Source: a virus
Lineage: Duplodnaviria; Heunggongvirae; Uroviricota; Caudoviricetes
Length of the DNA stretch: 64,000 bases
Virus record (IMG/VR): IMGVR_UViG_2671180676_000004
Location: 1-64,000 of that record
Strand: one strand, 5' to 3'
Both the position numbers and the translations under genes were made by a program. This document shows, one piece after another, positions 1-64,000 of the stretch. The notes beneath the pieces are model-generated. The model was not told the DNA's origin and ran no database searches. It saw only the letters and a program-made list of their open reading frames with translations. Every line of letters begins with the position of its first letter. Within the stretch, counting starts at the first letter, position 1.

Positions 1-125
1 ACTATTGGTGGGTAAGATCAGGGCACTCTATAAGCAAGATCCCTTTGGACGTCATGAAAAGTCTGGGAGGGTATGATCCTGCGAATGTGATCAGGAAAAA
101 AAGACCATCAAAGAAGGCTGCTTAG
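1..125 (+). CDS. 3' end of an ORF running off the left edge (partial)
   Basis: Open frame ending at TAG 123-125 (…GYDPANVIRKKRPSKKAA*); followed by hairpin H1. Confidence 0.2.
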   Translation, partial: YWWVRSGHSISKIPLDVMKSLGGYDPANVIRKKRPSKKAA

Positions 126-146
126 TTTGTTCTGGCGTCTGTAATT

Positions 147-210
147 AGCCTGCTTCTGTATATATAAATAACTACATATTAATTATTAATATACGGAAGC
201 AGGCTGTTTT
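147..210 (+). terminator. Hairpin H copy 1, intrinsic-terminator-like
   Basis: Arms 147-163 / 190-205 (agcctgcttctgtatat … atatacggaagcaggct) with one T·G wobble, AT-rich loop, then GTTTT. Confidence 0.55.
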
Positions 211-310
211 GTATCAGAGACTCCAGACCTGAACATCACTACAGAATCCACTAGAACCCCTTCCCAGACGCTTTAAAATCGATTTTATGAACCACTTTAA
301 GGAAACCAAC

Positions 311-541
311 ATGTCATACCCGACTAATGTCGTTGCGCTCGTAGAGAGCGATTTTCTGGCCCAGGCTCGTGAAATGATGAAAGATCGTGAGCAGGCTTTC
401 AACTTGTACGAATGGGCAATTAAGTGCTTGCATCTTGGCGAGCATCGCGAACTTGTTGAACAGCTTTTAGGTGAGTTGATCAATGAGGTGTTTGCCTTGA
501 ATGTTCAACTACATGGTAGAGAAAATAATCAATCACAATGA
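311..541 (+). CDS. Hypothetical small protein (76 aa)
   Basis: ATG 311 preceded by AAGGA; track ORF 287..541 trimmed to the SD-supported start. Confidence 0.45.
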   Translation: MSYPTNVVALVESDFLAQAREMMKDREQAFNLYEWAIKCLHLGEHRELVEQLLGELINEVFALNVQLHGRENNQSQ

Positions 542-1126
542 TAGATAAGTACAAACTATTCATAAAGTGAATTGTAAGTGCTAAGATCTGATAGTTTCCA
601 GTCGTAGACTGGAGACTCGACCTGATGGGTGGGGGTAAGCGTCACTGGCGTCAGGTTTAAAAAAGCTCACTACCAGCGTAGAACTGGTGCCGTTTAGGTG
701 TCGGGGAAGGGGGAACCAAAGTGAGCGGAGACAAGGGTCACTTTATGATTGTCGAGTCTGGGGTGTTTCGAGAGGTTGAATCCAGTACTCCCCTTCATAA
801 AGTGTGGGAAGATCTCGGTTCTGGGGTGCTGTCATCCATAACTTCCCAAGTCTAAGCTGGCAGTAGACTTAGACCATAACTTTTCAGGTTATGAAACGAC
901 CAGGTTGGTGAGGGATTTTTATACTCACCTCCCTGGGAGAGTATTACCTGAAAAGACAACCTCTCACTTCGTTCGAGGTGAACTTCACTCACTTCGTTCG
1001 TTCAGTTCAGGTTTATAAAAACCTGTTCTGGGAAGTAATTTGTTTATTTTAATAATTATTAACACGCACGCGTGTGCGCACGCGCGAGGAAAAAAAATCG
1101 GCGCGGCGCTTGATTCAGGAGTTTAT

Positions 1127-1720
1127 ATGACGACGAAGACACCAGCCCGATCGCAAGAAAAAACTCGCAAAAAAGCCAAAAACAAAAATTCTCCCCGCAC
1201 CAATTCCACAACGCCTGTCGTAGAGTTCAATCCCCAGCTTAAAACCGTGAAAATCTTCAGTGATGGCTCTTGCCTTAAAAATCCGGGTGGCCCGGGCGGT
1301 TACGGTATAGTTCTCCAGTATCGTGGTGAGGAACGCGAGTTCTCAGATGGTTTTCATAGCACCACCAATAACCGCATGGAGATGATGGGGGCACTTATCG
1401 GGCTGGAGCGTTTGAAATATCCATGCAACGTTATTTTGCACTCTGATAGCCAGTATCTGAAAAACGGCATGACACAGTGGATGAAATGGTGGAAACGCAA
1501 TGGATGGGTGACTTCTGACAAAAAACCGGTAAAGAATGTTGATCTGTGGAAGCGTCTGGATGAGGCTGCAAGTCGACATAATGTTCGCTGGAAGTGGGTT
1601 AAAGGTCACGCCGGGCATCGTGAAAATGAAATATGTGATCGACTCGCGAAGATCGCAGCTTTTTCCGCAGCAGATATGCCTCACAAGAAAGATATTGGTT
1701 TTGTTTACAACAAGCAGTAA
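1127..1720 (+). CDS. RNase HI-family ribonuclease with basic N-terminal extension
   Basis: Aligns by eye to E. coli RnhA; catalytic D/E/D/D positions retained ([29 protein letters not shown]); SD CAGGAG before ATG 1127. Confidence 0.85.
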
Positions 1721-1737
1721 GTAAGTGTTTACCTATC
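1718..1737. repeat. Motif B copy (taagtaagtgtttacctatc)
   Basis: Near-identical to the copy at 63701-63720. Confidence 0.5.
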
Positions 1738-1865
1738 ATTTTAAATCATGTATCTTATCGGCGTCAGGATGACAATGTGTCGGTAAGACACAGTTCCAGG
1801 ATGGAACGAGAAAGGCGGCTGGCAATCGCCAGCCGCAACTCTTTCTGACACTGGATGGAGTCCAC

Positions 1866-2360
1866 ATGGCACGTCAAACCTATTTCACTTCTGCAACTAA
1901 ACGTCCTCGTTCACTACGTCAAATTTTGGCCGAATTATTTAGCGGTCGTGTTCTGTCACGTCTTGATGAACTAGAGACTGCCGTTCGGTTGCTGAATGAA
2001 CGTTTAGATAAGCAAGCGTCAGTTGTTGCGAACGTGGGGGCGATTGTTACCTCTGGTTCTTCACGCGAAGCGAAAAGTACACGGCCTTTAGTGAAGGAGA
2101 AAAACAACAAGGACAGTTCGAATGGAAAATTTTCAAAGAAAGAGGCTGAAACCAATGGCCTACGTTCTCATTATAGTTTCACTGGCGACGGTAGCCGTTC
2201 CAGCCGGCCAGAGCCTTTTGATGCCGGGTTCATCCATCACCACACCTCCGTCGACGACAATTACCACCACTCCAGTAGAGCGTCCTGTCACTCTGGATGG
2301 GATGACGGTGGATGCGATACCTCAAGTTCATCCAGTTACTCAGGATCATGCTGTGACTAA
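1866..2360 (+). CDS. Hypothetical protein; C-terminal half may be out of frame
   Basis: N-terminal 85 aa protein-like; C-terminal part low-complexity while overlapping frame 2122..2373 encodes a TM/Thr-Pro-rich segment. Confidence 0.3.
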   Translation: MARQTYFTSATKRPRSLRQILAELFSGRVLSRLDELETAVRLLNERLDKQASVVANVGAIVTSGSSREAKSTRPLVKEKNNKDSSNGKFSKKEAETNGLRSHYSFTGDGSRSSRPEPFDAGFIHHHTSVDDNYHHSSRASCHSGWDDGGCDTSSSSSYSGSCCD

Positions 2361-2369
2361 GGCGGTTGT

Positions 2370-2567
2370 ATGAACTGGTTTTCAAATCACTTTGGAAAAA
2401 CTTGGCTGGCGATTCTGGCTTTCATAGCTCTCATGGCCGCCGGTTGGGTATCGAACATTGTAAAACTCGTTTGCTCTGGTGATCTCCAGTTTCAGGCTGG
2501 TATGACCTTGGCTCGTGTTGTTGGGATTTTTGTTTTTCCAGTCGGTTCGGTACTTGGTTATTTCTGA
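2370..2567 (+). CDS. Small membrane protein (65 aa)
   Basis: Two hydrophobic segments; ATG overlaps end of frame 2122..2373. Confidence 0.4.
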   Translation: MNWFSNHFGKTWLAILAFIALMAAGWVSNIVKLVCSGDLQFQAGMTLARVVGIFVFPVGSVLGYF

Positions 2568-2621
2568 CGGTTGTTAGTGCATATGCATTGACCGTCTTTT
2601 CGTAAGCAATTCATGTAACTA

Positions 2622-2637
2622 GAAAACAACTTGTTTT
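2622..2637 (+). promoter_or_regulatory. Motif A palindrome (gaaaacaacttgtttt)
   Basis: Perfect 7-bp inverted repeat, about 30 nt upstream of ATG 2661. Confidence 0.45.
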
Positions 2638-2660
2638 AACAAATAACAAAAGGAAAGCAC

Positions 2661-3086
2661 ATGTTAGGTTTATTCAAAAAGAAAACTCGTAAAGCTGTTA
2701 TCGAGGTCAAAAAAATGGAGAACCGAGATGCGGTTGAAGCCACCGTGTGGGGCGCGTACATGATCTCCTATGCCGATGGCACATGCGACGCAAAGGAAAT
2801 TTCCATTCTTGAGAAAACAATTGCAGCTCTGCCTGCGTTTTCTCCGTTTGCTGGTGAGATTGCCCAAATGAGCGCCAATATCCGTGCTCAATACGAAGCC
2901 TCACCGCGCCGCGCTAATGCCCAGGCTTTACGTGAGCTGGCTGATGTGGCCGGGACTAATGATGCAGTAGATGTACTGTGTCTGTGCCTTGATATTGCCG
3001 ACCAAGACGGTATTGGCGAACAAGAAGAGCTGGCCCTGAAAAAGATCGCACAGGCGCTTCAGTTGTCACTGGATGCTTATCTCTAA
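2661..3086 (+). CDS. TerB-like domain protein
   Basis: Two repeats of the h-x-ADG … E-E-L pattern (YMISYADGTCDAKEIS / CLDIADQDGIGEQEEL) typical of the TerB fold; SD AAAGGAAAG. Confidence 0.5.
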   Translation: MLGLFKKKTRKAVIEVKKMENRDAVEATVWGAYMISYADGTCDAKEISILEKTIAALPAFSPFAGEIAQMSANIRAQYEASPRRANAQALRELADVAGTNDAVDVLCLCLDIADQDGIGEQEELALKKIAQALQLSLDAYL

Positions 3087-3350
3087 TGCTTGAGAGATTC
3101 CGGCTTGTGACCGTCATTGCTCTTCTGGTGATGGCGGTGTTGGTGGATTTTACGGGAAAGATGATGTCTGTCATTTCTGATGGCGTCCTCATTGGTCTGG
3201 CGATCTACTTCGCTTATCCGCTAGTCCGTAAAGCAACGTGTTAATGACAAGGGCCAAATGGCCCTTGTGTTTCGTTGACCGAAATAGAGAGTTTGCACCT
3301 TTACGTTTAGCTTGCTCCCCTTTTATGCCACATCACAATAAAGCCAATAA

Positions 3351-3365
3351 GAAAACAACTTGTTT
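3351..3365 (+). promoter_or_regulatory. Motif A palindrome
   Basis: gaaaacaacttgttt, about 26 nt upstream of ATG 3384. Confidence 0.45.
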
Positions 3366-3383
3366 AAGCATTAGGAAAAACAC

Positions 3384-3953
3384 ATGTGCAAGAAATGCAA
3401 AGCGATAGCTGATGAACAAAACGCCTTATTCGAAGAAATGGATGCTAATGAACTGGTCAAAATGTTAGCCATTCTTCGAGGAATAGAAGACGTTTCCATA
3501 TTTGAGAGAGTGGTTACAGCACTTAATTTTGAGTCCACCTTTGAAGAGCCAACTCAGGTTGTAGCTTTAGCACATCATTTCGGTGTTCATTATCTTGCTG
3601 AAAAAGAGCGCGCTGATAAGTTGCAGGCGACTTTGGATATGGTGAGCGAGACTCAACGAACTGATGACACTAACAAGAGTGAGGCGATTATTGCCAGCAA
3701 AGATCGTGAAATTGCTGGGCTTAAATCCTCTCTAACGATGTTGATGTCTGCGTTCAATCTTATATCTTCTCAGGCGGGTTATAAAATGCCATCACTAAAC
3801 AGCGATGATCCGATGGCCGTTCGTCAGCTTTTGGGAGCAATGGCCGACCAACTCGACGACACAAAGAGTCGGCTTGAAGACATGATGCGTGAGTTAAGCC
3901 ATCGACATAACCTCGCAACACAGCCACACAAAGCCTTTCAAAGCTCTAATTGA
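3384..3953 (+). CDS. Hypothetical protein (189 aa)
   Basis: ORF with SD-like AGGAAA; followed by hairpin tatggccg…cggccata at 3959-3980. Confidence 0.5.
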   Translation: MCKKCKAIADEQNALFEEMDANELVKMLAILRGIEDVSIFERVVTALNFESTFEEPTQVVALAHHFGVHYLAEKERADKLQATLDMVSETQRTDDTNKSEAIIASKDREIAGLKSSLTMLMSAFNLISSQAGYKMPSLNSDDPMAVRQLLGAMADQLDDTKSRLEDMMRELSHRHNLATQPHKAFQSSN

Positions 3954-4008
3954 TCTGATATGGCCGCATGATCGGCCATATTGTGTTGATAAAAAACAAG
4001 GATGAAAA

Positions 4009-4290
4009 ATGGCATACGGTACAGGGATTTACAACAATAAAGGAATTAACGTTACTGGCTTCCTTACTCCTATTTTTTTTCTTGATCGATTTACTGCGTC
4101 ATCAGGCTCTAAGACGTACTCCAATCCGCCACCGGGTAAATCGCTACATGCCGTGTGGTCATTGATGCCTCTTAACAACGACAACTACATTAATTTACCT
4201 GTTCCAACAGTTACTATTAATGGAAATACGGTTAGTTGGTCAAATTTATATACGGGGCTTGGTTCTTACATATACACATACTGGGGATAA
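4009..4290 (+). CDS. Hypothetical protein (93 aa)
   Basis: ATG 4009 with SD CAAGGA 6 nt upstream. Confidence 0.4.
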   Translation: MAYGTGIYNNKGINVTGFLTPIFFLDRFTASSGSKTYSNPPPGKSLHAVWSLMPLNNDNYINLPVPTVTINGNTVSWSNLYTGLGSYIYTYWG

Positions 4291-4292
4291 TT

Positions 4293-4907
4293 ATGTTCGG
4301 GATGTCAATTACTCAATCAGATGGAAGTTTGTGGATGAGTCCAGAATTTACTCCGCAAAATCTGATTAATAAAGGGACAATGTCTACATCTAAAGGTTCT
4401 GTTTTTCAAACATCAATCCCATCAAACAAATCATGCTTTTTCTTCATAAAAAGCAGTAATAAGGCGAACATGATGTTTATTCATGAGCATAGTAACGGAT
4501 ACAATGCTCTCAGATTGCATCAGGTAAATGGTAGCCCCGGAACAATAACAGTTTATGCTTTTTCTGATATGGTGTTACCACATTCTGGCTATGGCATTGC
4601 CATGTATAACAGCGCAGGCGCAATGGTGTATCACGGTGAGATGATGCCCCTTGATGCGAAACTTATCACTATTTCTGACCCTCAATTTACAATAGATATG
4701 GGGTATCCATGTGCGGTAATGCCTGCTATGGTTGGGGTATATAACTATAGACGAACCGATTACGACAGACCTGTCTATGTAACAATGACAGGTGCAACTG
4801 AAAACCAAGTATATAACGGTCAATGGTATTCCGGTAATGTCACATGGGATATTAAGAAGATTTATACAAACAAAATTCTGGTGATAAATACCTCCAAGTA
4901 TGATTAG
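4293..4907 (+). CDS. Hypothetical protein (204 aa)
   Basis: ATG 3 nt after the upstream stop; frame already open from 4236, so possibly one gene split by a frameshift. Confidence 0.4.
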   Translation: MFGMSITQSDGSLWMSPEFTPQNLINKGTMSTSKGSVFQTSIPSNKSCFFFIKSSNKANMMFIHEHSNGYNALRLHQVNGSPGTITVYAFSDMVLPHSGYGIAMYNSAGAMVYHGEMMPLDAKLITISDPQFTIDMGYPCAVMPAMVGVYNYRRTDYDRPVYVTMTGATENQVYNGQWYSGNVTWDIKKIYTNKILVINTSKYD

Positions 4908-5010
4908 CCAATGCCTTTATTTGAAGGATTGCCTGTTTATTTCTATTTAGTACCTTTTCATTTTTGAAATAATTGCACCATTAAACAAATCACTTCTTAA
5001 TGGTGCAATT

Positions 5011-5487
5011 ATGAATACAGCCCTTTCCATCATCGACGATGCCAACTCAAACACTGCTATCGACTATCGGCAGGAAATGAACGTCATCCACGAAATTGTG
5101 GCCGAGTGCGAGAAAGAGATCGCCTTCATGTATCAGGTACACGACTTCGTTTATGGCGACGAACGCCACAACATGATTAATCGCCTGCTGAGACTAAACC
5201 ATCGACCAGATGAAGATCGCTCGCGTTTAAATCGAGGTTGGTTGGATAAAGTCGATCTGGAATGGGTGAAACAGAATATTTGGGCCGAGTACTGGAGGAA
5301 GGTCACGGACATGACTAACGTTTTGCTGATCATGCCAGCTTCCCGTCGTGACGAGTGGTATGAGCAATTTATCGAGGGCAAGCAGGAAGTCATCAAAACT
5401 GACAGAACCGGCTATCAGATGAAGGTTAAAGAGTTCGTTGGTGTACCTGAGTTCAAAGTGGATACAGACATCCCTACGATGGCTTGA
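5011..5487 (+). CDS. Hypothetical protein (158 aa)
   Basis: ORF preceded by inverted repeat gcaccattaa…ttaatggtgc at 4974-5008; convergent with hsdR. Confidence 0.5.
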   Translation: MNTALSIIDDANSNTAIDYRQEMNVIHEIVAECEKEIAFMYQVHDFVYGDERHNMINRLLRLNHRPDEDRSRLNRGWLDKVDLEWVKQNIWAEYWRKVTDMTNVLLIMPASRRDEWYEQFIEGKQEVIKTDRTGYQMKVKEFVGVPEFKVDTDIPTMA

Positions 5488-5545
5488 TCTGACAGCTATC
5501 TGCAAATTGCACAGATATCTGCCAGATCTGGTTCAGATTAATACA

Positions 5546-8500
5546 CTATATCTGCCCACCTACTCCTTTGAACTTTTCAATAAACGTGACGATTTTCTGG
5601 AAAACCGTCTGTTTTTTCGTTTTATATTGCGGGTTTAACGGACTAAGTTTTGGTAATGTCTCGTTTAATTCTGTGCCATTTTCGGTGGCGTATTCGCGTT
5701 TTAAAGACGTGCGAATATAGCGTTTCGCCGCCTCTTCATTGAGATTTTCTTCTTTAATCAACGCTTCTGCTTCACGTAGCTGTTCGTGTTGAGCAAAGGT
5801 AAAGAACGCGTCAATGATGCTGGCTTTGTCTGGTAAATCATCCAGGTTCGTTTGCTGAATAAAATCGACCACCAGGCCCTCTTTAGCACGGTTCCCTAGG
5901 CTTGAACGAATTAAGCGTTTGACCTCTTCGATCATTTCGCCCTTGCCTTTATTTTGTCTGTTGTGTTCGAAAATCAGTCCAAGGATATAATCCAGGTTTA
6001 TTTCCTGAGACTTCAGCAAATCGACCTCAAAAACTACGTCATCCCAGTCAGTGGTTGATTTCTCTTTTTTCTCAGCTTCTTTCTCACGGCGCTGCCAGTC
6101 GCGAATATCGTTATAGGCAGAACGATAATCCTGAATCTTGCGATCAGCAGGGAGACGAATTGTTTGCAATTCAGCGAACTTTTCATCATCCACATAATGT
6201 TCTGCTTTGAATTTTTCTACCGCAACAGGATCGCTAAGATCGATTTGTTGCAGGGCTTTTAGCGTGGCAAATTCATCATAGTTTTGCAGGATGTTCTCGG
6301 CACGCAGGTATTCGCCAAACAGTTTAACGAAGTCTTTCTTCTCTTTTTCACTTTCAATACTGGCAGGGTCAGGGAACCGTTGTTCCAGTTCTGAAACTAC
6401 TGCCATAAAGCCGCGTTTAGCTTCACCTGTAGCAGCATCAGTAAAGCCTTCCATATACTCTGCATAACTCTTTTCTAACACTACATTTTTGGTGTTTTTG
6501 TCACCAAACAGCGTTATGGCATCGATGGTTGAGCGTTCCAGATCGCGGAAAGTGACGATATTACCGAAGGTTTTAGTCGCGTCATAAATGCGGTTGGTAC
6601 GGGAAAATGCCTGCATCAGGCCGTGAAAACGCAAGTTTTTATCGACGAATAGCGTGTTTAATGTTGGAGCATCGAAGCCGGTTAAAAACATCCCCACGAC
6701 GATTAACAAGTCAACATCCTGATTTTTAACCCGCTGAGCCAGGTCCCGATAGTAGTTCTGAAAACCCTTGCTATCAGTGCTGAAATTCATTTGAAAATGG
6801 TCGTTATACTCACGAATTGCAGCGTCCAGAAACTCTTTAGCACTGCTGTCCATTGCACTGGTATCAAAAGATTCATCGGATATTTCACCAATGGCATTTT
6901 GTTCTTCATTAGCGGCAAAGGAGAAGATTGTCGCAACACGCAGTGGTTTATAGGTAGCAGATTTATTAGCTGCTTCCTCTTGTAACCGTTTAAACGTCGC
7001 GTAATAGGCTTTCGCGGCATCCACGCTGCTCACTGCCAACATAGCATTAAAACCTTTTGAGCCAGGGAAGGTACGGTGGGTTTTCTGGCGGAAATTATTC
7101 AGAATATATTGCGTGATTTCCTGAATACGCATGGGATGAAGAAACGCCTGCTGATTTTCAGCCGCACTCAGTTTTTTCTCGTCAGTTTCTGTCTCTAAAG
7201 ACTTAAACTGTGGCCGCACATCGTTGTAGTCCACCTTGAATTTGAGCACTTTTTCGTCACGAATCGCATCGGTAATTACATACGAATGCAATTCACGACC
7301 AAATACGCTGGCGGTTGTTTCTGAGCCTAAGGCGTTTTCCGGGAAAATAGGGGTGCCGGTAAAACCAAACTGATAATAACGTTTGAATTTCTTCTTCAGG
7401 TTTTTCTGCGCTTCTCCAAACTGGCTGCGGTGGCATTCATCAAATATAAACACCACTTGCTGATTATATACAGGCAGGTCGCTTTCTGCTTTCATCAGGT
7501 TATTGAGTTTCTGAATAGTAGTGACGATAATTTTGTTATCGTCCTTATCCAGATTTCGTTTAAGGCCTGCGGTATTTTCCGAGCCGTTGACGCTGTCTGG
7601 CGAAAAACGCTGATATTCCTTCATGGTCTGGTAATCGAGGTCTTTCCTGTCGACCACAAAGAAGACTTTATCAATAAAGTCCAGCTCTGTTGCCAGACGC
7701 GCGGCTTTAAAGCTGGTGAGGGTTTTACCAGAACCGGTAGTGTGCCAGATATACCCACCGCTTTCCGGTTTTGACCAGTTCTTCGCTGTAAAGGAACTCT
7801 TAATTTTCCACAGAATGCGCTCGGTGGCGGCAATCTGGTACGGTCGCATCACCAGTAGCGTCTGACTACTGTCAAAAACGCTGTAGTTCACCAGAACATT
7901 CAGCAGAGTATGTTTCTGGAAAAAGGTAGCGGTAAAGTCTTTGAGGTCTTTAATCAGCGTGTTGTCTGATTTCGCCCAATTCATGGTGAAGTCAAAACTG
8001 TTTTTATCGCGCTTTGTGGTGTTGGCAAAATAACGGGTATCAGTGCCGTTGGAAATGACGAACAGCTGCAGATACTTAAACAGGGAATTTTCGCTGTTAA
8101 AACTCTCTTTACTGTAACGATGTATCTGGTTGAAAGCCTCACGAATCGCCACCCCGCGTTTTTTTAGTTCGATTTGCACCAGCGGTAAACCATTAACCAG
8201 GATCGTGACGTCATAACGGTTAGCATGAGAACCCGTCTGTTCAAACTGCTGGATAATCTGCACCTTATTGCGCATGAGATTCTTTTTATCTATCAAATAG
8301 ATGTTCTCAAGTCGCCCGTCGTCAAAAATAAAGTCGCAGATATAGTCGATATGGATTTTACGGGTTTTATCCAGAATACCATCGCTGGGGTTGTCCAGAT
8401 ACTGCTCCGTGAAGCGCCGCCACTCGCTGTCATTAAACATCACACCATTGAGGCTCTGAAGCTGTTCCCGAACATTGGACAGCATTGCCGACTGTGATTT

Positions 8501-8662
8501 TACGGAAATAAATTCATAACCCTGATTCCGCAGGTCCTGAATCAGTTCACGTTCCAGGTCCGATTCGCTCTGGTAGCTGTCGCTTGTTTGCTCAGCTTTG
8601 ATGTACTTATCAAGGACGATAAAGTTATTGGATTCAGCAATGGTGTGTGTTTGATGAGTCAT
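5546..8662 (-). CDS. hsdR: Type I restriction enzyme R subunit
   Basis: 1038 aa; SF2 motifs TGSGKT and DECH ([10 protein letters not shown]); directly downstream of hsdM-hsdS. Confidence 0.9.
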
Positions 8663-8784
8663 AGCGCATCCTTTGTGCCGCCTGGCAAGAGCCGGAAGGG
8701 CGTTAAGAGTGACTTCCGGCGCGTAAAAAAATAGTCTATATACTGACCGGGTGTTAAGGTGGCCCGATCGGTAGCAATGGTCAA

Positions 8785-10023
8785 TTAATTACTGACAGTT
8801 TCAGGTTTCGGGAAACTGAACAGTAAATCACGGTAGTATTCGTATTGTTTCTGGCGCAACTCGATTTCACGCGGGAGACCTTCGGTGATGGAGTTGGTCA
8901 GGGTGTCGAATTTATCGAGCAGAGCAGATATTCGCTCTTGTTTCTGTTTATCAGGCAATGGCACTGGTAATGTTTTTATAATATCTGCATTCAAGTTACT
9001 GACCGACCCGCTATTGATTTTACTTTCCCAATAATTTTTCACCTTTTTTGATGAAAGATAGTGATACAGATAATCAGCATTTAATTTTTCACCAAAATTG
9101 CTGATTGATGCCCATCCATCATGGATAGCTCCGGTTATCCTTAAAATATATGGTCTGCCAAAGCTCATAGAGTTAGAAATGACGAAATCACCGGGGTTCA
9201 AGATTCGCGATTTTTGGGCACCCTCTGCAGTTATTTTTTGTAAGGTTTTGTCAATGTATTTAGAGCCGGGGATAGTATCTCCGATTTTAATCCATGGGAT
9301 ACCATTTCCTTGTTCAGTAAGATAATTAACAATTGGCCTGGGGGATGCCCCACGTTGTATTTTGGCTACTTCTCCCAATGCCTTCCACTCAACCTCACCC
9401 TCTTTAAAACTCAGCAACTGGTCGCGATAGTAGTTGTACTGTTTTTTACGCATGTTAAGCTCAGCGGTAAGCTCAGCGGTAAGTGCAGTAAACTTATCCA
9501 GAATCCGAACAATTTCAGACTGGATGGCAAGGGATTTTCCCGGGGCGCTGGGACAAGGGATGGGTATTTGATAGTTTAAAATTGCATCTTTACTGCCTCG
9601 AGGCATCTTTGCCCCTTTAGCGTGCTGCATACTGTAAGAAAAAAATGAATCCGACGATAATGCATAGTAGAGATATTCTGGACTAATAATTTTTTTACAG
9701 TCTGCTAAAATGCGTATAGCAAGGACATCACCACTGCACCCGCCATTATTCTCCGCCATCCAAACTTTCTTTAAATATGGGCGAATATTACCTAAAAGAA
9801 TATCACCTGGCTCATAGGCAGTTAAACGTGCCGTATTAGGCTGATAGGTGGCGTCAATGCGACCGCCTTTATCAGCAAGGAGATTATCAACGCCAACGAA
9901 TGAAGTGGCATCAAGTTTATCAGCATCAACTTTGGTTGTTGAATACCCGGCGATATCGCCCACTGCTTTCCACTCAACCTCAACCCCATCCAGCAATTTT
10001 TCCAGATAACTCAACTCGCTCAT
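8785..10023 (-). CDS. hsdS: Type I restriction-modification specificity subunit
   Basis: 412 aa with two target-recognition halves, each ending in a conserved coiled spacer (…[16 protein letters not shown] / …[16 protein letters not shown]); overlaps hsdM by 4 nt. Confidence 0.85.
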
Positions 10024-11582
10024 TTCTGCACCTCGCAGCCTTCAATTTCAGCCACAATCGCATCAATATCTTTACGCAACTGGTCGATTTTGCTGACCGT
10101 GGTTTTCAGCTCTGCATTCAACTCAGCGATATCGATAATTTCGCGAGTATCTTTCACTTCAACATAGCTGCTCACCGACAGGTTATAGTCATTAGCAACA
10201 ACAGTCTCAAACGCAACAGATTTCGCCAGATGAGCAACATCTTCCTTGCTGGCAAATACCTGCATAATTTTTTCTATATGGGCATCGGTCAGAATGTTGT
10301 TGTTAGTCTCTTTTTTGAACAGTTCGCTGGCATCAATAAACTGAACTTTGGTATCCGTTTTATGTTTAGACAGCACCAGAATATTGACGGCAATGGTGGT
10401 GCCAAAGAACAGGTTCGGTGCCAGTGAAATCACGGTTTCGACATAGTTATTGTCAACCAGATACTGACGGATTTTCTGCTCCGCGCCGCCACGGTAAAAA
10501 ATGCCCGGGAAGCAGACAATCGCAGCACGACCTTTGGCAGAAAGATAGTTCAGCGCATGTAATACAAACGCAAAGTCAGCTTTGGATTTGGGGGCCAGAA
10601 CGCCAGCCGGGGCAAAACGTTCATCGTTAATCAGCGTCGGGTCATCGCTGCCAATCCATTTCACCGAATACGGCGGGTTAGAAACGATGGCATCAAACGG
10701 TTTTTCATCTCTGAAGTGCGGCTCAGTCAGCGTATTGCCCAGCTTGATATCAAACTTGTCGTAGTTGATGTTGTGCAAAAACATGTTCATACGCGCCAGG
10801 TTATAGGTCGTATGGTTGATCTCCTGACCGAAAAAGCCTTCTTCGATGATGTGGTCATCGAACTGCTTTTTCGCCTGCAACAACAGCGAACCGGAACCTG
10901 CTGCCGGGTCGTAGATTTTGTTAACGTGGGTCTGGCCGTGCATTGCCAATTGTGCAATCAGCTTAGAGACGTGCTGCGGTGTAAAGAACTCGCCGCCTGA
11001 CTTACCAGCATTCGCGGCATAGTTAGAAATCAGGAACTCATAGGCATCGCCGAACAGGTCAATCTGATGTTCGTTGAAGTCACCAAGTTTTAACCCTTCA
11101 ACCCCTTTCAGAACCGCAGCCAGGCGGGCATTTTTATCTTTAACGGTGTTACCCAGGCGGTTACTGGTGGTATCGAAATCAGCAAACAAACCTTTGATGT
11201 CAGCTTCTGAAGGATAACCGTAAGCAGAACTTTCGATAGCAACGAAGATGCTGTTTAAATCTGCGTTCAGTCTGTCATTGGTATTTGCTTTCGCCGCTAC
11301 GTTGCAGAAAAGCTGACTGGGGTAGATGAAGTAGCCTTTAGTTTTGATGGCATCGTCTTTAATGTCATCAGTAATTACGCTGTCATCCAGTTTCGCATAA
11401 CAGATACTGTCATCACCGGCTTCAATATAGCTGGAAAAATTTTCGCTGATAAAACGGTAGAAAAGTGCGCCCAGAACGTATTGCTTAAAATCCCATCCAT
11501 CGACCGAACCCCTGACATCGTTAGCAATTTGCCAGATTTGACGATGAAGCTCTGCACGTTGTTGAATACTTGTCATTTTCAT
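10020..11582 (-). CDS. hsdM: Type I N6-adenine DNA methyltransferase subunit
   Basis: 520 aa; SAM motif [10 protein letters not shown] and catalytic NPPYS. Confidence 0.9.
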
Positions 11583-11706
11583 CCACTTATTTCAGGCTTA
11601 TGTAATTGGCGGTGATTCTACAGCAACTTGGATGCTTTAGCAGTTCGGACATTAGGCAACGAATGACCTAATTAGAGCTTTTTGGAAAAGCGGTATTGTC
11701 GGTGCG

Positions 11707-11931
11707 ATGATAGCTATGTTTGGGTGCGCGATGGTGCAATACAATGACGGTGAAAAGGTAAGCATCCAGTCTGATGGCTGGTATGGGCTGGATAGCCTGC
11801 AAAAAACCGCAGATAAAGCCTGTCAGCAATATGGAAAGTCTAAAGCCGTATATCAGCATAGCGCGAACGCTAATCCACATCTCGCGCCCGGCACGGGCGT
11901 TCAGAACACTATTTGGAAATGCGAACCATAA
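11707..11931 (+). CDS. Hypothetical small protein (74 aa)
   Basis: ORF only; no clear SD. Confidence 0.25.
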   Translation: MIAMFGCAMVQYNDGEKVSIQSDGWYGLDSLQKTADKACQQYGKSKAVYQHSANANPHLAPGTGVQNTIWKCEP

Positions 11932-12114
11932 CGCAGGTTGGCTTTTTACATCTTGGGCCGAATACTGATTCCGCGCTAAGTTGTTTGTGCGGAAGTGACA
12001 CTGTGGAGCTTAGAAATAGTAAATACTGGTGGGCAACAAATTGAGCCTTCACACGCTCACCAGCACACACAAAAAATGGTTAAACAGCAAGGGAATTAAT
12101 ATCTCATCGCGACA

Positions 12115-12252
12115 TTAAATAAGCCAGCGCACGCCTCTGTTTATCACTGACTTGAAAAACCATATCAGAACCACGATGAAGACAATCGCCAGCACTTGGC
12201 TAAGAACAGGCGCATTTAAAAATGCACTTAGAAACTGAAAAAATACAATCAT
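12115..12252 (-). CDS. Small hydrophobic peptide (45 aa), type I toxin-like
   Basis: Not in ORF track; minus-strand ATG at 12252-12250 with SD GAGGA; product MIVFFQFLSAFLNAPVLSQVLAIVFIVVLIWFFKSVINRGVRWLI. Confidence 0.35.
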   Translation of the reverse strand: MIVFFQFLSAFLNAPVLSQVLAIVFIVVLIWFFKSVINRGVRWLI

Positions 12253-12708
12253 CAGGGTAATCCTCGTCTAATGTAAAGCTGTGTGCTCTCACGTTGACGT
12301 AGAAACCCAACCTCTATATAGTTGGATTCGGTGAAAGAAAGTCGTTAACGTGAACTTACGGCACATGTTTTCGGTATAAAAATCAGGGAACTGTGAATTC
12401 CTTGATGTAGTTGGGGCCTGTAATGCAGGCCCTATCTATTAATGTCATGATTACATCTCAAATTTTCTCCTTATCATTATTATTTAATAAAATTCAATTA
12501 ATATAATATCCATTTCCTGTGTGTGCAAACACAGTATGAGGAAAATGGCCCCGTTGCAAGTGCATAACTTTGTGGATAACTCTGAAGGCGAATTTACATT
12601 TCGGCGCACCGCAAGCCAGATAAGCTGTGCGCAAAAAGCAATGGGGTGAGAAAAAAACTTTGAAGATATTGCGGCGACTAAATAATAGCCGTTATTCAAT
12701 TATTCTGG

Positions 12709-12972
12709 ATGGGATTTAATATGAACGAATGGAACATAGCAGCCAAAAGCCAGGAAGAAAGGAATAAAGTTAACGTTGACCTGGCTGCCAGGGGGGTTGC
12801 CTACAAAGAGCGATTGAACATACCCGTCATAGCGGAACAGGTAGCCCGTGAGCAACCTGAGAACCTGCGCACCTATTTCATGGAACGGCTACGGCACTAC
12901 CGGCAGTTAAGCCTCCTGCTGCCAAAAGGAAACGATCCGGTATATCAGAAAGAAGATATAGCCAAAAAATAA
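12709..12972 (+). CDS. Hypothetical protein (83-87 aa)
   Basis: ORF; alternative ATG at 12721; immediately upstream of the UmuD'-like gene. Confidence 0.4.
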
Positions 12973-13070
12973 CGCGCCACCAGGCGAGCGCAAAGCATCG
13001 CGCTATTGCACACTTCAAGCATCTTTAATGTATACTGTATGGATAAACAGTACTCTGAGGTGAAAACGCT

Positions 13071-13460
13071 ATGGGCTTCCCTTCTCCTGCGGCGGATTAT
13101 GCTGAGAGTCGTATTTCTCTTGATCAGCAGATAATTAGACATCCTTCAGCGACCTACTTCTTGAGGGCAGCTGATAGTCATCATCGTGAGGGAATATTAC
13201 AGGGTGCATTGCTGGTGGTCGATTCCTCACTTACCCCGGTTGATGGTTCTCTGCTTGTATGCGCTCTGGATGGGGAATATCGCGTAAAAAGATACCGGAA
13301 GTATCCACGTCAGCATCTGGAGGATTTGAGAACCGGTAAGAAGGAAGCATTGCCAAAGGATGACGATGGATGCACGGGCAGCAATGCCGTGTTTGGTGTG
13401 ATCACTCACATTATCAACGACGCAAGAAGTGGCGAGTTTGATGATTGTCCCGTGATGTAG
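13071..13460 (+). CDS. UmuD'-like S24-peptidase domain protein
   Basis: Begins MGFPSPAADY…HPSATYF, matching UmuD from its Cys-Gly autocleavage site onward; Ser and Lys positions kept (ADSH…VKRY); no umuC partner. Confidence 0.6.
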   Translation: MGFPSPAADYAESRISLDQQIIRHPSATYFLRAADSHHREGILQGALLVVDSSLTPVDGSLLVCALDGEYRVKRYRKYPRQHLEDLRTGKKEALPKDDDGCTGSNAVFGVITHIINDARSGEFDDCPVM

Positions 13461-13496
13461 GAGAACTGATTAGGCGGTGCAATGCACCGCCTTTTA

Positions 13497-14597
13497 TCAC
13501 ACTGCGCGGAATGCGATCTCGCCAGGTATTACTTCGCCTTGCCAATACATTTGGGCAGCAACGCGATCTGCGAGGTCACGATAAATAGCCGTAAATTCGC
13601 TATCTGGACGACTAATAACGGTTGGTGTTCCGTTATCCAGATCTTCACGAAGAGAGATATGAAGTGGCATTTGGCCTAACAACTGCGTGTTGTATTTCTC
13701 GGCCAGTTTCTGTGCGCCACCGGTGCCAAAAATTGGCTCGTGATGACCGCAGTTACTGCAAATATGCACACTCATGTTTTCGACGATACCCAGTACCGGC
13801 ACTTCGACTTTTTCGAACATCACAATGCCTTTCTTCGCATCGATCAGCGCGATGTCTTGCGGCGTAGTTACCACAACCGCACCAGTTACAGGAATGTTCT
13901 GCGCCAGCGTCAACTGAATATCACCAGTGCCCGGCGGCATATCGAGAACGAGATAGTCCAGATCAGGCCATAGAGTTTCCTGCAACATCTGCATCAGCGC
14001 CTTGCTGGCCATCGGTCCACGCCACACCATTGCATTGTCGTCGGTGACCAGATAACCAATAGAGTTGGTTGCCAGGCCATGAGACATGATAGGTGCCATG
14101 TGAGTACCGTCCGGTGAGGTTGGACGTTGGTTTTCCGCGCCCAGCATGGTTGGAATTGATGGACCATAGATATCGGCATCCAAAATACCAACTTTCGCAC
14201 CTTCAGCAGCCAACGCCAGTGCCAGGTTTACCGCCGTGGAGGATTTACCCACGCCGCCCTTGCCTGAGCTGACGGCGATAATGTTCTTAACGCCATTAAT
14301 GCCTGGTTGGTTTTTGACGCGCTTAAGCGTGGCAATGTTGTACGACAGCTTCCAGTCAATAGCCTTTGCGCCAGTGATACGGAGCAGATCACCACTACAT
14401 TGCTCTTTCAGGTCTTCAAAAGGCTTATTCCACACGAAAGGCATGATTAGTTCGACATGCAGTGTGTCATCCATCAACGCAACATGGTGTAACGCTTTAA
14501 GCGTAGTCAGGTTGTGTTTCAGGGTTGGGTGCTGAAAATTAGCCAGCGTACCGGCTACCATTGCTCTCAGGGCATCCGGCGATTTGGACTCGCTCAT
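13497..14597 (-). CDS. apbC: Fe-S cluster carrier ATPase Mrp/ApbC
   Basis: 366 aa; P-loop SSGKGGVGKSST; MinD/Mrp family; divergent from metG as in E. coli. Confidence 0.95.
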   Translation of the reverse strand: MSESKSPDALRAMVAGTLANFQHPTLKHNLTTLKALHHVALMDDTLHVELIMPFVWNKPFEDLKEQCSGDLLRITGAKAIDWKLSYNIATLKRVKNQPGINGVKNIIAVSSGKGGVGKSSTAVNLALALAAEGAKVGILDADIYGPSIPTMLGAENQRPTSPDGTHMAPIMSHGLATNSIGYLVTDDNAMVWRGPMASKALMQMLQETLWPDLDYLVLDMPPGTGDIQLTLAQNIPVTGAVVVTTPQDIALIDAKKGIVMFEKVEVPVLGIVENMSVHICSNCGHHEPIFGTGGAQKLAEKYNTQLLGQMPLHISLREDLDNGTPTVISRPDSEFTAIYRDLADRVAAQMYWQGEVIPGEIAFRAV

Positions 14598-14754
14598 CCC
14601 GTCTCCTTTATTTTAATTTGCGCAATTGTCGCCTTGTAGTGTACTCCAGCTACGACATTTAATCATTTATGAGAAATGCTGTTATCACATGGCAGACATA
14701 AGGCCATTTTGTTACTATCAAGCCCCTTTTCACTACAAAGAAGTAATGCCTACT

Positions 14755-16788
14755 ATGACCCAAGTCGCGAAGAAAATTCTGGTGACGTGCGCGCTGCCGT
14801 ACGCTAACGGCTCAATCCACCTCGGCCATATGCTGGAGCACATCCAGGCTGATGTCTGGGTTCGTTACCAGCGAATGCGCGGCCACGAGGTTAATTTCAT
14901 CTGTGCCGACGATGCCCACGGTACGCCGATCATGCTGAAAGCACAGCAGCTTGGTATCACACCGGAGCAGATGATTGGCGAAATGAGTCAGGAACACCAG
15001 ACTGATTTCGCAGGCTTTAACATCAGCTATGACAACTATCACTCGACGCACAGCGAAGAGAACCGTCAGTTGTCTGAGCTTATCTATACTCGCCTGAAAG
15101 AGAACGGTTTTATTAAAAACCGCACTATCTCTCAGTTGTACGACCCGGAAAAAGGCATGTTCCTGCCGGATCGTTTTGTAAAAGGCACCTGCCCGAAATG
15201 TAAAGCGCCAGATCAATACGGCGATAACTGTGAAGTCTGCGGCGCAACATATAGCCCGACTGAATTGATCGAGCCGAAATCGGTGGTTTCTGGCGCTACC
15301 CCGGTAATGCGTGATTCCGAACACTTCTTCTTTGATCTACCTTCTTTCAGCGAAATGTTGCAGGCATGGACCCGCAGCGGCGCGTTGCAGGAGCAGGTGG
15401 CGAACAAAATGCAGGAATGGTTTGAATCCGGCCTGCAACAGTGGGATATATCCCGCGATGCGCCTTACTTCGGTTTTGAAATTCCGAACGCGCCGGGCAA
15501 ATATTTCTACGTCTGGCTGGACGCGCCGATTGGCTACATGGGTTCCTTCAAGAATCTGTGCGACAAGCGCGGCGATACCACCAGCTTCGATGAATACTGG
15601 AAGAAAGACTCCACCGCCGAGCTGTACCACTTCATCGGTAAAGATATTGTTTACTTCCACAGCCTGTTCTGGCCTGCCATGCTGGAAGGCAGCAACTTCC
15701 GCAAGCCGACCAACCTGTTTGTTCATGGCTATGTGACGGTGAACGGCGCGAAGATGTCCAAGTCTCGCGGCACCTTTATTAAAGCCAGCACCTGGCTGAA
15801 TCATTTTGACGCTGACAGCCTGCGTTACTACTACACTGCGAAACTCTCTTCGCGTATTGATGATATCGATCTCAACCTGGAGGATTTCGTTCAGCGTGTG
15901 AATGCCGATATCGTTAACAAAGTGGTTAACCTGGCGTCCCGTAACGCTGGCTTTATCAATAAGCGTTTTGACGGTGTGCTGGCAGGCGAACTGGCTGACC
16001 CGCAACTGTATAAAACCTTCACTGATGCTGCTGAAGTGATTGGTGAAGCATGGGAAAGCCGCGAATTTGGTAAAGCTATCCGTGAAATCATGGCATTGGC
16101 TGACCTGGCTAACCGCTATGTCGATGAACAGGCTCCGTGGGTGGTGGCGAAGCAGGAAGGACGCGATGCCGATCTGCAGGCGATTTGCTCTATGGGCATT
16201 AACCTGTTCCGCGTGCTGATGACGTACCTGAAGCCGGTACTGCCGAAACTGACTGAACGTGCAGAAGCATTCCTGAATACAGAACTGACCTGGGATGGTA
16301 TCCAGCAACCGCTGCTGGGCCATAAAGTGAATCCGTTCAAGGCACTGTATAACCGCATCGATATGAAGCAGGTTGAAGCACTGGTGGAAGCATCCAAAGA
16401 AGAAGTGAAAGCCACAGCCGCACCGGTAACTGGCCCACTGGCTGACGACCCGATTCAGGAAACTATCACCTTTGACGACTTCGCCAAAGTTGACCTGCGC
16501 GTGGCGCTGATTGAAAACGCAGAGTTTGTAGAAGGTTCTGACAAACTGCTTCGCCTGACGCTGGATCTCGGTGGTGAAAAGCGTAATGTCTTCTCAGGCA
16601 TCCGTTCCGCTTATCCAGATCCACAGGCACTGATTGGTCGTCACACCATTATGGTGGCTAACCTGGCACCACGTAAAATGCGCTTCGGTATCTCTGAAGG
16701 CATGGTGATGGCTGCTGGCCCCGGCGGGAAAGATATCTTCCTGTTAAGCCCGGATGCTGGTGCTAAACCTGGCCACCAGGTTAAGTAA
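14755..16788 (+). CDS. metG: Methionyl-tRNA synthetase
   Basis: 677 aa from [11 protein letters not shown]; class I HIGH (HLGH) and KMSKS motifs; zinc knuckle CPKC…CEVCG; C-terminal tRNA-binding domain. Confidence 0.97.
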
Positions 16789-16810
16789 TTAAACAACCTC
16801 TCTTCGCAAT

Positions 16811-16836
16811 GCCCGGCAACACGCCGGGCATTTTCA
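16811..16836 (+). terminator. Intrinsic terminator of metG
   Basis: gcccggc-aacac-gccgggc followed by TTTT. Confidence 0.8.
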
Positions 16837-16871
16837 TATAGACACAATCCCTTCTGATTTACACAGTACCT

Positions 16872-16886
16872 AAAACAATTTGTTTT
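16872..16886 (+). promoter_or_regulatory. Motif A palindrome
   Basis: aaaacaatttgtttt; first of two tandem copies downstream of metG. Confidence 0.45.
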
Positions 16887-16921
16887 CTACCTTTTGTTGA
16901 TGGAGATAATAAACCACATAA

Positions 16922-16937
16922 GAAAACAACTTGTTTT
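16922..16937 (+). promoter_or_regulatory. Motif A palindrome
   Basis: gaaaacaacttgtttt, 13 nt before ATG 16950. Confidence 0.45.
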
Positions 16938-16949
16938 GGAGTGGTTGAA

Positions 16950-17249
16950 ATGTTGAACATTACCCAAGCCTACCAGGTGGCATTGATCAGCTCATCTCAT
17001 ACATCAGAGGAAGATGCTCGCCGATTCATGATCGCAAGCAATGAGCTGGATTGGGTTTCACAAATTGAGTACGGTTGCATTGTCCACGCCGGGTTACAGG
17101 ACGATGACTGGAAAGATGAGTTGCGTCGATATGGTATATCCGAGGGCGCGATTGCGAACATTCAGAAAGTACTTGATGTAGGCTTTGACTCTGTACATTT
17201 TGATTGTGGTGCACCGGTCGTTGAAGGGCTAGAGTGCTGGCAATGGTAA
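16950..17249 (+). CDS. Hypothetical protein (99 aa)
   Basis: ATG 16950 with SD GGAGTGG; the track start 16941 is GTG. Confidence 0.5.
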   Translation: MLNITQAYQVALISSSHTSEEDARRFMIASNELDWVSQIEYGCIVHAGLQDDDWKDELRRYGISEGAIANIQKVLDVGFDSVHFDCGAPVVEGLECWQW

Positions 17250-17285
17250 TCCGGCAATCGCTTCATACTAGACAACGGAGAATTT

Positions 17286-17471
17286 ATGCTTAAAGAAGAC
17301 TCATATCTACTAAAGGCGCTTGAAATGCGTGGCGTTGAACCTACAGTGAAAAACGCTCACGATATCTACCTTCAGTTTTCACCGGAGCTGAAACGGTTCA
17401 TAAATCAATACGGGGTTAATGACTCAAGTGTTAAAGCAATGATAGATGATGAATTAGACCATCTCATCTAA
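17286..17471 (+). CDS. Hypothetical small protein (61 aa)
   Basis: ATG 17286 with SD GGAG. Confidence 0.45.
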   Translation: MLKEDSYLLKALEMRGVEPTVKNAHDIYLQFSPELKRFINQYGVNDSSVKAMIDDELDHLI

Positions 17472-17623
17472 TCGTTTCCTATGATAATGGTTTTCACTTT
17501 GAGATTGTTATTTTTCATAGCTAAAGCTGATGTTTGTGGAAGGTGGATTGATAAACGGATGCGTATTTAGGTTATACAAGTGAGAAAATTGATAATATAT
17601 AAACGCGATTTTTATGTGATGGA

Positions 17624-18193
17624 ATGGATGTGATGGAAACCCAGAACCAACAAACAAAACCTCTGAATAACATTTATGCGTGGATTCTAGCGTTCATGCC
17701 TTTCTTCTTTGGAGTATCGCCGGAAGAGTATACCAATTACGCTATTATAATTGGGGGTGTAACTACCATCGGTTTGTTAGTAGCTGACAGAATGGCTCTA
17801 TCGGAGTCTGGCTGTGAACCACCTTCAATTCTATGGGGGGTATTCCTCCTGCCTGTCTATCTCTGGAAGCGCGCGACTATTACAAAAGGCAGCAGAGTGC
17901 CATTTATCATAATCGTTGCGTCGCTGGCTTGGGTTATCTTCATCGGCATCCCACACAAGGACGAGGTTGCTCTTGAAGAAGCAGCCTGCCCTCTCGTGAC
18001 AACTATTCTGAAAGAGAATAACGGTTCGACTGCACCAAAATGTATGAAGGTGACAATAGAGGACAAGGTGACGGATAAGTTCTATAGAGCAACGGCTACA
18101 CTAGACAATGGTAATGACATTAACATTACTCTGGAACTTACCGGCGACAGGAACTTCTACGTCCGTGTTCCAAATGTTTATCTGAACAACTAA
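17624..18193 (+). CDS. Membrane protein with four predicted TM helices and a soluble C-terminal domain
   Basis: Hydrophobic segments IYAWILAFMPFFF, AIIIGGVTTIGLLV, ILWGVFLLPVYLW, FIIIVASLAWVIFIGI; alternative start 17633. Confidence 0.5.
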   Translation: MDVMETQNQQTKPLNNIYAWILAFMPFFFGVSPEEYTNYAIIIGGVTTIGLLVADRMALSESGCEPPSILWGVFLLPVYLWKRATITKGSRVPFIIIVASLAWVIFIGIPHKDEVALEEAACPLVTTILKENNGSTAPKCMKVTIEDKVTDKFYRATATLDNGNDINITLELTGDRNFYVRVPNVYLNN

Positions 18194-18289
18194 CGGTTGC
18201 AACTCATTGATAATGGCGGTCACAATTTGATTCTTTTCTATAAGAATCCGTTGATCGCCACTACTCCCCTTCCATACCCGCAATCACAT

Positions 18290-19100
18290 CCTTAAATATC
18301 AATAAGTTATAGTTGTTTATACAATCAAGAAAACAACTGAATAACAGATCAACGAAACATCAACGCTTTCACCCGATTTGGTCTAAAAAATTGACGTTTT
18401 CACACATCACTGCTTATACCCGTAATTCTACGCAGCAGACAGCGCCACAGCGTCCAATTTTCACCACAGACGACCCAACACACTACCAACAAAAACACAC
18501 GCTCAAAATCGTTCCCGTTGCGTTACATAACCATATAAACAACTTATTTCAGGCATAACAAAACAACTAAATAACACATATGCCATTCCCAAAACAACCA
18601 ACCTCTTTATGGCAGGCTACCGAAAAGACCCACCTCTTCTTCCCAGGCTACCGGACAACCAACCTAACTTTCACAGGCAATCCGAAAACATTCATACGCG
18701 CGATACCCACGACACGCCATTACCCAAACAGCGAAGAAACATCAGAATCACTGAAACCCCAACGAAGCCTGTAACCGCAAGGTTTCTCTCAATCCCAAAA
18801 GACACGAAACATAACAATCACGGGAAACGCCATTACCCAATACACGAATAACTACAAAAGCCCTTCACGCACTCCAGACAAACAACTCAAACACAATAAC
18901 GAAAGGAATCGCCCACCTGCCATTACTCCATACACGGAGAAGAACAATCACCAAAACGACGAGAACACCCCATAGAAGAACCACCGCAAAACGAACGAAA
19001 CCATTTACACCGACAGAGAGAACAACACGCCCAATTCACCAACAGAAATAGTCGCCGTATAGAACGTTCTGGAAGGAGTGAGCATTAACGCCTATAGAGA
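18290..19100 (+). repeat. A+C-rich, G+T-poor strand-skewed region with degenerate tandem repeats
   Basis: Repeated units such as acgccattacccaa(a/t)ac… and caggctaccg…; track ORFs here have implausible Thr/Pro/His/Gln-rich translations. Confidence 0.5.
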
Positions 19101-19261
19101 GGTTGAGACAGATAAAACACGAAGAAAACACAACATGTATAGCGAAGAAGCCAGGTATGTATAAGTGGGGAGGGAAGGAGGGGTGTCGCCTCCTTTTTCG
19201 TATTTATTCAACTCCTGATTTTATCCCCCGTAACACCCCTACGGTCAGCCTTCGGTCCATA

Positions 19262-19395
19262 CAGGGAAAAGGTTGCATCCCGCTACAGAAACGGCTGGGT
19301 TGCCTTCGGGGAACGGCTGGAGGTTTTCAGGGAAACGGTCGAGTTGCCTGTGTGGATTTCGGGAAAAGGCTCGATGCCGGTTCAGGAACGGCGGC
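19262..19395. repeat. Iteron-like direct repeat array (GGGAAAcGGc)
   Basis: Six copies (gggaaaagg, agaaacgg, gggaacgg, gggaaacgg, gggaaaagg, ggaacgg) spaced about 21-24 bp, one gap about 31 bp. Confidence 0.45.
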
Positions 19396-19728
19396 GTACC
19401 GGTATAGCGTGAGGGAGAGTTGCGGCTACCCACCTGTAATGTGCGGGAAGAAGAGAGGCGCTCACGTGCAGGCGAACTTACTTACCGCTGGATTCCCTCT
19501 GAATGCCCAGCTACAGCGTAATTGTGCCAGACAGCCAACGGGTCACAATCGATTTCAGTAGGTTTTCGGGGAGAGGATTATTCTGCCCACCAGCCACCTT
19601 CGGCCACTAAATCAGAATAATGTAAAAAGTGTACTCGATACTGAACCTGAAAACTCACTGCCAAAACAACATTCACCGGAATAAAATCCTTTTTCGCCTG
19701 TGCGTTATTGCGATAATAACACCAACGA

Positions 19729-19743
19729 GAAAACAATTTGTTT
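19729..19743 (+). promoter_or_regulatory. Motif A palindrome
   Basis: gaaaacaatttgttt, 13 nt before ATG 19756. Confidence 0.45.
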
Positions 19744-19755
19744 AAGGATTGCTTT

Positions 19756-20085
19756 ATGTTTGCAAATATCGACATCAACCAAATCAAGAAATTAACTCAA
19801 AAAGAGTTTGATCAGTTTTATGAGTTAGAAGGTTGGTCTTCCACTCTGATCAATTCGCGGTGGGTGCTTGAGCTGATGACTCGTGATGACGCACCTGCTT
19901 TGATGATTTGCGACATGGGTGAAGATGCTGACTTTATGGATATGAGCGAATTTTGTGTGGACACATACAACCGCAGCCAGAAGTACTACTTCACATGCGA
20001 TAGCGAAAATGACGTGATTTCTAAGGTCTATCTTCACCTCGTCCAGCATTGGGACGTTCAGGAGTTTCTTGAAGTATTCGAGTAA
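19756..20085 (+). CDS. Hypothetical protein (109 aa)
   Basis: ATG 19756; track start 19738 is TTG. Confidence 0.5.
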   Translation: MFANIDINQIKKLTQKEFDQFYELEGWSSTLINSRWVLELMTRDDAPALMICDMGEDADFMDMSEFCVDTYNRSQKYYFTCDSENDVISKVYLHLVQHWDVQEFLEVFE

Positions 20086-20212
20086 CCCCAACCAAAGCCA
20101 GCAATGCTGGCTTAATTTCTCTATAGCCGCAGGGAGGAACCTGCATATCGATCATGCACCTGATCATTATGCTTTGTAGCCGTTTTCTTACTGGTATTAT
20201 TTACGCCATTGA

Positions 20213-20227
20213 GAAAACAAGTTGTTT
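20213..20227 (+). promoter_or_regulatory. Motif A palindrome
   Basis: gaaaacaagttgttt, 12 nt before ATG 20239. Confidence 0.45.
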
Positions 20228-20238
20228 ACGGAGTTGTG

Positions 20239-20550
20239 ATGAAAAAATCATTGGTTCTTGGTCTGGACAAAGACCAGAAGAGAAAAGAGAAGCCTGCACT
20301 GGTTGCTCAATTAACTTTGCTAGACATCGTTGCCAATGGAACTTCTATTCGTCTGTTCCGTGAAACAGCGGTGTCTTTCGATAAAAACACCTTTACTCGT
20401 TATGTAATGAATGTTCGTCGCCAGCGTGGAAAAGGATGGGTGGCATTTCAAAGAATGTGGCCGGAACATCAGCTCGAACTGGCCTTGATGGAAGTTAACC
20501 GCGTGGCCCAGCAAGAAATTCAGAGAGCATCAGTGATGGCAATAGCCTGA
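20239..20550 (+). CDS. Hypothetical protein (103 aa)
   Basis: ATG 20239 with SD GGAG. Confidence 0.5.
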   Translation: MKKSLVLGLDKDQKRKEKPALVAQLTLLDIVANGTSIRLFRETAVSFDKNTFTRYVMNVRRQRGKGWVAFQRMWPEHQLELALMEVNRVAQQEIQRASVMAIA

Positions 20551-20584
20551 TAATGTGCAAGTGGTAATTAGTCGACAGTACGAC

Positions 20585-20612
20585 AGCCCCGCCATCCTTA
20601 CGGGGCTTTTTT
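20585..20612 (+). terminator. Intrinsic terminator
   Basis: agccccg-ccatcctta-cggggct + TTTTTT. Confidence 0.8.
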
Positions 20613-20618
20613 GTATTG

Positions 20619-20634
20619 TAAGTACATACTTACG
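20619..20634. repeat. Motif B palindrome (gtaagtacatacttac)
   Basis: 7-bp arms GTAAGTA/TACTTAC upstream of gene 20677. Confidence 0.5.
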
Positions 20635-20676
20635 ATCATAGAATATAAAAATAACCAATACACTACGGAGAGTGAA

Positions 20677-21072
20677 ATGACCGTTAAACGCGAAAAACTG
20701 ACAGTTGATGTTTACTATGCCTCTGAAACCGCCGAAGGTAAGAATGTGGCAAAAATCACCGTTGTTACGTACAACACCGAAACTGGTGCCGAAGTCCAGG
20801 CCAGTACGATCGTGCGTAAAGGTGACGCCTCCGGCGGCGAGTACGCGACTCAATACCAGTCCATTCTCGATGCAACTGACCCGCTGCTGCTGAAAATCGA
20901 GAACTACTTCCGCCAGGTTGATGAAGAGGTGTTTGAAACCATGATGAATATGGTTAACACCGTATTCGCCTCCAGCCTGAACACCAGCACCACCTGGATT
21001 GGCCAGTACGGTCTGCGCATTACCTCTGGCATTCCTGCCGACACCTTAATCCCTGAAAGCGTATTCGCTTAA
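20677..21072 (+). CDS. Hypothetical protein (131 aa)
   Basis: ATG 20677 with SD GGAG; bracketed by intrinsic terminators. Confidence 0.5.
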   Translation: MTVKREKLTVDVYYASETAEGKNVAKITVVTYNTETGAEVQASTIVRKGDASGGEYATQYQSILDATDPLLLKIENYFRQVDEEVFETMMNMVNTVFASSLNTSTTWIGQYGLRITSGIPADTLIPESVFA

Positions 21073-21081
21073 TCCTCTTTA

Positions 21082-21108
21082 AATGGCGCGTAAACCGCGC
21101 CATTTTAT
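21082..21108 (+). terminator. Intrinsic terminator
   Basis: aatggcgcg-taaac-cgcgccatt + TTATTA. Confidence 0.7.
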
Positions 21109-21118
21109 TATGCCCGAT

Positions 21119-21131
21119 AACAATTTGTTTT
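21119..21131 (+). promoter_or_regulatory. Motif A variant (aacaatttgtttt)
   Basis: Upstream of ATG 21154/21190. Confidence 0.35.
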
Positions 21132-21189
21132 CTGCCTTATCAGATTTGTGAAAATGATTTCACTGAAGCAACTTAATAAGGAAACCATC

Positions 21190-21564
21190 ATGGGACTTGA
21201 TATCTATATCGAGACACAGCCTAAAAACGATCTGAATAACGAGGCATCCAGAAAGCAGGTTGCTTACTTCCGTAAGTTCAATGCGCTCGTTGGGTGGATG
21301 GAGCGCAACGTAGGTGAAGTCGAAAATTGTGAGCTTTTAGAATTAACGATGAATGACATTTGTCTTCTGAAAGCTCATTTGATGCACATAAACGAAAGCA
21401 ATTGCGAAGAGTACTTGCCTACTCGGGAAGGTTTTTTCTTCGGCAGTCAGGAGTACGACGAAGGTTACTGGCATGACGTGGATAAGCTGAAAAAACTTGT
21501 GGAAGACCTGATCAGGAACCACGACTTTCACAATAACAGACTGACCTTCTGCGCCTGGTGGTAA
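21190..21564 (+). CDS. Hypothetical protein (124 aa)
   Basis: ATG 21190 with SD AAGGA; in-frame alternative ATG 21154 lacks an SD. Confidence 0.45.
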   Translation: MGLDIYIETQPKNDLNNEASRKQVAYFRKFNALVGWMERNVGEVENCELLELTMNDICLLKAHLMHINESNCEEYLPTREGFFFGSQEYDEGYWHDVDKLKKLVEDLIRNHDFHNNRLTFCAWW

Positions 21565-21566
21565 AT

Positions 21567-21710
21567 ATGGGCGATTTCAAGAAACGCCTGAAGGAAAGAG
21601 CCGAGATGGTCAGAAAGCAAAACGCCTCTTCTGTCATCAGATACGCAAGGCAGTTTAGTCGCAACAACAAATCAGTTGAGGAAAAGATCCTTAGCGTAAT
21701 CGGTCGATAA
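21567..21710 (+). CDS. Possible coupled small ORF (47 aa)
   Basis: ATG 2 nt after upstream stop (MGDFKKRLKERAEMVRKQNASS…); followed by hairpin 21716-21741. Confidence 0.25.
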   Translation: MGDFKKRLKERAEMVRKQNASSVIRYARQFSRNNKSVEEKILSVIGR

Positions 21711-21715
21711 TTATT

Positions 21716-21741
21716 AAGGCCATCAGCATTGATGGCCTTAA
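21716..21741. terminator. Perfect 8-bp-stem hairpin (ggccatca-gcat-tgatggcc)
   Basis: Perfect stem but no T-run, so terminator function uncertain. Confidence 0.35.
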
Positions 21742-21764
21742 ATGACCATCCTGTTTCCCGCAGG

Positions 21765-21850
21765 CTAAAAACACCAACCTCTTACCTCCAGGCAACCGAC
21801 AAACCCACCTGTTCCCGTCCGGCTACCGCAACTTTCCACTTTGACGCCTT
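21765..21850. repeat. Repeat related to 18590-18680
   Basis: accaacctctt…caggc(a/t)accg(a)ca(a)acccacct… shared between the two loci. Confidence 0.45.
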
Positions 21851-21879
21851 ATTCGTACAACGATAATTAACACCAATAA

Positions 21880-21893
21880 GAAAACAATTTGTT
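21880..21893 (+). promoter_or_regulatory. Motif A palindrome
   Basis: gaaaacaatttgtt, 22 nt before ATG 21915. Confidence 0.45.
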
Positions 21894-21914
21894 ATTTACG
21901 ATAAGGAATTAATC

Positions 21915-22397
21915 ATGAATTTTATCGCTACTGTAAACGCACCCGCACATGGCAATATCGCTGTAACGTTCTCTGACATTGAAAAACGAGTACTTGGTGC
22001 ATGGCGCGACAATGAGACGGTAGAACTGTCAGCACAAGAAAAATGCATTATTGCACGCGACATCATTGGCAATCGTCGTTACTCGCGGGTATTTGAGAAA
22101 GCGTATGTGGTAAATTCTGGATTCGGAACGTTCGTCTTTCCGGTGCGCTCCGGGCGATTCTGCCAGTCCAAGCTGATTGAGTTCGCTACGCAGATTTCTG
22201 TCTGGATTAAAACTCAATCGTCGTTCAAATTTTCCGACGATGAAGCAGTATCGCAGGGGATGCGGATCGCCAACAATGCGATTAAATGCAAAAACATTAC
22301 GTATACCGCTGGCGTTGACACATGGAAACTGTTTTGCGCTAACTTTATGCTGAATGTATACGCAAGCAACCGCATCCACATCCTTGATGGCGTGTAA
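21915..22397 (+). CDS. Hypothetical protein (160 aa)
   Basis: ATG 21915 with SD AAGGA. Confidence 0.5.
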   Translation: MNFIATVNAPAHGNIAVTFSDIEKRVLGAWRDNETVELSAQEKCIIARDIIGNRRYSRVFEKAYVVNSGFGTFVFPVRSGRFCQSKLIEFATQISVWIKTQSSFKFSDDEAVSQGMRIANNAIKCKNITYTAGVDTWKLFCANFMLNVYASNRIHILDGV

Positions 22398-22404
22398 CTG
22401 AGAA

Positions 22405-22428
22405 GAGGGCCAGAAACGGCCCTTTATC
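22405..22428 (+). terminator. Terminator-like hairpin (gagggcc-agaaac-ggccctt)
   Basis: Stem-loop right after the stop of 21915..22397; weak T tract. Confidence 0.45.
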
Positions 22429-22440
22429 TATAGCCACCAG

Positions 22441-22525
22441 CTGCCGCAGGGAAATTTTCAGAAACGGCGAGGAACGTATTCATGAGCCGACGGGGAACGG
22501 CCAGGATTTTTTCGGGAAACGGCTG
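22441..22525. repeat. Second iteron-like block (GGGAAAcGGc-type repeats)
   Basis: cagggaaa, cagaaacggcg, aggaacg, ggggaacggcc, cgggaaacggctg. Confidence 0.4.
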
Positions 22526-22987
22526 CATTCGCCTTTATGTAGAAAAAACATCGGGAAGCTGGTGGAATCCAACCAGCGGTTGTCGGACAGGTGAGCGGGG
22601 AAAATTATGATGACTTTCGTCACCTGAGACATCCAGATTTCTTTCGTAGCATAATTACATACGTGATTAAGTGGTGTGATTATGTGAAAAATCACGCGCA
22701 CATAATACGCGAGCGGATACGGAACAAAACAAAATGCCGATCCGCGCCGACAAATAAACGCGGATCATAAAGCAAGACTAAAAGCCAATGATTAACCATA
22801 CTCTATAGCGCAATATAACGCGTTTTAAGCGCGTTAATGTGTTAAGTAATGGGTATGTACTGGTAAGGATATAAAAGCGCGTCTATGGCGTTATTTTGGC
22901 GCTTATTTTTATGTTGTTGGAGTGAGTTAAAGACAATAAAAAACGCGCTAATGATGGCGCGTTATGGTGGGAGTATTGGAAACGAAA

Positions 22988-23006
22988 AAAGCGCCCATAG
23001 TGGGCG
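22988..23006. terminator. Bidirectional hairpin (agcgccca-tag-tgggcgct)
   Basis: On the minus strand it is followed by TTTTTT, so likely terminates the minus-strand operon ending at 23014. Confidence 0.6.
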
Positions 23007-23013
23007 CTCGATT

Positions 23014-23244
23014 TTATTTGTGTAAACTGATTTTAAATCCCATTTCTACAAACGCTTTTAACATTAAAAATATATCAGCGTCGTTCACGTCTGCTTTTTT
23101 TCGCTCCTGGTCGCTCAATAAGTCAATTTTGCGCGTCGTTTCATCTATAAGCTCGACTGCGCGCCCAGCGTAACCAGCGATCCCAGCGATGCGATTAACA
23201 TAATATTCATTATGGACGTTAACGCCAGCGATAAGAACAAACAT
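23014..23244 (-). CDS. Hypothetical protein (76 aa)
   Basis: ORF in the AT-rich cassette. Confidence 0.4.
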   Translation of the reverse strand: MFVLIAGVNVHNEYYVNRIAGIAGYAGRAVELIDETTRKIDLLSDQERKKADVNDADIFLMLKAFVEMGFKISLHK

Positions 23245-23263
23245 GATTAAGCTCCTTAAAAAA

Positions 23264-23467
23264 TTAAATAGAATTTTGAAGTTTTCCGATTAATGCGCTT
23301 AAACGTAAGTATTCACGTTTACGCTTGCAATCTCGCTTGCTGTTAAGCAAATCAGAAAACGTAAAATTTAATTGGTCGCGTTGCGCGATCAAATCATCGA
23401 TTAATTCCAGTTTATAAGCGCGATACTTTGCGCGATATTCCGCGCGGATCTTGTCATAGCTGACCAT
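23264..23467 (-). CDS. Hypothetical protein (67 aa)
   Basis: ATG 23467 with SD AGGAG; track ORF trimmed because its upstream part overlaps the hairpin. Confidence 0.4.
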   Translation of the reverse strand: MVSYDKIRAEYRAKYRAYKLELIDDLIAQRDQLNFTFSDLLNSKRDCKRKREYLRLSALIGKLQNSI

Positions 23468-23488
23468 TTTTAAAGCTCCTTTAAAGCG

Positions 23489-23507
23489 CCCACTATGGGC
23501 GCTTGAT
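23489..23507. repeat. Inverted copy of the 22988-23006 hairpin
   Basis: agcgccca-cta-tgggcgct, reverse complement of the first copy. Confidence 0.5.
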
Positions 23508-23515
23508 TCCATTAA

Positions 23516-24166
23516 TTACGCTTTGAAAGCATCAGCTAAATAATTGTAGAAATCATTTTTAATGAAGCGATATTGCTGAGTACCAGCTTTCGCACTCCCA
23601 GCTCCTTTGACTTTTTCAACAAGTCCAAGACGTTCGCAAAGATTGATCAACTGGTTGGCTTGAGTATAGCCAGCGTCCAATTTAATTTCACACGCTTTTT
23701 TAGCTTCATTCATTAAATCGAAAACAGCGCCATTGGTGAACGTGTCGATCTCGTCGTTAATCATATCGATTAAAGCGAATACACGAGATCCAGACATATC
23801 AGCGATGGAATAAACGCATTTACCAGATTTAATTGATTTAACCAGATAAACCAGTTTTTCCAGAGAATAACTATTAGTCATTGCATCACGAAAAAATACT
23901 TCTGGCGCTTGTTTGCTTGCTTTAATCGCATAGTAGAAAACAGAGCATAATTTTTCGTCTTCTACTGCGTTTACGACGTTGTTGATGAAGTAAGCAAGTT
24001 TAGTGGTCGCAGCTTGCATATTTGCTTTGTCTGCTTTAGTGTGCGTACCATTTTTATAATGTTCGTTATATGTTTGAGTTGCCAGATCTGCTTTTTCGCG
24101 CAGTTCATCGGATACAATGGAAGCAGCTTCAATGATGGATTTTTTAGAAATGATAATGTTAGCCAT
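23516..24166 (-). CDS. Hypothetical protein (216 aa)
   Basis: ORF in AT-rich DNA; no recognisable motif. Confidence 0.5.
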   Translation of the reverse strand: MANIIISKKSIIEAASIVSDELREKADLATQTYNEHYKNGTHTKADKANMQAATTKLAYFINNVVNAVEDEKLCSVFYYAIKASKQAPEVFFRDAMTNSYSLEKLVYLVKSIKSGKCVYSIADMSGSRVFALIDMINDEIDTFTNGAVFDLMNEAKKACEIKLDAGYTQANQLINLCERLGLVEKVKGAGSAKAGTQQYRFIKNDFYNYLADAFKA

Positions 24167-24449
24167 GATAATTTTTCCTTATGTAAATTTAAAATTTATT
24201 GTCGTTAGCGTCTTCGCTTTCGACGAGTTCAATTATCGATACGCGAAAAAAGATTGCAAGTGTTTTTTTAAAATTTTTTGCAGGGATGAAAGTCCTAGAA
24301 ATAAAAGCGAGATCGTCGAAGGTGTTCCCTAAATAAATAATCGATTCCGGCTTTCGACCTTATATATATTTAGATTATTTGATTTATAGATATAAAGAAG
24401 TGATGTGAAAAATAATAACCGGACTTAGCCGGTTATTAACCTTATAGAT

Positions 24450-24758
24450 TTATTGAACAGACTCTACAGCCTTACGATTGGTGTCAAATAGCGCATCAAC
24501 GAACTGTGCCGATGACTCGCTAGATTCGCAATCCAACATTGCCCGTTCTTCATTTGCCACTTTCTTACACAGTTCCACATTCTCACCTATCGCTTTTCCT
24601 GCTTTTACGGCTGCCGAAAATTGATACATGCAAACTGATACATTCTGAGACGTTGAGCACACGTCATTCATCAGCGACTGAATGACAGGCTTATAGTCCA
24701 TTGCATTTGCCGCAACTGAGCAAAGTAAAAATAATGGTGGTAACAATATCGATTTCAT
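24450..24758 (-). CDS. Secreted Cys-containing small protein (102 aa)
   Basis: N-terminal signal peptide MKSILLPPLFLLCSVAANA; four later Cys. Confidence 0.5.
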   Translation of the reverse strand: MKSILLPPLFLLCSVAANAMDYKPVIQSLMNDVCSTSQNVSVCMYQFSAAVKAGKAIGENVELCKKVANEERAMLDCESSESSAQFVDALFDTNRKAVESVQ

Positions 24759-24761
24759 AAC

Positions 24762-25286
24762 TCAAAAAGGCAAAATTCGTTCAACCCAATCGAACAAAAC
24801 AACTATTTTTCTACCGTTCTCGACACGTAGTGTAACCTGACAAGCATCTGCGCCTGCTGACACCCCCTCAATTTCACGGCCATCCGCCATGTACACCCTT
24901 ATAGATTTGTTTGCTTTGTAGGCTTGGTTGCAAATTGCAAAAAAATCGCGGCGTGATGGCCGATTATCGACATAATCAGGGTGAACTGTTAGTCGACCTT
25001 TGAAATCGTGAGCGATACTGTCAACCACACCTGATTCAATTGTACTAATGCGTTCAAGTGGGAGCCTTATACGATTTTCTTTGTCAAAAGGGGCTGGGCA
25101 AAGGTCAACTTTGTTACGAGATGGCATGAGGCCATAAACGTACATGCAAAACGCCTGGCCATCTTCGAGAGTGACCCTTACAGGAATTTGTTCTCTGCGC
25201 CAGAACATCAGTAGTTTTTCAACGTTAGTGTAATCTCGCGGCCAGAGTTCAGCTTGGATACCGTAGGTAATATCTTTGGTTGTCAT
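24762..25286 (-). CDS. Hypothetical protein (174 aa)
   Basis: Start set at MTTKD to avoid overlap with the upstream lipoprotein gene. Confidence 0.45.
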   Translation of the reverse strand: MTTKDITYGIQAELWPRDYTNVEKLLMFWRREQIPVRVTLEDGQAFCMYVYGLMPSRNKVDLCPAPFDKENRIRLPLERISTIESGVVDSIAHDFKGRLTVHPDYVDNRPSRRDFFAICNQAYKANKSIRVYMADGREIEGVSAGADACQVTLRVENGRKIVVLFDWVERILPF

Positions 25287-25290
25287 GTCA

Positions 25291-25713
25291 TCACAGAGTT
25301 GTTGGCAGAATGTCGATGTCACCAGAATTGCTGGTGAACACCCTGAACGCTTTTGTGTCTCCATTCTTCAGAGTCGTTTCTCGCTCTTGACGAGCGGGGT
25401 TTAGAGCACATAAACCTGCACCTTCAAGAGATGCACCCACAATTAATTCTCCGGCATTTAAATGGAAAGTCGCTTTTTCGCCTGTAGCCAGTTTTGCGAC
25501 AGTTTCGCCGTTGATGAAAATGGAAGCATCACATCCAGCTCCTACAAAACCTGTGTCTCTCATTACCACCAACGTAGCTGGCGCTGCGCTTTGATACTTG
25601 AACACTTTGGCCTGCGGTGCTGGTTTGGCGTCATGGATTGATATTGGGCGTGATTGGCACGCGGTAAGCATCAACACTGGTAACGTTAGTAGAGGGAGAA
25701 GCGAGTATTTCAT
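25291..25713 (-). CDS. Putative lipoprotein (140 aa)
   Basis: Signal peptide with lipobox MKYSLLPLLTLPVLMLTAC. Confidence 0.5.
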   Translation of the reverse strand: MKYSLLPLLTLPVLMLTACQSRPISIHDAKPAPQAKVFKYQSAAPATLVVMRDTGFVGAGCDASIFINGETVAKLATGEKATFHLNAGELIVGASLEGAGLCALNPARQERETTLKNGDTKAFRVFTSNSGDIDILPTTL

Positions 25714-25781
25714 GATAGTTTTAGAACAGAAAGTGAACAGTATGGGAGACTTCATCTTTGTCTCCCTAATTGATAGCGTGA

Positions 25782-26060
25782 TTATTTTAATCTGCTTAAT
25801 AGCGTTTCGAGATCTTCCTTTGTCATATTAGAGTTCTCATAGATACGCATGATTTTCTCACGAGTCTTAGCGGAAGCCCCGACAGAAGATATAACCTTGT
25901 CAAAGTCGGCCATTGTCAATTGTTCCAGAATGGTATTTATGACTTCAGCCTTAGACATTTTGATATTTTTTTCTTTTAGTTTCACTTGAAACTTTCCAAG
26001 TTTGTCATTGGCCTTATCAGACAATGCTACCTGACAATAAGTTGTTTTCTTTTCGCTCAT
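25782..26060 (-). CDS. Hypothetical protein (92 aa)
   Basis: ORF 2 nt downstream of the helicase gene. Confidence 0.45.
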   Translation of the reverse strand: MSEKKTTYCQVALSDKANDKLGKFQVKLKEKNIKMSKAEVINTILEQLTMADFDKVISSVGASAKTREKIMRIYENSNMTKEDLETLLSRLK

Positions 26061-26062
26061 AA

Positions 26063-27622
26063 CTAATCTCGTTTCAGAACTCCAAAATCGAATGCTCCAT
26101 CAATAGGCAATACACCTTCTGCAAAGCCAGGTGTGGTGTCGATGATGTGTTTTCGCTCATAAGAGTGAGACAACAGGTATTTGTTGCTAATGTCAATGAA
26201 ATCAGTGATAAAACACACGTTTGCCTGATTTTTTTTGGCTCGTAAGCCACGACCGACACGCTGCCTCATTTCAACTTCTGCTTTCCCACCACCAGCAAGA
26301 ATGACCGCACCAACGCTTGGCACATCAACACCGACATCCAGAATAGTCGAGCCTATTAAAACATCTATTTCTCCAGACGCTAAACTGTTCAGCTTTGCTT
26401 GCCTTGTCGCCTGGTTAGATTCCCCATAGATGAAGTCAACTCTAAGGCCGGACTCTTTCATCATTTCCATCAGGATTTGCCCGTGGCGTTTAAGACGAAC
26501 CAGAGTCATACAATTGAGAGAATGTTGCTTATAGAGCAATGCTTCGCGAACAATGGCCTCGTTACGTCCCAAATTATACACGATCCCCAACTGATAAGCC
26601 TTTTGGTAGGCGGTGCTCATACCAACTCTAAAATTGAGGTGTTTGTTGGCAAGTTCGGCCTTGATTCTGGCCTCGTCTGGCTTGTAGGCAACTTTATGAT
26701 AAAGGAAGTACGGCTTTGCCAGAATGCCTCGATCAATCAGGTACTTTTCTGTGACTTTAATTTCAATTCGCCCGGCCACCGCCATCAGGCGCATGTTGGC
26801 TTCCGTCGAATCCTTCATGAACGGCGTGGCTGTAAGCGCCAGACGATAGTCTGCGTTCACACATAATCTGGCGATGTCATAGAAATTTGAGCCTGAAGAC
26901 TCATGCGCCTCTTCCAGAATAAGAAGAGAGACACTTGAAAGGAAGCGTTTCACCAACTCCCGACGTTTGAGGTGGTAGCTTTTCTTATCTGGTGTTGCAT
27001 CGCGTGGTGGTTCTTCGAGGAAACTTGCAAGAGTTTGAACTGTAGCGACGTTGATATGTCGTGATACCTGGAACTCACCCGAGCCAATGACTCCAACCTT
27101 TTGGTCTTTTAACCACGGTTCGCCATTTTCGGCGCGGTAGTCGATGGATCTCTGGAAGTTTTCGGCCATTTGAAACATCAGAACAGAGCGGGTTGTTAAA
27201 AATAATGTCATTCGACCGATACGTGCAGCTGCTTTGCAGGCAACGTTAGATTTCCCGCCACCAGTAGCGATCTGCGCAATCATCATTCCCTCTCGAACCA
27301 GTGTTTCCACAGTCTGATCCTGATACGCATAATCAGGATTGTATGGGAATGGGTTAACCGCAGGATTTGGTTTACCAAGCGCCGGGGCTTTGTCTTTGCG
27401 GATATGAACACATTTGATGCCCGCCTTGTTCAAGTTCGCCGCTACAGGCTTGGCAAAGCCAGCAGGGAACGAGTTTTTACTCCAGTTGAACATCGTGCTT
27501 GTGCCCTTCCAGTCGCCAGTCTCGACTTCGTAGCTCAACATCTGTTGCACCATTTGCTTTACCTTGTCATCTGCGCCAGAAATAAGCGCATTAACTGCGT
27601 TAGATACAATCCGAACAGTCAT
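26063..27622 (-). CDS. SF2 DEAD/DEAH-box-type helicase
   Basis: Motif I ATGGGKS, motif II LEEAHE, motif VI QRVGRGLR. Confidence 0.8.
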   Translation of the reverse strand: MTVRIVSNAVNALISGADDKVKQMVQQMLSYEVETGDWKGTSTMFNWSKNSFPAGFAKPVAANLNKAGIKCVHIRKDKAPALGKPNPAVNPFPYNPDYAYQDQTVETLVREGMMIAQIATGGGKSNVACKAAARIGRMTLFLTTRSVLMFQMAENFQRSIDYRAENGEPWLKDQKVGVIGSGEFQVSRHINVATVQTLASFLEEPPRDATPDKKSYHLKRRELVKRFLSSVSLLILEEAHESSGSNFYDIARLCVNADYRLALTATPFMKDSTEANMRLMAVAGRIEIKVTEKYLIDRGILAKPYFLYHKVAYKPDEARIKAELANKHLNFRVGMSTAYQKAYQLGIVYNLGRNEAIVREALLYKQHSLNCMTLVRLKRHGQILMEMMKESGLRVDFIYGESNQATRQAKLNSLASGEIDVLIGSTILDVGVDVPSVGAVILAGGGKAEVEMRQRVGRGLRAKKNQANVCFITDFIDISNKYLLSHSYERKHIIDTTPGFAEGVLPIDGAFDFGVLKRD

Positions 27623-27668
27623 AAACCTCTTTCCTTAGTGCCTTTTGTATGTTATTTGGCTATTATAA

Positions 27669-27687
27669 TAAGTAAGTGATTACTTAG
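27669..27687. repeat. Motif B copy (taagtaagtgattacttag)
   Basis: In the divergent region between the helicase and ParB-like operons. Confidence 0.5.
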
Positions 27688-27704
27688 TGGATTGTAGCAA
27701 TAAA

Positions 27705-28385
27705 ATGGATGTAAAAATCACGATTTTGCAGGTTGATGTTGCCAACCTTCGCCCGAATACCTGGAACACCAATTCGGTTGGTGCGCAGAATTTTGAAAAA
27801 CTGAAAGGTTCTATCGAAAAATTGGGCTTTTTTAAGCCAATTTTGGCTCGTGAACTTGAAGATGGATTTTTTGAAATCCTCGGCGGCGAACATCGCTGGC
27901 GTGCTGCTATTGAGCAAGGAATTTCAACGGTTCCGGTGCTTTCTGTGGGCAAAATTAGCGATGTCGTAGCTAAACAGATGTCACTGGTGGACAACGAGCG
28001 ATACGGTGAAGACGACCAAATCGCATTGCAACGCTTCATTGAAGAAATTCAGTCAGAACTTGACTATCAACTGTCTGAAATCGCCCCGTATGACGACGAA
28101 ATCTCGATGGTTTTAGCAAAAGAGGCGGCAATCGACCTTGAAGCACTGGAGGCGTTGTCTCGTGGTAGTGATGAGCCTGTCGATACCGACAAACGAGAGA
28201 AAACCGAACGTGTGGGTGCGGAACATCAGACCATGCGCTTCAAAGTAACTTTCGATGCGTCAGATCGTGTTGCAGAAACCATAAAAAACATCATCAAAGA
28301 GCAGGCTATTAACACCGGTAATGAAATGGAGAACGCTGGTGAGGCTCTGGTGTGGCTGGTCGACTACTACAAGGAGCGTATGTAA
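27705..28385 (+). CDS. ParB/Srx-like nuclease-domain protein
   Basis: ParB N-domain motif GGEHRWRAA. Confidence 0.7.
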   Translation: MDVKITILQVDVANLRPNTWNTNSVGAQNFEKLKGSIEKLGFFKPILARELEDGFFEILGGEHRWRAAIEQGISTVPVLSVGKISDVVAKQMSLVDNERYGEDDQIALQRFIEEIQSELDYQLSEIAPYDDEISMVLAKEAAIDLEALEALSRGSDEPVDTDKREKTERVGAEHQTMRFKVTFDASDRVAETIKNIIKEQAINTGNEMENAGEALVWLVDYYKERM

Positions 28386-29053
28386 TGACCAAAAAGTTTG
28401 AAATCGTATATCGCGACCCGGCAGATCTTATTCCCTATGAGATGAATGCCAAAAAGCATGATGAACAGCAGATCCGAGATCTGGCCGCAGCCATTAAAAA
28501 GCGCGGATTTGACCAGCCAATTACGGTCGATAAGAACGACGTAATTATTACTGGCCACGGCCGCCGTGAGGCTGCAATTTTTGCTGGACTTGAGCGCGTA
28601 CCGGTTATTGTTCGCGATGATCTCAGTGATGACGAGGTTCGTGCGAAGCGCCTTGAAGATAACCGACTTGCCAGCATTGATTACGATGCAATTAAGCTAC
28701 AGAAAGAGCTTGAGTCGCTTGTTCTGGACGATATCGAGGTTTTCGGCTTTGAAGAGCGTGAGTTGAATGTTCTCGTTGGCAGTATGACAGAAGAAATGGA
28801 CACCGACTCGCTAGTTATCGATCTTGGCGAAGAAACTAAACGACAGAAGGATGAACACACCGAGATCAGTCGTGAAGTTGCAGCGGAAGAAGTACGTGTT
28901 GTCGACGTATTGGGCTTTAAAACGCTCCCTGCTGGCTCTGCCATTGTTGTTGGTGATTTGCTTGCCCATATGGAAGAAATGACGGGAGAAAGCGGGGTAG
29001 ACGCATTTGTGGCATATGCGGAGAAGATCTCTTCCGGGGAGATGGCTGCATGA
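28385..29053 (+). CDS. ParB/Srx-like domain protein (paralogue)
   Basis: Motif TGHGRREAA; ATG overlaps the upstream stop (TAATG); SD AAGGAG. Confidence 0.7.
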   Translation: MTKKFEIVYRDPADLIPYEMNAKKHDEQQIRDLAAAIKKRGFDQPITVDKNDVIITGHGRREAAIFAGLERVPVIVRDDLSDDEVRAKRLEDNRLASIDYDAIKLQKELESLVLDDIEVFGFEERELNVLVGSMTEEMDTDSLVIDLGEETKRQKDEHTEISREVAAEEVRVVDVLGFKTLPAGSAIVVGDLLAHMEEMTGESGVDAFVAYAEKISSGEMAA

Positions 29054-29715
29054 GCAAATACATCATCAACATATCGTTTCAGACACGCGTAAATAAAACC
29101 ACGCGCACGTTGGAAATCGCTGAGTCGTTCGGGCTTGGCCTGGACGAAAAAGAGTGGACGCTTTACGACAATCTGGAGCTGGAAGTGAAGCAGGGCGATG
29201 TGGTGTACATCACCGGCCAATCCGGTTCCGGCAAATCCGTTGTGCTGCGCGAGTTGCAACGACAGATGAAGGATGAAGGGCTGTCTGTAGCCTCCATCGA
29301 TGATTTTACCTTCGATAATGAGGTTAACGTCATCGATCAGTTGGGCAAAACGACCAGTGATGCGCTTGGGTTGTTATCTATGGCTGGTCTGAACGATGCA
29401 TATCTGTTTGTTCGCAAGCCTTCTGAAATGTCAGACGGCCAGAAATATCGTCTCAAGATTGCCAAACTGATTGAGTCAGGCGCTAAAGTGTGGGCTGCTG
29501 ACGAGTTCGGCGCTGTTCTCGACCGTGTAACCGCTCAGGTTGTGGCGTCTAACCTCCAGCGTGCCGCGCGAAAGGTTGGTGCGACGGTAATGGTGGCGAC
29601 GACTCACGAAGACCTGAAGAACGCGCTGCGCCCGGATATGCAGATCACCAAGCACTACAAAGAACGCGTGAAGGTGGAATATCACAATGGTAGTCATGAT
29701 GAGGTCCATTCATGA
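29050..29715 (+). CDS. ABC-type ATPase (nucleotide-binding-domain-like)
   Basis: Walker A GQSGSGKS, signature-like SDGQKYRL, Walker B VWAADEF, H-loop ATTHE; ATGA overlap. Confidence 0.65.
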   Translation: MSKYIINISFQTRVNKTTRTLEIAESFGLGLDEKEWTLYDNLELEVKQGDVVYITGQSGSGKSVVLRELQRQMKDEGLSVASIDDFTFDNEVNVIDQLGKTTSDALGLLSMAGLNDAYLFVRKPSEMSDGQKYRLKIAKLIESGAKVWAADEFGAVLDRVTAQVVASNLQRAARKVGATVMVATTHEDLKNALRPDMQITKHYKERVKVEYHNGSHDEVHS

Positions 29716-30602
29716 CGGACATCATCATTAAACGCTACCGCCCTGAAGAGTTTCCGCGTCATCTGGACTTTCTGGAGCGAATGACTGTTACAAAGGGAAC
29801 TGTAGAGGACTGGCACGCTCTTAAGTCGCTTCACTACAAAACAGACGGCAAACCTTTCGCGCCAACTTACTATCGCTGCGAACTTGATGACCGTCTGGTG
29901 GGCGTCGTGGTTATGGCTTACCCGAAACTACTGTTGGCACCTCGCCACCGCATGTTTCCTAAGTTGAAACCAACCACTAATACCACCGTGGCTAACCAGT
30001 ACTGGGGTCGGTACGTGAATAACAACTTTGCGGTGATCAGTCGCTCAGTTGTGGATACTCAGTATCGTGGCGTAGGCGTCTCTTATCGAATGATTAACCT
30101 GGTTAGCAGGATGCATGACCGGCCAATCATTGAGATCCAGTCCTCGATGAGCAAATACAATCCCTTCGCCATGAAAGCAGGGTTTAAGTTCATCCGCCCT
30201 GAGCGACCGAAGAGCTATGAAAGTGCACTGCGTGTATTCCAGCGCCATTTTCGTTCCGACCCGGGTGATAACGAGGCGATCGTCAAAGAGTTGTTCGCAA
30301 TGAGCGAGTCTCGTCGTCGCCGTGCACTGCGTGATCTGGTGGCGGACTACCATAAGAACAGTTCCCTGGCAAAAGCTGGGCGGAATCGTGGCACGACGAT
30401 TCAGGACATTGCCGACAGTCTGGTGGACGAGGCCAGCATTGTGAAGTTGCTCAAGGACATTCACAACCTGAGCTTTACGTCTCCGTTGTATGGGGTGTAT
30501 CGAAACCCTGACTTTGGTCGTCGACTGCCTGACACGCTGCCACTGCTGGCATTCGACAAACAACCTTTGGATAAACCGTTAGAAATTGCTTTACCGGCAT
30601 AA
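29712..30602 (+). CDS. GNAT-fold acetyltransferase-like protein with C-terminal extension
   Basis: GNAT motif A-like QYRGVGVSYRMI and motif B-like NPFAMKAGFKFI. Confidence 0.4.
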   Translation: MTDIIIKRYRPEEFPRHLDFLERMTVTKGTVEDWHALKSLHYKTDGKPFAPTYYRCELDDRLVGVVVMAYPKLLLAPRHRMFPKLKPTTNTTVANQYWGRYVNNNFAVISRSVVDTQYRGVGVSYRMINLVSRMHDRPIIEIQSSMSKYNPFAMKAGFKFIRPERPKSYESALRVFQRHFRSDPGDNEAIVKELFAMSESRRRRALRDLVADYHKNSSLAKAGRNRGTTIQDIADSLVDEASIVKLLKDIHNLSFTSPLYGVYRNPDFGRRLPDTLPLLAFDKQPLDKPLEIALPA

Positions 30603-30611
30603 GGATTTGCC

Positions 30612-30878
30612 ATGACGTTAACCGATAAACAAAAGGACATCATCAAAACGCTCAATCTCGGTTATGAGCGAGGTCATCTACTTGATCTGGACGAATTGCT
30701 TGAAGTTTTGCCGTACAAGACAACCAAGCAAAGTATCCAGTTCTCAATTCGCGCTCTGATAAAAAAGGGGCTTGTGGAGAAAGGGCATACGCGCCAACGC
30801 AGTGACAATCGCTATCACCGCCGAACTCTTGGGTTAACCACTTTAGGTCGAGCCAAAGCGAAGTTACTGGTGATGTAA
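30612..30878 (+). CDS. Small basic putative winged-helix DNA-binding protein
   Basis: 88 aa; last gene of the coupled operon; followed by hairpin H2. Confidence 0.4.
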   Translation: MTLTDKQKDIIKTLNLGYERGHLLDLDELLEVLPYKTTKQSIQFSIRALIKKGLVEKGHTRQRSDNRYHRRTLGLTTLGRAKAKLLVM

Positions 30879-30900
30879 TCGGTCTGGGAGCTTATTTAAA

Positions 30901-30960
30901 GACCTGCTTCTGTATATATAAATAATAAGTAACTTATTAAATATATACGGAAGCAGGCTT
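30901..30960 (+). terminator. Hairpin H copy 2
   Basis: cctgcttctgtatatat … atatatacggaagcagg with the same T·G wobble; nested inside outer inverted repeat ggtctggg (30881-30888) / cccagacc (30972-30979). Confidence 0.5.
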
Positions 30961-30994
30961 AATAAGACATGCCCAGACCTAATTAAACAACCCA

Positions 30995-31035
30995 GAAAAC
31001 AAGTTGGTTAGAAAATGCAGTAAACAAGTTGTTTT
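30995..31035 (+). promoter_or_regulatory. Tandem motif A copies upstream of the small terminase gene
   Basis: gaaaacaagttgg and aaacaagttgtttt, followed by palindrome agagcgc-atggac-gcgctct. Confidence 0.4.
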
Positions 31036-31074
31036 AGAGCGCATGGACGCGCTCTGTGTGTTTTAGAGGGATCT

Positions 31075-31707
31075 ATGACGGTCGAAAAAGACGAGGTAAA
31101 AACTCGCCTGACACCAGCGGAGTGGGCCGAAGCTGAAGCCAAATGGACGTCAGGCGAATATACACTCTCAAAGCTGGAGGAAGAGTACGGCATTCGTCGT
31201 GAAACACTCTCCAGACATTTCAAAAAGCGAGGATTAGAGAAAGGCGCGGACTCTGTTGGGAAGATGGTTCGTGAGTCTCTTAAATCTGACGCAGAGCTTC
31301 GCGCTAAAGCCCGTGCGGAAAAGATAGAAGAACGTCGTACACGTTATGACGGCTGGGCGTATGCGTTGGGGCAGATGGTGATGGTCGAAGTCACTACGGC
31401 CAAACGTGAGGGTAAGCCTTTAGGGGCGATTGAGGATTCTCTCAAGAGCTTACAGAGAGCCAGTAATACCCTTGCAAAATGCTTTGAAGTTTCGTCCAAA
31501 GCATTGGGCATGGATCATGCGGAAAATGACGAGGAAGAAATTCCGAACCTGGTATTTGGTGAGCTTACGCCTTCCCAGGTGGCGAAATTACGTCAGGAAG
31601 ACGACGAGCCTGAAATCATCGATGACGAATTGCTTGAGACGTTGGAAGAAGAAGCTCTAAGCGAATTTGATGCGACAGATGATGGAAGTGAAGGGGAGGA
31701 CGAATAA
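31075..31707 (+). CDS. Terminase small subunit (putative)
   Basis: 210 aa directly upstream of and overlapping TerL; acidic C-terminus. Confidence 0.55.
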   Translation: MTVEKDEVKTRLTPAEWAEAEAKWTSGEYTLSKLEEEYGIRRETLSRHFKKRGLEKGADSVGKMVRESLKSDAELRAKARAEKIEERRTRYDGWAYALGQMVMVEVTTAKREGKPLGAIEDSLKSLQRASNTLAKCFEVSSKALGMDHAENDEEEIPNLVFGELTPSQVAKLRQEDDEPEIIDDELLETLEEEALSEFDATDDGSEGEDE

Positions 31708-32963
31708 TGGCAATCCCGTCCTCGCTCAGTCTTGTGCAACTGCATTCTGGACAGATGAAAGTCTTCCAGTCTCCGCATCGATTTAAAGTTGTTTGTGCTG
31801 GTCGACGCTGGGGAAAATCCCGGTTGTCGATCTCCACTATTATTCGTGCGGCGGCAAAGGAAAAAAAGCAAAGGGTCTGGTATGTCGCTCCTACTTACCA
31901 GATGGCTCGCCAGATTTTGTGGGACGATCTACAGGAAGTTCTGCCTCGTAAGTGGGTTAGGAAAAAGAACGACACCACGATGACAATCGTGTTGAAGAAC
32001 GGTTCGGAGATCGCCCTCAAAGGTGCTGATAAGCCTGACACTCTGCGCGGCGTAGCGTTGCATTTTGTAGTGCTTGATGAATTTCAGGATATGAAGGCTG
32101 ACACCTGGTACAAGGTGTTACGACCTACTCTTTCATCGACACGCGGCGGTGCACTGATCATTGGTACGCCAAAAGGTTTCTCGGAATTTCACAAACTGTG
32201 GACTATAGGCCAGAACGTAGAGCTGCAAAGAAAGGGACAGTGGAAGAGCTGGCAGTTTGTAACTGCCGATTCTCCGTTTGTGCCTACGGCGGAAATTGAA
32301 GCTGCTAAGAACGATATGGACCCGAAATCGTTCGCTCAGGAGTACCTGGCGAGCTTTGAGAACATGTCCGGGCGCGTTTACTACCCGTTCGATCGTAACG
32401 TGCATGTAAAACCGCTTCAGTTCAACCCTCGGTTGCCTATATGGGTAGGGCAGGACTTCAACATTGACCCGATGTCTTCAGTAATTTTGCAACCTCAGCC
32501 AAATGGTGAGCTATGGGCAATTGATGAATTGGTGCTCTTTTCCTCTAACACGGCAGAGGTTTGTGATGAGCTTGAGAGACGCTTCTGGCGCTGGAAATCA
32601 CAGATAACGGTATTTCCAGATCCGGCAGGTGCTTATCGCCAACATGCTCGCGGGGAGTCTGACGTCGACATATTCAAAGAGAAGGGATTCTTACGTGTCG
32701 ATTATTCGAAAAAGCACCCGCCAATTGCGGATCGTGTTAATGCTGTTAACCGAATGCTGATGACCGCATCTGGAGATATCCGGTTGTATATCGATCCGAA
32801 GTGCAAGCATTTGATTGATTCACTGGAAAAAGTCATCTACAAGCCTGGAACACGAGATATGGATAAGACAGGTGGCATTGAGCATAGTGCAGACGCATTG
32901 GGCTATCCAGTACATCGTAGGTATCCAGTCAAAAACCGTGTTATTCTTGGTGGTTCTCGATAG
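31707..32963 (+). CDS. Terminase large subunit
   Basis: Walker A-like VVCAGRRWGKS; C-terminal acidic nuclease-type segment. Confidence 0.85.
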   Translation: MAIPSSLSLVQLHSGQMKVFQSPHRFKVVCAGRRWGKSRLSISTIIRAAAKEKKQRVWYVAPTYQMARQILWDDLQEVLPRKWVRKKNDTTMTIVLKNGSEIALKGADKPDTLRGVALHFVVLDEFQDMKADTWYKVLRPTLSSTRGGALIIGTPKGFSEFHKLWTIGQNVELQRKGQWKSWQFVTADSPFVPTAEIEAAKNDMDPKSFAQEYLASFENMSGRVYYPFDRNVHVKPLQFNPRLPIWVGQDFNIDPMSSVILQPQPNGELWAIDELVLFSSNTAEVCDELERRFWRWKSQITVFPDPAGAYRQHARGESDVDIFKEKGFLRVDYSKKHPPIADRVNAVNRMLMTASGDIRLYIDPKCKHLIDSLEKVIYKPGTRDMDKTGGIEHSADALGYPVHRRYPVKNRVILGGSR

Positions 32964-32980
32964 GTAAGTAATTATCTAAG
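32961..32980. repeat. Motif B copy (taggtaagtaattatctaag)
   Basis: TerL/portal junction. Confidence 0.45.
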
Positions 32981-32989
32981 GTTATTCAA

Positions 32990-34564
32990 ATGGAATTGAA
33001 CGACAAACAAATTAAGGATCTGGTGGCGCGACGCCACCCGGAATACGAAAAGAAAAAAGAACATTGGGACTTCCTCGCCAGCACTTACGCTGGCGGGCGT
33101 GGTTGGTTTACAGACAATATCTTTCGTTACTTTAAAGAGGGAGATCAGGAGTTTAAGGAGCGAGTTGAACGTGCTTATCGCTTCAACCACACTCGTGAGG
33201 TGGTAAACCTCATCAACAAATATCTCTTTAAAGAAGACATTCATAGAAATATCGAAGAGGCACCAGAGCAGATCCGCAATTTCTGGAAACGTGCGACTCG
33301 CCAGAATGCCTCTATTGACTCATTTATGGCCGCTATTGATTTGCAGTCGTCTATTTACGGTCGCATATGGGTTGTTGTCGATAGCACGATGAGTGGTGAT
33401 GTTGAGTCAGTAGCTGACGAGAAAAAGAAAGATGCTCGCGCCTACGCCTACTGGATTTCACCTCAGCAAATGCTGGATGTGGCATGGGACGACGACGGGA
33501 ATATGTTGTGGGCGTTAATTGTGGAAGTCGCTCGTGATGACGCAGATCCTTTTACTTCTACAGGTCAGGAATACCAACGTTATCGTCTGTGGACACAAAA
33601 CGAGTGGTATCTGTTCCGTGAGGAAGTGAAGAAGGGCGCTGGTGGAGCAGGTCGCCGTCAGGCAAAAGTTATTTTAGAGGATAGCGGTGAGCATAATCTC
33701 GGCGTAGTTCCTGTGTTTCCTGTTGATTGTATTGGAGAAAGTGAATCACCGTATTTCAGCCCATCGTTGATCGATGATATCGCTTATCTTGATCGTGCGG
33801 TTGCAAACTATCTGTCAAACCTTGATGCCATTATTCAGGATCAGACATTTAGCCAGTTGGCTATACCGGTACAGTCGCTTTTACCTGGTGATGAAAACCA
33901 CACTAAAGTGCTTGAAATGGGCACAAAGCGAGTCTTCACCTACGATTCTGAAGGTGGAAACCAGCCGTTTTATCTGTCACCAGACCCGAAACAAGCTCAG
34001 ATGATCATCACTACGATTAAGACGGTGATTAACGAAATCTACCATTCAGTTGGTGTAGCTGGTGAGCGAACGAAGCAGGACAACGCACAGGGAATCGATA
34101 ATTCATCTGGTGCCGCAAAAATGTATGACTTCCAGCGTGTAAATAGCTTGCTTGTCACAAAAGCAGAGCGTCTGGAAAGGGCTGAACGCCAAATCATGCT
34201 ACTGGTTGCGAAATGGATGGGGGTAGATCTGGACGAAGACCACTCTTTAATTGCGTATCCAGAAAGTTTCGATATTCGTGGCCTTACTGATGAATTTTCT
34301 GTTGCCGAGAAACTGTCATTACTTCAGGCACCGGACTCTGTACGTCGTCACCAGATGGAAATGCTTATTGAGAAGATTTTCCCGAACATTACTGAGGCGA
34401 TGAAAAAGGAATTTGATAAAGATCTCTTGAATTTTCCTCCAAAAAATGATCTAAATACCCTTGAAAATAAGTCAGTACTTACTTATGATCGTGGTGCAGC
34501 CCAAGAAAGCGGGCAAGATCAACCCCGAGGGAATGGGGACTCATCTACTCAAGAGAACGAGTGA
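32990..34564 (+). CDS. Portal protein
   Basis: 524 aa immediately after TerL; acidic C-terminal tail. Confidence 0.75.
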   Translation: MELNDKQIKDLVARRHPEYEKKKEHWDFLASTYAGGRGWFTDNIFRYFKEGDQEFKERVERAYRFNHTREVVNLINKYLFKEDIHRNIEEAPEQIRNFWKRATRQNASIDSFMAAIDLQSSIYGRIWVVVDSTMSGDVESVADEKKKDARAYAYWISPQQMLDVAWDDDGNMLWALIVEVARDDADPFTSTGQEYQRYRLWTQNEWYLFREEVKKGAGGAGRRQAKVILEDSGEHNLGVVPVFPVDCIGESESPYFSPSLIDDIAYLDRAVANYLSNLDAIIQDQTFSQLAIPVQSLLPGDENHTKVLEMGTKRVFTYDSEGGNQPFYLSPDPKQAQMIITTIKTVINEIYHSVGVAGERTKQDNAQGIDNSSGAAKMYDFQRVNSLLVTKAERLERAERQIMLLVAKWMGVDLDEDHSLIAYPESFDIRGLTDEFSVAEKLSLLQAPDSVRRHQMEMLIEKIFPNITEAMKKEFDKDLLNFPPKNDLNTLENKSVLTYDRGAAQESGQDQPRGNGDSSTQENE

Positions 34565-34585
34565 TAAGTAACAAAGGGAATTTTT

Positions 34586-35473
34586 ATGAAACTGTGGCAA
34601 ATGCTTTTGGCCCGTCGTGGTCTGATGGATGTTGCTGAAGCGCATGAGCGTGGGGGCGCTGGCGGTGTAGCTGCTGATAATGAGCAGAGTACACAAGATC
34701 CTGACAAGCAGGGTGAACAAAAAGAGCAGCCGAAGGGTGATGACGAATACGCTGGCATGACTCATGAAGAGTTACTGGCCGAACTTCGCAAAACCAAGAA
34801 AGCTGGTGCTGAACTGCTGAAAGAGAACATGAAGCGCAAAGAGAAAGAGCGCACATTGGCCGATCAGCTTGCTCAGTACGGTGAAATCGACCCGGCGCGT
34901 GCTCGCCAGCTTTTAGAAGCTGAACAGGCCGCAGAAAACGCACGTCGTGAGGCGGAGCAAGCTGAACTGGAGCGTCGTGGTGAGTTCGATGCTGTTAAAA
35001 AACAGATGATCGAAGCACACCAGGCAGAGCTGGCACAGCGTGACGAACGTTATGCAGCACTGGAAAGTGAAAACGCATCACTGAAATCTCAATTAGTCGA
35101 GATGACCGTGGGCGCTTCCTTCAGTAACTCTCTCTTCCTACGTGACAAAGTTCTGATGACTCCGGCAAAAGCCCGCGTGATCTACGGTTCTCATTTTGAA
35201 GTGGGTGAAGACGGTAGCGTAGTGGGTTATGACAAACCGGCAGGTCATAAAGAACGAGCTGTTCTGGTTGACGGTGAAGGTAAGCCGTTGCCGTTTGAAT
35301 CCGCGATTGAACGCATTGTGCGGGCAGATCCGGAAGCTGACGCATTGATGCGTAGCGAAGCCAAGCAGGGTGTAGGCTCACATTCCAAATCGACCTACAC
35401 AATATCCCAACCGAAGAACAAGTCGACTATGGATAAGTTGGCCTCCGGTCTGGGGAAAATTGGACTTAAGTAA
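34586..35473 (+). CDS. Head scaffolding protein (putative)
   Basis: Charged helical/coiled-coil composition; between portal and capsid genes. Confidence 0.55.
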   Translation: MKLWQMLLARRGLMDVAEAHERGGAGGVAADNEQSTQDPDKQGEQKEQPKGDDEYAGMTHEELLAELRKTKKAGAELLKENMKRKEKERTLADQLAQYGEIDPARARQLLEAEQAAENARREAEQAELERRGEFDAVKKQMIEAHQAELAQRDERYAALESENASLKSQLVEMTVGASFSNSLFLRDKVLMTPAKARVIYGSHFEVGEDGSVVGYDKPAGHKERAVLVDGEGKPLPFESAIERIVRADPEADALMRSEAKQGVGSHSKSTYTISQPKNKSTMDKLASGLGKIGLK

Positions 35474-35498
35474 CATCTAAATCAAAGGGAATTGATAG

Positions 35499-36374
35499 AT
35501 GCCATTACTGCGTGAAGAAGCTGAAAAGCTGTCTAACAACGAACTTGAACAGGGCGTGATTGAAACCATCATCGATCGCGATGACCTGTTTGCCATCCTG
35601 CCTTTTATGAAAATTACTTCAAAGGCATATCTGTACAACCGTGAAAAAACGCTGAGTGAAGCTACCTTCATCGACGTTAACGACACCATCCCGGAAGGTG
35701 CAGCAACCTTCGAAGAATGCGTTGCGAAACTGCGTATTCTGGCTGGTGACGTAGACGTTGATAAATTCCTGGCAACCACTATGGCCGACACCAATAACCA
35801 GTTGGCTATTCAGGTTCGTCAGAAAGTTAAAGGTCTGGCTCGTGCGTTCCGTCGCAATCTGATTTTGGGTGACTCCAGCACCAACAACAAAGCGTTTGAC
35901 GGCATTCCACGCCTGATGCACGCAGATCAGAAGATCGATATCGCCGGTGCATCTATGACTTTCTCTATGTTCGACGAACTGGTCGATGCGGTGAAAGATC
36001 TTGGTGCTGACTGCATCATGATGCGTTCAGAGCACCTTCGTGCTTACCGTGCGCTGCTGCGTACAGTAAACGTAGGTCCGTCTGAAATCATGATGGAGAA
36101 CTTCGGTCGTCCGATGCTGTGTCATAACGGCGTTCCGTTCATCATCAACGACTTCATCCCGACTGATTCTGGCAAAGCAAGCATCTACTGCTTGCATCTG
36201 TCAGAAGAGAACGGCGTTACTGGTCTGTATGGCGGCGATAACGCAGGTATCGTTGTTGAAAACATTGGTACTGTACAGAACAAAGACGCAGTACGTACCC
36301 GTGTGAAGTGGTACTGCTCTCTGGCGAATAAGCACGATAAGGCTATCGCTGCACTGACCAATGTAAAAATTTAA
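35499..36374 (+). CDS. Major capsid protein (putative)
   Basis: 291 aa after the scaffold gene; followed by a strong intrinsic terminator. Confidence 0.7.
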   Translation: MPLLREEAEKLSNNELEQGVIETIIDRDDLFAILPFMKITSKAYLYNREKTLSEATFIDVNDTIPEGAATFEECVAKLRILAGDVDVDKFLATTMADTNNQLAIQVRQKVKGLARAFRRNLILGDSSTNNKAFDGIPRLMHADQKIDIAGASMTFSMFDELVDAVKDLGADCIMMRSEHLRAYRALLRTVNVGPSEIMMENFGRPMLCHNGVPFIINDFIPTDSGKASIYCLHLSEENGVTGLYGGDNAGIVVENIGTVQNKDAVRTRVKWYCSLANKHDKAIAALTNVKI

Positions 36375-36384
36375 TCAGTGTAGT

Positions 36385-36400
36385 AGATAAGTAGTTATCT
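36385..36400. repeat. Motif B-like palindrome (agataagtagttatct)
   Basis: Capsid/decoration junction. Confidence 0.35.
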
Positions 36401-36407
36401 ATGTTAA

Positions 36408-36436
36408 AGGGTGGGCTATACGCCCACCCTTTTTGT
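36408..36436 (+). terminator. Intrinsic terminator after the major capsid gene
   Basis: agggtgggc-tatac-gcccaccct + TTTTGT. Confidence 0.85.
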
Positions 36437-36447
36437 AGGAGCGAGAA

Positions 36448-37368
36448 ATGCCAGAACAAAAGATGAAGATTACGGAAGAGGCATTTTCGGATTTTACGGG
36501 GCATATGTGCCGTGCCGGATTTACCAATTCTATCTCCGATGAACCTTTAACCGAGCGGCAACAAAGTCAGCTATCTGCTTGTTTGCAGGCGGTTCCCCTC
36601 TCCCAATCCGTAAACATAACCCCGGCTTCACCGTCAGTTTTGGTTGGGAAAACTGTTCAACTTAGTGCAGGTATTAGTATGGGTAAGAGTGCCAGTTCAT
36701 TCACCTGGAAGTCAGCCAATGACCAAATTGCAACCGTTAACGGCACTGGATTAGTAACTGGCGTAGCACCAGGCAAAGTAAAAATTACTGCAACTGATCA
36801 GGAAACCCAGCTTTCCGCTTCAGTGGAAGTCACCGTAAATCCGGTAGCCGTTCAATCCGTAACGGTAACGCCAGAATCAACGTCTGTTGAGAAAGGGAAA
36901 TCAGTCAGTCTGAAAGCGAATGTTCAGCCGTCAAATGCGACGAATAAGGCTGTTACCTGGTCTTCCAAAAATGAAGATAAGGCAACGGTAGACCAGAGCG
37001 GGAACGTTACTGGTGTAGAAGTTGGCACTGCGACGATTGAGATCGTTTCCCAAGATGGCAGCAAAAAGGCAACTGCAACGGTGGAAGTAACTGCGCCTGT
37101 TGTGGCTGTTACCGGCGTCGAAATCGACCCAAATAGCACAACCGTTGAGGCAAACAAAACTGTTCAGCTGACAGCAAATGTCGAGCCGGCAGGAGCCACA
37201 AATAAAACCGTTACTTGGGAATCCAAAAATACCGAGTTTGCAACGGTTGACAGCGAAACCGGTGTTGTAACTGGTGTTGCGGCTGGTACTGCCACAATCG
37301 AGGTTACTACCCAAGATGGTAGCCACAAAGCGACAGCAACTGTAGAAGTTACTGCCGCACAGGAATAA
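36448..37368 (+). CDS. Ig-like (Big_2-type) repeat protein, putative head decoration
   Basis: Three repeats of a roughly 90-aa unit (…VTV/VTA…KxVxLxANVxPxxATNKxVTW(S/E)SKN…ATVD…GVxxGTATIEV…DGSxKATATVEVTA). Confidence 0.6.
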   Translation: MPEQKMKITEEAFSDFTGHMCRAGFTNSISDEPLTERQQSQLSACLQAVPLSQSVNITPASPSVLVGKTVQLSAGISMGKSASSFTWKSANDQIATVNGTGLVTGVAPGKVKITATDQETQLSASVEVTVNPVAVQSVTVTPESTSVEKGKSVSLKANVQPSNATNKAVTWSSKNEDKATVDQSGNVTGVEVGTATIEIVSQDGSKKATATVEVTAPVVAVTGVEIDPNSTTVEANKTVQLTANVEPAGATNKTVTWESKNTEFATVDSETGVVTGVAAGTATIEVTTQDGSHKATATVEVTAAQE

Positions 37369-37412
37369 CCGATATTGGGCGGCTTTCGCCGCCCAAGTGG
37401 AGAGAAAGCGTT

Positions 37413-37847
37413 ATGAAACCAGCAAAAATTGTTTTATTAGAACCGCAATTTTCCGGTTATTCGGGAATGCTGTGTGGCGTTCAGTTCGAGAACGGGGTAT
37501 CCGTAGCGGAGTTGCCTTTTATCGATCAGCAGAGGATTTGTGCTTCAATGCGAGCGTCAACAGTAGAGGGCAAAAATGTTTCTCCGTCTGCCGCATACAG
37601 TGATCGTGGTGAATTGACAGCAGACCTGATTACCGAGCCAGCAGCGCCTGACATTGTGCCAATGAAACGTGGGACACCAGATGAACCGGCCAAACAGATC
37701 CAGACTTTCACACGAGAAGAGCTGGAGTCAATTGCAGACAACGAAGGTATTGCCGGTCTACGAGTTATTGGTAATCAGGTTGGTGTCAAAGCGAAAGGAA
37801 TTGTCGAAATGATTGACGGCATCCTGAAAGCACAAGGCGGTGAGTAA
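37413..37847 (+). CDS. Hypothetical head/neck protein
   Basis: ORF in the morphogenesis operon. Confidence 0.45.
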   Translation: MKPAKIVLLEPQFSGYSGMLCGVQFENGVSVAELPFIDQQRICASMRASTVEGKNVSPSAAYSDRGELTADLITEPAAPDIVPMKRGTPDEPAKQIQTFTREELESIADNEGIAGLRVIGNQVGVKAKGIVEMIDGILKAQGGE

Positions 37848-38680
37848 TGGCGCAGATCGACTCGTATCGTAGCGGTGAAGCTGTTTCTCTTTCATTTGCC
37901 TTCAACGTGCTGGATATCGAATCTGCCACCTACACAGTAAAGGACAGCACCGGGGCTATTCTCGTTGATGGCGAGCCGCTAGAAATTACCATCGGTCAAA
38001 TGTCGATTCCGGTTGTCGTGTCGGCTGAATATAACCAGCTCTCTGAGAAAGAGCGAGATCTGCGGTACGTCATTGTGAAGGCTGTTGCATCGGGTCTGAC
38101 GCATGAAGAGCGGCAAATGTATGTTCTGCTGAATAGTTTTGAACTGTCGATACCAGAACAGTCGTTTGCAACTGTCGCTGATGCTCAAATGCAGGCGATC
38201 GATATGCTGAATGGGGACACTTTGCTGTCGGATGGTGAAGGCTTAATGCGCAAGCGTCTCATTGAGGCTACCAGACGAATTAAAACTTTACCGTTCTCAA
38301 TCCGCAAAATTCTACGTATCGACTTTGACCGATACGATCGCCCTCAAAATATGCTGAATGTGTATGACATTCCGTGGGGAGCAGATGGAGCGTACCGGCA
38401 TGATTTAGTCGATTGGGAAAAGATGACGCAGGAGAAGTTTGAAGAGTTCCCTGACTACTTCAAAGAAGCGTTGATGCTTGCCGTTGTCAACGAAGCGTGT
38501 GAGATCGCAAATGGCAATGATGTAGCCGCAGCACGAGAGGATGGCATTTTGTCAGAGTCCATCGGTGAAACAACCAACATGTACCGTACCGGTAAAGCTG
38601 CAAACGTGCATGTGGCTCGTAGTACCTGGCGCTTGCTGGTCAGTTACATCAACAACCGTATGATTGTTCGCCGTGCGTAA
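37847..38680 (+). CDS. Hypothetical head-tail connector/completion protein
   Basis: ATG overlaps the upstream stop; position. Confidence 0.45.
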   Translation: MAQIDSYRSGEAVSLSFAFNVLDIESATYTVKDSTGAILVDGEPLEITIGQMSIPVVVSAEYNQLSEKERDLRYVIVKAVASGLTHEERQMYVLLNSFELSIPEQSFATVADAQMQAIDMLNGDTLLSDGEGLMRKRLIEATRRIKTLPFSIRKILRIDFDRYDRPQNMLNVYDIPWGADGAYRHDLVDWEKMTQEKFEEFPDYFKEALMLAVVNEACEIANGNDVAAAREDGILSESIGETTNMYRTGKAANVHVARSTWRLLVSYINNRMIVRRA

Positions 38681-38759
38681 CGCCAGTCGCATTATTTACT
38701 TTTGGTCGAAAGGTTTTTTGGCCAGTAATGAGAGCGACCGACAACAACAGGGAGAGAGC

Positions 38760-39104
38760 ATGAATATTTCATGGCAAACAGAAATTGCGATCTACCGCTT
38801 TGGCGCAAAGAACGTTTACGGTGAGGCGCAATTACAATTCGTCAGGAAGACGAATGTCGGCGTGGTTAAGTTCGAACAGAGTAATGAGAAATCGTCAGTT
38901 CGTGCTGATAGCTCTGGTAGTCGTGGTAAGGCGAGTCTGGAGCTGTTTGATGCTGTGTTAGTTGTCCCTTTAGAAGCGGCTGTACAACTTGATGATGTAC
39001 TGATCCTTGAAGGTCAAAAATTAAAGGTGTCCAGTGTTCATCGCCGCTGGGGGCTACGAGGAAGACCTGGGCATCTTGAAGTAGGGGCGAATATATGGGT
39101 CTGA
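38760..39104 (+). CDS. Hypothetical head-tail joining protein
   Basis: ATG 38760 with SD GGGAGAG. Confidence 0.45.
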   Translation: MNISWQTEIAIYRFGAKNVYGEAQLQFVRKTNVGVVKFEQSNEKSSVRADSSGSRGKASLELFDAVLVVPLEAAVQLDDVLILEGQKLKVSSVHRRWGLRGRPGHLEVGANIWV

Positions 39105-39568
39105 AATACGATGCGCATCAGTTCAAACGTGCGGGGAATAGACTCAACAACAGCCAGAAAGCATTTAAGCGATATCTTATTCGGGACATGGAAAAGCTGG
39201 CGCGTTTGGTTGAGCGCCTCAGCCGTGCAATGGCCCCGCTGGAAACCGGATCTCTGGAGACAGCCATCTTTGCCAGGGTGATTAAAGAAGGTTATTCAGG
39301 GCTGCGTATTGAGCTTTCTGTGTCTGGAGCAAAACCACGTCAGGGGCATCCGGGCGTAGAAGTAGGTGACTATGCTAAGTACATGGAGCTGGGTAAATAC
39401 CGACTCGGTTATCTTTCTCGAATGAAGAACGTGACAAACCCACCAATTGCCGGTGTTAAACCCCGTGTTGGGCCACACTTTCTGGAAAGAGCGGTGGAAA
39501 TTAGCGAGAAGCAGTTCTCAGAAGCGATTCTTGAGGCTGCCAGAAAAGCCGGATTTACGAGAGGTTAA
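39095..39568 (+). CDS. Hypothetical tail completion/neck protein
   Basis: Coupled ORF. Confidence 0.45.
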   Translation: MGLKYDAHQFKRAGNRLNNSQKAFKRYLIRDMEKLARLVERLSRAMAPLETGSLETAIFARVIKEGYSGLRIELSVSGAKPRQGHPGVEVGDYAKYMELGKYRLGYLSRMKNVTNPPIAGVKPRVGPHFLERAVEISEKQFSEAILEAARKAGFTRG

Positions 39569-39569
39569 T

Positions 39570-39953
39570 GTGTTTATTGAAGCGTTTGCAAGTTTGATGC
39601 AGAAGGCAAAGATTGGCACGGTCGGGACTGACATTTTCTGTCACTACTTGCCTGCCAATGTGAAATCTGGCGTCCTGCTTATTAACCCAAATACCGGTAT
39701 CAGCATCGATCATGAGCTACAGGGCTTTTATCACGAATCATTCACAATCATTGTGCGTGGTTCGTCAATTACTACGACGGTTGAGAAAGCCAATAAAATC
39801 ATTGAGATGTTTCCAGTAGAGGAAACGGAATCTGGTGGTGTTTATTTTCGACTTGTACGACCGATGGCGATGCCAATCATTTATCCCAAAAATGATGGGG
39901 CATTAATAGAAGCAGGCATTCCTGTTGAATTTGCTGGCTATTTATTGAATTAA
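39570..39953 (+). CDS. Hypothetical tail terminator-like protein
   Basis: GTG 39570 with SD GAGAGG; the track ORF from 39447 overlaps the previous gene. Confidence 0.4.
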   Translation: MFIEAFASLMQKAKIGTVGTDIFCHYLPANVKSGVLLINPNTGISIDHELQGFYHESFTIIVRGSSITTTVEKANKIIEMFPVEETESGGVYFRLVRPMAMPIIYPKNDGALIEAGIPVEFAGYLLN

Positions 39954-39960
39954 CTCAATT

Positions 39961-39978
39961 GGTAAGTATATACTTACT
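39961..39978. repeat. Motif B perfect palindrome (ggtaagtatatacttact)
   Basis: GTAAGTATATACTTAC is a perfect 16-bp palindrome; upstream of the major tail gene. Confidence 0.5.
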
Positions 39979-40027
39979 ATTAGCGCAATGAATGCGTAGA
40001 ATTAACGGAAAAAGGAGTTTTCCATCA

Positions 40028-40774
40028 ATGTCTAATACCCATGTAAAAAACATCAAACTTGGTGCCTGTAAGGTGTCGTTTGGTGGTGTGGATTTGGGTT
40101 ACACCAAAGGTGGTGTTCAGGTTGAAGTAGCCACTGAAACGCTGAAAGTCACCGTCGATCAGTTGGGGCAGACCGTAATTTCCGAATTAGTTCAGGGGCG
40201 CAACATTACCATCACCGCGCCTCTGGCTGAGTCTGTACTCCAAAACATGGTTGACCTGATGCCTGGTTCTACTCTGAGCGAAGATGACAACTCTGTCACG
40301 ATCACATCTGCACAGGGCGTTAACCTGATTGATGTGGCGAAGGAGCTGGTTCTGACTCCGCAGGACACCACCGACTATGTGTTGACCATCCCGAAAGCGG
40401 CAACCGCGGGCAACTTCACTATGACCTACCAGTCTGATGATGTTCGTGTGTTCTCTGTTCAGTTCAGCGCATACCCGGATGATGAAGGCGTTCTGGGCAA
40501 AATGAGCGGTCCTAAACCGGTAAAAACTGTGTCGATCTCACCGGAATCTCCAACCGTAAAAGCTGGAGAAACTGTGCAACTGACAGCCGAAATCACTCCA
40601 GCTGATGCCGCAGACAAAACCGGTGTTTGGGAATCCGAAGACCAGGAAAAGGCCACGGTAGATCAAACGGGTCTTGTGCGCGGTGTGGCGCAGGGTACTG
40701 CAAACATCTCCTTCACCAGCAATAGCGGTTCTAAGAAGGCTACTAAGTCAGTAACGATTAACTCCGCAGATTAA
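40028..40774 (+). CDS. Major tail protein with C-terminal Ig-like domain
   Basis: ATG 40028 with SD AAGGAG; C-terminus resembles the 36448 repeats (…AEITPADAADKTGVWESEDQEKATVDQTGLVRGV…). Confidence 0.65.
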   Translation: MSNTHVKNIKLGACKVSFGGVDLGYTKGGVQVEVATETLKVTVDQLGQTVISELVQGRNITITAPLAESVLQNMVDLMPGSTLSEDDNSVTITSAQGVNLIDVAKELVLTPQDTTDYVLTIPKAATAGNFTMTYQSDDVRVFSVQFSAYPDDEGVLGKMSGPKPVKTVSISPESPTVKAGETVQLTAEITPADAADKTGVWESEDQEKATVDQTGLVRGVAQGTANISFTSNSGSKKATKSVTINSAD

Positions 40775-40829
40775 TCAGTAATTAAGCAGAGGCTCAGGAT
40801 GAGCCTCTCTTTTAAAAGGATTTTAACCA

Positions 40830-41147
40830 ATGACCAAATTACTCGATCTCGATTCCATTCTGCCTCCGAAGAAAAGCATCAAATTTGGCGGTCAGGAATA
40901 TCCCATCGTTGAAATGACGGTAGGTCTGTTCGTTTCCATCAAGCAGATGGAAGGCAAAGATCTCATGAACATGTCTCCTGTTGAGCAAGTGACAGCTTAT
41001 GCAGATCTGGTTCGTAAGGTTATCCCTTCAGTACCTGACGAAGTTCTTGAAAAACTGACTGTTCCGCAACTCCAGCAGATCTTCACCTTCGCTATGGAAG
41101 TGATTGATGAAGAAAACGAAAAAGCGGCTGGCGAAGGGGCAAAGTAA
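40830..41147 (+). CDS. Tail assembly chaperone (lambda G-like)
   Basis: Small acidic protein between major tail and tape measure genes. Confidence 0.65.
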   Translation: MTKLLDLDSILPPKKSIKFGGQEYPIVEMTVGLFVSIKQMEGKDLMNMSPVEQVTAYADLVRKVIPSVPDEVLEKLTVPQLQQIFTFAMEVIDEENEKAAGEGAK

Positions 41148-41227
41148 TTTCCCGCGATGAATCCGGGACAAGGACCGTCTCAATAGATCTCGGATTCTAT
41201 TTCAGTCGTGTAGTTGCTCACTACGCC

Positions 41228-41497
41228 GTGTCGCCATTAGAGCTACTGAACGTTCCTCTCACGATGTTCTGGATGCTCAGTCGCAATATAGACCGTCTGC
41301 GTGCGGAAGAGGATGTCCGCAACTTACAAGTCGCTCGTGCGTCCCAGGCGGATGGCGAGGCTGTGAAGGCGTTCATGGAGGGTTTGCAACTCAGGATTGG
41401 AAGACCAGTCGTAACAGATAAAGTCTACGATCCAAGCCAGGATAAGGCAGACCCTGACGCCAAAGAGCAACTGATGCAAATATTTGGCAGAGGATGA
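41228..41497 (+). CDS. Tail assembly chaperone frameshift extension (lambda T-like)
   Basis: -1 frame open from 41111, overlapping the last 12 codons of the G-like gene; no independent ATG (track start is GTG). Confidence 0.45.
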   Translation: MSPLELLNVPLTMFWMLSRNIDRLRAEEDVRNLQVARASQADGEAVKAFMEGLQLRIGRPVVTDKVYDPSQDKADPDAKEQLMQIFGRG

Positions 41498-41504
41498 CAA
41501 GGGA

Positions 41505-44500
41505 ATGTCACAAAACGTAGAGTTTATCCTGTCGCTGGAAGACAAACAGTTTACAGCGTCAATCGATCGTGCGGGGAAACTGCTTACTCGATTTGGTGAG
41601 CAGGTAACAAAGCCTGCTCAAAAAATCCAAACCTTTGAACGCTCTTTGGGTTCGGTCGCCCGTATCATGGGCGTTCTGGAAAGCAAGCTCGATTCTACGG
41701 CAGATAAACTACAGGATGTAGCTGCCGGTTTTGAGCTTGCTTCAGATGCTACGCGTAAAATGCGTGGCAACATCACCAGCCTCAATTCTGGTCTTAAAGC
41801 CCTGATTGAGCGCGTCGATACGACAACTTCTTCAGTAGATAAACTCACCGCGTCATTACGTAAAGTGCAATCAGAGCTAAATGATTTCTCTGATTGGGCG
41901 ACCTATGCAAGCAAAAGCGCAAGCCGCTTTGGTACGGAGGTCAAAGAAGCCTCTGCGTCCGTGAGTGGCATGAATACGCGCCTTAATACCACGACGAAGC
42001 GACTCAGTAATTGGGGTGTCACAACGAGTCAGGCTGCCGAGGGACTGAAAAAGGTTCGTGAGCAGATGGACGAAGTTATCGGACGTCAGCAACTGATTAG
42101 CAAGCCGGTACGCGTTCGTACATCTGGAAGTGGCGATGGTGGTAGCGGGCGGCGTAGCGGCGCTTCTGGCCATAGCGGTAAAAGTAACGAAGGAGGTATG
42201 TTCTCTGGCCTTCGTGGCAACATTTTCCTGCTTGGCGAGATCGGAGATGCAGCCAGAACGGTTACTGACATAATGTTTGGGTGGCAGAAGCCTATTGTTG
42301 AAGCTGCGGCCGAAATGGAACGTATGCGGGTGATGCTTCGAGGGTTGAATAAGGAGAAGTCCAACCCGGGCCAGGCTGCCGCTGATGATATGAAGTACAT
42401 CGTAGACATGGCGCAAAATGCGCCGTTCGCGATGCAGGCGTTAACAGATTCCTTCGTGAAGTTTCGTTCTGCTGGCTTAGATCCAACCGATGGTTCTCTG
42501 AAGGCGCTGGTGGACTCCGTTGCTCGTTTTGGTGGTGATAGTGAGCTGTTGAAACGTGCGGCTGTGGCCGTTCAGCAGATGTCCGGTAAGGGCGTTGTGT
42601 CAATGGAAGAGCTACGTCAGCAATTAGGTGAAGCCGTTCCTAACGCGATGCAGGCAATGGCAGACGCCGCAGGCATCACTATGGGGGAACTGACTAAAGC
42701 CGTTGCCAGCGGTACGGTTGAGGCAAAACAGGCGTTGTCTCTGATGTTTGTTGGTCTGCGTGCGGAGAATGAGAACGCAGCGAAAGACATGATGCAAACC
42801 TACACAGGTGCGCTGGCACAACTTCAGACCTCATTTACGCTATTTGCAGATCGTGTTGGTCAGGCCGGATATCTGGATTCTCTATCAAAGGGGATGAAAG
42901 AACTGGCTTCAATCATGAATAGCGCGGAAGGGATTTCGTTTGCCAATTCTTTAGGTTCGGGGTTAACGACGGCAATCGATGGGTTGCGTCAGCTTGCTCA
43001 ATGGTTAGCAAAGAACCAAGAGTTGGTAATTAATCTCGGTAAGGTTGTGGCCGCGATGGTTGCGTTCAAACTGATGCGAGCAGGGGTCATGGGGGTAGTT
43101 GGCGCTGGCAGCCAGATGGTTAGCACCTTTGCCACGATGGCGACCGCTATACAGACTCCATTTAACCTCGGCGCTACAGCAGTAACTCGATTCAATCGTG
43201 CGGCACGTATGGGGCTGGCTCCGATCCCCTCTCTTATTTTCGCCATCCGTGGGGCGATTACGGGGCTTAAAGGCGCTTTTGCAGGATTAACGGCGTTCAT
43301 TGCGGCAAACCCTATAGGGGCAGCATTTACAGTCGCCACTGTAGCTGTTGCTGGCCTAATCACGTACATGACCATGCTCCGCAGCGAAACTTCAAAGGTC
43401 GTTGACGAGATTAGGAAAATACCAGAGGCGATGACGGCGGCCAAACGTGCACAAATGGCCGACCGCGCAGAAAAGCTCGAAAAGCAGATTCTTGCTGATC
43501 AACGAGCATTAAAAACTGGTGAGGGTGTTAATTACGTATCTAACTCTGCCGGTGTTATTACTCACAAAGAGTCGAAGGCTGACATCGAAGCACGCCTGAA
43601 AAAAAATCAGGAGGAGTATCAAAAGATAACCGGCACGATAGCTCTTGGTGACGGCGCTGTAGCAAAGCGTTTGGCTAAAGAGGCTGCCGAATCTCAGATT
43701 GAGAAAATTCGAGCGGAAAACCAGATTTTCGCGGCAACATTCGTGAAAGCCCGGCAAGAGGCTCTGGATAAGATCCAGAAAATCAATGATGACGGTTCAC
43801 TTTCAGATGACGAAAAGAACAAGCTATTGGCACCGTTACGTGAAACGGTAAACAAAAGCTATCTGGAGCCTGCGCAAAAACTGGTTGATTCACTTTCTTC
43901 TCGTAAGAATGCGACCGAGAAGCAAATTGCGACTCTTAATGATCAGCTTGAAAAAGCCAAAAAGGATGGAAATACCGAGCAGATCCAGAAACTGCAAGGC
44001 AGTATTCGTGGTTATCAGGAGCATTTGGAAGCCGTTGCTCAGGAGCTGACTCAGGCAGAGTTCGAGAGAGATAACGCGGCCAAAACTGGTAAGGGCGTAA
44101 TGTCAAACCAGGGGACTGTTCTTGGGTTAGGTACAACTGATAAAGCTGCTCAGAAGGCGCTGGCGCAATATATGCGAAACCAGATGGATTCTGCGACTTA
44201 TCAACGTACTTTGCCTGACGGCACTCCGATGATGGACTTCGAAGGTAAGCCGATTATTGGGCCTAAACAACTCAAGACGCAGCTTAATTTGCAGAAAGCA
44301 TCCAGTGCCAGCTCTCTGGAGAAAATGAGCGATGAAGAGCGTGCCGCAGCCATTGCCGCACTTACTAAAGCTCGTGAACAGGATGCCGCAGCCGCCGAGA
44401 AAGCAGCCCAACGATCAGCTAATGCCTCGCAGCGTGCGGCCAAGAAAGAACAGGCAGCGCAACAGAAACTGGCGGCCGGATATCAGAAGGCTCTGGATAA

Positions 44501-46076
44501 AGCCGATCAGCTTATGGGGCAAATGGGTGAAAGCTCTAAGGCTACGGTATCGTTTGATCAGTCTCTTCGCGATACAACAAAATCGCTAACTGATTTGGCT
44601 AATGCGATTCCTAACGAGTTCATCACTCAAGAGATGATCGACAAGGCGAAAAAACGTCTTGAAGACCTCAAAAATGCGACACCTGAATATCGCGAGATGT
44701 TTAATCGCCGCAATGTTGAGCAGATGATCTCCACTTGGGCACCGGAGGCGGATTCCATTATTAGTGCTGGCTATACGCCATCTCGCGAAGAGAAAGTTGC
44801 TGATTTCGAAGACACCTACAACCGCAATCTCAAAGCGTTGATAGAACTTCGTGATAAGGCGTCTGATCCTAAAGTTGTGGCGCTTTATACAAAGAAAATC
44901 AATCAACTGATTGCTGCTGGCAATACCGCGCTTATTAAAGAGACGGGGACTGCGACGCAGAAGTTGGCACTGGAATACGAAAACCTGGCAGAGCAGGTCG
45001 AAAGCACCTGGACTGATTTGTTTAGTGGCTTAACTGATGTCCTGACTGATTTCGTTATTAACGGGAAGATGAGCTTCTCCAGCCTATCTCAGTCCATTTT
45101 GAAAGATATCACCAATATGGTCGTGAAGTCGCAGATCACGCTGCCTCTAATGAACATGTTGGGGATGGGAACCACCGCAGCTGGTAGTTCACAGAGTGGC
45201 AATTTGCTGACCGGGGTTGCTTCTGCCGTTGCCAATCAAGGTGTACGAATGGGCAACACTGTTAATGGCGACAAGTCGGTAGGAGAAGCCACGAAGGAGA
45301 CGTCCAGTTCGGTAACTGGATTGGGGCAAACAACACAGCAGACCACCAGCGCAATTGGCACAGCAACAAATGCGATTGGTAGCTGGGTATCGGGGCTATT
45401 TGATAGCACCGAAGCCAAAGATGCTGAGACAAAAGCAGTGAAGGACTCCATCTTCTCGATGCAGAATCTCAGCTCTGTTACCGGCGCTCTGTCAGCCGCG
45501 TTTGCAATGCTTGGAGCTAATGCTTCCGGCTCTGGTAATAAGTGGTTGAATTTCGGCGCGACAGTTGCATCTGGTTTGGTTTCAGTATGGGCTGGTGGTG
45601 GATTCGATGGATTGATGTCCGGTTCTTCTGGCTCAACTTCCGGGTTCAACAATCTGACCAGTTCTGCTGCCGATGGCACGAATGGTATTCCTGCAATTCC
45701 GAAGTTTGCAAATGGTGGCATATTCGGAAAAGACGGCGTGATCCCGCTCCGGGCATACCAGAAAGGCGGTATCGCCAACTCACCTCAATTGGCGTTGTTT
45801 GGGGAAGGCGATATGAATGAGGCGTATGTTCCATTGCCTGATGGTCGAACAATCCCTGTAACGCTCAGTACCGATGGTATGAGTGGAGGAGGAAATGTTC
45901 TTTCTCCGGTATCAATTGAGATCAACGTCCATAGTGACGGTAGCACAACTGAATCCGGCGATACAGAAAGCATATGGAACAATGCCGCTCAACGGATGAA
46001 AGCAATCGCGCTTGAGACTATCGCTCAAGAGAAACGCCCTGGCGGATCACTCAACCCAAACACTCAACGTAACTAA
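41505..46076 (+). CDS. Tail tape measure protein
   Basis: About 1520 aa, helical, Gly/Ala-rich TM-like central block; ATG 41505 with SD AAGGGA. Confidence 0.85.
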   Translation: MSQNVEFILSLEDKQFTASIDRAGKLLTRFGEQVTKPAQKIQTFERSLGSVARIMGVLESKLDSTADKLQDVAAGFELASDATRKMRGNITSLNSGLKALIERVDTTTSSVDKLTASLRKVQSELNDFSDWATYASKSASRFGTEVKEASASVSGMNTRLNTTTKRLSNWGVTTSQAAEGLKKVREQMDEVIGRQQLISKPVRVRTSGSGDGGSGRRSGASGHSGKSNEGGMFSGLRGNIFLLGEIGDAARTVTDIMFGWQKPIVEAAAEMERMRVMLRGLNKEKSNPGQAAADDMKYIVDMAQNAPFAMQALTDSFVKFRSAGLDPTDGSLKALVDSVARFGGDSELLKRAAVAVQQMSGKGVVSMEELRQQLGEAVPNAMQAMADAAGITMGELTKAVASGTVEAKQALSLMFVGLRAENENAAKDMMQTYTGALAQLQTSFTLFADRVGQAGYLDSLSKGMKELASIMNSAEGISFANSLGSGLTTAIDGLRQLAQWLAKNQELVINLGKVVAAMVAFKLMRAGVMGVVGAGSQMVSTFATMATAIQTPFNLGATAVTRFNRAARMGLAPIPSLIFAIRGAITGLKGAFAGLTAFIAANPIGAAFTVATVAVAGLITYMTMLRSETSKVVDEIRKIPEAMTAAKRAQMADRAEKLEKQILADQRALKTGEGVNYVSNSAGVITHKESKADIEARLKKNQEEYQKITGTIALGDGAVAKRLAKEAAESQIEKIRAENQIFAATFVKARQEALDKIQKINDDGSLSDDEKNKLLAPLRETVNKSYLEPAQKLVDSLSSRKNATEKQIATLNDQLEKAKKDGNTEQIQKLQGSIRGYQEHLEAVAQELTQAEFERDNAAKTGKGVMSNQGTVLGLGTTDKAAQKALAQYMRNQMDSATYQRTLPDGTPMMDFEGKPIIGPKQLKTQLNLQKASSASSLEKMSDEERAAAIAALTKAREQDAAAAEKAAQRSANASQRAAKKEQAAQQKLAAGYQKALDKADQLMGQMGESSKATVSFDQSLRDTTKSLTDLANAIPNEFITQEMIDKAKKRLEDLKNATPEYREMFNRRNVEQMISTWAPEADSIISAGYTPSREEKVADFEDTYNRNLKALIELRDKASDPKVVALYTKKINQLIAAGNTALIKETGTATQKLALEYENLAEQVESTWTDLFSGLTDVLTDFVINGKMSFSSLSQSILKDITNMVVKSQITLPLMNMLGMGTTAAGSSQSGNLLTGVASAVANQGVRMGNTVNGDKSVGEATKETSSSVTGLGQTTQQTTSAIGTATNAIGSWVSGLFDSTEAKDAETKAVKDSIFSMQNLSSVTGALSAAFAMLGANASGSGNKWLNFGATVASGLVSVWAGGGFDGLMSGSSGSTSGFNNLTSSAADGTNGIPAIPKFANGGIFGKDGVIPLRAYQKGGIANSPQLALFGEGDMNEAYVPLPDGRTIPVTLSTDGMSGGGNVLSPVSIEINVHSDGSTTESGDTESIWNNAAQRMKAIALETIAQEKRPGGSLNPNTQRN

Positions 46077-46118
46077 CTATCGACTGCCCCGACCGGGGCA
46101 GTCTCACAAGGATGTGAG

Positions 46119-46454
46119 ATGGAAAGACAAACGTTTAATTGGTATCCAGATTACGAATCTGAAAAAAGCGTAAAACCGAATGTAACGGTACTTAATTTTG
46201 GTGATGACTACGAGCAGCGACAGGCTCAAGGTCTTAATCGTATTAAAGAAGAATGGTCGTTAACCTTTACCAGATCATACAACGAAATTAATGCAATCGA
46301 TGACTTCCTGACTGAGCGATCAGGCGTTGAATCGTTCTATTGGGTTAATCCAAGAGGCAAGCAGATTGTAGTTGTATGTGACAGTCATACGGTCAAGCGA
46401 TATCAGGGGCACTGTGTCTTAACTGCTACATTCAGACAAGTATTTGAGGCTTAA
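46119..46454 (+). CDS. Minor tail protein M (lambda M-like)
   Basis: Pattern F.W…FGD.YEQR…GLN…W…FL.ERSG.ESFYW…V.C…FRQVFE matches lambda M. Confidence 0.65.
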   Translation: MERQTFNWYPDYESEKSVKPNVTVLNFGDDYEQRQAQGLNRIKEEWSLTFTRSYNEINAIDDFLTERSGVESFYWVNPRGKQIVVVCDSHTVKRYQGHCVLTATFRQVFEA

Positions 46455-46460
46455 GTATCT

Positions 46461-46479
46461 GGATAAGTAAGTACTAATC
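46461..46479. repeat. Motif B-like copy (ggataagtaagtactaatc)
   Basis: M/L junction. Confidence 0.35.
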
Positions 46480-46536
46480 TACTATCATTGTGGCGCTGAC
46501 AGGATGTTAGCGCCTACTTATTTCAAGGATGAAACA

Positions 46537-47235
46537 ATGGGAATTAAAGCTGATATTCAGAGCTTATCTCCCTCTGCACTCATTGAGTTGTTCGTACTGG
46601 ATATGTCGAACACAACTTCAGGGGGGAAGCTATTCTTCCACGCCGGAACAAACGAACTGATGCAACCGGTCGTCTGGCAAGGGGTGACATACGAGCCGTG
46701 GCCAATCAAAGCATCAGGCTTTGACAAAACGGGCCAGGGAACGTTGCCACGTCCAAAAATTCAGGTATCGAACTTTGCCGGAACCGTCTCTGCGGAAGTT
46801 CAGGCGAACGACGATCTTGTTGGCTGCCGCATTATTCGCAAGATGACGCTGGCTCGCTTCCTCGATGCCGTTAATTTTAAAGACGGCAACCCAACAGCAG
46901 ATCCAAACCAACATTTCCCGGATGAAATGTGGTTTATCGAACAGAAAACTCTCGAAACTCATCAGGTTGTCGAGTTTGAATTGTCCAGTGTGTTCGATTT
47001 GATGGGGGTGCAACTGCCGTATCGTCAGATCATTAAAAACACCTGCCCGTGGAAATACCGAGGGCCAGAATGCGGCTATACCGGTCCATATTTCGACAAA
47101 AATAACCAGCAGACGTCTATGTCTGGTGCGGATTACTGCACAAAACGTTATGACGCCTGTAATGCGCGTCGGAATTATTTTGCCGACGGTGTGATCCATT
47201 TTGGCGGATTTATTGGAGCTACGCGGTATGGGTAA
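46537..47235 (+). CDS. Minor tail protein L (lambda L-like)
   Basis: ARFLDAVNF…G…ADP and Cys cluster CPWKYRGPECGY…C…C match lambda L. Confidence 0.75.
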   Translation: MGIKADIQSLSPSALIELFVLDMSNTTSGGKLFFHAGTNELMQPVVWQGVTYEPWPIKASGFDKTGQGTLPRPKIQVSNFAGTVSAEVQANDDLVGCRIIRKMTLARFLDAVNFKDGNPTADPNQHFPDEMWFIEQKTLETHQVVEFELSSVFDLMGVQLPYRQIIKNTCPWKYRGPECGYTGPYFDKNNQQTSMSGADYCTKRYDACNARRNYFADGVIHFGGFIGATRYG

Positions 47236-48025
47236 TAAAGCAATCCCTGAGCTTGGCTCTGACGTTATGCAGCAAATCTATCTCTGCGCCATAAATCGCT
47301 ACCCTAATGAAGCGTGTGGCTTTCTGGTTAGAACTAATGGCGACAAATATCGCTTTATGGAAGCGCGGAATGTTTCGGAGAACCCGCAGAACACTTTTGT
47401 AATGCACGTTGACGACATTATGGCGGCAGAGGATGCGGGTGATGTTATCGCAATCTGGCATTCACATACTGATGAATCAGCAGAAGCATCTGATGCCGAT
47501 CGTGCAGGCTGCGAAGCGACGGAAGTTCCGTGGATGATTCTGGCTATTCGCAAGAATGTTGAGGGAGATGCCCCTTTCCATTTTAGCGAGATGAATGTGA
47601 TCACACCTGATGGTTTCGAAATGCCATACCTGGGTAGACCGTATGTATTTGGCGTATTCGATTGCTGGATGTTGTGTCGGGACTATTTGAAGCGTGAGTT
47701 TAACGTCGAGCTTAACCCGAACGCACACCTGCATATTCCATCGTGGTACACCGGCGATAACGACATTCTCGACCAGAACTACCGAAACGAAGGGTTGGTA
47801 CGGCTTGCGCCTGGAACAGAGCCTCAACGTGGGGACGTCTTCTTTATTCAATACGGGAAAATGCCAGATCACTGCGCGGTTTATATCGGTGATGGAATGA
47901 TTCTTCATCACCAGATCGACCGTCTTAGTTGTCGTGCTTATTACGGCGGAATGTATCAGAAACATACGACGCATCACTTGCGTCACAGAGACTTGCTCAA
48001 GGGAGATGAGACGTGTCTGAGTTAG
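47201..48025 (+). CDS. Tail tip assembly protein K (JAB/MPN + NlpC/P60)
   Basis: JAB-like HSHTDESAEASDAD plus C-terminal NlpC/P60-like Cys/His segment; start uncertain. Confidence 0.7.
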   Translation: MADLLELRGMGNKAIPELGSDVMQQIYLCAINRYPNEACGFLVRTNGDKYRFMEARNVSENPQNTFVMHVDDIMAAEDAGDVIAIWHSHTDESAEASDADRAGCEATEVPWMILAIRKNVEGDAPFHFSEMNVITPDGFEMPYLGRPYVFGVFDCWMLCRDYLKREFNVELNPNAHLHIPSWYTGDNDILDQNYRNEGLVRLAPGTEPQRGDVFFIQYGKMPDHCAVYIGDGMILHHQIDRLSCRAYYGGMYQKHTTHHLRHRDLLKGDETCLS

Positions 48026-48606
48026 TTCATGTGCAGCTTGGCGGACCTATGGCTAAACATTTTGGTCGCCACTGGCATCTAAAGGTGCGCAATACAAAAC
48101 AGGCTCTGGATTTAATTGAAGCCAACAAGCCTGGGTTTAAAGCATGGATGAAGCGCAATATCAAAACCTATGACAGTTACCACATCCAGATCACCAATAA
48201 ACAGGGCCACAAGTGGTCTGTTGACGAAAGTGAATATCAGATGATGGGGCAGTCTGACAACATTGCCAAAATCCGCATTACACCTGTTCCGCGAGGAAGC
48301 GGTGGATCTGCTTTTGGGTGGTTTCAGACGGTAGTAGGGGCCGCTTTGTTGGTTGTATCGGCGGTAGTGATGCCTGCTTTAGCACCTCTCGGTTTGTCAC
48401 TGATGATGGGCGGCATATCACAAATCATATCGCCGCAAGCCACTAACGAAAGTGTGAGACAGGCAGATAACTCGAACTCTTATTATTTCGACGGCCCTCA
48501 AAATACAGAAAACCAGGGCAACCCAGTACAACTTATCTATGGCGAGGAAATTCTGGTTGGCTCACAGGTTGTGAGTTCTTCAATCACGATTGACCAGCTA
48601 ATGTAA
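48013..48606 (+). CDS. Tail tip assembly protein I
   Basis: Position after K; hydrophobic central segment GWFQTVVGAALLVVSAVV. Confidence 0.65.
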   Translation: MSELVHVQLGGPMAKHFGRHWHLKVRNTKQALDLIEANKPGFKAWMKRNIKTYDSYHIQITNKQGHKWSVDESEYQMMGQSDNIAKIRITPVPRGSGGSAFGWFQTVVGAALLVVSAVVMPALAPLGLSLMMGGISQIISPQATNESVRQADNSNSYYFDGPQNTENQGNPVQLIYGEEILVGSQVVSSSITIDQLM

Positions 48607-48617
48607 ACAAGGATTTT

Positions 48618-51600
48618 TTGAACATGGAACAGTTCAAGAAGAAAAAGCTACCGCTGTTTATTGCCGGTGCGGGTGGTAAAAAAAGCAGCAAAAGCTCCAG
48701 CCGTACACCGGTTGAAGCCGACGATACCGTAAATTCTCGTGCAATGGCCGCTATCCTCGATCTTCTTGGGGAAGGGGTAATTGGCGGCTTAGTAAATGGC
48801 GCAAGATCTATTTTTATCGACGATCTGCCGATTGTAAATGAAGACGGTTCCTCCAACTTCAGCGGAATCACATGGGATTTTCGCGACGGTTCACAAGACC
48901 AGACTCCAATGTCTGGCTTTGATTTCGTTGAAACGCCTAAATCCGTCAATATCCAGTTAAAAAAAACACATTATGTAACGGTTTCAATCGATAACGATGA
49001 AGCTGATCGGGTTCGTGTCATCATGAAGTTTCCTTCTTTGCGAAGCATAGATAAAAAAACTGGTGACACGAACGGTACGACTGTTGAGTACAAGTTCCAG
49101 ATAGCAAATGGCGACTCAACATTTGTAGATGTGGTCGCGGAAGGTGAAAAAAGCGTTGGCATTAAGCTAACAGCAAAGAAGACCGGCGTTTATTACCGTA
49201 GCTACGAGCTGAAGCTGCCTAAGCCTGGACGCGCATACAAGGTTCGTGTAGTCCGTATTACCGATGATAACAGTAGCCAGTATCTCTATAACGATACATG
49301 GGTGGATTCAATCGGGGAAATTGTCGATACACCGATGAACTATCCAAACTCTGTTTTGGTTGGATTGAAGGTAAACTCTGAGCAATTCGGCAGCACCATG
49401 CCATCTCGCTCTTATCTGGTGCGTGGCCTAAAAATTCGAGTACCTTCAAACTATAACGAGTCCAGTAACACTTACGCTGGGGTATGGGATGGTACTTTTA
49501 AGCTGTTGTCTTCTTCGAACCCCGCGTGGATTCTCTTTGATTTGCTGACCAATGCTCGATATGGCCTTGGTCAGTATGTGTCGGAATCTATGATTGACCT
49601 TGGCCAGTTGTACCAGATTGGTCGATATTGTGACGAAGAGGTCGATGATGGCTTTGGTGGCAAAGAGAAACGCTTTGCAATCAATACGCAGATCACCAGT
49701 CGACAGGACGCATACCGGCTAATTCAGGATATTGCTGGAGCATTCCGCGGCATGGTGTTTTGGGCTGGTGGGATGGTTAACATCATGCAGGATAGCCCAT
49801 CAGATCCGGTAATGATGTTTACCAACTCCAACGTCAAAGATGGATTGTTTACCTATAAAGGTTCTGCGCGTAAAGATCGCCCATCCGTTGCGCTCGTAAC
49901 CTACAACAACAAGGAGGACGGTTATAAGCAAAACATCGAGTACGTCGAAGATCAGGACGCAATGCGCCGTTATGGTGAGCGTAAAACAGAAGTCGTAGCA
50001 TTTGGCTGTACAAGCCGAGGGCAGGCTCACCGAGTTGGTTTGTGGCTTTTATATACCGCCAGAATGGAGTCGGATGTAATTACATTTACTGCCGGCTTAG
50101 ACGCGTCATTTCTGATGCCTGGTGAAACCGTTCTGATTCAGAACAAATATCGCGCAGGCAAACGTAACTCAGGTCGAATTGTGGCGTTTACCAAAAACAG
50201 CGTCACACTCGATGCGCCTGTGTCGTTAGCCAAAGGCGGCTGCTTTATTCGAATACTGAATAAGGAAGGCAAAATCGTTGAACGCGATGTTCTTGAAACT
50301 GGCGAAAATATAACAAAAGTTACGTTTTCAAAAGCCCTGTCTTCGGCTGAAACGCCTGTTTTGAACGGCGTCTGGACTATTACAGAACCAGACCTCGAAC
50401 CTATGCGCGTTCGCATCGTTAACATCGCGCAGGGGGAAACGCCGGGTAGCTTTGACATCACCGCTGTTGAGAACAATCCGTCTAAATATGAGGCGATCGA
50501 CAATGGTGCAACGCTTATCCCTCAAAATACGACGGTATTGGACCCGACTTACTCCAAGCCGTCTAATTTGCAAATCACCGAAGGGACTTATCTCTCAAGC
50601 CCTGGCAACCTGTCAGTAAAACTGACTGCAACATGGGAAGGGAAATCTCCAGAGTATTGGATCAGTTGGCGACGTTCTGATGAAAACAATGTATCGAACT
50701 GGCAATCGGCGCGTGTAACCGAAGAGCAATACGAAATCGTTAATGTTGCGGAGAATGGACGCTACGACTTCCAGCTGTATGCGGTTTCATTCAACGGTAA
50801 AAAAACAGAGATTATCAGTACCGTTTATCAGGTGCTGGGCACAATGACACCGCCAGATGCCCCAACGTCATTAACGGCCGTTGGAGACTATCGTAATGTG
50901 ATACTGAATTGGGTTAATCCAGATTCGGTAGACCTTGATCACATTAATGTTTACGCATCCCAGACCAACAATCTGGATACGGCGAAACTGATCGCAGAGT
51001 CTGCAAGCACCACCTTTACACATGCTGGTCTTGGGGATAGCGAAACGTGGTATTACTGGGTTCGAGCATCGAACAAGCGAGGTATGTTAAGTCCTCCGAA
51101 CTCAAACTTGGGTACAGAGGCGACAACTCGCGATGTACTGTCGTTCCTGACTGGCAAAATTACATCTTCCGAGCTTGGTCAGGCTCTGCTTGAGGACATC
51201 AACAGCAAAGTCTCTCAAGAAGCAGTTGACGAGTTAAATGAGCATATCAACCAGAGCGTCGAATCTTTGGAGGGGTCGGTAAACGACGTTAAGGAAGATA
51301 TAGCTGAATTAGATAAGCAGTTCAGCGATAACCTCGCGGATTTTGAAATAAAATTCAACGAGCGTAGCGATGCTTTGGAGAACGCACAAACCGAGCTTAA
51401 AGGTGAGGTTTCGGCAACGATCGACAAGGTCAATGAAGCGTTTGAAAAAATTGATGCTACTGATGCTGCAATTGTTGAAATCGAAAACACCGTATCTGAA
51501 CACGATAAAGCTCTCGCTAATACAGTCGAGGCAATAAAGGCTGCAAGAGATGAAGCGGCGGCTCTTATTGCTAAGGAAAGCGAGGCTCGTGTTGAAGGCG

Positions 51601-53351
51601 ATGCTGCAAACGCTAAACAATTGGAAGTGTTGCAGTCAACGGTAGAGGAAAGCTCCGCTGCCGTTGAAGAAATGAAAAAGACGGTTGCAGAGGTCGATCG
51701 TGCAAGTGCAGAACTGACTACGAACATTGAGGCTTTGGCCAAAACAAATATTGACCTGGCTCTTCGTCAAGATGAAGACCAGCACAAGCAGATGGTCAAT
51801 AACGCGAAGATCGCAACAACACAGAAAACCTTTGCTGATGATATGTCTGCAATGGCCACGAAGGTTGAGGAAATTCGCGTAGAAATTGGCGAAGACATTA
51901 AGGCCAGTATTCTGGAAGAGTCCACCGCTCGTGCCGATGGCGATGAAGCGTTGGCAAAGCGTGTCACTCAGCTGCAATCTAAGTTTGAAGGAGATATCAG
52001 CGCGGCGATTAGTACAGAGCAGGAGGCTCGTACATCTGCCGATGAAGCTCTGACGACACAGATCACTCAGCTTGAGTCGAAAGTAAGCAACGATATCGTC
52101 GCAGCTATTAAGGAAGAGCAAGAAGCCCGAGCAACGGAAGATTCGGCTCTGGCAAGCCAGATCACCCAACTTCAGGCAAAGGTTGATGATGATATTTCTG
52201 CTGCAATACGTAGTGAGCAGGAGGCCCGAGCAAGCGGGGACTCTGCGTTAGCCAAACAAATAAACCAGCTTCAGTCAAAGGTTGACGGTGATATATCCGC
52301 GGCCATCACTCAGGAGCAGGAGGCCAGAGCAAGTGCTGACCAGGCGCTCTCACGAGAAATTAACAGCCTGCGAGCACAAACCGGAACTGATATTGCCGCA
52401 GCGGTTGCTGTAGAGACAAAAGCAAGGACTGATGCCGATAGTGCATTGTCTACCCAGATTACGTCTCTTACAGCAAAAGCTAATGATCTCGAGGCGTCTC
52501 TTGCCAGAGAAACAACGGCTCGTGCAGATGGTGATACCGCTTTAACAAAAGAGGTTTCAAGTTTAAAAGCACAGACAGCGAAAGATATTAGTGCGGCCGT
52601 TGCAGTTGAAACGCAGGCTCGAACTGATGCTGACTCGGCGTTGTCGTCTCAGATCACCAAGCTGACCTCTCAATACAAAGAGGATATTAAAGCGGCTGTA
52701 GCAACCGAAACGAAAACGCGTACAGAGCAAGATGCTGCATTGGCGACTCAAATCACAAACTTAGAGTCTCAAACGGCAGCCAACATTTCCGCGGCGGTCA
52801 CAACTGAAACGACAGCGAGAACGCAGGCAGATAATGCTCTGAGTGGGCGAATCGATACTCTGAAAGCAGAGGTGAATGGAAATACCGCGACAATTCAACA
52901 GCAGGCAACAGCTATTGCTGATACCAACAAAAAAGTGTCAACCGCGTGGACGTTGAAAATGGAGACTTCAACGAGCGGAGGGCAGAAGTATATTGCCGGT
53001 ATTGCGCTTGGTATTGACACCACTGGGCTATCTCAGTTTTTGGTTCAGGCGGACAGGTTTGGTTTGGTCAACTCTGTTAACGGGAAGATCACAACGCCAT
53101 TTGTTATCGAAAACAGTATCGCCTATATGAATGGAGCGTATATCAAGGATGGCACAATCACCAATGCAAAAGTAGGCGATCTGCAATCTACCAATTTTGT
53201 TAGCGGTAGATCTGGATGGCGGTTCGGCAAAAATGGAACGCTTGAGATCAACGGTAATAGCGGCGGCAATGGGCGATTGGTTATAAATGGTCAGCGGATT
53301 GACGTTTATGACGATAACAACGTCCTACGAGTAAGAATTGGCCGTCTGTGA
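48618..53351 (+). CDS. Host-specificity / central tail fibre protein J-like
   Basis: 1577 aa; N-terminus J-like; central run of about ten 29-aa heptad-type repeats. Confidence 0.85.
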   Translation: MNMEQFKKKKLPLFIAGAGGKKSSKSSSRTPVEADDTVNSRAMAAILDLLGEGVIGGLVNGARSIFIDDLPIVNEDGSSNFSGITWDFRDGSQDQTPMSGFDFVETPKSVNIQLKKTHYVTVSIDNDEADRVRVIMKFPSLRSIDKKTGDTNGTTVEYKFQIANGDSTFVDVVAEGEKSVGIKLTAKKTGVYYRSYELKLPKPGRAYKVRVVRITDDNSSQYLYNDTWVDSIGEIVDTPMNYPNSVLVGLKVNSEQFGSTMPSRSYLVRGLKIRVPSNYNESSNTYAGVWDGTFKLLSSSNPAWILFDLLTNARYGLGQYVSESMIDLGQLYQIGRYCDEEVDDGFGGKEKRFAINTQITSRQDAYRLIQDIAGAFRGMVFWAGGMVNIMQDSPSDPVMMFTNSNVKDGLFTYKGSARKDRPSVALVTYNNKEDGYKQNIEYVEDQDAMRRYGERKTEVVAFGCTSRGQAHRVGLWLLYTARMESDVITFTAGLDASFLMPGETVLIQNKYRAGKRNSGRIVAFTKNSVTLDAPVSLAKGGCFIRILNKEGKIVERDVLETGENITKVTFSKALSSAETPVLNGVWTITEPDLEPMRVRIVNIAQGETPGSFDITAVENNPSKYEAIDNGATLIPQNTTVLDPTYSKPSNLQITEGTYLSSPGNLSVKLTATWEGKSPEYWISWRRSDENNVSNWQSARVTEEQYEIVNVAENGRYDFQLYAVSFNGKKTEIISTVYQVLGTMTPPDAPTSLTAVGDYRNVILNWVNPDSVDLDHINVYASQTNNLDTAKLIAESASTTFTHAGLGDSETWYYWVRASNKRGMLSPPNSNLGTEATTRDVLSFLTGKITSSELGQALLEDINSKVSQEAVDELNEHINQSVESLEGSVNDVKEDIAELDKQFSDNLADFEIKFNERSDALENAQTELKGEVSATIDKVNEAFEKIDATDAAIVEIENTVSEHDKALANTVEAIKAARDEAAALIAKESEARVEGDAANAKQLEVLQSTVEESSAAVEEMKKTVAEVDRASAELTTNIEALAKTNIDLALRQDEDQHKQMVNNAKIATTQKTFADDMSAMATKVEEIRVEIGEDIKASILEESTARADGDEALAKRVTQLQSKFEGDISAAISTEQEARTSADEALTTQITQLESKVSNDIVAAIKEEQEARATEDSALASQITQLQAKVDDDISAAIRSEQEARASGDSALAKQINQLQSKVDGDISAAITQEQEARASADQALSREINSLRAQTGTDIAAAVAVETKARTDADSALSTQITSLTAKANDLEASLARETTARADGDTALTKEVSSLKAQTAKDISAAVAVETQARTDADSALSSQITKLTSQYKEDIKAAVATETKTRTEQDAALATQITNLESQTAANISAAVTTETTARTQADNALSGRIDTLKAEVNGNTATIQQQATAIADTNKKVSTAWTLKMETSTSGGQKYIAGIALGIDTTGLSQFLVQADRFGLVNSVNGKITTPFVIENSIAYMNGAYIKDGTITNAKVGDLQSTNFVSGRSGWRFGKNGTLEINGNSGGNGRLVINGQRIDVYDDNNVLRVRIGRL

Positions 53352-53391
53352 TGGTGGAAAAAAAATTTTATATCGGTAAAAATAGGTAAGT

Positions 53392-53410
53392 ATTTACTTA
53401 ATGGCGGACA
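53392..53410. repeat. Motif B copy (ataggtaagtatttactta)
   Basis: J/tail fibre junction. Confidence 0.5.
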
Positions 53411-53444
53411 AGGATAACCCGCCAAATCAAGGAGCATATTCAAC

Positions 53445-56400
53445 ATGTGGTACAGGGAAGGTACTATCACATTTACACAGGGTAGCAATACTCTGGTTGG
53501 GGCAGGGACAGCCTGGAACGTAACAGCTAATGGTGTGTTGCCGGGGATGATCGTCATTGGCCCCGACAATAAGCTGTATGAGATCAAGCGCGTAATAAGC
53601 GATACGAATATTGTTCTCTCAGAACCTTATACCGGCGAAACTCAGTCTGAGGTTCCGTGCCGAATCATTACGACCTATGAAGGCGACTTAACACAGTTTA
53701 GCGCGCGCTTTACAGCACTAATGTCGCGTATGTCGGCTGATTCCAAGTCTATGCGCAGTTGGTTGACTGCTCTGGATGAGGTGACAATCGAGCGTGAAGA
53801 CGGTACAGAAGTAACCGTTAAGCCGCTAATGCAGATCGTCAACGAGCACAACGAAAACGTTGAGTGGTATAAAAATAACACTGACGCGATTGATGCTGCT
53901 GGCGACAAAGCTCGTGAGGCGGCGGCCAGTGCTGCCGCAGCAGCAGAAAGCGCCAATACCGCTGGAGAAAAAGCCTCTCAAGCGTCTCAAAGTGCATCCG
54001 CTGCGGCATCCTCACAAAGTGCCGCAAGTGCGAGTGCAACTGCTGCGAAAAAATCTGAAACGAATGCCGCAGCGTCACAACAATCAGCAGCCACTTCTGC
54101 ATCCACCGCGACCACGAAAGCGTCAGAAGCTGCCACCTCAGCCCGGGATGCGGCGGCCTCAAAAGAGGCAGCGAAATCATCAGAAACGAGCGCAGCCTCG
54201 AGCGCCAGTAATGCCGCTTCCTCGGCAACGGCGGCAGGAAATTCCGCGAAGGCGGCAAAAACGTCCGAGACGAACGCCAGGTCTTCTGAAACGGCAGCGG
54301 GACAGAGCGCCTCGGCTGCGGCAGGCTCAAAAACAGCGGCTGCGTCGTCTGCCAGTGCCGCGTCAACAAGTGCCGGGCAGGCCTCAGCCAGTGCCACCGC
54401 CGCCGGAAAATCGGCAGAAAGTGCCGCATCGTCTGCTTCAACAGCCACAACGAAGGCTGGCGAAGCCACTGAACAGGCCAGCGCAGCAGCGAGGTCTGCT
54501 TCCGCAGCGAAGACATCCGAAACGAACGCGAAAGCGTCGGAAACCCGTGCAGAATCCTCAAAAACGGCAGCCGCATCGTCCGCCAGTTCGGCAGCGTCAT
54601 CGGCATCATCGGCGTCTGCTTCAAAAGATGAGGCGACCAGACAAGCGTCCGCAGCGAAGGGCAGCGCCACGACAGCATCCACGAAAGCAACAGAGGCGGC
54701 AGGCAGTGCGACGGCAGCATCTCAGAGCAAAACTGCTGCTGAATCCGCTGCGACCCGTGCGGAAGCTGCTGCTGATCGTGCTGAAGAGATTGCCGGTGCA
54801 GTTGCGATGGAAGATGCAAGCCTTACCACCAAAGGTGTTGTGAAACTTAGCAGTGCTGTCGACAGCACCAGTGAATCTTTAGCCGCGACACCAAAAGCAG
54901 TTAAGACCGCATATGATAATGCTGAAAAACGACTACAGAAGGATCAGAATGGTGCTGATATCCCCGACAAGGGCCGCTTCCTGAATAACATTAATGTTTA
55001 CAGCAAAGGTGAAGTGGATCAGAAAAAGGGGATGCGATACGTTGTGGTCAATGCCCCGGCGGGTGTCCAGGAAGGTAAATATTATCCGTTAGTGATAAAA
55101 AGGAATGACAGCCATCGGGCATCCCGCGTTGTCATTTCAACGCCAAGTCGCACAGCTAATCACAGAATGAATAACTGTGAGTTTAATGGTTTTGTTTGCG
55201 CAGGCGGCTGGACGGACCGGGGTAGCTATGCCTGTGGTATGTTCTGGGCTTATTCATCATCGGAACGCGCTATTCATTCCATTCTGATGAGTAATAAAGG
55301 CGATACCGTAGACAGCGTATTCTATATAGAAGGTGGGGCATTTCCCGTAGAGGTCTTTTTAGAAGAAGGACTTTCTGTTACTGCTCCTGCTTCTGATTAT
55401 GTTGTTGCTGAAACGACTTATAAATTTGGCGCAACTGATCCTTATTCTGAATCAGTTGCGGTAAATTTAATTTTAGATTTTAAACAAGGTAATGGATTTT
55501 ATAGTTCGTATCCTGTTTTGAGTAAGTCAGACATTAGCGGTAATAAGGTTTACGCTAATGATGAAGTTATTGTCCGTAGTCAGAATGCGTTAAGGATGAT
55601 TGCTGGCGATTACGGTGTCATATGGCGAAATGATGGAGCAAATACTTACTTGCTCATGACTGATAAAGGCGACCAGTACGGTGGCTGGAACGGTCTTCGA
55701 CCATTTGCAGTAAATAACGCAACAGGTGAAGTGACGATCAATACACCACTTAATTCTCCAAAAGGGGTTAAGGGGAACTCTGATACAGCTACGAAACTTC
55801 AGACTGCAAGAAAAATATCCGGTGTTCCATTTGATGGCTCTACTGATATCACTTTAACCGCCGCGCATGTTGCCGCTTTCGCAAGAAGAGCAACAGGGTC
55901 ATATGCTGATGCTGATGGCGGCGTGCCGTGGAATGCTGAATCTGGTGCTTATAATGTAACTAGAACGGGCGACAGTTATATTCTTGCCAACTTTTATACT
56001 GGTGTAGGTAGTTGCCGTACGCTTCAAATTAAGGCTCACTATAAAAATGGTGGGTTGTTTTATCGTTCATCTCGCGATGGAAGTGGTTTTGAAAGTGGTT
56101 GGGAGCAGGTTTACACGACTGGATTTAGACCTCAGCCGGCTGATATAAACGCACCAACCGCTGCCGCCGGATGGTTAAATAGTGGTAACGGAACAGCATT
56201 TACGACTGCTCAGTTTATAACGTGGCTAAATAATCAGGGTGCATTTTCAAACAAATATTGGATTGCACGGTGCTCATGGACTTACGCCAACAATAATTAT
56301 ATAGACGACACTGGATGTGGCAGGATCGATCTATCTGGTTCCGTGATTGAGGTGTTTAGTAATAAGTCAACAAGCCACTACACTATTCGTGTTACAACGA

Positions 56401-57734
56401 CAACAACATCGGGCCATGGTGGTGTTAATAATGCGGAGTTTATTTATGTGTACAATGGCAGTGATTACTCGCCAGGCTGGCGTCGTTCTTATAATACTAG
56501 AAACAAACCAACAGCTTCTGATGTAGGAGCATTATCGCTTTCTGGAGGAGCGTTAACTGGCGGATTAACTGCTGCTGGCGAGATTATTTCAAAATCGGCG
56601 AATGGTCTGCGCATTGCCTACGGAAACTACGGATTCTTTATCCGAAACGATGGTTCAAGCACATACTTCATGTTGACCGATTCGGGTAACAGCCTGGGAA
56701 CCTATAATAGTTTAAGGCCGCTTATCATTAACAATGCCAATGGTGCTGTTAGGATCGGTAATGGACTCAATGTTACTGGCGGCATCAATGGTAGTTTGGA
56801 CGGTAATGCTTCAACAGCTACGAAGTTGCAAACAGCGAGAAACATCAATGGTGTTAAGTTTGATGGTTCAGGCGATATCAATATTAATACATTGGTATCT
56901 CGTGGCCGAGTTACGGCGTTAAGCGGCTCTACTCAAGGCACTGCTGGCATTCAAATGTATGAGGCGTACAACAATAGCTACCCGACCATGTATGGCAACG
57001 TATTGCACATGAAAGGTGCGAGTGCTGCTGGTGAGGGAGAGTTGCTTATTGGCTGGAGTGGTACGAGCGGTGCACATGCGCCAGTTTTCATTCGCTCACG
57101 AAGAGATAACACAGGTGCGGCATGGTCAGCGTGGGCGCAGGTATATACCGCTAAGGATTCAATCCCTGGTGTGAATACAACTGGTAATCAGAACACTACT
57201 GGTAATGCCGCAACCGCCACAAAATTGCAGACAGCAAGGAAAATTGCTGGTGTGGCATTTGATGGCTCTGCCGATATAACTTTGACTGCGGCTAACCTTA
57301 ATGCTTACACGAAAACAGAGGTAACAAACCTTCTAAGTTCCTATGTGAAGAGCAGTGCTCTTCCAAGCATGACTGTGCGAACTTCCTCTGTTTCAGGTGG
57401 GGATATGGGCATGAGCTTGTCCGCATTCATTAGCCACCTAAAATCAAATGGGGCGTTTAGCAAAAGTTATTGGATTGGCTTTGGCGATGCTATGGGATTC
57501 AATGCTGGCAGTATCAACAATATAACGGGATTTGGTGCTGTAGAATTAGCAGAATCTATAATCGAAGTTTTTAATCTACCTAACGGTGATTATACAATTC
57601 GTTTAACAACGTCACATAAAGCTGACTACGGTGGAGTTACAAACGCAATCCTCGTTTATCACTACCGTAGTAATAGAAGTCCGTCAGGTCAATGGCTGAA
57701 ATTTGCAGGTACTGTTGGGGCAACAAGTAACTGA
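53445..57734 (+). CDS. Side tail fibre protein
   Basis: 1429 aa; long Ala/Ser-rich segment; fibre motif ATPKAVKTAYD; three ATKLQTAR(K/N)I.GV.FDGS.DI repeats. Confidence 0.8.
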   Translation: MWYREGTITFTQGSNTLVGAGTAWNVTANGVLPGMIVIGPDNKLYEIKRVISDTNIVLSEPYTGETQSEVPCRIITTYEGDLTQFSARFTALMSRMSADSKSMRSWLTALDEVTIEREDGTEVTVKPLMQIVNEHNENVEWYKNNTDAIDAAGDKAREAAASAAAAAESANTAGEKASQASQSASAAASSQSAASASATAAKKSETNAAASQQSAATSASTATTKASEAATSARDAAASKEAAKSSETSAASSASNAASSATAAGNSAKAAKTSETNARSSETAAGQSASAAAGSKTAAASSASAASTSAGQASASATAAGKSAESAASSASTATTKAGEATEQASAAARSASAAKTSETNAKASETRAESSKTAAASSASSAASSASSASASKDEATRQASAAKGSATTASTKATEAAGSATAASQSKTAAESAATRAEAAADRAEEIAGAVAMEDASLTTKGVVKLSSAVDSTSESLAATPKAVKTAYDNAEKRLQKDQNGADIPDKGRFLNNINVYSKGEVDQKKGMRYVVVNAPAGVQEGKYYPLVIKRNDSHRASRVVISTPSRTANHRMNNCEFNGFVCAGGWTDRGSYACGMFWAYSSSERAIHSILMSNKGDTVDSVFYIEGGAFPVEVFLEEGLSVTAPASDYVVAETTYKFGATDPYSESVAVNLILDFKQGNGFYSSYPVLSKSDISGNKVYANDEVIVRSQNALRMIAGDYGVIWRNDGANTYLLMTDKGDQYGGWNGLRPFAVNNATGEVTINTPLNSPKGVKGNSDTATKLQTARKISGVPFDGSTDITLTAAHVAAFARRATGSYADADGGVPWNAESGAYNVTRTGDSYILANFYTGVGSCRTLQIKAHYKNGGLFYRSSRDGSGFESGWEQVYTTGFRPQPADINAPTAAAGWLNSGNGTAFTTAQFITWLNNQGAFSNKYWIARCSWTYANNNYIDDTGCGRIDLSGSVIEVFSNKSTSHYTIRVTTTTTSGHGGVNNAEFIYVYNGSDYSPGWRRSYNTRNKPTASDVGALSLSGGALTGGLTAAGEIISKSANGLRIAYGNYGFFIRNDGSSTYFMLTDSGNSLGTYNSLRPLIINNANGAVRIGNGLNVTGGINGSLDGNASTATKLQTARNINGVKFDGSGDININTLVSRGRVTALSGSTQGTAGIQMYEAYNNSYPTMYGNVLHMKGASAAGEGELLIGWSGTSGAHAPVFIRSRRDNTGAAWSAWAQVYTAKDSIPGVNTTGNQNTTGNAATATKLQTARKIAGVAFDGSADITLTAANLNAYTKTEVTNLLSSYVKSSALPSMTVRTSSVSGGDMGMSLSAFISHLKSNGAFSKSYWIGFGDAMGFNAGSINNITGFGAVELAESIIEVFNLPNGDYTIRLTTSHKADYGGVTNAILVYHYRSNRSPSGQWLKFAGTVGATSN

Positions 57735-57854
57735 TTTAGACATTATTTATATGGCTGTGAGGTTTAAAATGCGATCTCACAGCCGCAATCATAGGGATAT
57801 ATTAGTGAGTTACTAGATACGAATTTGAACAGCCGTTAAACGGTATATACATAG

Positions 57855-57874
57855 ATAGGTAAGTATATACCTAT
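57855..57874. repeat. Motif B palindrome (ataggtaagtatatacctat)
   Basis: 7-bp arms ATAGGTA/TACCTAT; tail fibre/lysis junction. Confidence 0.5.
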
Positions 57875-57936
57875 AATTGAAAGGAGAAGTGTGATATAAA
57901 TCCGCCATCCCGATTTGACTTTTCATGGAGGAAAAC

Positions 57937-58260
57937 ATGTCGAACGAGATGGCGGGCGTTACAACAGAGCAAGTTGAGCGTATAGCCGCGATCGTTGCTC
58001 GGGAGGTTGTTGGCAAATTAGGTAAAGAGCTACGTGAAGAAATTGGCCAGGAGGTCAATGATCAGCTGAAAACCTACTTTGGTGATATGACCCCGGCGCA
58101 ACATAGTATTCAACACTCCAATCTGGACAAACTCCTTAACCGGTTAGATTCCATCTCAAGTGGGTTCTTTGGCGGCATTGTTTCTAAAATAACGTCGTTC
58201 ATTATTACCGCACTGCTTTTGGGGTTAGCCGCGTATGGCGTAAAAAGTGGACTGCAATAA
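57937..58260 (+). CDS. Putative holin-like protein with one C-terminal TM helix
   Basis: ATG 57937 with SD GGAGG; TM FIITALLLGLAAYGV; first gene of the lysis cassette. Confidence 0.35.
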   Translation: MSNEMAGVTTEQVERIAAIVAREVVGKLGKELREEIGQEVNDQLKTYFGDMTPAQHSIQHSNLDKLLNRLDSISSGFFGGIVSKITSFIITALLLGLAAYGVKSGLQ

Positions 58261-58273
58261 CAGGAGATCAAGG

Positions 58274-58966
58274 ATGAAGACTCCGAGAGGCATTCGTAAT
58301 AATAACCCCGGTAATCTTGATAAAGGATCACCGTGGCAAGGTCTGGTTGCGAATCCAGACGAACCGCGCTTTTGCACGTTTAAAGACCCTGTTTGGGGGA
58401 TTCGTGCGCTGGCGGTGACTCTAATTACCTACCACGATAAACGTCGCGCAAAAGACGGCACAAGTATCGATACCATTCGTGAAGTTATTGAACGCTGGGC
58501 ACCGCCGAATGAAAACAATACTGACGCCTACATTAATGAGGTGTCTAAAGCCGTTGGTGTAACCGCAGACATGATCATCGATCTGCATGATTACGACATC
58601 CTTCGACCTTTGGTTGAGGCAATCATTCGCCACGAGAATGGCCGAGGCCCGCTAAAAACGCTGAACACCTGGTATGCGGCAGAAGTTATTGAGGAAGGTC
58701 TGCGTCGAGCTGGCGTTGTTAAGCCGGTGAAAACCGTGAAGGCTGTTCCTGTAACTAAAGAAACCGCAGGCGCAACTGTTACAGCAGGTATTGGTCTGGC
58801 GCAGCTGGCCGATGTTATGCCGCAGGTTTCCGCTGCTATGGATAAAGCACAAGGTCATATCTCTAGCGGGGATACAGTACGCATCATCTTCGGTATTGCC
58901 ACTATTGTTGTGGCAGGATTCATTGCCTGGTCGCAGGTAAGAAAACATCAGAAAGGGATGGTCTAA
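58274..58966 (+). CDS. Putative lysis protein / candidate endolysin (family unassigned)
   Basis: Sits between holin-like and spanin genes; motif GIRNNNPGNL; C-terminal hydrophobic segment IFGIATIVVAGFIAW. Confidence 0.4.
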   Translation: MKTPRGIRNNNPGNLDKGSPWQGLVANPDEPRFCTFKDPVWGIRALAVTLITYHDKRRAKDGTSIDTIREVIERWAPPNENNTDAYINEVSKAVGVTADMIIDLHDYDILRPLVEAIIRHENGRGPLKTLNTWYAAEVIEEGLRRAGVVKPVKTVKAVPVTKETAGATVTAGIGLAQLADVMPQVSAAMDKAQGHISSGDTVRIIFGIATIVVAGFIAWSQVRKHQKGMV

Positions 58967-58967
58967 T

Positions 58968-59219
58968 ATGCTAGGCAGCCTGATGACAAAGCTAAAAGTT
59001 GCTTTGATTACGCTGGCTGCCGTTCTTTTCGTTCTTGTCGGCGCTTACACGATGGGCGGGAATGCGGCGCGACGAGCAATGGAAGAGAAGGCAAAACAGG
59101 AAGACAGAAAACGACTTCAAAGCACAGTGGAAGTGGTGAATGAGACGAGCAATAAAATACGTCAGAAAGATGCTTCTGCCGTTCATCGTGAGTTGTATGA
59201 TAAGTGGGTGCGTCATTAA
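58968..59219 (+). CDS. i-spanin (Rz-like)
   Basis: N-terminal TM VALITLAAVLFVLVGAY then charged helical periplasmic part. Confidence 0.6.
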   Translation: MLGSLMTKLKVALITLAAVLFVLVGAYTMGGNAARRAMEEKAKQEDRKRLQSTVEVVNETSNKIRQKDASAVHRELYDKWVRH

Positions 59220-59355
59220 ACCACAAACCGCCAGCGTATTGTTCTGCGATGGAGCTGGGCCTATCTATATCAGCAATAATGATGTGATGACCGAAGAAAC
59301 CGAACGCCAAATCCTTTTTCACAATACGATGGGAGAGAGAGTTTGCGGTTGGTGA
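59140..59355 (+). CDS. o-spanin (Rz1-like lipoprotein), overlapping Rz in another frame
   Basis: Lipobox MISGC after a basic n-region; starts inside the Rz gene and extends past its stop. Confidence 0.5.
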   Translation: MRRAIKYVRKMLLPFIVSCMISGCVIKPQTASVLFCDGAGPIYISNNDVMTEETERQILFHNTMGERVCGW

Positions 59356-59386
59356 TGCGAAGTTCCCCTCACTTGAGGGGAGTACA

Positions 59387-59908
59387 TTATTCTTCGAACA
59401 ATTTTTCGATAGATTTTGTAGGATAGAACAAAGAACGCTCGTTGTTACCAACCAGCTGGATAAAGCCTAAACTTTTATAAAACGCCTTGGCTTTGTCATT
59501 TAACGCCTCAACGAAAAGTCCATGAATGCCTACAGCAAGAGATGCATTGTACACAACGCGCATTGCATGTGTTACAAGCATTGAGCCAAATCCTTGACCT
59601 TGAAGGGACTTGTCCAAAGCCAGCCTACCCAAAGTAACACTTGGAACATTCCGATAAGGTACCTTCTTTTGCTGGCTTCTTGAAGGTAAGGACTCCTTTT
59701 CAAAGCAGCTGCCTGACAAAGTGTAATACCCTAACACTTTTGGTCTGTCTTCTTTCGTGAAAAGCACATAAGCGCGAAGAATTTTTCCCTCATGCTGCCT
59801 TTTTAAGTGGTTGGTTAAAAAGGCATTTAGTGATTCTTCACCGCAATCAAAACCATTCAAATCATAATCTTTCTCTCCAGAGAAAATTTCTATCTTTATA
59901 TTATCCAC
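59387..59908 (-). CDS. GNAT-family tRNA-acetylating toxin (AtaT/ItaT/TacT-like)
   Basis: 173 aa; strong resemblance to remembered AtaT (…DYDL..FDCGEE.LN.FLT.HL.RQH…ILRAY.L…VLGYYTL.GSCFE…LPS.S.QKK.PY.N.PSVTLGRLA.D.SLQGQG…GIHGLFVEALN.KA..FYKSLGF). Confidence 0.8.
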   Translation of the reverse strand: MDNIKIEIFSGEKDYDLNGFDCGEESLNAFLTNHLKRQHEGKILRAYVLFTKEDRPKVLGYYTLSGSCFEKESLPSRSQQKKVPYRNVPSVTLGRLALDKSLQGQGFGSMLVTHAMRVVYNASLAVGIHGLFVEALNDKAKAFYKSLGFIQLVGNNERSLFYPTKSIEKLFEE

Positions 59909-59915
59909 GAGTAAA

Positions 59916-60185
59916 CTACTCCATGCTTTTCAGACGATCAGCAGCTCGTTTCAGCTTGTCGTTCGGTGCCGGAGGATTGCTTATAGCGTCCATAACCAGA
60001 TTCCAGGATTCTTCATTCAGAACTAGTCTACGGTGTTGCTCTATAACTTTCACGGCACGTTCAGATGCACTGCTAACCATAAACTGAGTAATGCTCTGGT
60101 TAGACATTGCGGCAGCTTCCTCGATGATGCTTTTATCGTCATCGGTTAATCTCAAATCGATGCGCTGCTTTTTTAGTGCTGACAT
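59916..60185 (-). CDS. DUF1778 (RHH) antitoxin, AtaR-like
   Basis: …KKQRIDLRLTDDDK…NQS..QFM..SAS.RA..VIEQHRR..LNEESW…NPP.P..KLKRAA.RL; ATG 60185 with SD AGGAGG; 7 nt upstream of the toxin. Confidence 0.8.
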   Translation of the reverse strand: MSALKKQRIDLRLTDDDKSIIEEAAAMSNQSITQFMVSSASERAVKVIEQHRRLVLNEESWNLVMDAISNPPAPNDKLKRAADRLKSME

Positions 60186-60453
60186 GTATTCCTCCTGATG
60201 GCCGTGATGTAGGAAGGCCATCAATCTCCTCTGTTCAAACTGAGTTTTCGACTCAAAAATTACTTTAAAAGGCTATAGCCCATTACGTGTGCATTATCAA
60301 ATTGTGTACGGCATATCACCGTACTTGTAATATAGAGGTCATTGTTACTTTTTTCAACAGACAAATACAAGCTATGATTGCCAATTGTTAATCACAACCT
60401 ACCATTTAACCTTTACACCGCAGCCGTAGGCATTTAGGCTATATCACATATAA

Positions 60454-60468
60454 GAAAACAAGTTGTTT
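60454..60468 (+). promoter_or_regulatory. Motif A palindrome
   Basis: gaaaacaagttgttt, about 35 nt before ATG 60504. Confidence 0.45.
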
Positions 60469-60503
60469 CAGACGATAATTATATACGCAAAGGGAACTCT
60501 CCA

Positions 60504-61172
60504 ATGACCAAGATCTTTGTGGTTGGCGGCACAAAGGGCGGGCCTGGCAAATCCACCGTTGCCCAGCAAATTGCCGTTTGCCTGAAAGTCAAAAAGAAGA
60601 AGAAGGTTTATATTACCGATATAGATATTCAGCGCACGACAACGAGCTGGTGTGAAGACCGTCGACAGAACGAAGACCTTGAGCTGATTCCTTTTGCATA
60701 CGTTCAGGATGACATCATTAAGCACCTAAAATCGCTTCAGGGTAGAGCTGAGTTTGTAGTGGTAGATGCTGGTGGCTTCGACTCCGAAATTCAGCGACAA
60801 GCGATGCTGATGGCTGACGTTATCATTATCCCGCTGCGTCCTAAGCGTCGTGATTTGAAATCTTTACGTGACATCGATCCTATTATCGACAATGTTCGCA
60901 ATGTAAACGATAAAGTGAAGGTCCGCGCGGTCATGAACCAGTGCCCGGCTTTGCCATCACAAGTGTCTCGCATTCTGGCGGCTAAAGAGATTGTCGAGAC
61001 GTTTGGCATCGAGTCTGCGCCAGTCAATCTATATAACCGCAACGTCTACGATGATGCGGAAGAGTCTGGTCGTTCTATCTTCGAAATGACCGGTAGCGAG
61101 CGCGACAAAAAGGCGGAAGCCGAGTTTGAAGAATTTGTAGATTATCTGTTGAGTCTGGAGGAAGAAGAATAA
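60504..61172 (+). CDS. ParA/MinD-family partition ATPase
   Basis: Deviant Walker A GGTKGGPGKST. Confidence 0.75.
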   Translation: MTKIFVVGGTKGGPGKSTVAQQIAVCLKVKKKKKVYITDIDIQRTTTSWCEDRRQNEDLELIPFAYVQDDIIKHLKSLQGRAEFVVVDAGGFDSEIQRQAMLMADVIIIPLRPKRRDLKSLRDIDPIIDNVRNVNDKVKVRAVMNQCPALPSQVSRILAAKEIVETFGIESAPVNLYNRNVYDDAEESGRSIFEMTGSERDKKAEAEFEEFVDYLLSLEEEE

Positions 61173-61531
61173 TGTCCATGAAAATGGGTGACCTAGCAAA
61201 GCGCAAAGAGCCTGATGCACCGGCTAAGAACACAACTCCTTTGCGCCAACCAGTCAGACCACAAGGACGCCCGACTCGTGGCAAAGAGAAAATTAAAAGC
61301 CGCACCATGTCACTGGAAGACGAATACTTCGAGCTTCTGGAAATGATGAAGTTTATCCCTCGTTTCGAGAAGTTCACCCGCTCTGATGTGATTCGTGCTG
61401 CTATTTTCCATCTGGCAGAGAAGTCGCCGCAGGAAATCGAGGATATCGTGAAACTTAACGAGGCGATCACTGCTGCCGACGTCACGATGCGTACCGATGA
61501 AATCAAACGCGAGTTGATGAAGAAAGGTTAA
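61172..61531 (+). CDS. Small partner protein of the ParA-like ATPase
   Basis: 119 aa; basic disordered N-terminus then helical domain; ATG overlaps parA stop. Confidence 0.45.
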   Translation: MSMKMGDLAKRKEPDAPAKNTTPLRQPVRPQGRPTRGKEKIKSRTMSLEDEYFELLEMMKFIPRFEKFTRSDVIRAAIFHLAEKSPQEIEDIVKLNEAITAADVTMRTDEIKRELMKKG

Positions 61532-61538
61532 TTTTATT

Positions 61539-61563
61539 GAGGTGCTGCTTGGCACCTCTTTCT
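61539..61563 (+). terminator. Intrinsic terminator
   Basis: gaggtgc-tgcttg-gcacctc + TTTCT. Confidence 0.7.
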
Positions 61564-61575
61564 ATAGGTTCCCTA

Positions 61576-62295
61576 ATGCTCTACAAATATATTGGAAGTG
61601 AAGATTCGCAAAAAGTGTTACGTAACCTCAAACGGTTTGTAGAGGACGGCACTATCTCTGCTAGCGCACCTTCTTCATTCAACGACCCATCAGAGTTCAA
61701 AGTTTCGATAACGATGGGAGGTACAGAAGTGGAGCGCCGGAAACACTTTGAAGACAATGGATGTAAGGATTTTTCCTTTGAAGACTGGGATGCTGTAGCT
61801 CCTGAAGCTGCAAAATCGTTGGCTGTGGATTTGCGGAAAGAATCATTAGGGGCTTTTGGTGTGGTGTGCTTGTCACCAAACGAAGATAACATCTTGATGT
61901 GGTCACATTACTCAGTGTCGCATAAAGGTTTCTGCATAGGCTTTGATGATGATTTTGTTACCTCTATTGAGGGGTATCACAGCTTTGATAATGTGAAATA
62001 TATACCTTCTGTTCCCGTGTTCGATGAAGTTACAGATGAGTTTAAGGTACTTTTTGATAAGCTCTTTTTCTACAAGCACGAATGCTGGAAATATGAGGAA
62101 GAACAAAGGGTTATTACTAAAAAAATAGGCGCTCAGGCATTTGATAAGAAATATATTAGAGAGATCATTCTTGGACATAACGTTTCTCCTGAAGTAGAAG
62201 AATATGCCCGGACACAGCTAGACACGAGCATCGAGGTTTACAAAATGAGTACACCTGATGATGGTTATCTTCTTGTCAAAGAAAAGCTGAAGTAG
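61576..62295 (+). CDS. DUF2971-like protein
   Basis: Starts MLYKY…; motifs SFNDPSEF and MWSHYS as I recall for DUF2971. Confidence 0.5.
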   Translation: MLYKYIGSEDSQKVLRNLKRFVEDGTISASAPSSFNDPSEFKVSITMGGTEVERRKHFEDNGCKDFSFEDWDAVAPEAAKSLAVDLRKESLGAFGVVCLSPNEDNILMWSHYSVSHKGFCIGFDDDFVTSIEGYHSFDNVKYIPSVPVFDEVTDEFKVLFDKLFFYKHECWKYEEEQRVITKKIGAQAFDKKYIREIILGHNVSPEVEEYARTQLDTSIEVYKMSTPDDGYLLVKEKLK

Positions 62296-62361
62296 CTCCA
62301 GACTTTCCTCAAATGATTATGTTGGGCGCTTTTCTTATTGAACTGGTTAGTGAGGCTAATA

Positions 62362-63534
62362 ATGGATTTGTTCTCAACCAAAATAGCAAAAAACAAGCTG
62401 CACGAATCTTTTAAACAGATTTATCAAGATAATACATATGCTCCAGTAAGAGAAGTGATACAGTCGTGGGGGCGTGGGTTACTGGAGCGTAGCGGTGAGC
62501 AGACTAAATTCGTTAAAGAGTTTCAGACAACCTTCAATTCCGCCTTATGGGAATTGTATCTGAACGAAATGTTTATTCGTCTCGATTATTCTGTCGACTA
62601 CACAAAAGACAGTCCCGATTTCTGTGTTACTACACCGTCAGGCTACCAGTTTAACGTCGAAGCTGTGATATCAGATCGGCCACATAATCCACCTGCAGGT
62701 GCTCTTTTTAGCGAATTAAAATTCAAACATCAATCAACGCTAAAATTAATCGGAAAAATCAAAGACAAACATGATCTTTTTACAGGAGTTAATGGCAAAA
62801 AATTCCCGTACTCTACGATGTCTCATGTAGTTAATAAGCCGTTTGTTCTGGCGCTTGCACCCTTTGACTCCGATTTATCATTGTCTCAAAATAACACAAT
62901 CATCAATCGAGTGTTGTTTGGCATTGAGGAACCTACCACCAGAAATTTGGTGACTGGCAGCCAAACTAAAGTTACCTCAATCAAAAAGAATGAAGACGTT
63001 GAAATTCCATTAGGTATATTTACTAACGACTCATATAAAGAAATAAGTGCGGTTATTTTCTCCACCACCGGCACTTTTGGAAAAGCCGTGGTTCAAAGCG
63101 GTATCGGTAGATATGTAAGGTCAACACGATATCGAGCCATTGATGTGAATGATTTCATCGCCAATGAAGGGATGAAAAACGAGGGAAAGCACACACAAAG
63201 GATAGGACCTGATCATTTCATCACTACATATCGGCATTTTTTAAATAACGAAGTCACTGGTGCGGATATTGTAGTTTGTCATTCCACTGCTCATGAAGAG
63301 ACGCACTTTGACGGCCTTCATATTTACTACAATCCTTTTGCGACAGTGCCACTGGACAGAAATATTTTCTTCCCCCCAGAGATAACTCATAATTTTTACG
63401 ATATGGAAAAAGAACAGTCTGTTCAGAATCATCCTGATGGAGCGCTGGTATCTAGACAGGTTTTTGAACCAACTAGAGCACATTTTAGGTATATCATGAA
63501 ACATTGGTTTCCAGGCTTTCTAAAAGATGTTTAA
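62362..63534 (+). CDS. Hypothetical protein (about 390 aa)
   Basis: ATG 62362 with SD GAGG; track start 62338 is TTG; followed by hairpin H3. Confidence 0.5.
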   Translation: MDLFSTKIAKNKLHESFKQIYQDNTYAPVREVIQSWGRGLLERSGEQTKFVKEFQTTFNSALWELYLNEMFIRLDYSVDYTKDSPDFCVTTPSGYQFNVEAVISDRPHNPPAGALFSELKFKHQSTLKLIGKIKDKHDLFTGVNGKKFPYSTMSHVVNKPFVLALAPFDSDLSLSQNNTIINRVLFGIEEPTTRNLVTGSQTKVTSIKKNEDVEIPLGIFTNDSYKEISAVIFSTTGTFGKAVVQSGIGRYVRSTRYRAIDVNDFIANEGMKNEGKHTQRIGPDHFITTYRHFLNNEVTGADIVVCHSTAHEETHFDGLHIYYNPFATVPLDRNIFFPPEITHNFYDMEKEQSVQNHPDGALVSRQVFEPTRAHFRYIMKHWFPGFLKDV

Positions 63535-63556
63535 GCATCCTGCTGGTTGAATTTGG

Positions 63557-63619
63557 AACCTGCTTCTGTATATAAATACTAAGTTACTTATTATTATTTA
63601 TACGGAAGCAGGTCTTTTT
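63557..63619 (+). terminator. Hairpin H copy 3, intrinsic terminator
   Basis: acctgcttctgtatataaata … tatttatacggaagcaggt, same T·G wobble, then TTTTT. Confidence 0.6.
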
Positions 63620-63700
63620 CTATGCCAACTTCCCAGACACATTCCCTTCCGTTTCCACTTCCAAAAACTGCCACCAGTCGCTATCATCCGCTCATTGCAA

Positions 63701-63720
63701 TAAGTAAGTAACTACCTATC
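63701..63720. repeat. Motif B copy (taagtaagtaactacctatc)
   Basis: Near-identical to the copy at 1718-1737; just upstream of the last partial gene. Confidence 0.5.
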
Positions 63721-63731
63721 TGGTGAGCCAC

Positions 63732-64000
63732 ATGAGCCAAATCTTTTTTGATACCATTGACAACGACCAGTACGACTTCATGACAGAGTGGAATACCGCT
63801 GTTATGGACAAGTGGGTCGCTGAAAACATTGGTTTGTCGCGCTGCAAAGACGAGGCTGAACTCTTCGAGACGAAGTGGTTTGATTACCGCGATATGCATC
63901 CTCTCATGGCCACCTGTCTGTTTACGGAGGCGTACAAACGTCAGTACTCAAATATCATGCTGACGCACGGTCGCGAACACTTTGAAACAGCTCCGTTCAC
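63732..64000 (+). CDS. Hypothetical protein, 5' part (runs off the right edge)
   Basis: ATG 63732; frame open to the window end (MSQIFFDTIDNDQYDFMTEW…). Confidence 0.35.
   Translation, partial: MSQIFFDTIDNDQYDFMTEWNTAVMDKWVAENIGLSRCKDEAELFETKWFDYRDMHPLMATCLFTEAYKRQYSNIMLTHGREHFETAPF

Follow-up and report, generated by a model that had tools for sequence, protein, structure and literature searches.

The stretch of DNA analysed here (the window, 64,000 nucleotides) belongs to an SSU5/pHCM2-type phage-plasmid from E. coli and is 97% identical to the Escherichia phages CMS-2020a and Cyrano. Three copies of a hairpin, predicted earlier from the sequence, are indeed present, all on the + strand and spaced by 30,754 and 32,656 nt. 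Copy 1 lies 25 nt past the stop codon of an adenine methyltransferase gene; copy 2 lies 25 nt past a gene for an 88-aa winged-helix protein and 118 nt ahead of the terS start codon; copy 3 lies 25 nt past a PD-T7-5 defence gene and 121 nt ahead of the first gene of the replication module. The features are:

131–227, + strand: extended palindrome of copy 1 (−41.6 kcal/mol, z −6.3)
149–203, + strand: core hairpin of copy 1, CCTGCTTCTGTATAT ... ATATACGGAAGCAGG (−29.1 kcal/mol, z −5.6)
206–214, + strand: T-run 3′ of copy 1, GTTTTGTAT; orthologues keep CTGTTTT or CTTTTT
221–269, + strand: direct repeats of the CYCCAGAM box 3′ of copy 1, CTCCAGAC at 221–228 and TCCCAGAC at 262–269
30881–30979, + strand: extended palindrome of copy 2 (−50.6 kcal/mol, z −10.4)
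30903–30957, + strand: core hairpin of copy 2 (−30.8 kcal/mol, z −8.8)
63540–63638, + strand: extended palindrome of copy 3 (−35.0 kcal/mol, z −4.8)
63559–63612, + strand: core hairpin of copy 3 (−24.2 kcal/mol, z −6.2)
63613–63621, + strand: T-run 3′ of copy 3, TCTTTTTCT; nearly all orthologues keep TCTTTT
63632–63638, + strand: CCCAGAC box of copy 3, within its extended palindrome

The 15-mer CCTGCTTCTGTATAT has three exact matches on the + strand, and its complement is found on the − strand with one or two mismatches. When up to three mismatches were allowed, nine matches were obtained, as compared with 1.5 ± 1.3 in shuffled sequences, and none of 100 shuffles reached nine. A stem of 15–17 bp is common to all three copies, as had been proposed; the predicted core comprises a 17-bp stem, a 3 × 1 internal loop and a further 5–7 bp. 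RNA from the + strand is predicted to fold at −24 to −31 kcal/mol for the cores, with z values of −4.8 to −10.4 over cores and extended palindromes, and the sense transcript therefore contains the stable GC-clamped stem-loop expected of an intrinsic terminator.

Each hairpin proved to be the core of a 100–120-nt imperfect palindrome, whose flanking TCTGG/CCAGA boxes are able to pair. From the outside in, the element consists of a 5–8-bp ‘box’ helix, a variable spacer of 12–19 nt on each side, the 15–17-bp GC-clamped stem, whose pair 9 is U·G, and an upper stem rich in A and T. In copy 1, TCTGG-GTCT (131–140) pairs with AGAC-CCAGA (218–227), enclosing the core; in copy 2, GGTCTGGG (30881–30888) pairs with CCCAGACC (30972–30979); and in copy 3, CTGCTGG..GAA..TTGG (63540–63556) pairs with CCAA..TTC..CCAG (63626–63635). 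The distance from box to stem is roughly fixed, while the sequence of the spacer is not conserved; in copy 2 of the Klebsiella plasmid pJN2-26, for example, hairpin and boxes are retained and the spacers have diverged. The sequences 5′ of copy 3 are unrelated from one element to another, but most of them can still pair with the downstream box. CCCAGAC follows every copy (at 263, 30972 and 63632), as originally noticed, and five of the nine such 7-mers on the two strands of the window lie within ∼110 nt of a hairpin. Around copy 1, an inverted copy of the CYCCAGAM box lies inside the methylase gene (61–67), and SSU5 has three of these boxes in 60 nt.

Other details of the original prediction fared unevenly. 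Copies 2 and 3 have a loop palindrome of the TAAGTAAC type, which copy 1 lacks. Two copies were said to end in a T-run, and these are copies 1 and 3, whose U-rich tracts are GUUUUGUAU and UCUUUUUCU, respectively; copy 2 is followed by CTTAATAAG with no T-run, and the U-run is absent from copy 2 in every lineage. That copies 1 and 3 flank apbC–metG is uninformative, as they are 63 kb apart with most of the window between them.

Cyrano, SSU5 and pHCM2 each carry three copies, and no more, at the same junctions: 3′ of the adenine methylase gene, 5′ of terS and 5′ of the replication module. Yersinia pestis pMT1 retains copy 2 only, the regions of the other two having been lost. The element was found in 801 PLSDB plasmids from at least seven genera and in 259 of 5,426 complete E. 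coli genomes, where it occupied one to three places per plasmid and none on the chromosomes. In none of the PLSDB plasmids and E. coli genomes with a match is it annotated, and no Rfam family reached the gathering score in the window, the hits below threshold being miRNA-precursor look-alikes only. With this distribution, fixed junctions and no target duplications seen, identity with REP/BIME elements or MITEs was rejected. We conclude that the three hairpins are one previously undescribed palindromic element, positioned at the same module junctions in hundreds of related plasmids.

The T·G mismatch had been taken to argue for selection on an RNA structure or an asymmetric protein site rather than a DNA cruciform. 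In the window, T on the 5′ arm faces G on the 3′ arm at stem pair 9 in all three copies. Across the family this pair is common but not universal: the 31 distinct sequences have T·G in 22, and T-A, C-G and C·A in three each. The stem is essentially invariant in Escherichia, Salmonella, Klebsiella, Enterobacter and Yersinia, and consequently the covariation expected of homologues does not appear within the E. coli/Salmonella/Klebsiella lineage. It does appear between distant lineages. Moellerella, Pectobacterium and Xenorhabdus have the same junctions with a different stem, in which the base pairs covary; across lineages the stem base reads CCTGC/GCAGG, CCTAG/CTAGG, CCGCG/CGCGG, CCGTG/CACGG or CCTTG/CAAGG. 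Two Pectobacterium copies within one genome differ at one pair, with compensation in each, and all three Pectobacterium hairpins have U·G at the same pair despite their different stem sequence. For Xenorhabdus, the predicted fold did not reach significance (z −1.35). The sense fold was the stabler in 12 of 18 hairpins, and all seven main-stem wobbles place U on the 5′ arm opposite G on the 3′ arm of the sense strand, the antisense equivalent being A·C. The element is a selected structure and not a chance repeat.

A further explanation would make the element a palindrome with no function of its own, neutral or selfish: either a small repeat or a recombination ‘linker’ where modules join, with gene conversion and quasi-palindrome correction keeping the copies alike. 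Palindromes can self-correct via template switching. The three copies do bracket variable cargo regions, and at its left edge copy 3 adjoins at least eight unrelated sequences in different elements. Nevertheless, the three orthologous junctions are fixed even where the stem sequence has been replaced, and the absence of copies on chromosomes or elsewhere and of target-site duplications also argues against such an origin. Furthermore, the loops are copy-specific and persist as such across genera, indicating that copies are not homogenised by conversion. We regard this explanation as very improbable.

It had been claimed that each copy follows the last gene of an operon. This holds for the window, and a co-directional gene precedes the copy at all three sites in the window, Cyrano and SSU5; it fails in pHCM2, Moellerella and Pectobacterium at copy 3, where the gene immediately 5′ is on the opposite strand, so that no co-directional unit ends there, which counts against a terminator. 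Published RNA-seq of the LF82/Cyrano lysogen gives values per gene rather than per nucleotide and is informative at copy 3 alone, across which expression falls by 20-fold to >1,000-fold from CYRAN_30 to CYRAN_31. CYRAN_28–30 had log2(fpkm+5) values of 5.7–10.8 in all five conditions, while CYRAN_31, the first gene past copy 3, had 2.3–4.2 (zero corresponds to 2.32). At copies 1 and 2 the data are uninformative or show only a 3–5-fold drop. Within the 194-nt gap at copy 3 of Cyrano no second terminator-like site was seen, and the hairpin dominates the predicted fold.

Our preferred reading, to which we assign a probability of about 45%, is that the three hairpins act in the sense-strand RNA as boundary terminators and belong to one family-specific element. 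Transcription of the + strand would make the element the tail of the upstream unit, and a long RNA hairpin formed there would stop or attenuate RNA polymerase where one gene module meets the next. The parA operon and the defence cargo ahead of copy 3, which are expressed in the plasmid state, would thereby be kept from reading into the lytic modules. Copies 1 and 3, with hairpin and U-run, would be intrinsic terminators, the hairpin itself causing the drop at copy 3, and copy 2, between the ParB-like/ATPase operon and terS, would be a leaky version. The nearly unchanging stem sequence, together with the boxes, suggests that an additional, family-encoded factor also recognizes the element.

Several observations sit poorly with a plain terminator. 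A simple terminator scan called none of the three copies, their loops and internal loops exceeding its limits. A plain terminator needs no invariance of the stem across genera, and the lack of a U-run at copy 2 also counts against termination. In addition, lone half-elements, each a box with a 5′ arm and no partner, occur in Moellerella and Pectobacterium; they are conserved between the two genera and bear the lineage-specific clamp. Together with the invariant arms and repeated boxes, these make a protein site at the DNA level a serious rival, although we consider it unlikely. A DNA-binding protein of the family would read arms and flanking boxes on double-stranded or cruciform DNA, the RNA hairpin being a by-product; candidate readers are the 88-aa winged-helix protein and the ParB_N pair next to copy 2, TerS, and the 246-aa protein after copy 3. 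Such sites could be operators or silencing sites, entry points for packaging or replication, or dispersed centromeres. In keeping with this, the arms are invariant over the 801 plasmids while adjoining spacers diverge, the boxes keep a near-constant distance from the stem, and direct repeats of the box lie 3′ of copy 1. In copy 2 of the distant clade, 3′ arm and box are perfect and the 5′ arm has decayed. Hairpin energy is nearly equal on the two DNA strands, making a cruciform possible, and an AT-rich centre between inverted sites is found in several viral origins, P1 pac and parS. However, a role in DNA only predicts neither the sense-strand asymmetry of wobbles and energies nor the drop in expression at copy 3. 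These two observations favour a hairpin in the sense-strand RNA. Other late-region terminator hairpins are equally conserved between the window and SSU5, so conservation alone is weak evidence.

A broader version, which we find doubtful, holds that the palindromes are cruciform-capable organizing sites in the DNA, and not (only) terminators, read by a co-evolving family protein. The site would be arm plus box, single or as an inverted pair, dividing the 108-kb genome into three functional domains, and it could serve in loading of a ParB-like clamp, in starting lytic or recombination-dependent replication, or in starting packaging. The suggested involvement of ParB is weakened, because both ParB_N genes lie in an operon (CYRAN_119–122) that is at background in the lysogen and because no parS is similar to the site. 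The ParB_N genes ahead of copy 2 are without a ParA, the partner in the ParA operon is a 119-aa non-ParB protein, and the ParB-like proteins are short, with no DNA-binding domain identified beyond ParB_N. Identity with parS was rejected, the 15-bp arms, about 25 bp apart, being unlike TGTTNCACGTGAAACA. A LexA box (CTGT-N8-ACAG) was likewise rejected; the half-site-like CTGTATAT and ATATACAG/ACGG are ∼25 nt apart. The idea of a packaging boundary has also lost ground: its sole basis is that the SSU5 and Cyrano GenBank records open inside the copy 2 loop, and a unique pac or cos site is not expected three times.

Another alternative, which we judge improbable, is a composite of terminator and start: the 3′ arm together with the downstream box would be the conserved region where the next lytic operon begins, as an unconventional promoter and 5′ leader, and the 5′ arm would stay complementary to it, so that read-through RNA from upstream folds back, terminates and shields the start region. 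In Moellerella, Pectobacterium and Xenorhabdus, terS and the gene for a 76-aa protein have their start codons only 45–55 nt past the 3′ arm (TATAAATAC-TATGGGAGC), which leaves no space for another promoter, and the box forms a small hairpin in the leader, covering the ribosome site. The 3′ arm is conserved better than the 5′ arm, every stem wobble pairing a drifted U on the 5′ arm with a conserved G on the 3′ arm, and TACTAT followed by GGGA resembles the −10 element and GGGA discriminator of a sigma-70 promoter. However, the arm is 100–120 nt from the start codon in the E. coli lineage, with other promoter- or operator-like motifs intervening; no sigma-70-like promoter was called at any arm, the annotation showed neither a phage RNA polymerase nor a sigma factor, and the lone half-elements would face away from the direction of the genes. 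That the lysogen leaves CYRAN_31 and CYRAN_1 silent is neutral with respect to a lytic promoter.

Phage-plasmids of the SSU5/pHCM2 type are common: ∼5% of complete E. coli genomes harbour them, as do many isolates of Klebsiella, Salmonella and Enterobacter, and pMT1 of Y. pestis derives from them. Their cargo serves defence and resistance, and their regulation is essentially unstudied. The element marks three joints between late, replication and accessory modules, and so offers a handle on how plasmid-state genes and cargo avoid firing lytic operons, and on the limits of the cargo slot, where the PD-T7-5 defence gene directly abuts copy 3. If it is also a protein site, it would point to an organizing factor new for this family. 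It can also serve as a practical sequence marker of the family.

Comparison with known systems shows partial likenesses. Like lambda cos or P1 pac, copy 2 is symmetric and directly 5′ of terS, with further repeats between, and two GenBank records open inside it; unlike them, there are three copies per genome, and the terminase is T4/headful-like by Pfam. The sopC-like inverted repeats that serve as dispersed centromeres of N15, a linear phage-plasmid, and the KorB operators of RK2 are 13–16-bp palindromes bound by ParB proteins that have a helix-turn-helix and are expressed in the plasmid state. The element shares with these a few identical palindromes at operon boundaries and the presence of ParB-family genes, but its arms are about 40 bp apart, in the lysogen its ParB_N genes stay silent, and a type Ib ATPase with the 119-aa partner is the true ParA of the family. 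REP/BIME and ERIC sequences are also short imperfect palindromes 3′ of genes, single or in inverted pairs and lineage-specific in sequence, which often double as terminators or stabilizers; the element differs in numbering only three copies, confined to orthologous junctions that are fixed within one plasmid family, with none chromosomal, and no associated transposase was seen. The RNase III hairpins of T7 (R0.3–R18.5) and lambda sib likewise include, in long phage transcripts, several similar irregular hairpins of 50–60 nt between genes, and the predicted fold of the element offers the near-continuous helix of >20 bp (RNase III sites need at least 20 bp of double-stranded RNA) and the small asymmetric internal loop. 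Host RNase III, however, needs no lineage-specific stems, and two copies are terminator-like, leaving cleavage by RNase III as a candidate only. Compared with the intrinsic terminators that insulate phage modules, the element has a much longer stem (∼24 bp in its core and ∼100 nt in all) whose upper half is AT-rich, uses one sequence three times, invariant across genera, and has inverted flanking boxes and one copy lacking a U-run; it shares with them a GC-clamped stem-loop after a co-directional gene, a U-run in two of three copies, and the collapse of expression over copy 3 in the lysogen.

The window is a 64-kb piece of an SSU5/pHCM2-type phage-plasmid of Escherichia coli. Its first 25 kb are 97.4% identical to CMS-2020a, 96.9% to Cyrano/pLF82 and 94.9% to PhiR41_1 (all Escherichia phages), and Salmonella phage SSU5 is ~80% identical over the genes in common. 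Gene order was taken from the annotation of Cyrano (OV696614), which is resident in strain LF82:

up to 124: 3' end of an adenine methyltransferase gene
after the methyltransferase gene: accessory region with small genes, a type I restriction-modification operon, a umuD-like gene, a MinD/ApbC-like ATPase gene and metG
after the accessory region, minus strand: regulators and a UvsW-like helicase
27687-30878: operon for two ParB_N proteins, an ABC-type ATPase, a 296-aa protein and an 88-aa winged-helix protein
from 31075: late operon, running from terS through tail fibres to lysis
between the late operon and the parA operon: toxin-antitoxin pair
60504-63534: type Ib parA operon with cargo
from 63733: first gene of the replication module

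Within the accessory region, the restriction-modification operon (5546-11669, minus strand) matches its counterpart in the P1-like phage-plasmids phi456 and vB_EcoM-673R5 at 95-96% identity, and the umuD/humD-like region (12058-13460) shares 83% identity with P1; these segments are thus cargo common to two distinct phage-plasmid families. The stretch 13497-16788 holds the MinD/ApbC-like ATPase gene (minus strand) and an entire gene for methionyl-tRNA synthetase, in agreement with the Cyrano annotation.

The repeated hairpin of the original prediction exists at three module junctions, always on the plus strand:

149-203, plus strand: copy 1
30903-30957, plus strand: copy 2
63559-63612, plus strand: copy 3

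The 15-nt arm (one strand of the stem) occurs exactly three times, and its complement matches at one or two mismatches. When up to three mismatches were allowed, nine matches were found against 1.5 expected, a number reached in none of 100 shuffles, and all three copies are predicted to fold much more stably than their shuffled counterparts (z -5.6 to -8.8). The T-runs described for two copies follow copies 1 and 3 and are absent from copy 2, and CCCAGAC lies 14-58 nt downstream of every copy, as had been noticed. This motif is found nine times in the whole window, where ~8 are expected, and five of the nine adjoin a hairpin; CCAGAC and ACGGAAG likewise show no general enrichment in the window and are special only beside hairpins. 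The TAAGTAAC-type loop palindrome, ascribed to all the loops, is present in copies 2 and 3 and missing from copy 1.

A larger imperfect palindrome is centred on each core, in which an upstream TCTGG-type box pairs with a downstream CCAGA box and encloses one variable spacer on each side, giving predicted structures of ~100 nt. The folds of these extended palindromes reach -50.6 kcal/mol for copy 2 (z -10.4), -41.6 kcal/mol for copy 1 and -35.0 kcal/mol for copy 3. Comparison with Klebsiella phage pJN2-26 showed that boxes and hairpin are conserved, while the intervening 12-15-nt spacers have diverged. Downstream of copy 1 the box is also directly repeated. Folded as single-stranded DNA, the two strands are of similar stability, so that a cruciform is physically possible.

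Several known signals were considered at these sites and rejected. On the plus strand TATAAATA is confined to the three hairpins and so does not behave as a general late-promoter signal of the T4 type; no sigma-70 promoters were called at the arms; resemblances to a LexA box, an IHF site, a Ter site and a loxP-like core were by eye only, and none met consensus; and a Chi-like GCTGGTGG in certain upstream flanks was inconsistent from copy to copy.

Cyrano, SSU5 and pHCM2 each carry exactly three copies, after the methylase gene, before terS and before the replication module, and Yersinia pestis pMT1 has kept only the terS copy, the other two regions being lost. In Cyrano (OV696614) the sites fall around 31159-31225, 78084-78150 and 108342-108379/1-60. 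A BLAST search of PLSDB with the 57-nt core matched 801 plasmids, of which 798 aligned along the entire core, nearly all at 88-100% identity, from Klebsiella, Escherichia, Enterobacter, Yersinia, Salmonella, Citrobacter and Cronobacter; 760 of the 801 are non-mobilizable, sizes among those listed are ~95-160 kb, and no annotated features underlie the matches. The element is present in 259 of 5,426 complete E. coli genomes, always on plasmids and never on the chromosome. A 15-mer scan of IMG/VR returned chiefly chance matches and recovered ~40 genuine loci; a scan of genome contigs with TATGGGAGC N{8,30} CACTGCGG gave chance matches only, the pattern being too degenerate. No Rfam family matches the element. 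The arm sequences were not found in the literature within our reach, outside which lay several subscription papers on pHCM2, SSU5 and D6, nor did we find anything there on SSU5 termini, palindromes or hotspots. With that caveat we treat the element as undescribed so far.

Thirty-one distinct sequences were collected from the E. coli/Salmonella/Klebsiella lineage and oriented by their flanks, and 26 of them were aligned. The stem is essentially invariant, each pair except one being shared by 24 or more of the 26, and invariant pairs are uninformative for or against pairing. The exception is the ninth pair, where a T opposite G, seen in all three window copies as reported, had been taken to be a kept feature: T·G is indeed the common state (22/31) without being universal, the remainder being T-A, C-G and C·A (three each). 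Perfect C-G is found in SSU5 copy 2 and in pHCM2 copies 1 and 2, T-A in Cyrano copy 3, and a sense-strand mismatch in SSU5 copy 1 and one IMG/VR element. The pair immediately outside the stem covaries (A-U in 13, G-C in 6). Loops are copy-specific, and persistently so across genera, showing that the three copies have not simply been homogenized. As a calibration, other late-operon terminators compared between the window and SSU5 retain 65-92% intergenic identity with stems intact; since ordinary terminators are equally well kept, conservation alone is weak evidence for more than a terminator role, and its value as proof of protein recognition is correspondingly weakened.

The neighbouring genes of the Cyrano lysogen can be compared through per-gene RNA-seq values for strain LF82 in five conditions (PMC9928086, S1 Table; public LF82 RNA-seq, GEO GSE154648). 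There, log2(fpkm+5) is 5.7-10.8 for the parA operon (CYRAN_28-30, with CYRAN_29 as the ParA partner) and 2.3-4.2 for CYRAN_31 (phrog_2500), the first gene past copy 3, where 2.32 corresponds to zero (PMC9928086). In these gene-level values expression thus drops ~20-fold to >1,000-fold over a 194-nt gap, in which no strong structure and no terminator candidate was found other than the hairpin (Cyrano 31159-31211, then TCTTTT). Across copy 2 the drop, from CYRAN_123 (the 88-aa winged-helix gene) to CYRAN_1 (terS), is only ~3-5-fold; both neighbours of copy 1 are at background, which makes that copy uninformative.

The ParB-like operon (CYRAN_119-122) is also at background in the lysogen, which argues against a partition or silencing role of its proteins in the plasmid state. 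GEHRWRA and GHGRREA motifs occur in the two ParB_N proteins (CYRAN_119 and CYRAN_120), which also have acidic tails; their matches are to the N-terminal, ParB-like portion of DNA methyltransferases from phages. These two genes and those for the ABC-type ATPase, the 296-aa protein and the 88-aa winged-helix protein make up a conserved five-gene block immediately 5' of terS in all lineages. Its silence in the lysogen is more suggestive of a role in packaging or the lytic cycle than in partition.

More distant plasmids, from Moellerella, Xenorhabdus and Pectobacterium, were reached through TerS homologues of 54-58% identity, and whole replicons were examined for Moellerella pNX2019-MW3 (NZ_CP129024) and Pectobacterium Drgb1 (NZ_KP942676). 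A hairpin again occupies the same three junctions, with another stem sequence:

Moellerella: CCTAGCTCCCATA / TATGGGAGCTAGG
Pectobacterium: CCGCGCTCTCATA / TATGGGAGCGCGG and variants
Xenorhabdus: CCTTGCTCCCATA / TATGGGAGCAAGG

A different box, ACACTGCGGAA, follows these hairpins, with an inverted copy upstream in several cases. Because the stems differ at equivalent junctions, the stem base covaries across lineages (CCTGC/GCAGG, CCTAG/CTAGG, CCGCG/CGCGG, CCGTG/CACGG and CCTTG/CAAGG), and in one Pectobacterium genome two copies differ at one pair, both compensated. Despite its different stem, Pectobacterium has U in the 5' arm opposite G in the 3' arm at pair 9 in all three hairpins; this polarity holds for 7/7 main-stem wobbles, and sense folds exceed antisense folds in 12 of 18 hairpins. 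Such a pattern is expected of a structure selected in the sense transcript, and to that extent it bears out the earlier argument from the wobble for an RNA structure.

The best-supported reading, to which we give a probability of roughly 0.45, is that the element is a sense-strand RNA hairpin acting as a boundary terminator or insulator. The three copies would then divide the ~108-kb genome into a part with late genes, maintenance and cargo (~31 kb), a part with replication and nucleotide metabolism (~47 kb) and a part with accessory and regulatory genes (~30 kb). Copy 3 would separate genes of the plasmid state (parA and the defence cargo slot) from the silent replication module. Copies 1 and 3 have the U-run of an intrinsic terminator, while copy 2, which never has one, may be a leaky or processing version inside or heading the packaging operon.

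A plain terminator does not explain several observations, and these keep in play a serious if rather unlikely rival, in which the element is a site read by a protein at the DNA level. Moellerella and Pectobacterium carry lone half-elements with no inverted partner, consisting of an upstream TCCGCNG box, 17-33 nt, and then GCCTAGCTCCCATAGTATTTATATAG or its Pectobacterium equivalent; their 5' arm has the same lineage-specific clamp as the hairpins of their own genome. They lie after ordinary terminators:

Moellerella NZ_CP129024: 11086, 45956 and 92712
Pectobacterium NZ_KP942676: 65266

One occupies the same junction in both genera, between a cobT-like ('porphyrin biosynthesis protein') gene and the following AAA-ATPase gene. 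At the distant-clade terS copy, a perfect 3' arm and box stand just 45 nt before the start codon, and of the 5' arm only the clamp is left; the Xenorhabdus fold is not significant (z -1.35). In pHCM2, Moellerella and Pectobacterium, copy 3 and the gene immediately upstream of it have opposite orientations. The direct box repeats past copy 1, and arms invariant across at least seven genera, are likewise left unexplained by a plain terminator, although the calibration limits what the invariance of the arms can prove. A hybrid in which the following operon would have its start region in the 3' arm and box, with the 5' arm maintained as their complement, seems to us improbable. Least credible is a purely selfish or neutral palindrome, as the positions are fixed at orthologous junctions.

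Other features lie near the hairpins or elsewhere in the window. Directly 5' of copy 3 stands PD-T7-5, an anti-phage defence gene (ORF 62338-63534, E 4.5e-139); the DUF2971 ORF beside it (61537-62295) matches the candidate PDC-S31. In relatives the spot just 5' of copy 3 is taken by at least eight unrelated sequences, which makes the interval from the parA operon to copy 3 look like a cargo or defence hotspot with the hairpin as its right edge. Two further palindromes recur upstream of genes:

2607, 3336, 16907, 19714, 20198, 21865, 30980 and 60439 (35-nt windows), with related sites at 16869 and 21114: 16-bp palindrome AGAAAACAAnTTGTTT
1718, 20619, 27669, 32961, 34468, 36388, 39963, 46464, 53383, 57860 and 63701: palindrome TAAGTAAGTAnnTACTTA

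The first, in at least eight copies just 5' of the start codons of early or accessory genes and parA, is operator-like and possibly the site of the prophage repressor; hairpin 2 and terS have at least one of these sites (30980) between them. Past the operator-like repeats and ahead of the terS ribosome site there is a GC-rich hairpin accompanied by a T-run (31035-31066; TAGAGCGCATGGACGCGCTCTG TGTGTTTTAG). It is conserved in Klebsiella pJN2-26 and could be an attenuator of the late operon. The second palindrome, usually followed by a TATAAT-like hexamer, stands just before many, mostly late, genes and occurs also in Moellerella and Pectobacterium. Late promoters of P1 combine a late operator with a -10 element, a layout that this arrangement may recall by analogy. 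The accessory region has two triplets of ~30-nt iteron-like direct repeats (ACCAACCTCT...CAGGCTACCG; 18591-18687 and 21739-21832, also 12300-12335), at a distance from the plasmid repA, which the window does not include. An inverted pair of GC hairpins (GAAAAAAGCGCCCATAGTGGGCGCT; 22984-23008 and 23485-23509) brackets a small minus-strand ORF, and internal repeats occur in the tail-fibre gene and the Ig-domain gene (55785-57318 and 37006-37355).

The GenBank records of SSU5 (NC_018843) and Cyrano (OV696614) start and end within the copy 2 loop. A true end there is one explanation; the palindrome may instead have broken the assembly, or the convention of SSU5 may have been copied. Independent support for physical ends at copy 2 was not found, other phage records being plasmid-derived or opening elsewhere, and the virome reads ERR8973296 cover Cyrano only thinly. 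We regard the element as of moderate interest, given the prevalence of the plasmid family and the possibility of an organizing site read by a protein. Identification as parS, a MITE or a unique cos/pac site failed on the defining features wherever these could be tested. In appearance the element comes closest to the reiterated RNase III hairpins of T7 or to REP/BIME-type palindromes; in its working it most resembles an intrinsic terminator.

Follow-up and report, generated by a model that had tools for sequence, protein, structure and literature searches.

An RNase HI gene with a conserved basic tail in an SSU5-type phage-plasmid of Escherichia coli, and the probable structured RNA encoded upstream of it

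Introduction

The elements most closely related to the DNA described here are those of the SSU5/pHCM2 group, which is defined by co-linear similarity, by the joint presence of phage structural genes and plasmid replication and partition genes, by a size of about 110 kb, and by being non-mobilizable. About 4% of complete E. coli genomes contain SSU5-type phage-plasmids, which are common in Klebsiella as well. The gene with which we are concerned is already known: it is called rnhA in RefSeq, has also been annotated in phage SSU5, and is carried by hundreds of relatives. Aspects of the locus recall systems described elsewhere. In other RNases H1, a hybrid-binding domain together with a basic linker adds affinity for nucleic acids; RNase H cleaves RNA II of plasmid ColE1, which is about 550 nt long, within an A-rich sequence; and alternating CG/CA tracts switch to the Z-DNA form when negatively supercoiled and, in E. 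coli, are hotspots of deletion.

We have analysed a 64-kb stretch of DNA (the window) that is 100% identical to the E. coli plasmid pUTAK-6-1, which is 111 kb in size, 96.6–97.1% identical to phages PhiR41_1, CMS-2020a and Cyrano, and 77% identical to SSU5. The replicon to which the window belongs has the properties that define the SSU5/pHCM2 group, and is an SSU5/pHCM2-like phage-plasmid of E. coli. We describe the RNase HI encoded there and its N-terminal tail, the alternating tract in front of the gene, and a conserved RNA that lies further upstream (Table 1).

Results

The phage-plasmid and its replication genes

Genes for RepB, ParB, terminase, portal, capsid and tail proteins are all located on one replicon with rnhA, and the RepB-type initiator of the plasmid replicon is about 17 kb from the rnhA region. 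The 691 related plasmids are found in the genera Klebsiella, Escherichia, Enterobacter and Salmonella, and all but ten (681/691) are non-mobilizable. The replicon carries a replication kit of its own, with dnaE (Pol III alpha), theta, an epsilon-like 3'-5' exonuclease and a DnaB-like helicase, and further genes code for a FEN-type 5'-3' exonuclease, ligase, RecA, NrdAB and ThyA. The gene order methylase, 77-aa ORF, gap of about 590 bp, rnhA is conserved.

Table 1. Positions of the features of the rnhA region, numbered from the first nucleotide of the window.
Feature	Position	Strand	Basis
Conserved extended -10 element TGcTAAGAT, likely promoter of the structured RNA	579–587	+	Consensus match (inferred)
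Probable structured non-coding RNA, ~430–445 nt	594–1038	+	Conservation, consensus fold, folding energy, RNA-seq
5' hairpin of the structured RNA	594–616	+	Seven or more different sequences, all pair
25-nt direct repeats in the structured RNA	Starts 963 and 988	+	
Closing helix of the structured RNA, 3' strand	~1028–1035	+	
Perfect alternating purine-pyrimidine tract, 25 nt, CG/CA/TG steps	1062–1086	.	Run statistics, conservation
Smaller predicted hairpin	1062–1075	+	Prediction
Alternative hairpin CGCGTG-TGCG-CACGCG	1069–1084	+	Found by eye
Predicted GC-rich hairpin, 3' half of tract pairs with TCGGCGCGGCGC, loop holds A8 run (1090–1097)	1076–1109	+	Minimum-free-energy folds
Shine-Dalgarno AGGAG, 5 nt ahead of ATG	1117–1121	+	Sequence reading; GGAG retained in relatives
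rnhA, RNase HI, 197 aa	1127–1720 (stop codon included)	+	ORF, Pfam, NCBIfam, RefSeq CDS, AF2
N-terminal basic tail, residues 1–37: conserved MTTKTPAR, variable basic linker, conserved TPVVEFNPQ lead-in	1127–1237	+	Family alignment
Catalytic core, residues 38–180, D46/E85/D107/H161/D171 and Trp/Lys-rich basic protrusion	1238–1666	+	Alignment to E. coli RNase HI

A conventional RNase HI core

The program-made open reading frame spans positions 1040–1720, and the true start of rnhA is the ATG at 1127 with its Shine-Dalgarno sequence ahead; RefSeq has the same 594-bp CDS (rnhA, WP_053271996.1, ‘ribonuclease HI’) at the same position in the 100% identical plasmid. Forms of 215–226 aa are present in databases. 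A longer N-terminus starting from TTG 1040 or GTG 1073 is excluded, because the A-run at 1090–1097 ranges from 5 to 9 nt among near-identical relatives, its length changing by non-multiples of three, and the frame upstream of 1127 is therefore not conserved. An internal start at GTG 1247 (V41) is likewise rejected: the codon is GTA in relatives and GTG in this lineage only, and the frame upstream of it is kept, with in-frame indels.

The Pfam RNase_H model (PF00075) matches residues 40–178 at 151.9 bits (cutoff 25.8; E = 1.6e-44) and the NCBIfam equivalog model for RNase HI (NF001236) scores 219.9 bits against a cutoff of 160; PHROG 531 also matches the product. The core aligns with residues 2–143 of E. 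coli RNase HI at 60.6% amino-acid identity (E ~1e-62), and D46, E85, D107, D171 and H161 correspond to E. coli D10, E48, D70, D134 and H124 and are invariant in an alignment of 17 sequences, in which the segment forming the basic protrusion (handle) is also present. The initial annotation had proposed that the catalytic core keeps all four acidic residues, and this is borne out, with the catalytic-site histidine kept as well. The AF2 model of the core has pLDDT values above 90 and an RNase H fold, and its best Foldseek matches are to E. coli RNase HI (E = 2e-24, rmsd 1.2–2.0 Å, target TM-score 0.90–0.96). In comparison with the pHCM2 protein, the 143 codons of the core include 11 amino-acid differences and 65 synonymous-only changes, a pattern that indicates strong purifying selection. 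Judged by its sequence, the gene product is a type 1 RNase H of the E. coli RnhA type, and it is almost certainly enzymatically active.

That this is a second copy of rnhA, as had been supposed, is confirmed by its position on a plasmid and by the presence of a chromosomal rnhA, with about 68% nucleotide identity, in 5425 of 5426 complete E. coli genomes, the plasmid copy being found in 226. The term ‘paralogue’ that had been applied to it is nonetheless loose, and the gene is better described as an old xenologue fixed in the SSU5/pHCM2 lineage.

A basic N-terminal tail, predicted to be disordered

The core is preceded by a conserved tail that, as first described, is basic and absent from host RnhA, although the extension is 37 aa and not the proposed 45, residue 46 being the first catalytic aspartate. 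Lys, Arg, Thr and Pro account for 23 of the first 45 residues of the translation. The tail is found in every lineage, and the family alignment shows in-frame indels and a net charge held between +6 and +8 while the sequence drifts; third-position bias is present, although weaker than in the core, and the tail has the substitution pattern of a translated segment. Residues 1–30 are predicted to be disordered (AF2 pLDDT 45–54, without secondary structure). A Pfam search of the protein found RNase_H only, with no match to the hybrid-binding domain (PF01693) in the tail. More distant homologues (65–70% identity) have K-rich tails too, along with a lead-in of the form F[DN]P[NQK]LKT. A clamp-binding motif within NPQLKTV was considered and rejected by eye, since the Klebsiella lineage has R and F in place of Q and L. 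A literature search on tailed phage RNases HI returned nothing relevant. We suggest that the tail acts as a disordered polycationic arm, which would confer non-specific nucleic-acid affinity.

The alternating tract and the rnhA leader

An alternating, Z-DNA-prone CG/CA tract in the promoter or leader of the gene had been reported at about 1064–1088. The alternation is real and perfect, and the tract, ACACGCACGCGTGTGCGCACGCGCG, lies 2 nt further left, at 1062–1086. At 25 nt it is the longest alternating run in the window, the runner-up being 15 nt; shuffled or Markov sequence has a longest run of 16 on average, and 200 Markov simulations reached at most 25. The tract is more than chance, because it is kept at 14–28 nt in 73 related loci, and in the 82%-identical L084 lineage it is 28 nt long, with alternation kept where the actual sequence differs. 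It occurs once in the window and is thus rejected as a repeated operator. Being alternating, and GC-rich over 25 nt where the sequence criterion for Z-DNA asks for at least 12 bp, the tract is in principle Z-prone; it also folds into GC hairpins, behaves as a slippage-prone microsatellite, and is located at a cargo-exchange junction.

When 34 distinct leaders were folded by minimum free energy, nearly all formed a GC hairpin with an A-rich loop, the A-run varying between 5 and 9 nt. The corresponding hairpin at 1076–1109 was rejected as an intrinsic terminator: it has a GC-rich stem, but its loop is at least 10 nt, it is followed by the tail UUGAUUC, and it was not called by a terminator scan. 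A promoter scan of the + strand found no sigma-70-like promoter, and of the two placements first offered for the tract, leader (or spacer) fits better than promoter. In relatives lacking rnhA, such as L089, the 3' arm of the hairpin is lost although the tract can stay full length, so that its role may lie with the upstream RNA or in recombination, and not with rnhA. We picture the tract as a spacer outside the protein, GC-rich, self-complementary and prone to slippage, that separates rnhA from a strongly expressed non-coding RNA upstream, and the leader hairpins around the poly(A) loop as probably insulating or attenuating transcription into rnhA, or capping the rnhA mRNA.

A different role, in which the tract acts as DNA, deserves consideration. 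It could form supercoiling-responsive Z-DNA or a cruciform that tunes a weak promoter in the AT-rich segment at 1040–1061, and/or serve mainly as a recombination or deletion hotspot at a module boundary, and the retention of perfect alternation in spite of sequence change, the existence of 8–12 nt length variants, the three independent cargo junctions at or just past the tract, and the AT-rich -10-like hexamers that it directly follows are all consistent with this. However, CG/CA slippage and GC palindromes give alternation automatically, such that retention need not signify selection for Z-DNA, and with no sigma-70-like promoter called on the + strand we regard this role as unlikely.

rnhA occupies a cargo slot

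The tract marks the left edge of a slot in which some relatives carry JukAB, GmrSD or betT in place of rnhA. In L007 the slot is filled by JukA/JukB, in L008 by a type IV restriction enzyme (GmrSD/HEC-06), and in L089 by an unknown cassette of two genes. The last of these retains a remnant consisting of the final ~70 nt of rnhA, which shows rnhA to be ancestral and the other cargos to be later replacements, with the tract as the left junction at which rnhA has been swapped. At least 80% of the query is covered in 603 of 703 matching plasmids, and the gene is absent or replaced in about one-seventh of relatives; it is thus unneeded for maintenance and perhaps for lytic growth too, and by this distribution rnhA is dispensable.

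The company that rnhA keeps raises the possibility that it is itself accessory or counter-defence cargo, a tailed RNase HI that protects the infecting phage-plasmid by destroying, for example, RNA/DNA hybrids, msDNA-like intermediates of host or rival defences, or R-loops at invading DNA, general replication not being its purpose. The slot otherwise holds defence genes and the L089 cassette, rnhA is dispensable, and its neighbours include a type I restriction-modification system, 4 kb downstream, and, immediately upstream, a methyltransferase gene of the kind typical of early anti-restriction functions. Set against these are the background expression of rnhA, where expression in lysogens is normal for defence cargo, the ancestral status of rnhA indicated by the L089 remnant, and the core itself, which is that of a conventional, housekeeping-type RNase HI (60% identity); furthermore, rnhA matches no PADLOC model and there is no known target for such a role. 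We consider a counter-defence function quite improbable.

A conserved, probably structured RNA upstream of rnhA

The segment between the 77-aa ORF and the tract is dominated by what is likely a structured RNA. It is 95% identical to its pHCM2 counterpart, while third codon positions of rnhA differ at 50%, and its substitutions are without 3-nt periodicity, a level of conservation that points to far stronger constraint than on any flanking gene. The consensus fold comprises 121 pairs, with 99.1% of cells paired and eight double-change pairs compared with 2.9 ± 1.1 in shuffles, and the + strand folds at -163.9 kcal/mol (z = -4.4). A TGnTA..AT element stands at a fixed distance ahead of the 5' hairpin in all lineages, though its surroundings have diverged.

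The RNA has been annotated solely as a spurious 44-aa ORF (CYRAN_81), which we reject as a gene: it is frameshifted in L084, as well as sharing the absence of 3-nt periodicity. In RNA-seq of LF82/Cyrano (PMC9928086, S1 Table; data set GSE154648), the overlapping ‘CYRAN_81’ is at 117 fpkm, 14-fold above the RNase H gene, whose 8.4 fpkm is the background level in lysogens. The structured RNA is thus expressed in lysogens, and its level rises in bacteria inside macrophages.

A scan of IMG/VR gave 66 loci, all at least 88% identical, with more divergent homologues not found there, and in GTDB a scan for divergent homologues hit just two SSU5-like contigs from Kluyvera, besides one chance match of 22 nt. 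There are also more divergent hits in Proteus plasmids. With nhmmer, the L082 lineage, whose non-coding gap is a different one, gave no match there, and the plasmid has no further copy of the RNA; a search for antisense targets within the plasmid gave chance-level matches of 10–15 nt only. Rfam finds no family at gathering score in the whole window, with only noise at E <= 5 in 400–2000 and in L082 4500–5600, and a literature search on the RNA returned nothing relevant. The RNA is a separate unit from rnhA, with the tract within its 3' flank, and is, we propose, specific to SSU5-type phage-plasmids, undescribed, and autonomously expressed. That it is a real and functional RNA representing a new class seems to us likely.

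One conceivable model couples three elements functionally in a single switch: the RNA, the tract and its poly(A) hairpin, and the RNase HI with its tail. The RNA would be a lysogenic product, and RNase HI would gate or process read-through or an R-loop at the tract, leading to lytic replication or to expression of downstream early genes; we find such coupling very doubtful. Another model is an RNA-primed origin of the ColE1 type, in which a structured, G-rich RNA stays hybridised close to the tract and the A-run and is cut by the element's RNase HI to give a primer for lytic (or plasmid) replication, with RNA, tract and rnhA a single unit. It has a parallel in RNA II and its RNase H cut in an A-rich context, and the RNA of about 430 nt has G-runs and ends just ahead of the GC-rich tract and A-run, with the RNase HI gene directly next; but the RNA and tract persist in relatives without rnhA, the RNA is abundant in lysogens in which rnhA is silent, the RepB-type initiator constitutes the plasmid replicon, and host RNase HI would be available in any case, and we regard such an origin as very improbable.

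Discussion

The interpretation that we favour, and which on balance is probably correct as a whole, is that rnhA encodes an active, element-borne RNase HI that serves as a lytic helper, with the tail as an arm and the tract as a spacer and junction. From the gene content of the phage-plasmid, a role in the removal of primers and R-loops is plausible. RNase HI would be a non-essential helper of the lytic cycle, working beside the DnaE-type replication genes of the element; it would degrade Okazaki-primer RNA and R-loops, allowing FEN and ligase to complete the lagging strand, and would top up the single host enzyme during high-copy replication. We note that the 5'-3' exonuclease gene is frameshifted in the identical reference plasmid, which counts against this interpretation.

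Although the gene itself is ordinary, it shows that the lagging-strand kit of SSU5-type phage-plasmids is nearly complete and extends to an RNase HI of their own, and the slot that rnhA occupies is a cargo hotspot able to hold anti-phage systems. As an intrinsically disordered extension of a textbook enzyme, the conserved polycationic tail would be cheap to test. The upstream RNA could have a regulatory or structural role new to science in a mobile-element family that is clinically widespread, and deserves a study of its own.

Comparison with known systems places the locus as follows. ColE1 priming by RNA II and RNase H is similar in that a long structured RNA adjoins RNase H activity and a GC-rich segment leads into an A-run, but this is a resemblance only, since in the phage-plasmid the RNA and rnhA are separable in evolution and oppositely expressed, and a RepB initiator is found elsewhere. 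With its perfect, GC-rich 25-nt alternation the tract resembles the Z-DNA-forming (CG)n/(CA)n inserts known from work with E. coli plasmids, although it is natural, has mixed CG/CA/TG steps, and is self-complementary too. RNases H1 with a hybrid-binding domain (eukaryotic RNase H1, Bacillus halodurans RNase H1, and the metagenomic P0196, P0208, P0237 and P0255) similarly have a basic segment ahead of the catalytic domain that is a candidate for added substrate affinity, whereas the phage-plasmid tail is without a folded domain or the conserved aromatic residues of that domain and is predicted to be disordered. E. coli RNase HI (RnhA; PDB 1RNH/2RN2) shares the fold, the DEDD residues, His124 and the basic protrusion; the phage-plasmid enzyme differs in being element-borne and silent in lysogens, and in having the 37-aa disordered basic tail, a GGPGG loop with one Gly more, and a C-terminus that extends further. 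Further counterparts are the RNase H of SSU5 (SSU5_090, annotated from an upstream start as 254 aa) and the Salmonella Typhi pHCM2 copy (WP_011011108.1), syntenic orthologues with the same tail architecture, tract and upstream RNA, in which the middle of the tail diverges in sequence and by four codons, the alternating tract of pHCM2 has an 8-nt deletion, and the core is little changed (11/143 residues relative to pHCM2).

A conventional RNase HI on a phage-plasmid

The flagged rnhA encodes a conventional RNase HI, already known and annotated, in a known mobile-element family, and the structured RNA encoded upstream of it is the more worthwhile subject. The window's element is an SSU5/pHCM2-type phage-plasmid, as established by its matches to both plasmids and SSU5-like phages and by the presence of plasmid and phage genes (RepB, ParB, terminase, portal, capsid, and tail) on one replicon. 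Over bases 21–3000 the sequence agrees with E. coli plasmid pUTAK-6-1 (NZ_CP157149.1, 111 kb) at 100% identity, and this stretch has matches in 240 E. coli records, nearly all plasmid; PLSDB contains 691 matching plasmids, 681 of them non-mobilizable, with Klebsiella (310), Escherichia (200), Enterobacter (87), and Salmonella (49) represented. Phages PhiR41_1, CMS-2020a, and Cyrano match the region at 96.6–97.1% identity and Salmonella phage SSU5 at 77%, and S. Typhi pHCM2 belongs to the same group. The variable region that holds rnhA also has a type I restriction-modification system, 4 kb downstream of the gene; host-like housekeeping genes follow (see table).

Features in and around the rnhA region
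Feature	Coordinates	Strand	Remarks
Extended -10 element	579–587	+	Conserved; before 5' hairpin
Structured RNA	594–1038 (579–1038 with the -10 element)	+	Unannotated; about 430 nt; between 77-aa ORF and rnhA
5' hairpin	594–616	+	Covarying; differing sequences in at least seven lineages, all pairing
25-nt direct repeats	starts 963 and 988		Three copies in Cronobacter (L002)
Alternating tract	1062–1086
Poly(A) run	1090–1097		In hairpin loop
Exchanged slot	~1096–1651		Left junction at tract/A-run
rnhA	1127–1720	+	197 aa
Terminator-like hairpin	1815–1836		Bidirectional
Restriction-modification system	5546–11582	-	Type I, complete
hsdR	5546–8662	-	Part of this system
hsdS	8785–10023	-	Part of this system
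hsdM	10020–11582	-	Part of this system
Host-like housekeeping genes	12721–16788		RefSeq annotation of identical plasmid, as for the next three rows
DNA polymerase III theta subunit; S24 peptidase	within 12721–16788
apbC	13497–14597	-
metG	about 14755–16788	+	Full-length methionine-tRNA ligase

Translation of rnhA starts at ATG 1127, preceded by AGGAG at 1117–1121, within a mechanical ORF of 1040–1720, and the same 594-bp CDS is already named rnhA in RefSeq. The product matches Pfam RNase_H (1.6e-44, residues 40–178), the RNase HI equivalog of NCBIfam (219.9 bits; cutoff 160), and PHROG 531. Residues 38–180 align with E. coli RNase HI residues 2–143 at 60.6% identity, using an E. coli sequence that agrees with the PDB alignment, and D46, E85, D107, H161, and D171 occupy the catalytic positions. 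In the AlphaFold model the core has pLDDT above 90 and superimposes on E. coli RNase HI with an rmsd of 1.2–2.0 Å. The initial annotation had taken the gene for a second copy, and this is borne out: a chromosomal rnhA, about 68% identical in nucleotides to the core, is present in 5425 of 5426 complete E. coli genomes (226 have the plasmid form), so the gene is not a sole rnhA syntenic with that of its relatives. Because the nearest proteins outside the phage-plasmid clade are ordinary gammaproteobacterial RnhA proteins about 61–62% identical, it is an old acquisition rather than a recent duplicate.

Also encoded on the replicon are DnaE, theta, a 3'-5' exonuclease, a DnaB-like helicase, a 5'-3' exonuclease whose gene is frameshifted in the reference plasmid, DNA ligase, RecA, NrdAB, and ThyA, and RNase HI completes the element's lagging-strand maturation set. 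In RNA-seq of the LF82/Cyrano lysogen the RNase H gene CYRAN_82 is at 8.4 fpkm, level with its neighbours (PMC9928086, S1 Table), which fits a lysogeny-repressed, lytic-cycle gene.

Two further observations concern neighbouring and related sequences. Between rnhA and the ORF that follows it (1866–2360), the spacer at 1762–1865 has three GGA motifs of the AGGAUG(G)A type, of which the third overlaps that ORF's ribosome-binding site, and a weak CsrB-like Rfam match (E = 0.043); CsrA control of this ORF is possible. In a more distant lineage (L080–L083; e.g. L082, 5477–6558) a second RNase_H-like ORF of 171–178 aa (Pfam 1.8e-06) precedes and overlaps the K-tailed RNase HI, and by eye has apparently lost catalytic residues (D10 to S, E48 to I). 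Upstream of this second ORF comes a ~710-nt non-coding gap, GC-rich and structured in appearance, that has no sequence similarity to the window's upstream RNA.

A conserved structured RNA upstream of rnhA

The 585-bp gap 5' of rnhA is no ordinary intergenic spacer. Identity across the RNA is 95.2% with pHCM2, 90.4% with a Klebsiella variicola plasmid, and 82.7% with the most divergent lineage (L084), and it is conserved more strongly than the flanking genes, with no codon periodicity in the lineage comparison. Among homologues of limited diversity, the consensus fold comprises 121 pairs (99.1% of cells paired), and compensatory double changes occur at 8 pairs, compared with 2.9 +/- 1.1 in shuffles and 0–1 in slid controls. 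The many G-U pairs indicate that the plus strand is the RNA strand, and it also folds better (-163.9 vs -138.6 kcal/mol). The RNA matches no Rfam family, occurs only once in the plasmid, and is not significantly complementary to any other part of it; in the collections scanned the RNA is restricted to SSU5-like elements, and we found no published description in a literature of incomplete coverage.

In the Cyrano annotation a 44-aa ORF, CYRAN_81, falls within the RNA, but this is spurious as a protein-coding gene, being frameshifted in L084. It has been called a moron, 12-fold above local background, at 117 fpkm in LB, with reads that may stem from either strand, and is highest (log2 10.3) in bacteria six hours inside macrophages (PMC9928086). 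Going by the CYRAN_81 and CYRAN_82 values, expression of the upstream RNA in LF82 lysogens exceeds that of rnhA about 14-fold. In the same table the 'hypothetical protein' CYRAN_43 (OV696614.1; not located in the window) is expressed in lysogens at 723-fold above local background and far exceeds every other Cyrano gene (PMC9928086), and for this reason may be another mis-annotated RNA.

The alternating tract and the exchangeable slot

The purine-pyrimidine alternation reported 5' of rnhA is perfect (ACACGCACGCGTGTGCGCACGCGCG), and its position, first given as about 1064–1088, is 1062–1086. It is the longest alternating run in the window, where the next is 15 nt and the expected longest about 16, and its sequence occurs there once. 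All 73 related loci examined have the tract, at 14–28 nt and always in CG, CA, TG, and TA steps; since it is kept while rnhA silent sites differ at about 50% between lineages, it is maintained though plastic. The A-run is 5 to 9 nt across related loci and varies over that range even where E. coli relatives are near-identical, a pattern suggestive of homopolymer slippage.

In RNA folds the 3' half of the tract pairs with TCG(N)CGCGGCGC around an A-rich loop (1076–1109), beside a smaller hairpin at 1062–1075. An alternative 6-bp hairpin seen by eye, CGCGTG-NNNN-CACGCG (1069–1084), is common to the E. coli, Salmonella, and Klebsiella types, with the loop alone differing. Judged as a canonical terminator the tract hairpin does not qualify, and the plus strand gave no sigma-70-like promoter call. 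Z-DNA formation would be physically possible. We favor a model in which the tract acts as a self-complementary, slippage-prone GC spacer that would insulate rnhA from the strongly transcribed upstream unit and double as a recombination junction.

The gene is dispensable: of 703 matching plasmids, no more than 603 span at least 80% of the rnhA region. It is replaced by JukA/JukB in K. pneumoniae pJX9-2 (L007), a GmrSD/HEC-06 type IV restriction enzyme in S. Tennessee (L008), betT in E. hormaechei (L009), and two unknown minus-strand ORFs in Kluyvera sichuanensis (L089), one of 269 aa with CxxC motifs and one of 200 aa with a membrane segment; L089 retains the full-length tract and the last ~70 nt of the otherwise missing rnhA. 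These replacements, and the remnant, establish that rnhA is ancestral in the slot and that the slot is a cargo and defence hotspot. Three independent replacements start inside or just past the A-run, near 1096–1100, and L008 and L009 have about 35 nt in common right after the left junction.

The N-terminal tail

An extension absent from the host enzyme does exist, although it is 37 residues long and not 45 as first proposed. It starts with MTTKTPAR or a close variant in all lineages, continues as a basic, polar linker differing in sequence and by in-frame indels of 3–5 codons, and ends in a conserved segment running into strand 1, with net charge constant at +6 to +8. Homologues with 65–70% identity (P0090, P0099, and P0101) also have K-rich tails and an F[DN]P[NQK]LKT lead-in, and clustering at 50% reduces the entire tailed clade to one representative. 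Relative to pHCM2 the 37 tail codons have 14 amino-acid changes and 10 synonymous-only codons, against 11 and 65 in the 143 of the core, and the tail is thus translated yet only loosely constrained. Codon 41 was rejected as a conserved alternative start since it is GTG in this lineage only.

Residues 1–30 are predicted to be disordered (pLDDT 45–54), and a Pfam search detected no hybrid-binding domain in the protein. Tail and tract are real, conserved, and modest features whose functions we infer, the tail being a putative polycationic nucleic-acid-binding arm. Other RNases HI have different N-terminal additions, among them hybrid-binding domains followed by basic linkers.

Follow-up and report, generated by a model that had tools for sequence, protein, structure and literature searches.

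The window analysed here, that is, the whole stretch of 64,000 nucleotides, belongs to an SSU5/pHCM2-like phage-plasmid. The surroundings of positions 560–1040 form a block of replication and nucleotide-metabolism genes, in which an exonuclease gene and rnhA adjoin a segment without a conserved ORF. A sequence-only reading had described positions 560–1040 as a region with no ORF and with many long-range inverted repeats, and had proposed a non-coding RNA or a structured leader for the RNase H gene. This interval brackets the unit almost exactly, from the −35 element of a predicted promoter (559–564) to near 1037, where the conserved core ends, and the claim that it holds no ORF was essentially right, as only short ORFs of 30–46 aa were found there. 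The features recognised at this locus are listed below.

311–541, + strand: small upstream ORF of 76 aa (phrog_5343) with three predicted helices, always immediately 5′ of the RNA
559–587, + strand: predicted sigma-70 promoter, with −35 TTCATA at 559–564, a 17-nt spacer and the extended −10 TGcTAAGAT at 579–587
593–603 with 607–617, + strand: P0, 5′-terminal hairpin; forms in all 9 subclade representatives compared, whose stems have at least 6 different sequences
619–657, + strand: P1/P1b hairpin with G-rich apical part GAUGGGUGGGGG; 14 pairs, 98% of cells paired, 4 both-sided changes
665–726, + strand: P2 domain, closing helix 665–671 with 720–726; 3 compensatory pairs
684–691 with 697–704, + strand: P2b, inner hairpin kept with different sequences; GAAA tetraloop in clade B
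739–804, + strand: P3-P4-P4b arm; 7 pairs with both-sided changes
739–748 with 795–804, + strand: P3
754–761 with 782–790, + strand: P4
767–771 with 776–780, + strand: P4b, with the invariant loop GAGG
805–811 with 842–848, + strand: P5; domain 805–848 with every cell paired (100%), 4 of the pairs being compensatory
824–828 with 833–837, + strand: P5b, inner hairpin within P5
850–874, + strand: P6 hairpin (gtctaag 850–856, cttagac 868–874); 100% of cells paired, both-sided changes in 5 of the 10 pairs
880–955, + strand: P7 domain, outer helix 880–889 with 946–955; two covariation-model helices in the domain
900–904 with 932–936, + strand: P7b
907–912 with 924–929, + strand: P7c
957–1003, + strand: twin adjacent hairpin units (duplicated unit), each with loop CUCACUUCGUUCG, invariant except for one free position (T/A/C/G)
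959–963 with 975–979, + strand: P8, stem of the first unit, with 11-nt loop UCACUNCGUUC
980–983 with 1000–1003, + strand: stem of the second twin unit (GAAC with GUUC)
1003–1038, + strand: P9 hairpin (caggtt...aacctg 1008–1025), 1008–1013 with 1020–1025, extendable to 1003–1030; 3 compensatory pairs
1039–1109, + strand: 3′ flank kept with the element, including a variable A+T-rich spacer at about 1039–1062
1063–1086, + strand: alternating pyrimidine-purine tract of 24 nt, CACGCACGCGTGTGCGCACGCGCG, occurring once in the window
1076–1109, + strand: G+C hairpin with an A8 loop (predicted fold)
1127–1720, + strand: rnhA (RNase HI, 197 aa, Lys-rich N-terminal extension; Pfam RNase_H E = 1.6e-44), a neighbour outside the element

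The minimum free energy of the + strand is −168 kcal/mol, compared to −138 ± 6 kcal/mol in shuffled sequences (z = −4.9; none of 100 shuffles was as good), which bears out the earlier impression of more structure than in an ordinary spacer. The + strand fold is also 27 kcal/mol more stable than that of the − strand. Covariation, which the sequence-only reading had named as a check, was evaluated with a fold of 13 helices and 106 pairs on 43 distinct sequences belonging to two clades. In these 43 sequences 95.8% of the cells were paired versus 34–50% in slid controls, 28 pairs changed on both sides versus 3–7, and the covariation score was 0.19 versus 0.04–0.06; the observed values were reached by none of 500 shuffles. 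The alignment contains 467 G·U cells and 34 A·C cells, and therefore the RNA lies on the + strand. Some of the changes in P1/P1b, such as A-U to G-C and C-G to U-A, arose inside clade A. As the sequences fall into two deep clades, A and, at about 68% identity, B, with otherwise only shallow variation, the number of independent compensatory events is limited. Taken together, the comparisons strongly support a + strand fold in which 13 or more helices are conserved.

Every repeat quoted in the sequence-only reading is present in the sequence. Two of its four pairs have comparative support, namely gtctaag/cttagac, which is P6, and caggtt/aacctg, which is P9; the other two do not. The atactc/gagtat pair (921–926 with 939–944) falls inside the P7 domain and is broken in two relatives (L051 and L086). 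The gagactcgac/gtcgagtctg pair does exist, as AGACTCGAC at 613–621 and GTCGAGTCT at 751–759 (it had been placed about 15 and 6 nt too far to the right), but its arms sit in separate helices, P0/P1 and P4, with compensatory changes in each. The duplicated unit was recovered as a direct repeat of CTCACTTCGTTCG at 963–975 and 988–1000. Conserved strands also occur between the helices: the P2 domain contains the unpaired ACCAGCGUAGAAC and the G-rich GGGGAAGGGGGAACCAAAG, the P5 domain has the invariant internal strand GAUCUyGrUUCUGGGGU, and the conserved 3′ strand UUCUGGGAAGUAA after P9 marks the end of the conserved core. The invariant segments GAGAGGUUG (770–778) and CAACCUCUC (957–965) are perfectly complementary and are candidates for an alternative long-range helix; an alternative hairpin of 974–981 with 989–996 is possible as well. 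Pairing of the 3′ tail UGGGAAGU with 841–848 was considered and dropped, because it is the P5 partner that covaries.

We obtained no match to known RNA families. A scan of the whole window with the 4,227 covariance models of Rfam 15, also proposed in the sequence-only reading, gave no match at the gathering threshold, and at E ≤ 10 the region 450–1200 gave only chance-level scores of 12.8–21 bits compared to thresholds of 37–93. Even at E ≤ 10 there was no match to Intron_gpI or to group II introns, and the element sits between complete ORFs, not inside a host gene. ARAGORN predicted no tRNA or tmRNA gene in the window. Complementarity of at least 12 nt between the RNA and the rest of the 64-kb window was absent, with 11-mers at chance level, and this speaks against simple antisense regulation of the phage genes located there. 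An anti-Shine-Dalgarno mimic (CACCUCC at 927–933) was rejected, as it is not kept in clade B, and a CsrB-like GGA sponge was rejected after a hand count showed no GGA enrichment. The longest + strand ORF (721–855, 44 aa) carries stops or frameshifts in four relatives (L009, L050, L051 and L086) and lacks a start codon in clade B. Variable columns are spread evenly over the three codon positions (25/23/21), showing no codon periodicity, and the alignment contains no other short ORF conserved between the clades. These observations strongly support the view that the sequence is non-coding.

The predicted promoter at 559–587 would start transcription at about 593–594, at the covarying 5′ hairpin P0. 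In a scan of 13 subclade representatives, no other + strand promoter-like site occupied a constant position in the alignment. Within the TGnTAnnAT motif, T-12, A-11 and T-7 are kept, TG is kept except in Klebsiella, and the −35 element reads TT[TC]A... We infer from this pattern a conserved extended −10 sigma-70 promoter directly 5′ of the P0 hairpin. No canonical intrinsic terminator was found between the RNA and rnhA.

Gene-level RNA-seq data, for which the sequence-only reading had also called, are available for lysogens of Cyrano, a 97%-identical phage-plasmid, with coverage profiles for the + and − strands plotted separately (PMC9928086). The ORF call CYRAN_81, which corresponds to window positions 721–855 inside the element, has log2 values of 6.8–10.35 (PMC9928086, Table 1 and S1 Table), compared to 3.1–5.8 for CYRAN_80 and 2.6–5.0 for rnhA (PMC9928086). 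The element ORF call thus has 8–40 times the signal of either flanking gene. The upstream 76-aa ORF and rnhA are at background, the element being 15–40 times higher than rnhA. The signal peaks early after dilution and inside macrophages, where the rise is roughly 10-fold (PMC9928086). In this close relative, transcription of the region during lysogeny, in the plasmid state, therefore greatly exceeds that of both flanking genes.

The RNA is carried by SSU5/pHCM2-type phage-plasmids in E. coli, Klebsiella and Salmonella. The full-length block was found in 654 of 687 matching plasmid records (PLSDB) and in 12 phages. Among 5,426 complete E. coli genomes, 232 (4.3%) contain the block, full length and unannotated in every one, and the matching records hold no non-coding annotation over it. 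Neither a second pattern scan of IMG/VR nor a protein-anchored one revealed a clade beyond A and B; the pattern used for a genome-collection scan (15 specified bases) was too loose and gave chance matches, except for one truncated copy on a Buttiauxella contig. The core (616–1037) shows 91–95% identity compared to 71–80% for the flanking ORFs, which strongly suggests that purifying selection on the RNA is stronger than on the neighbouring protein genes. DNA-level constraints could be a partial cause of the near-invariance of much of the sequence. In the literature searched for SSU5/pHCM2 ncRNAs and for the sequence motifs, the RNA is not described. A 2026 preprint on phage-plasmid heteroresistance concerns a different family. 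Compensatory changes, strand-specific G·U pairs, a putative promoter of its own and transcription (in the 97%-identical relative), which are generic marks of a structured ncRNA gene, were all found at this locus, and on these comparative grounds we judge the family to be real and new. We thus interpret positions ~593 to ~1040 (+) as a gene for a multi-helix non-coding RNA of ~450 nt that is specific to SSU5/pHCM2-type phage-plasmids, and put the probability that it is a genuine structured RNA gene at roughly 0.85–0.9.

The two sides of the element behave differently. All 75 IMG/VR loci that encode the 76-aa protein also have the RNA, on the same strand and 55–67 nt downstream. The AlphaFold model of this protein (pLDDT 80) gave no significant PDB fold match, and a Rop-like identity was rejected for this helical protein, as there was neither a Pfam match nor a significant PDB fold match. 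On the other side, the rnhA slot is swapped in relatives: betT occupies it in L006, hypothetical genes do so in L007 and L001, and in L210 it holds a 200-aa gene with a Tad2-like gene after it. The element is hence not tied to rnhA. The 3′ flank is conserved up to ...GAGGAAAAAAAATCG (about 1098) even with different downstream cargo; the A+T-rich spacer and the CG tract are poorly conserved in clade B. Candidate roles for this flank are a terminator or processing site, an operator, or origin-like DNA, and its composition profile was uninformative about an origin. A related lineage (L213–215) has a different, equally structured non-coding sequence of ~700 nt in the same slot. This spacer showed no similarity to the element in BLAST and nhmmer comparisons and no Rfam match, and relatives of it were absent from the plasmid and phage collections. 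An unrelated phage (L025/L222) has two copies of the P8-type hairpin, with loop TCACTACGTTC and compensating stems; these copies converge rather than diverge. There, the hairpin and an adjacent CG-alternating motif lie in the linker of a lambda-O-like replication-initiator ORF (phrog_16167), next to CAGTGAG repeats and an A+T-rich stretch. A metagenome scan with the P8 loop motif added nothing beyond clade B copies, the L025-type phage once more and a single match (L224) that may be due to chance.

As to function, the reading as an ncRNA is supported by covariation, G·U strand bias, promoter and lysogen RNA-seq of the relative. The proposal that the element is a leader for the RNase H gene was not supported as stated: the element is intact without rnhA, rnhA is at background in Cyrano, and no riboswitch or leader family was matched. 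We weakly favour a free-standing protein-binding RNA. As a tentative reading, to which we give somewhat less than even odds, the RNA would be a folded scaffold or decoy that binds protein and acts in trans, trans action being what we assume by default. Its transcript would stop or undergo processing upstream of rnhA through some non-canonical mechanism, perhaps involving Rho or cleavage, and a stable free RNA would accumulate. The compact and nearly invariant 5′ and central body P1–P7, with its G-rich strands and possible pseudoknots, would be the functional core, the twin 3′ hairpins with identical CUCACUNCGUUCG loops would most likely be the protein-recognition sites, and the RNA would act during the plasmid life of the element.

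Several other explanations compete with this scaffold or decoy. We consider it unlikely, but worth weighing, that the element serves replication, either as a ColE1 RNA II-like pre-primer or as a transcription-activated origin: transcription of ~450–500 nt through the folded RNA into the A+T spacer and G+C palindromes (1039–1109) would give an RNA-DNA hybrid that is processed and primes plasmid-state or lytic synthesis. Consistent with this are the RNA II-like length and layout, the position in a replication and nucleotide-metabolism block next to the exonuclease gene and rnhA, the expression in the plasmid state of Cyrano, and the requirement of mycobacteriophage extrachromosomal prophages for lysogen-expressed non-coding RNA regions in order to replicate (PMC7157519). 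The recurrence of the P8 hairpin and the CG-alternating motif in the phrog_16167 linker points the same way. In lambda O, ori likewise lies in the linker of the initiator gene. These phage-plasmids, however, already have a RepA (IncFIB-type) replicon about 19 kb from the element, rnhA is dispensable at the locus, and the spacer and CG tract are poorly kept in clade B. Nor does a conserved antisense, RNA I-like promoter face the 5′ third of the RNA: no − strand promoter site is positionally conserved in the first ~340 nt, and the one that recurs ends at 940/941, with clade B alone having a strong version of it. Still less probable, in our view, is a cis-acting leader or attenuator for the downstream cargo gene, with premature termination in lysogens as the source of the abundant short RNA and read-through brought about by a signal or by a phage factor on the twin hairpins. 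It would account for the co-orientation with the downstream genes, for a conserved block that stops some 30 nt or less short of the rnhA ribosome-binding site, with the G+C hairpin preceding that site, and for an rnhA signal of roughly 2–7% of that of the element in all Cyrano conditions, as expected of leaky termination; the pair of identical-loop hairpins resembles antitermination protein-binding sites such as lambda nut, in resemblance only. What speaks against it is the inconstant downstream gene, the absence of an intrinsic terminator and of an obvious terminator/antiterminator alternative, a size and near-invariance above those of known leaders, and the lack of an Rfam cis-regulatory family match.

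Two further readings would dispense with a functional RNA or make it a message. A purely DNA-level element with an incidental transcript (a recombination or cargo-insertion boundary, an operator array or a packaging signal) would fit the cargo swaps immediately 3′ of the block, the Z-DNA-prone alternating tract with its palindromes, and the truncated Buttiauxella copy (L124). Yet the G·U versus A·C asymmetry and the compensatory changes maintain pairing on one strand over 13 helices, which a duplex-DNA site would not need, and with the conserved promoter and lysogen expression they make this reading very improbable. That the locus encodes a small protein (CYRAN_81, 44 aa) or a hok-like type I toxin mRNA is scarcely credible: OV696614 does carry the ORF call, and size and heavy folding recall hok-family mRNAs, but the frame is broken in the four relatives named above and has no start in clade B, codon periodicity is missing, and no other short ORF is kept between the clades.

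SSU5/pHCM2-type phage-plasmids, which carry resistance and virulence cargo, occur commonly in clinical E. coli, Klebsiella, Enterobacter and Salmonella Typhi. The RNA is their best-conserved non-coding segment, unannotated and expressed in lysogeny. To our knowledge, few large structured RNAs conserved to this degree occur in well-studied enterobacteria, and such RNAs usually point to sophisticated biochemistry. The databases call for correction as well, since CYRAN_81 and the over-extended RNase H call SSU5_090 overlap the RNA. Tractable genetics are at hand for the part of the RNA in plasmid maintenance, replication or host interaction, with SSU5 on Salmonella LT2, Cyrano in LF82 and PhiR41_1 on K-12. 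It is conceivable, if rather improbable, that the element belongs to a new class of large functional RNAs of enterobacterial phage-plasmids. It would then be either a second, RNA-primed origin or a device for copy-number control (analogous to RNA II and operating beside the RepA replicon, or the lytic origin), or else an ornate RNA or RNP whose targets during lysogeny are the host or competing phages. The latter would fit the increase of the Cyrano signal in macrophages, and the ~700-nt sequence of L213–215 would make the locus one for interchangeable large RNAs.

The antisense RNAs c4 of P1/P7, CI of P4 and CB of N15 are about 70–100 nt long and have clear complementary targets. Like these, the element yields an ncRNA that an extrachromosomal prophage expresses during lysogeny; unlike them, it is about 450 nt long and has no complement of at least 12 nt in the 64-kb window. 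The lambda nut boxB and HK022 put sites share with it small hairpins with sequence-specific loops, and the L025/L222 phage has the P8-type hairpin twice with an identical loop, but those sites measure 15–70 nt and lie outside any conserved fold of 450 nt. ColE1 RNA II is a folded RNA of about 550 nt with G-rich segments. The layout here recalls it in that an A+T-rich and then a G+C-rich region come next and an RNase H gene is adjacent. Homology to RNA II or to the RNA-based prophage origins of cluster A mycobacteriophages (PMC7157519) is absent, the phage-plasmid brings a RepA replicon of its own, and an RNA I-like antisense promoter was not found, whereas the order of a promoter followed by a folded ncRNA of about 400–550 nt, and expression in the plasmid or prophage state, are common to all. 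From the ornate orphan ncRNAs of phages and prophages (ROOL and GOLLD; also OLE and raiA), to which no function could be assigned on discovery (PMC5737381, PMC12286853), the present RNA differs by the absence of an Rfam match in sequence or structure to any of them, its occurrence in Enterobacteriaceae phage-plasmids with a very narrow taxonomic range, its length of about 450 nt, and the lack of any sign of multimers. It resembles these RNAs in a length of hundreds of nucleotides, many conserved helices, highly conserved unpaired strands, carriage by mobile elements or prophages, and probable expression as a free RNA.

Between positions ~593 and ~1040 of the window lies a block of about 450 nt on the + strand that we regard, with a probability of roughly 0.85 to 0.9, as a real structured RNA gene. 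The features of the locus are as follows:

311-541, + strand: upstream small ORF (76 aa)
559-564, + strand: −35-like hexamer, TTCATA in the window (subclade consensus TT[TC]A..)
579-587, + strand: extended −10, TGcTAAGAT in the window (subclade consensus TGnTAnnAT), at a 17-nt spacer from the −35
593-617, + strand: 5′ hairpin P0
616-1037, + strand: core of the element
1127-1720, + strand: rnhA (RNase HI)

Relatives of the element form two clades. Clade A comprises the SSU5, pHCM2, Cyrano and Klebsiella lineages (82-100% identity to the window), and clade B the Cronobacter sp. JZ38 plasmid and similar contigs (~68% identity over the core). When the window was compared to SSU5, pHCM2, a Klebsiella phage and a C. 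sakazakii plasmid, the core was 91-95% identical, while the small ORF and rnhA were 71-78% and 73-78% identical, respectively. The non-coding block is therefore the most constrained sequence at the locus. It starts just past the promoter-like sequence and ends at ~1098, with an A+T-rich spacer of variable length at ~1039-1062.

The + strand RNA of 590-1040 folds at −168 kcal/mol, compared to −138 ± 6 for dinucleotide shuffles (z = −4.9, with 0 of 100 shuffles folding as well) and only −141 kcal/mol for the − strand, which agrees with the sequence-only reading that there is more structure here than in an ordinary spacer. RNAalifold and inspection by hand yielded a structure with 13 helices (P1-P9 and their sub-helices) and 106 pairs, which was tested on an alignment of 43 distinct sequences.

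Test of the structure model on 43 aligned sequences
Standard pairing of cells: observed 95.8%; slid controls 34-50%; 0/500 shuffles as high
Pairs changed on both sides: observed 28; slid controls 3-7; shuffles 18.7 ± 2.6, 0/500 as high
Covariation score: observed 0.190; slid controls 0.04-0.06; 0/500 shuffles as high

Besides the compensatory events between the clades, several fall within clade A, for example in P1 (A-U/G-C/G-U at one pair and C-G/U-A/G-C at another), P2 (U-A/C-G), P3 (C-G to U-A, in the relatives L086/L031) and P6 (C-G to U-A, in the relative L051). P0 is unalignable because its sequence differs among subclades; all 9 of the 9 representatives nonetheless have a hairpin here, and at least 6 distinct stems occur among them. 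G·U cells in the helices number 467 and A·C cells 34, an excess that identifies the + strand, as RNA, as the constrained molecule. The comparison rests on two deep clades, too few to resolve tertiary contacts. GAGAGGUUG (770-778) and CAACCUCUC (957-965) are perfectly complementary and both invariant, and their long-range pairing may be an alternative that competes with P4b and P8.

All of the inverted repeats listed from the sequence are present (the positions given for the first pair were slightly off), and the region indeed lacks an open frame, containing only short ORFs of 30-46 aa. The repeat gtctaag/cttagac corresponds to helix P6, in which 5 of 10 pairs are compensatory and 100% of cells are paired, caggtt/aacctg corresponds to P9, and the duplicated unit CTCACTTCGTTCG matches the loops of a pair of neighbouring hairpins (957-1003). 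Two of the proposed pairings did not hold: atactc/gagtat is broken in L051 and L086, and the arms of gagactcgac/gtcgagtctg belong to P0/P1 and P4 instead. Changes at A620 or C621 are matched by their P1 partners 656 and 655, the formerly proposed partner 751-759 being constant.

The 44-aa ORF at 721-855, annotated in Cyrano as CYRAN_81 (L216:2682-2816), was rejected as a gene: it has stops or frameshifts in four lineages, its start codon is absent in clade B, and third-position bias is absent (25/23/21 variable columns over the codon positions). This spurious ORF lies inside the element, and in SSU5 the RNase H coding sequence SSU5_090 (L002:3363-4127) is over-extended ~170 nt upstream into it. 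Rfam 15 gave no match in the whole window at gathering score, and only chance-level matches over 450-1200 at E ≤ 10; ARAGORN found nothing in the window, and PGAP has annotated no non-coding feature over the element in complete E. coli genomes. No description of this RNA was found in the literature searched.

The promoter-like site directly 5′ of P0 is kept across subclades (13 representatives, the TG being kept except in Klebsiella), and among the + strand promoter-like sites it alone has a constant aligned position. In extended −10 promoters, TG, T-12, A-11 and T-7 matter most, and these are the conserved positions here. With a score of 8 of 12 plus TG, the window's site escaped a generic promoter scanner. 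The predicted transcription start, ~593-594, would coincide with the first nucleotide of P0. The −35 region TTCATAAAGTG (559-569) is, in the lineage of the window itself, an exact copy of the P3 3′ strand (794-804), and therefore complementary to 738-748; this identity is not conserved in SSU5 or pHCM2. A − strand promoter-like site at 940-970 (GTGAGA, 16-nt spacer, TATAAT; 10 of 12) is conserved in position in clade B (L001, L011, L023, L082) but in clade A it is weak (AATACT); an antisense transcript across P7 and upstream could start from it.

Transcription could be assessed in Cyrano, whose element is 97% identical and which is carried by the E. coli LF82 of a published RNA-seq study, where coverage of the + and − strands was plotted separately (PMC9928086). 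In overnight LB, CYRAN_81 was expressed 12-fold above the prophage background (PMC9928086, Table 1).

Expression in LF82 as log2(FPKM+5) (S1 Table of PMC9928086). BLB, LB, stationary phase; MB6, THP1 macrophages, 6 h post-infection; B1/B6 are taken by analogy as bacteria alone at 1 h/6 h, and MB1 as macrophages at 1 h
CYRAN_80 (upstream small ORF): BLB 3.4/3.1; B1 4.6/4.2; B6 4.1/4.1; MB1 5.8/5.1; MB6 5.2/5.0
CYRAN_81 (inside the element): BLB 6.8/6.9; B1 9.3/9.0; B6 6.9/6.9; MB1 9.0/8.2; MB6 10.35/10.30
CYRAN_82 (rnhA): BLB 2.6/3.4; B1 3.9/3.8; B6 4.4/4.3; MB1 4.7/4.0; MB6 5.0/4.8

In this relative, the gene-level data thus show independent transcription of the element region in the lysogen, at 8-40 times the level of its neighbours. 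A lack of transcription across the region, named with the sequence-only reading as a refuting outcome, is contradicted to that extent. The proposed non-coding RNA is supported by covariation, the + strand G·U bias, the positionally constant promoter and this lysogen transcription. In the same RNA-seq table, the 'hypothetical protein' CYRAN_43 (OV696614, Cyrano) stands 723-fold above the prophage background, well beyond the repressor; it may be a toxin or a further mis-annotated RNA.

The gene downstream of the element varies among its carriers.

Genes found downstream of the element
L006 (Enterobacter plasmid), from L006:2265: betT
L007 (Citrobacter), L007:2126-3088: 320-aa hypothetical gene
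L001 (JZ38): small hypothetical genes
L210 (clade B contigs), L210:4605-4916 and neighbours: 200-aa gene, then a Tad2-like (anti-Thoeris) gene, the match being weak

Together with the Cyrano expression data, this variation rules out a structured leader dedicated to RNase H, which had been suggested from the sequence. The segment directly 3′ of the RNA is a cargo-swap point. No intrinsic terminator was found between the RNA and rnhA, which implies non-canonical termination or RNA processing. Pyrimidines and purines alternate perfectly over 24 nt at 1063-1086 (CACGCACGCGTGTGCGCACGCGCG), a palindromic, Z-DNA-prone tract that is followed by GAGG-A8-TCG and a G+C hairpin just ahead of the rnhA ribosome-binding site; the tract is unique in the window and kept in clade A despite differing cargo. 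The window's RNase HI has a Lys/Thr-rich N-terminal extension of ~40 residues (1127-1261), and its Pfam RNase_H domain starts at residue 40. Upstream, the 76-aa helical protein (phrog_5343) is strictly syntenic with the RNA, which lies 55-67 nt downstream on the same strand at 75 of 75 phrog_5343 loci in IMG/VR. Its predicted three-helix fold has no significant match in the PDB. Its gene is not co-expressed with the RNA in Cyrano lysogens, which would place any functional link in the lytic programme.

A different sequence occupies the element's slot in a related lineage, L213 (3226-3938; also L214 and L215, Logan assemblies), whose small protein is 70% identical to that of the window. This 714-nt non-coding spacer, which is just as structured as the element (z = −5.5) and precedes two RNase H paralogues, shows no similarity to the RNA by BLAST or nhmmer; searches of the phage and plasmid collections returned no relatives, and Rfam gave no match. 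A hairpin whose loop TCACTACGTTC fits the P8 loop consensus UCACUNCGUUC of the window occurs twice in an unrelated, higher-GC phage (L025/L222, the same phage as L052 and L017):

L025 6300-6350, + strand: loop hairpin
L025 ~13560-13600, − strand: loop hairpin, 7.2 kb from the other

The two stems differ by the compensating loss of one C-G pair, and each copy adjoins a CG-alternating stretch like window 1063-1086, which points to a separable module recognised by some shared factor. The linker of a replication-initiator ORF (phrog_16167) holds one copy, with short repeats and an A+T-rich run next to it, a position at which lambda-type origins sit; the other copy has the stem that is shorter by one C-G pair.

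As to function, we tentatively propose a free-standing, lysogeny-expressed RNA that would act by binding a protein, although this mechanism is somewhat less than an even bet. It would account for near-invariant sequence well beyond the needs of pairing, and for two adjacent hairpins with the same 11-13-nt loop and one free position. The 5′ hairpin, of a kind associated with stable bacterial sRNAs, also fits. A simple antisense regulator is disfavoured, as the other 63 kb of the window hold no complement of at least 12 nt. An RNA II-like primer or origin is unlikely, with the RepA replicon 19 kb away, no RNA I-type antisense promoter found, and weak conservation of both spacer and CG tract in clade B; it is kept alive by the order of features at the locus, where a promoter is followed by ~450 nt of folded RNA, an A+T spacer, G+C palindromes and an RNase H gene, by the L025 hairpin at a lambda-type origin position and by the precedent of RNA-based prophage origins (PMC7157519). 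That the RNA serves as an attenuator for whichever cargo lies downstream is rather improbable.

By sequence, the window is a member of the SSU5/pHCM2 phage-plasmid family. BLAST of window 540-1130 against phage and plasmid collections matched 12 phage records, including Salmonella phage SSU5, Escherichia phages Cyrano and PhiR41_1 and several Klebsiella phages, and 687 plasmid records (at least 80% of the query covered in 654) from Klebsiella, Escherichia, Enterobacter, Salmonella (including S. Typhi pHCM2), Citrobacter and Cronobacter. The element is present in 232 of 5,426 complete E. coli genomes, at full length in every one and nearly always on a ~110-kb plasmid. A copy in a Buttiauxella gaviniae ATCC 51604 contig (L124:4830-5163) lacks the first ~125 nt and begins at ~window 717. 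It adjoins unrelated sequence that looks coding and is probably what recombination left of the element. The range of the element is narrow, yet it is very common in clinical Enterobacteriaceae, and its RNA adds a new family to a known kind, namely the large structured non-coding RNAs of mobile elements.
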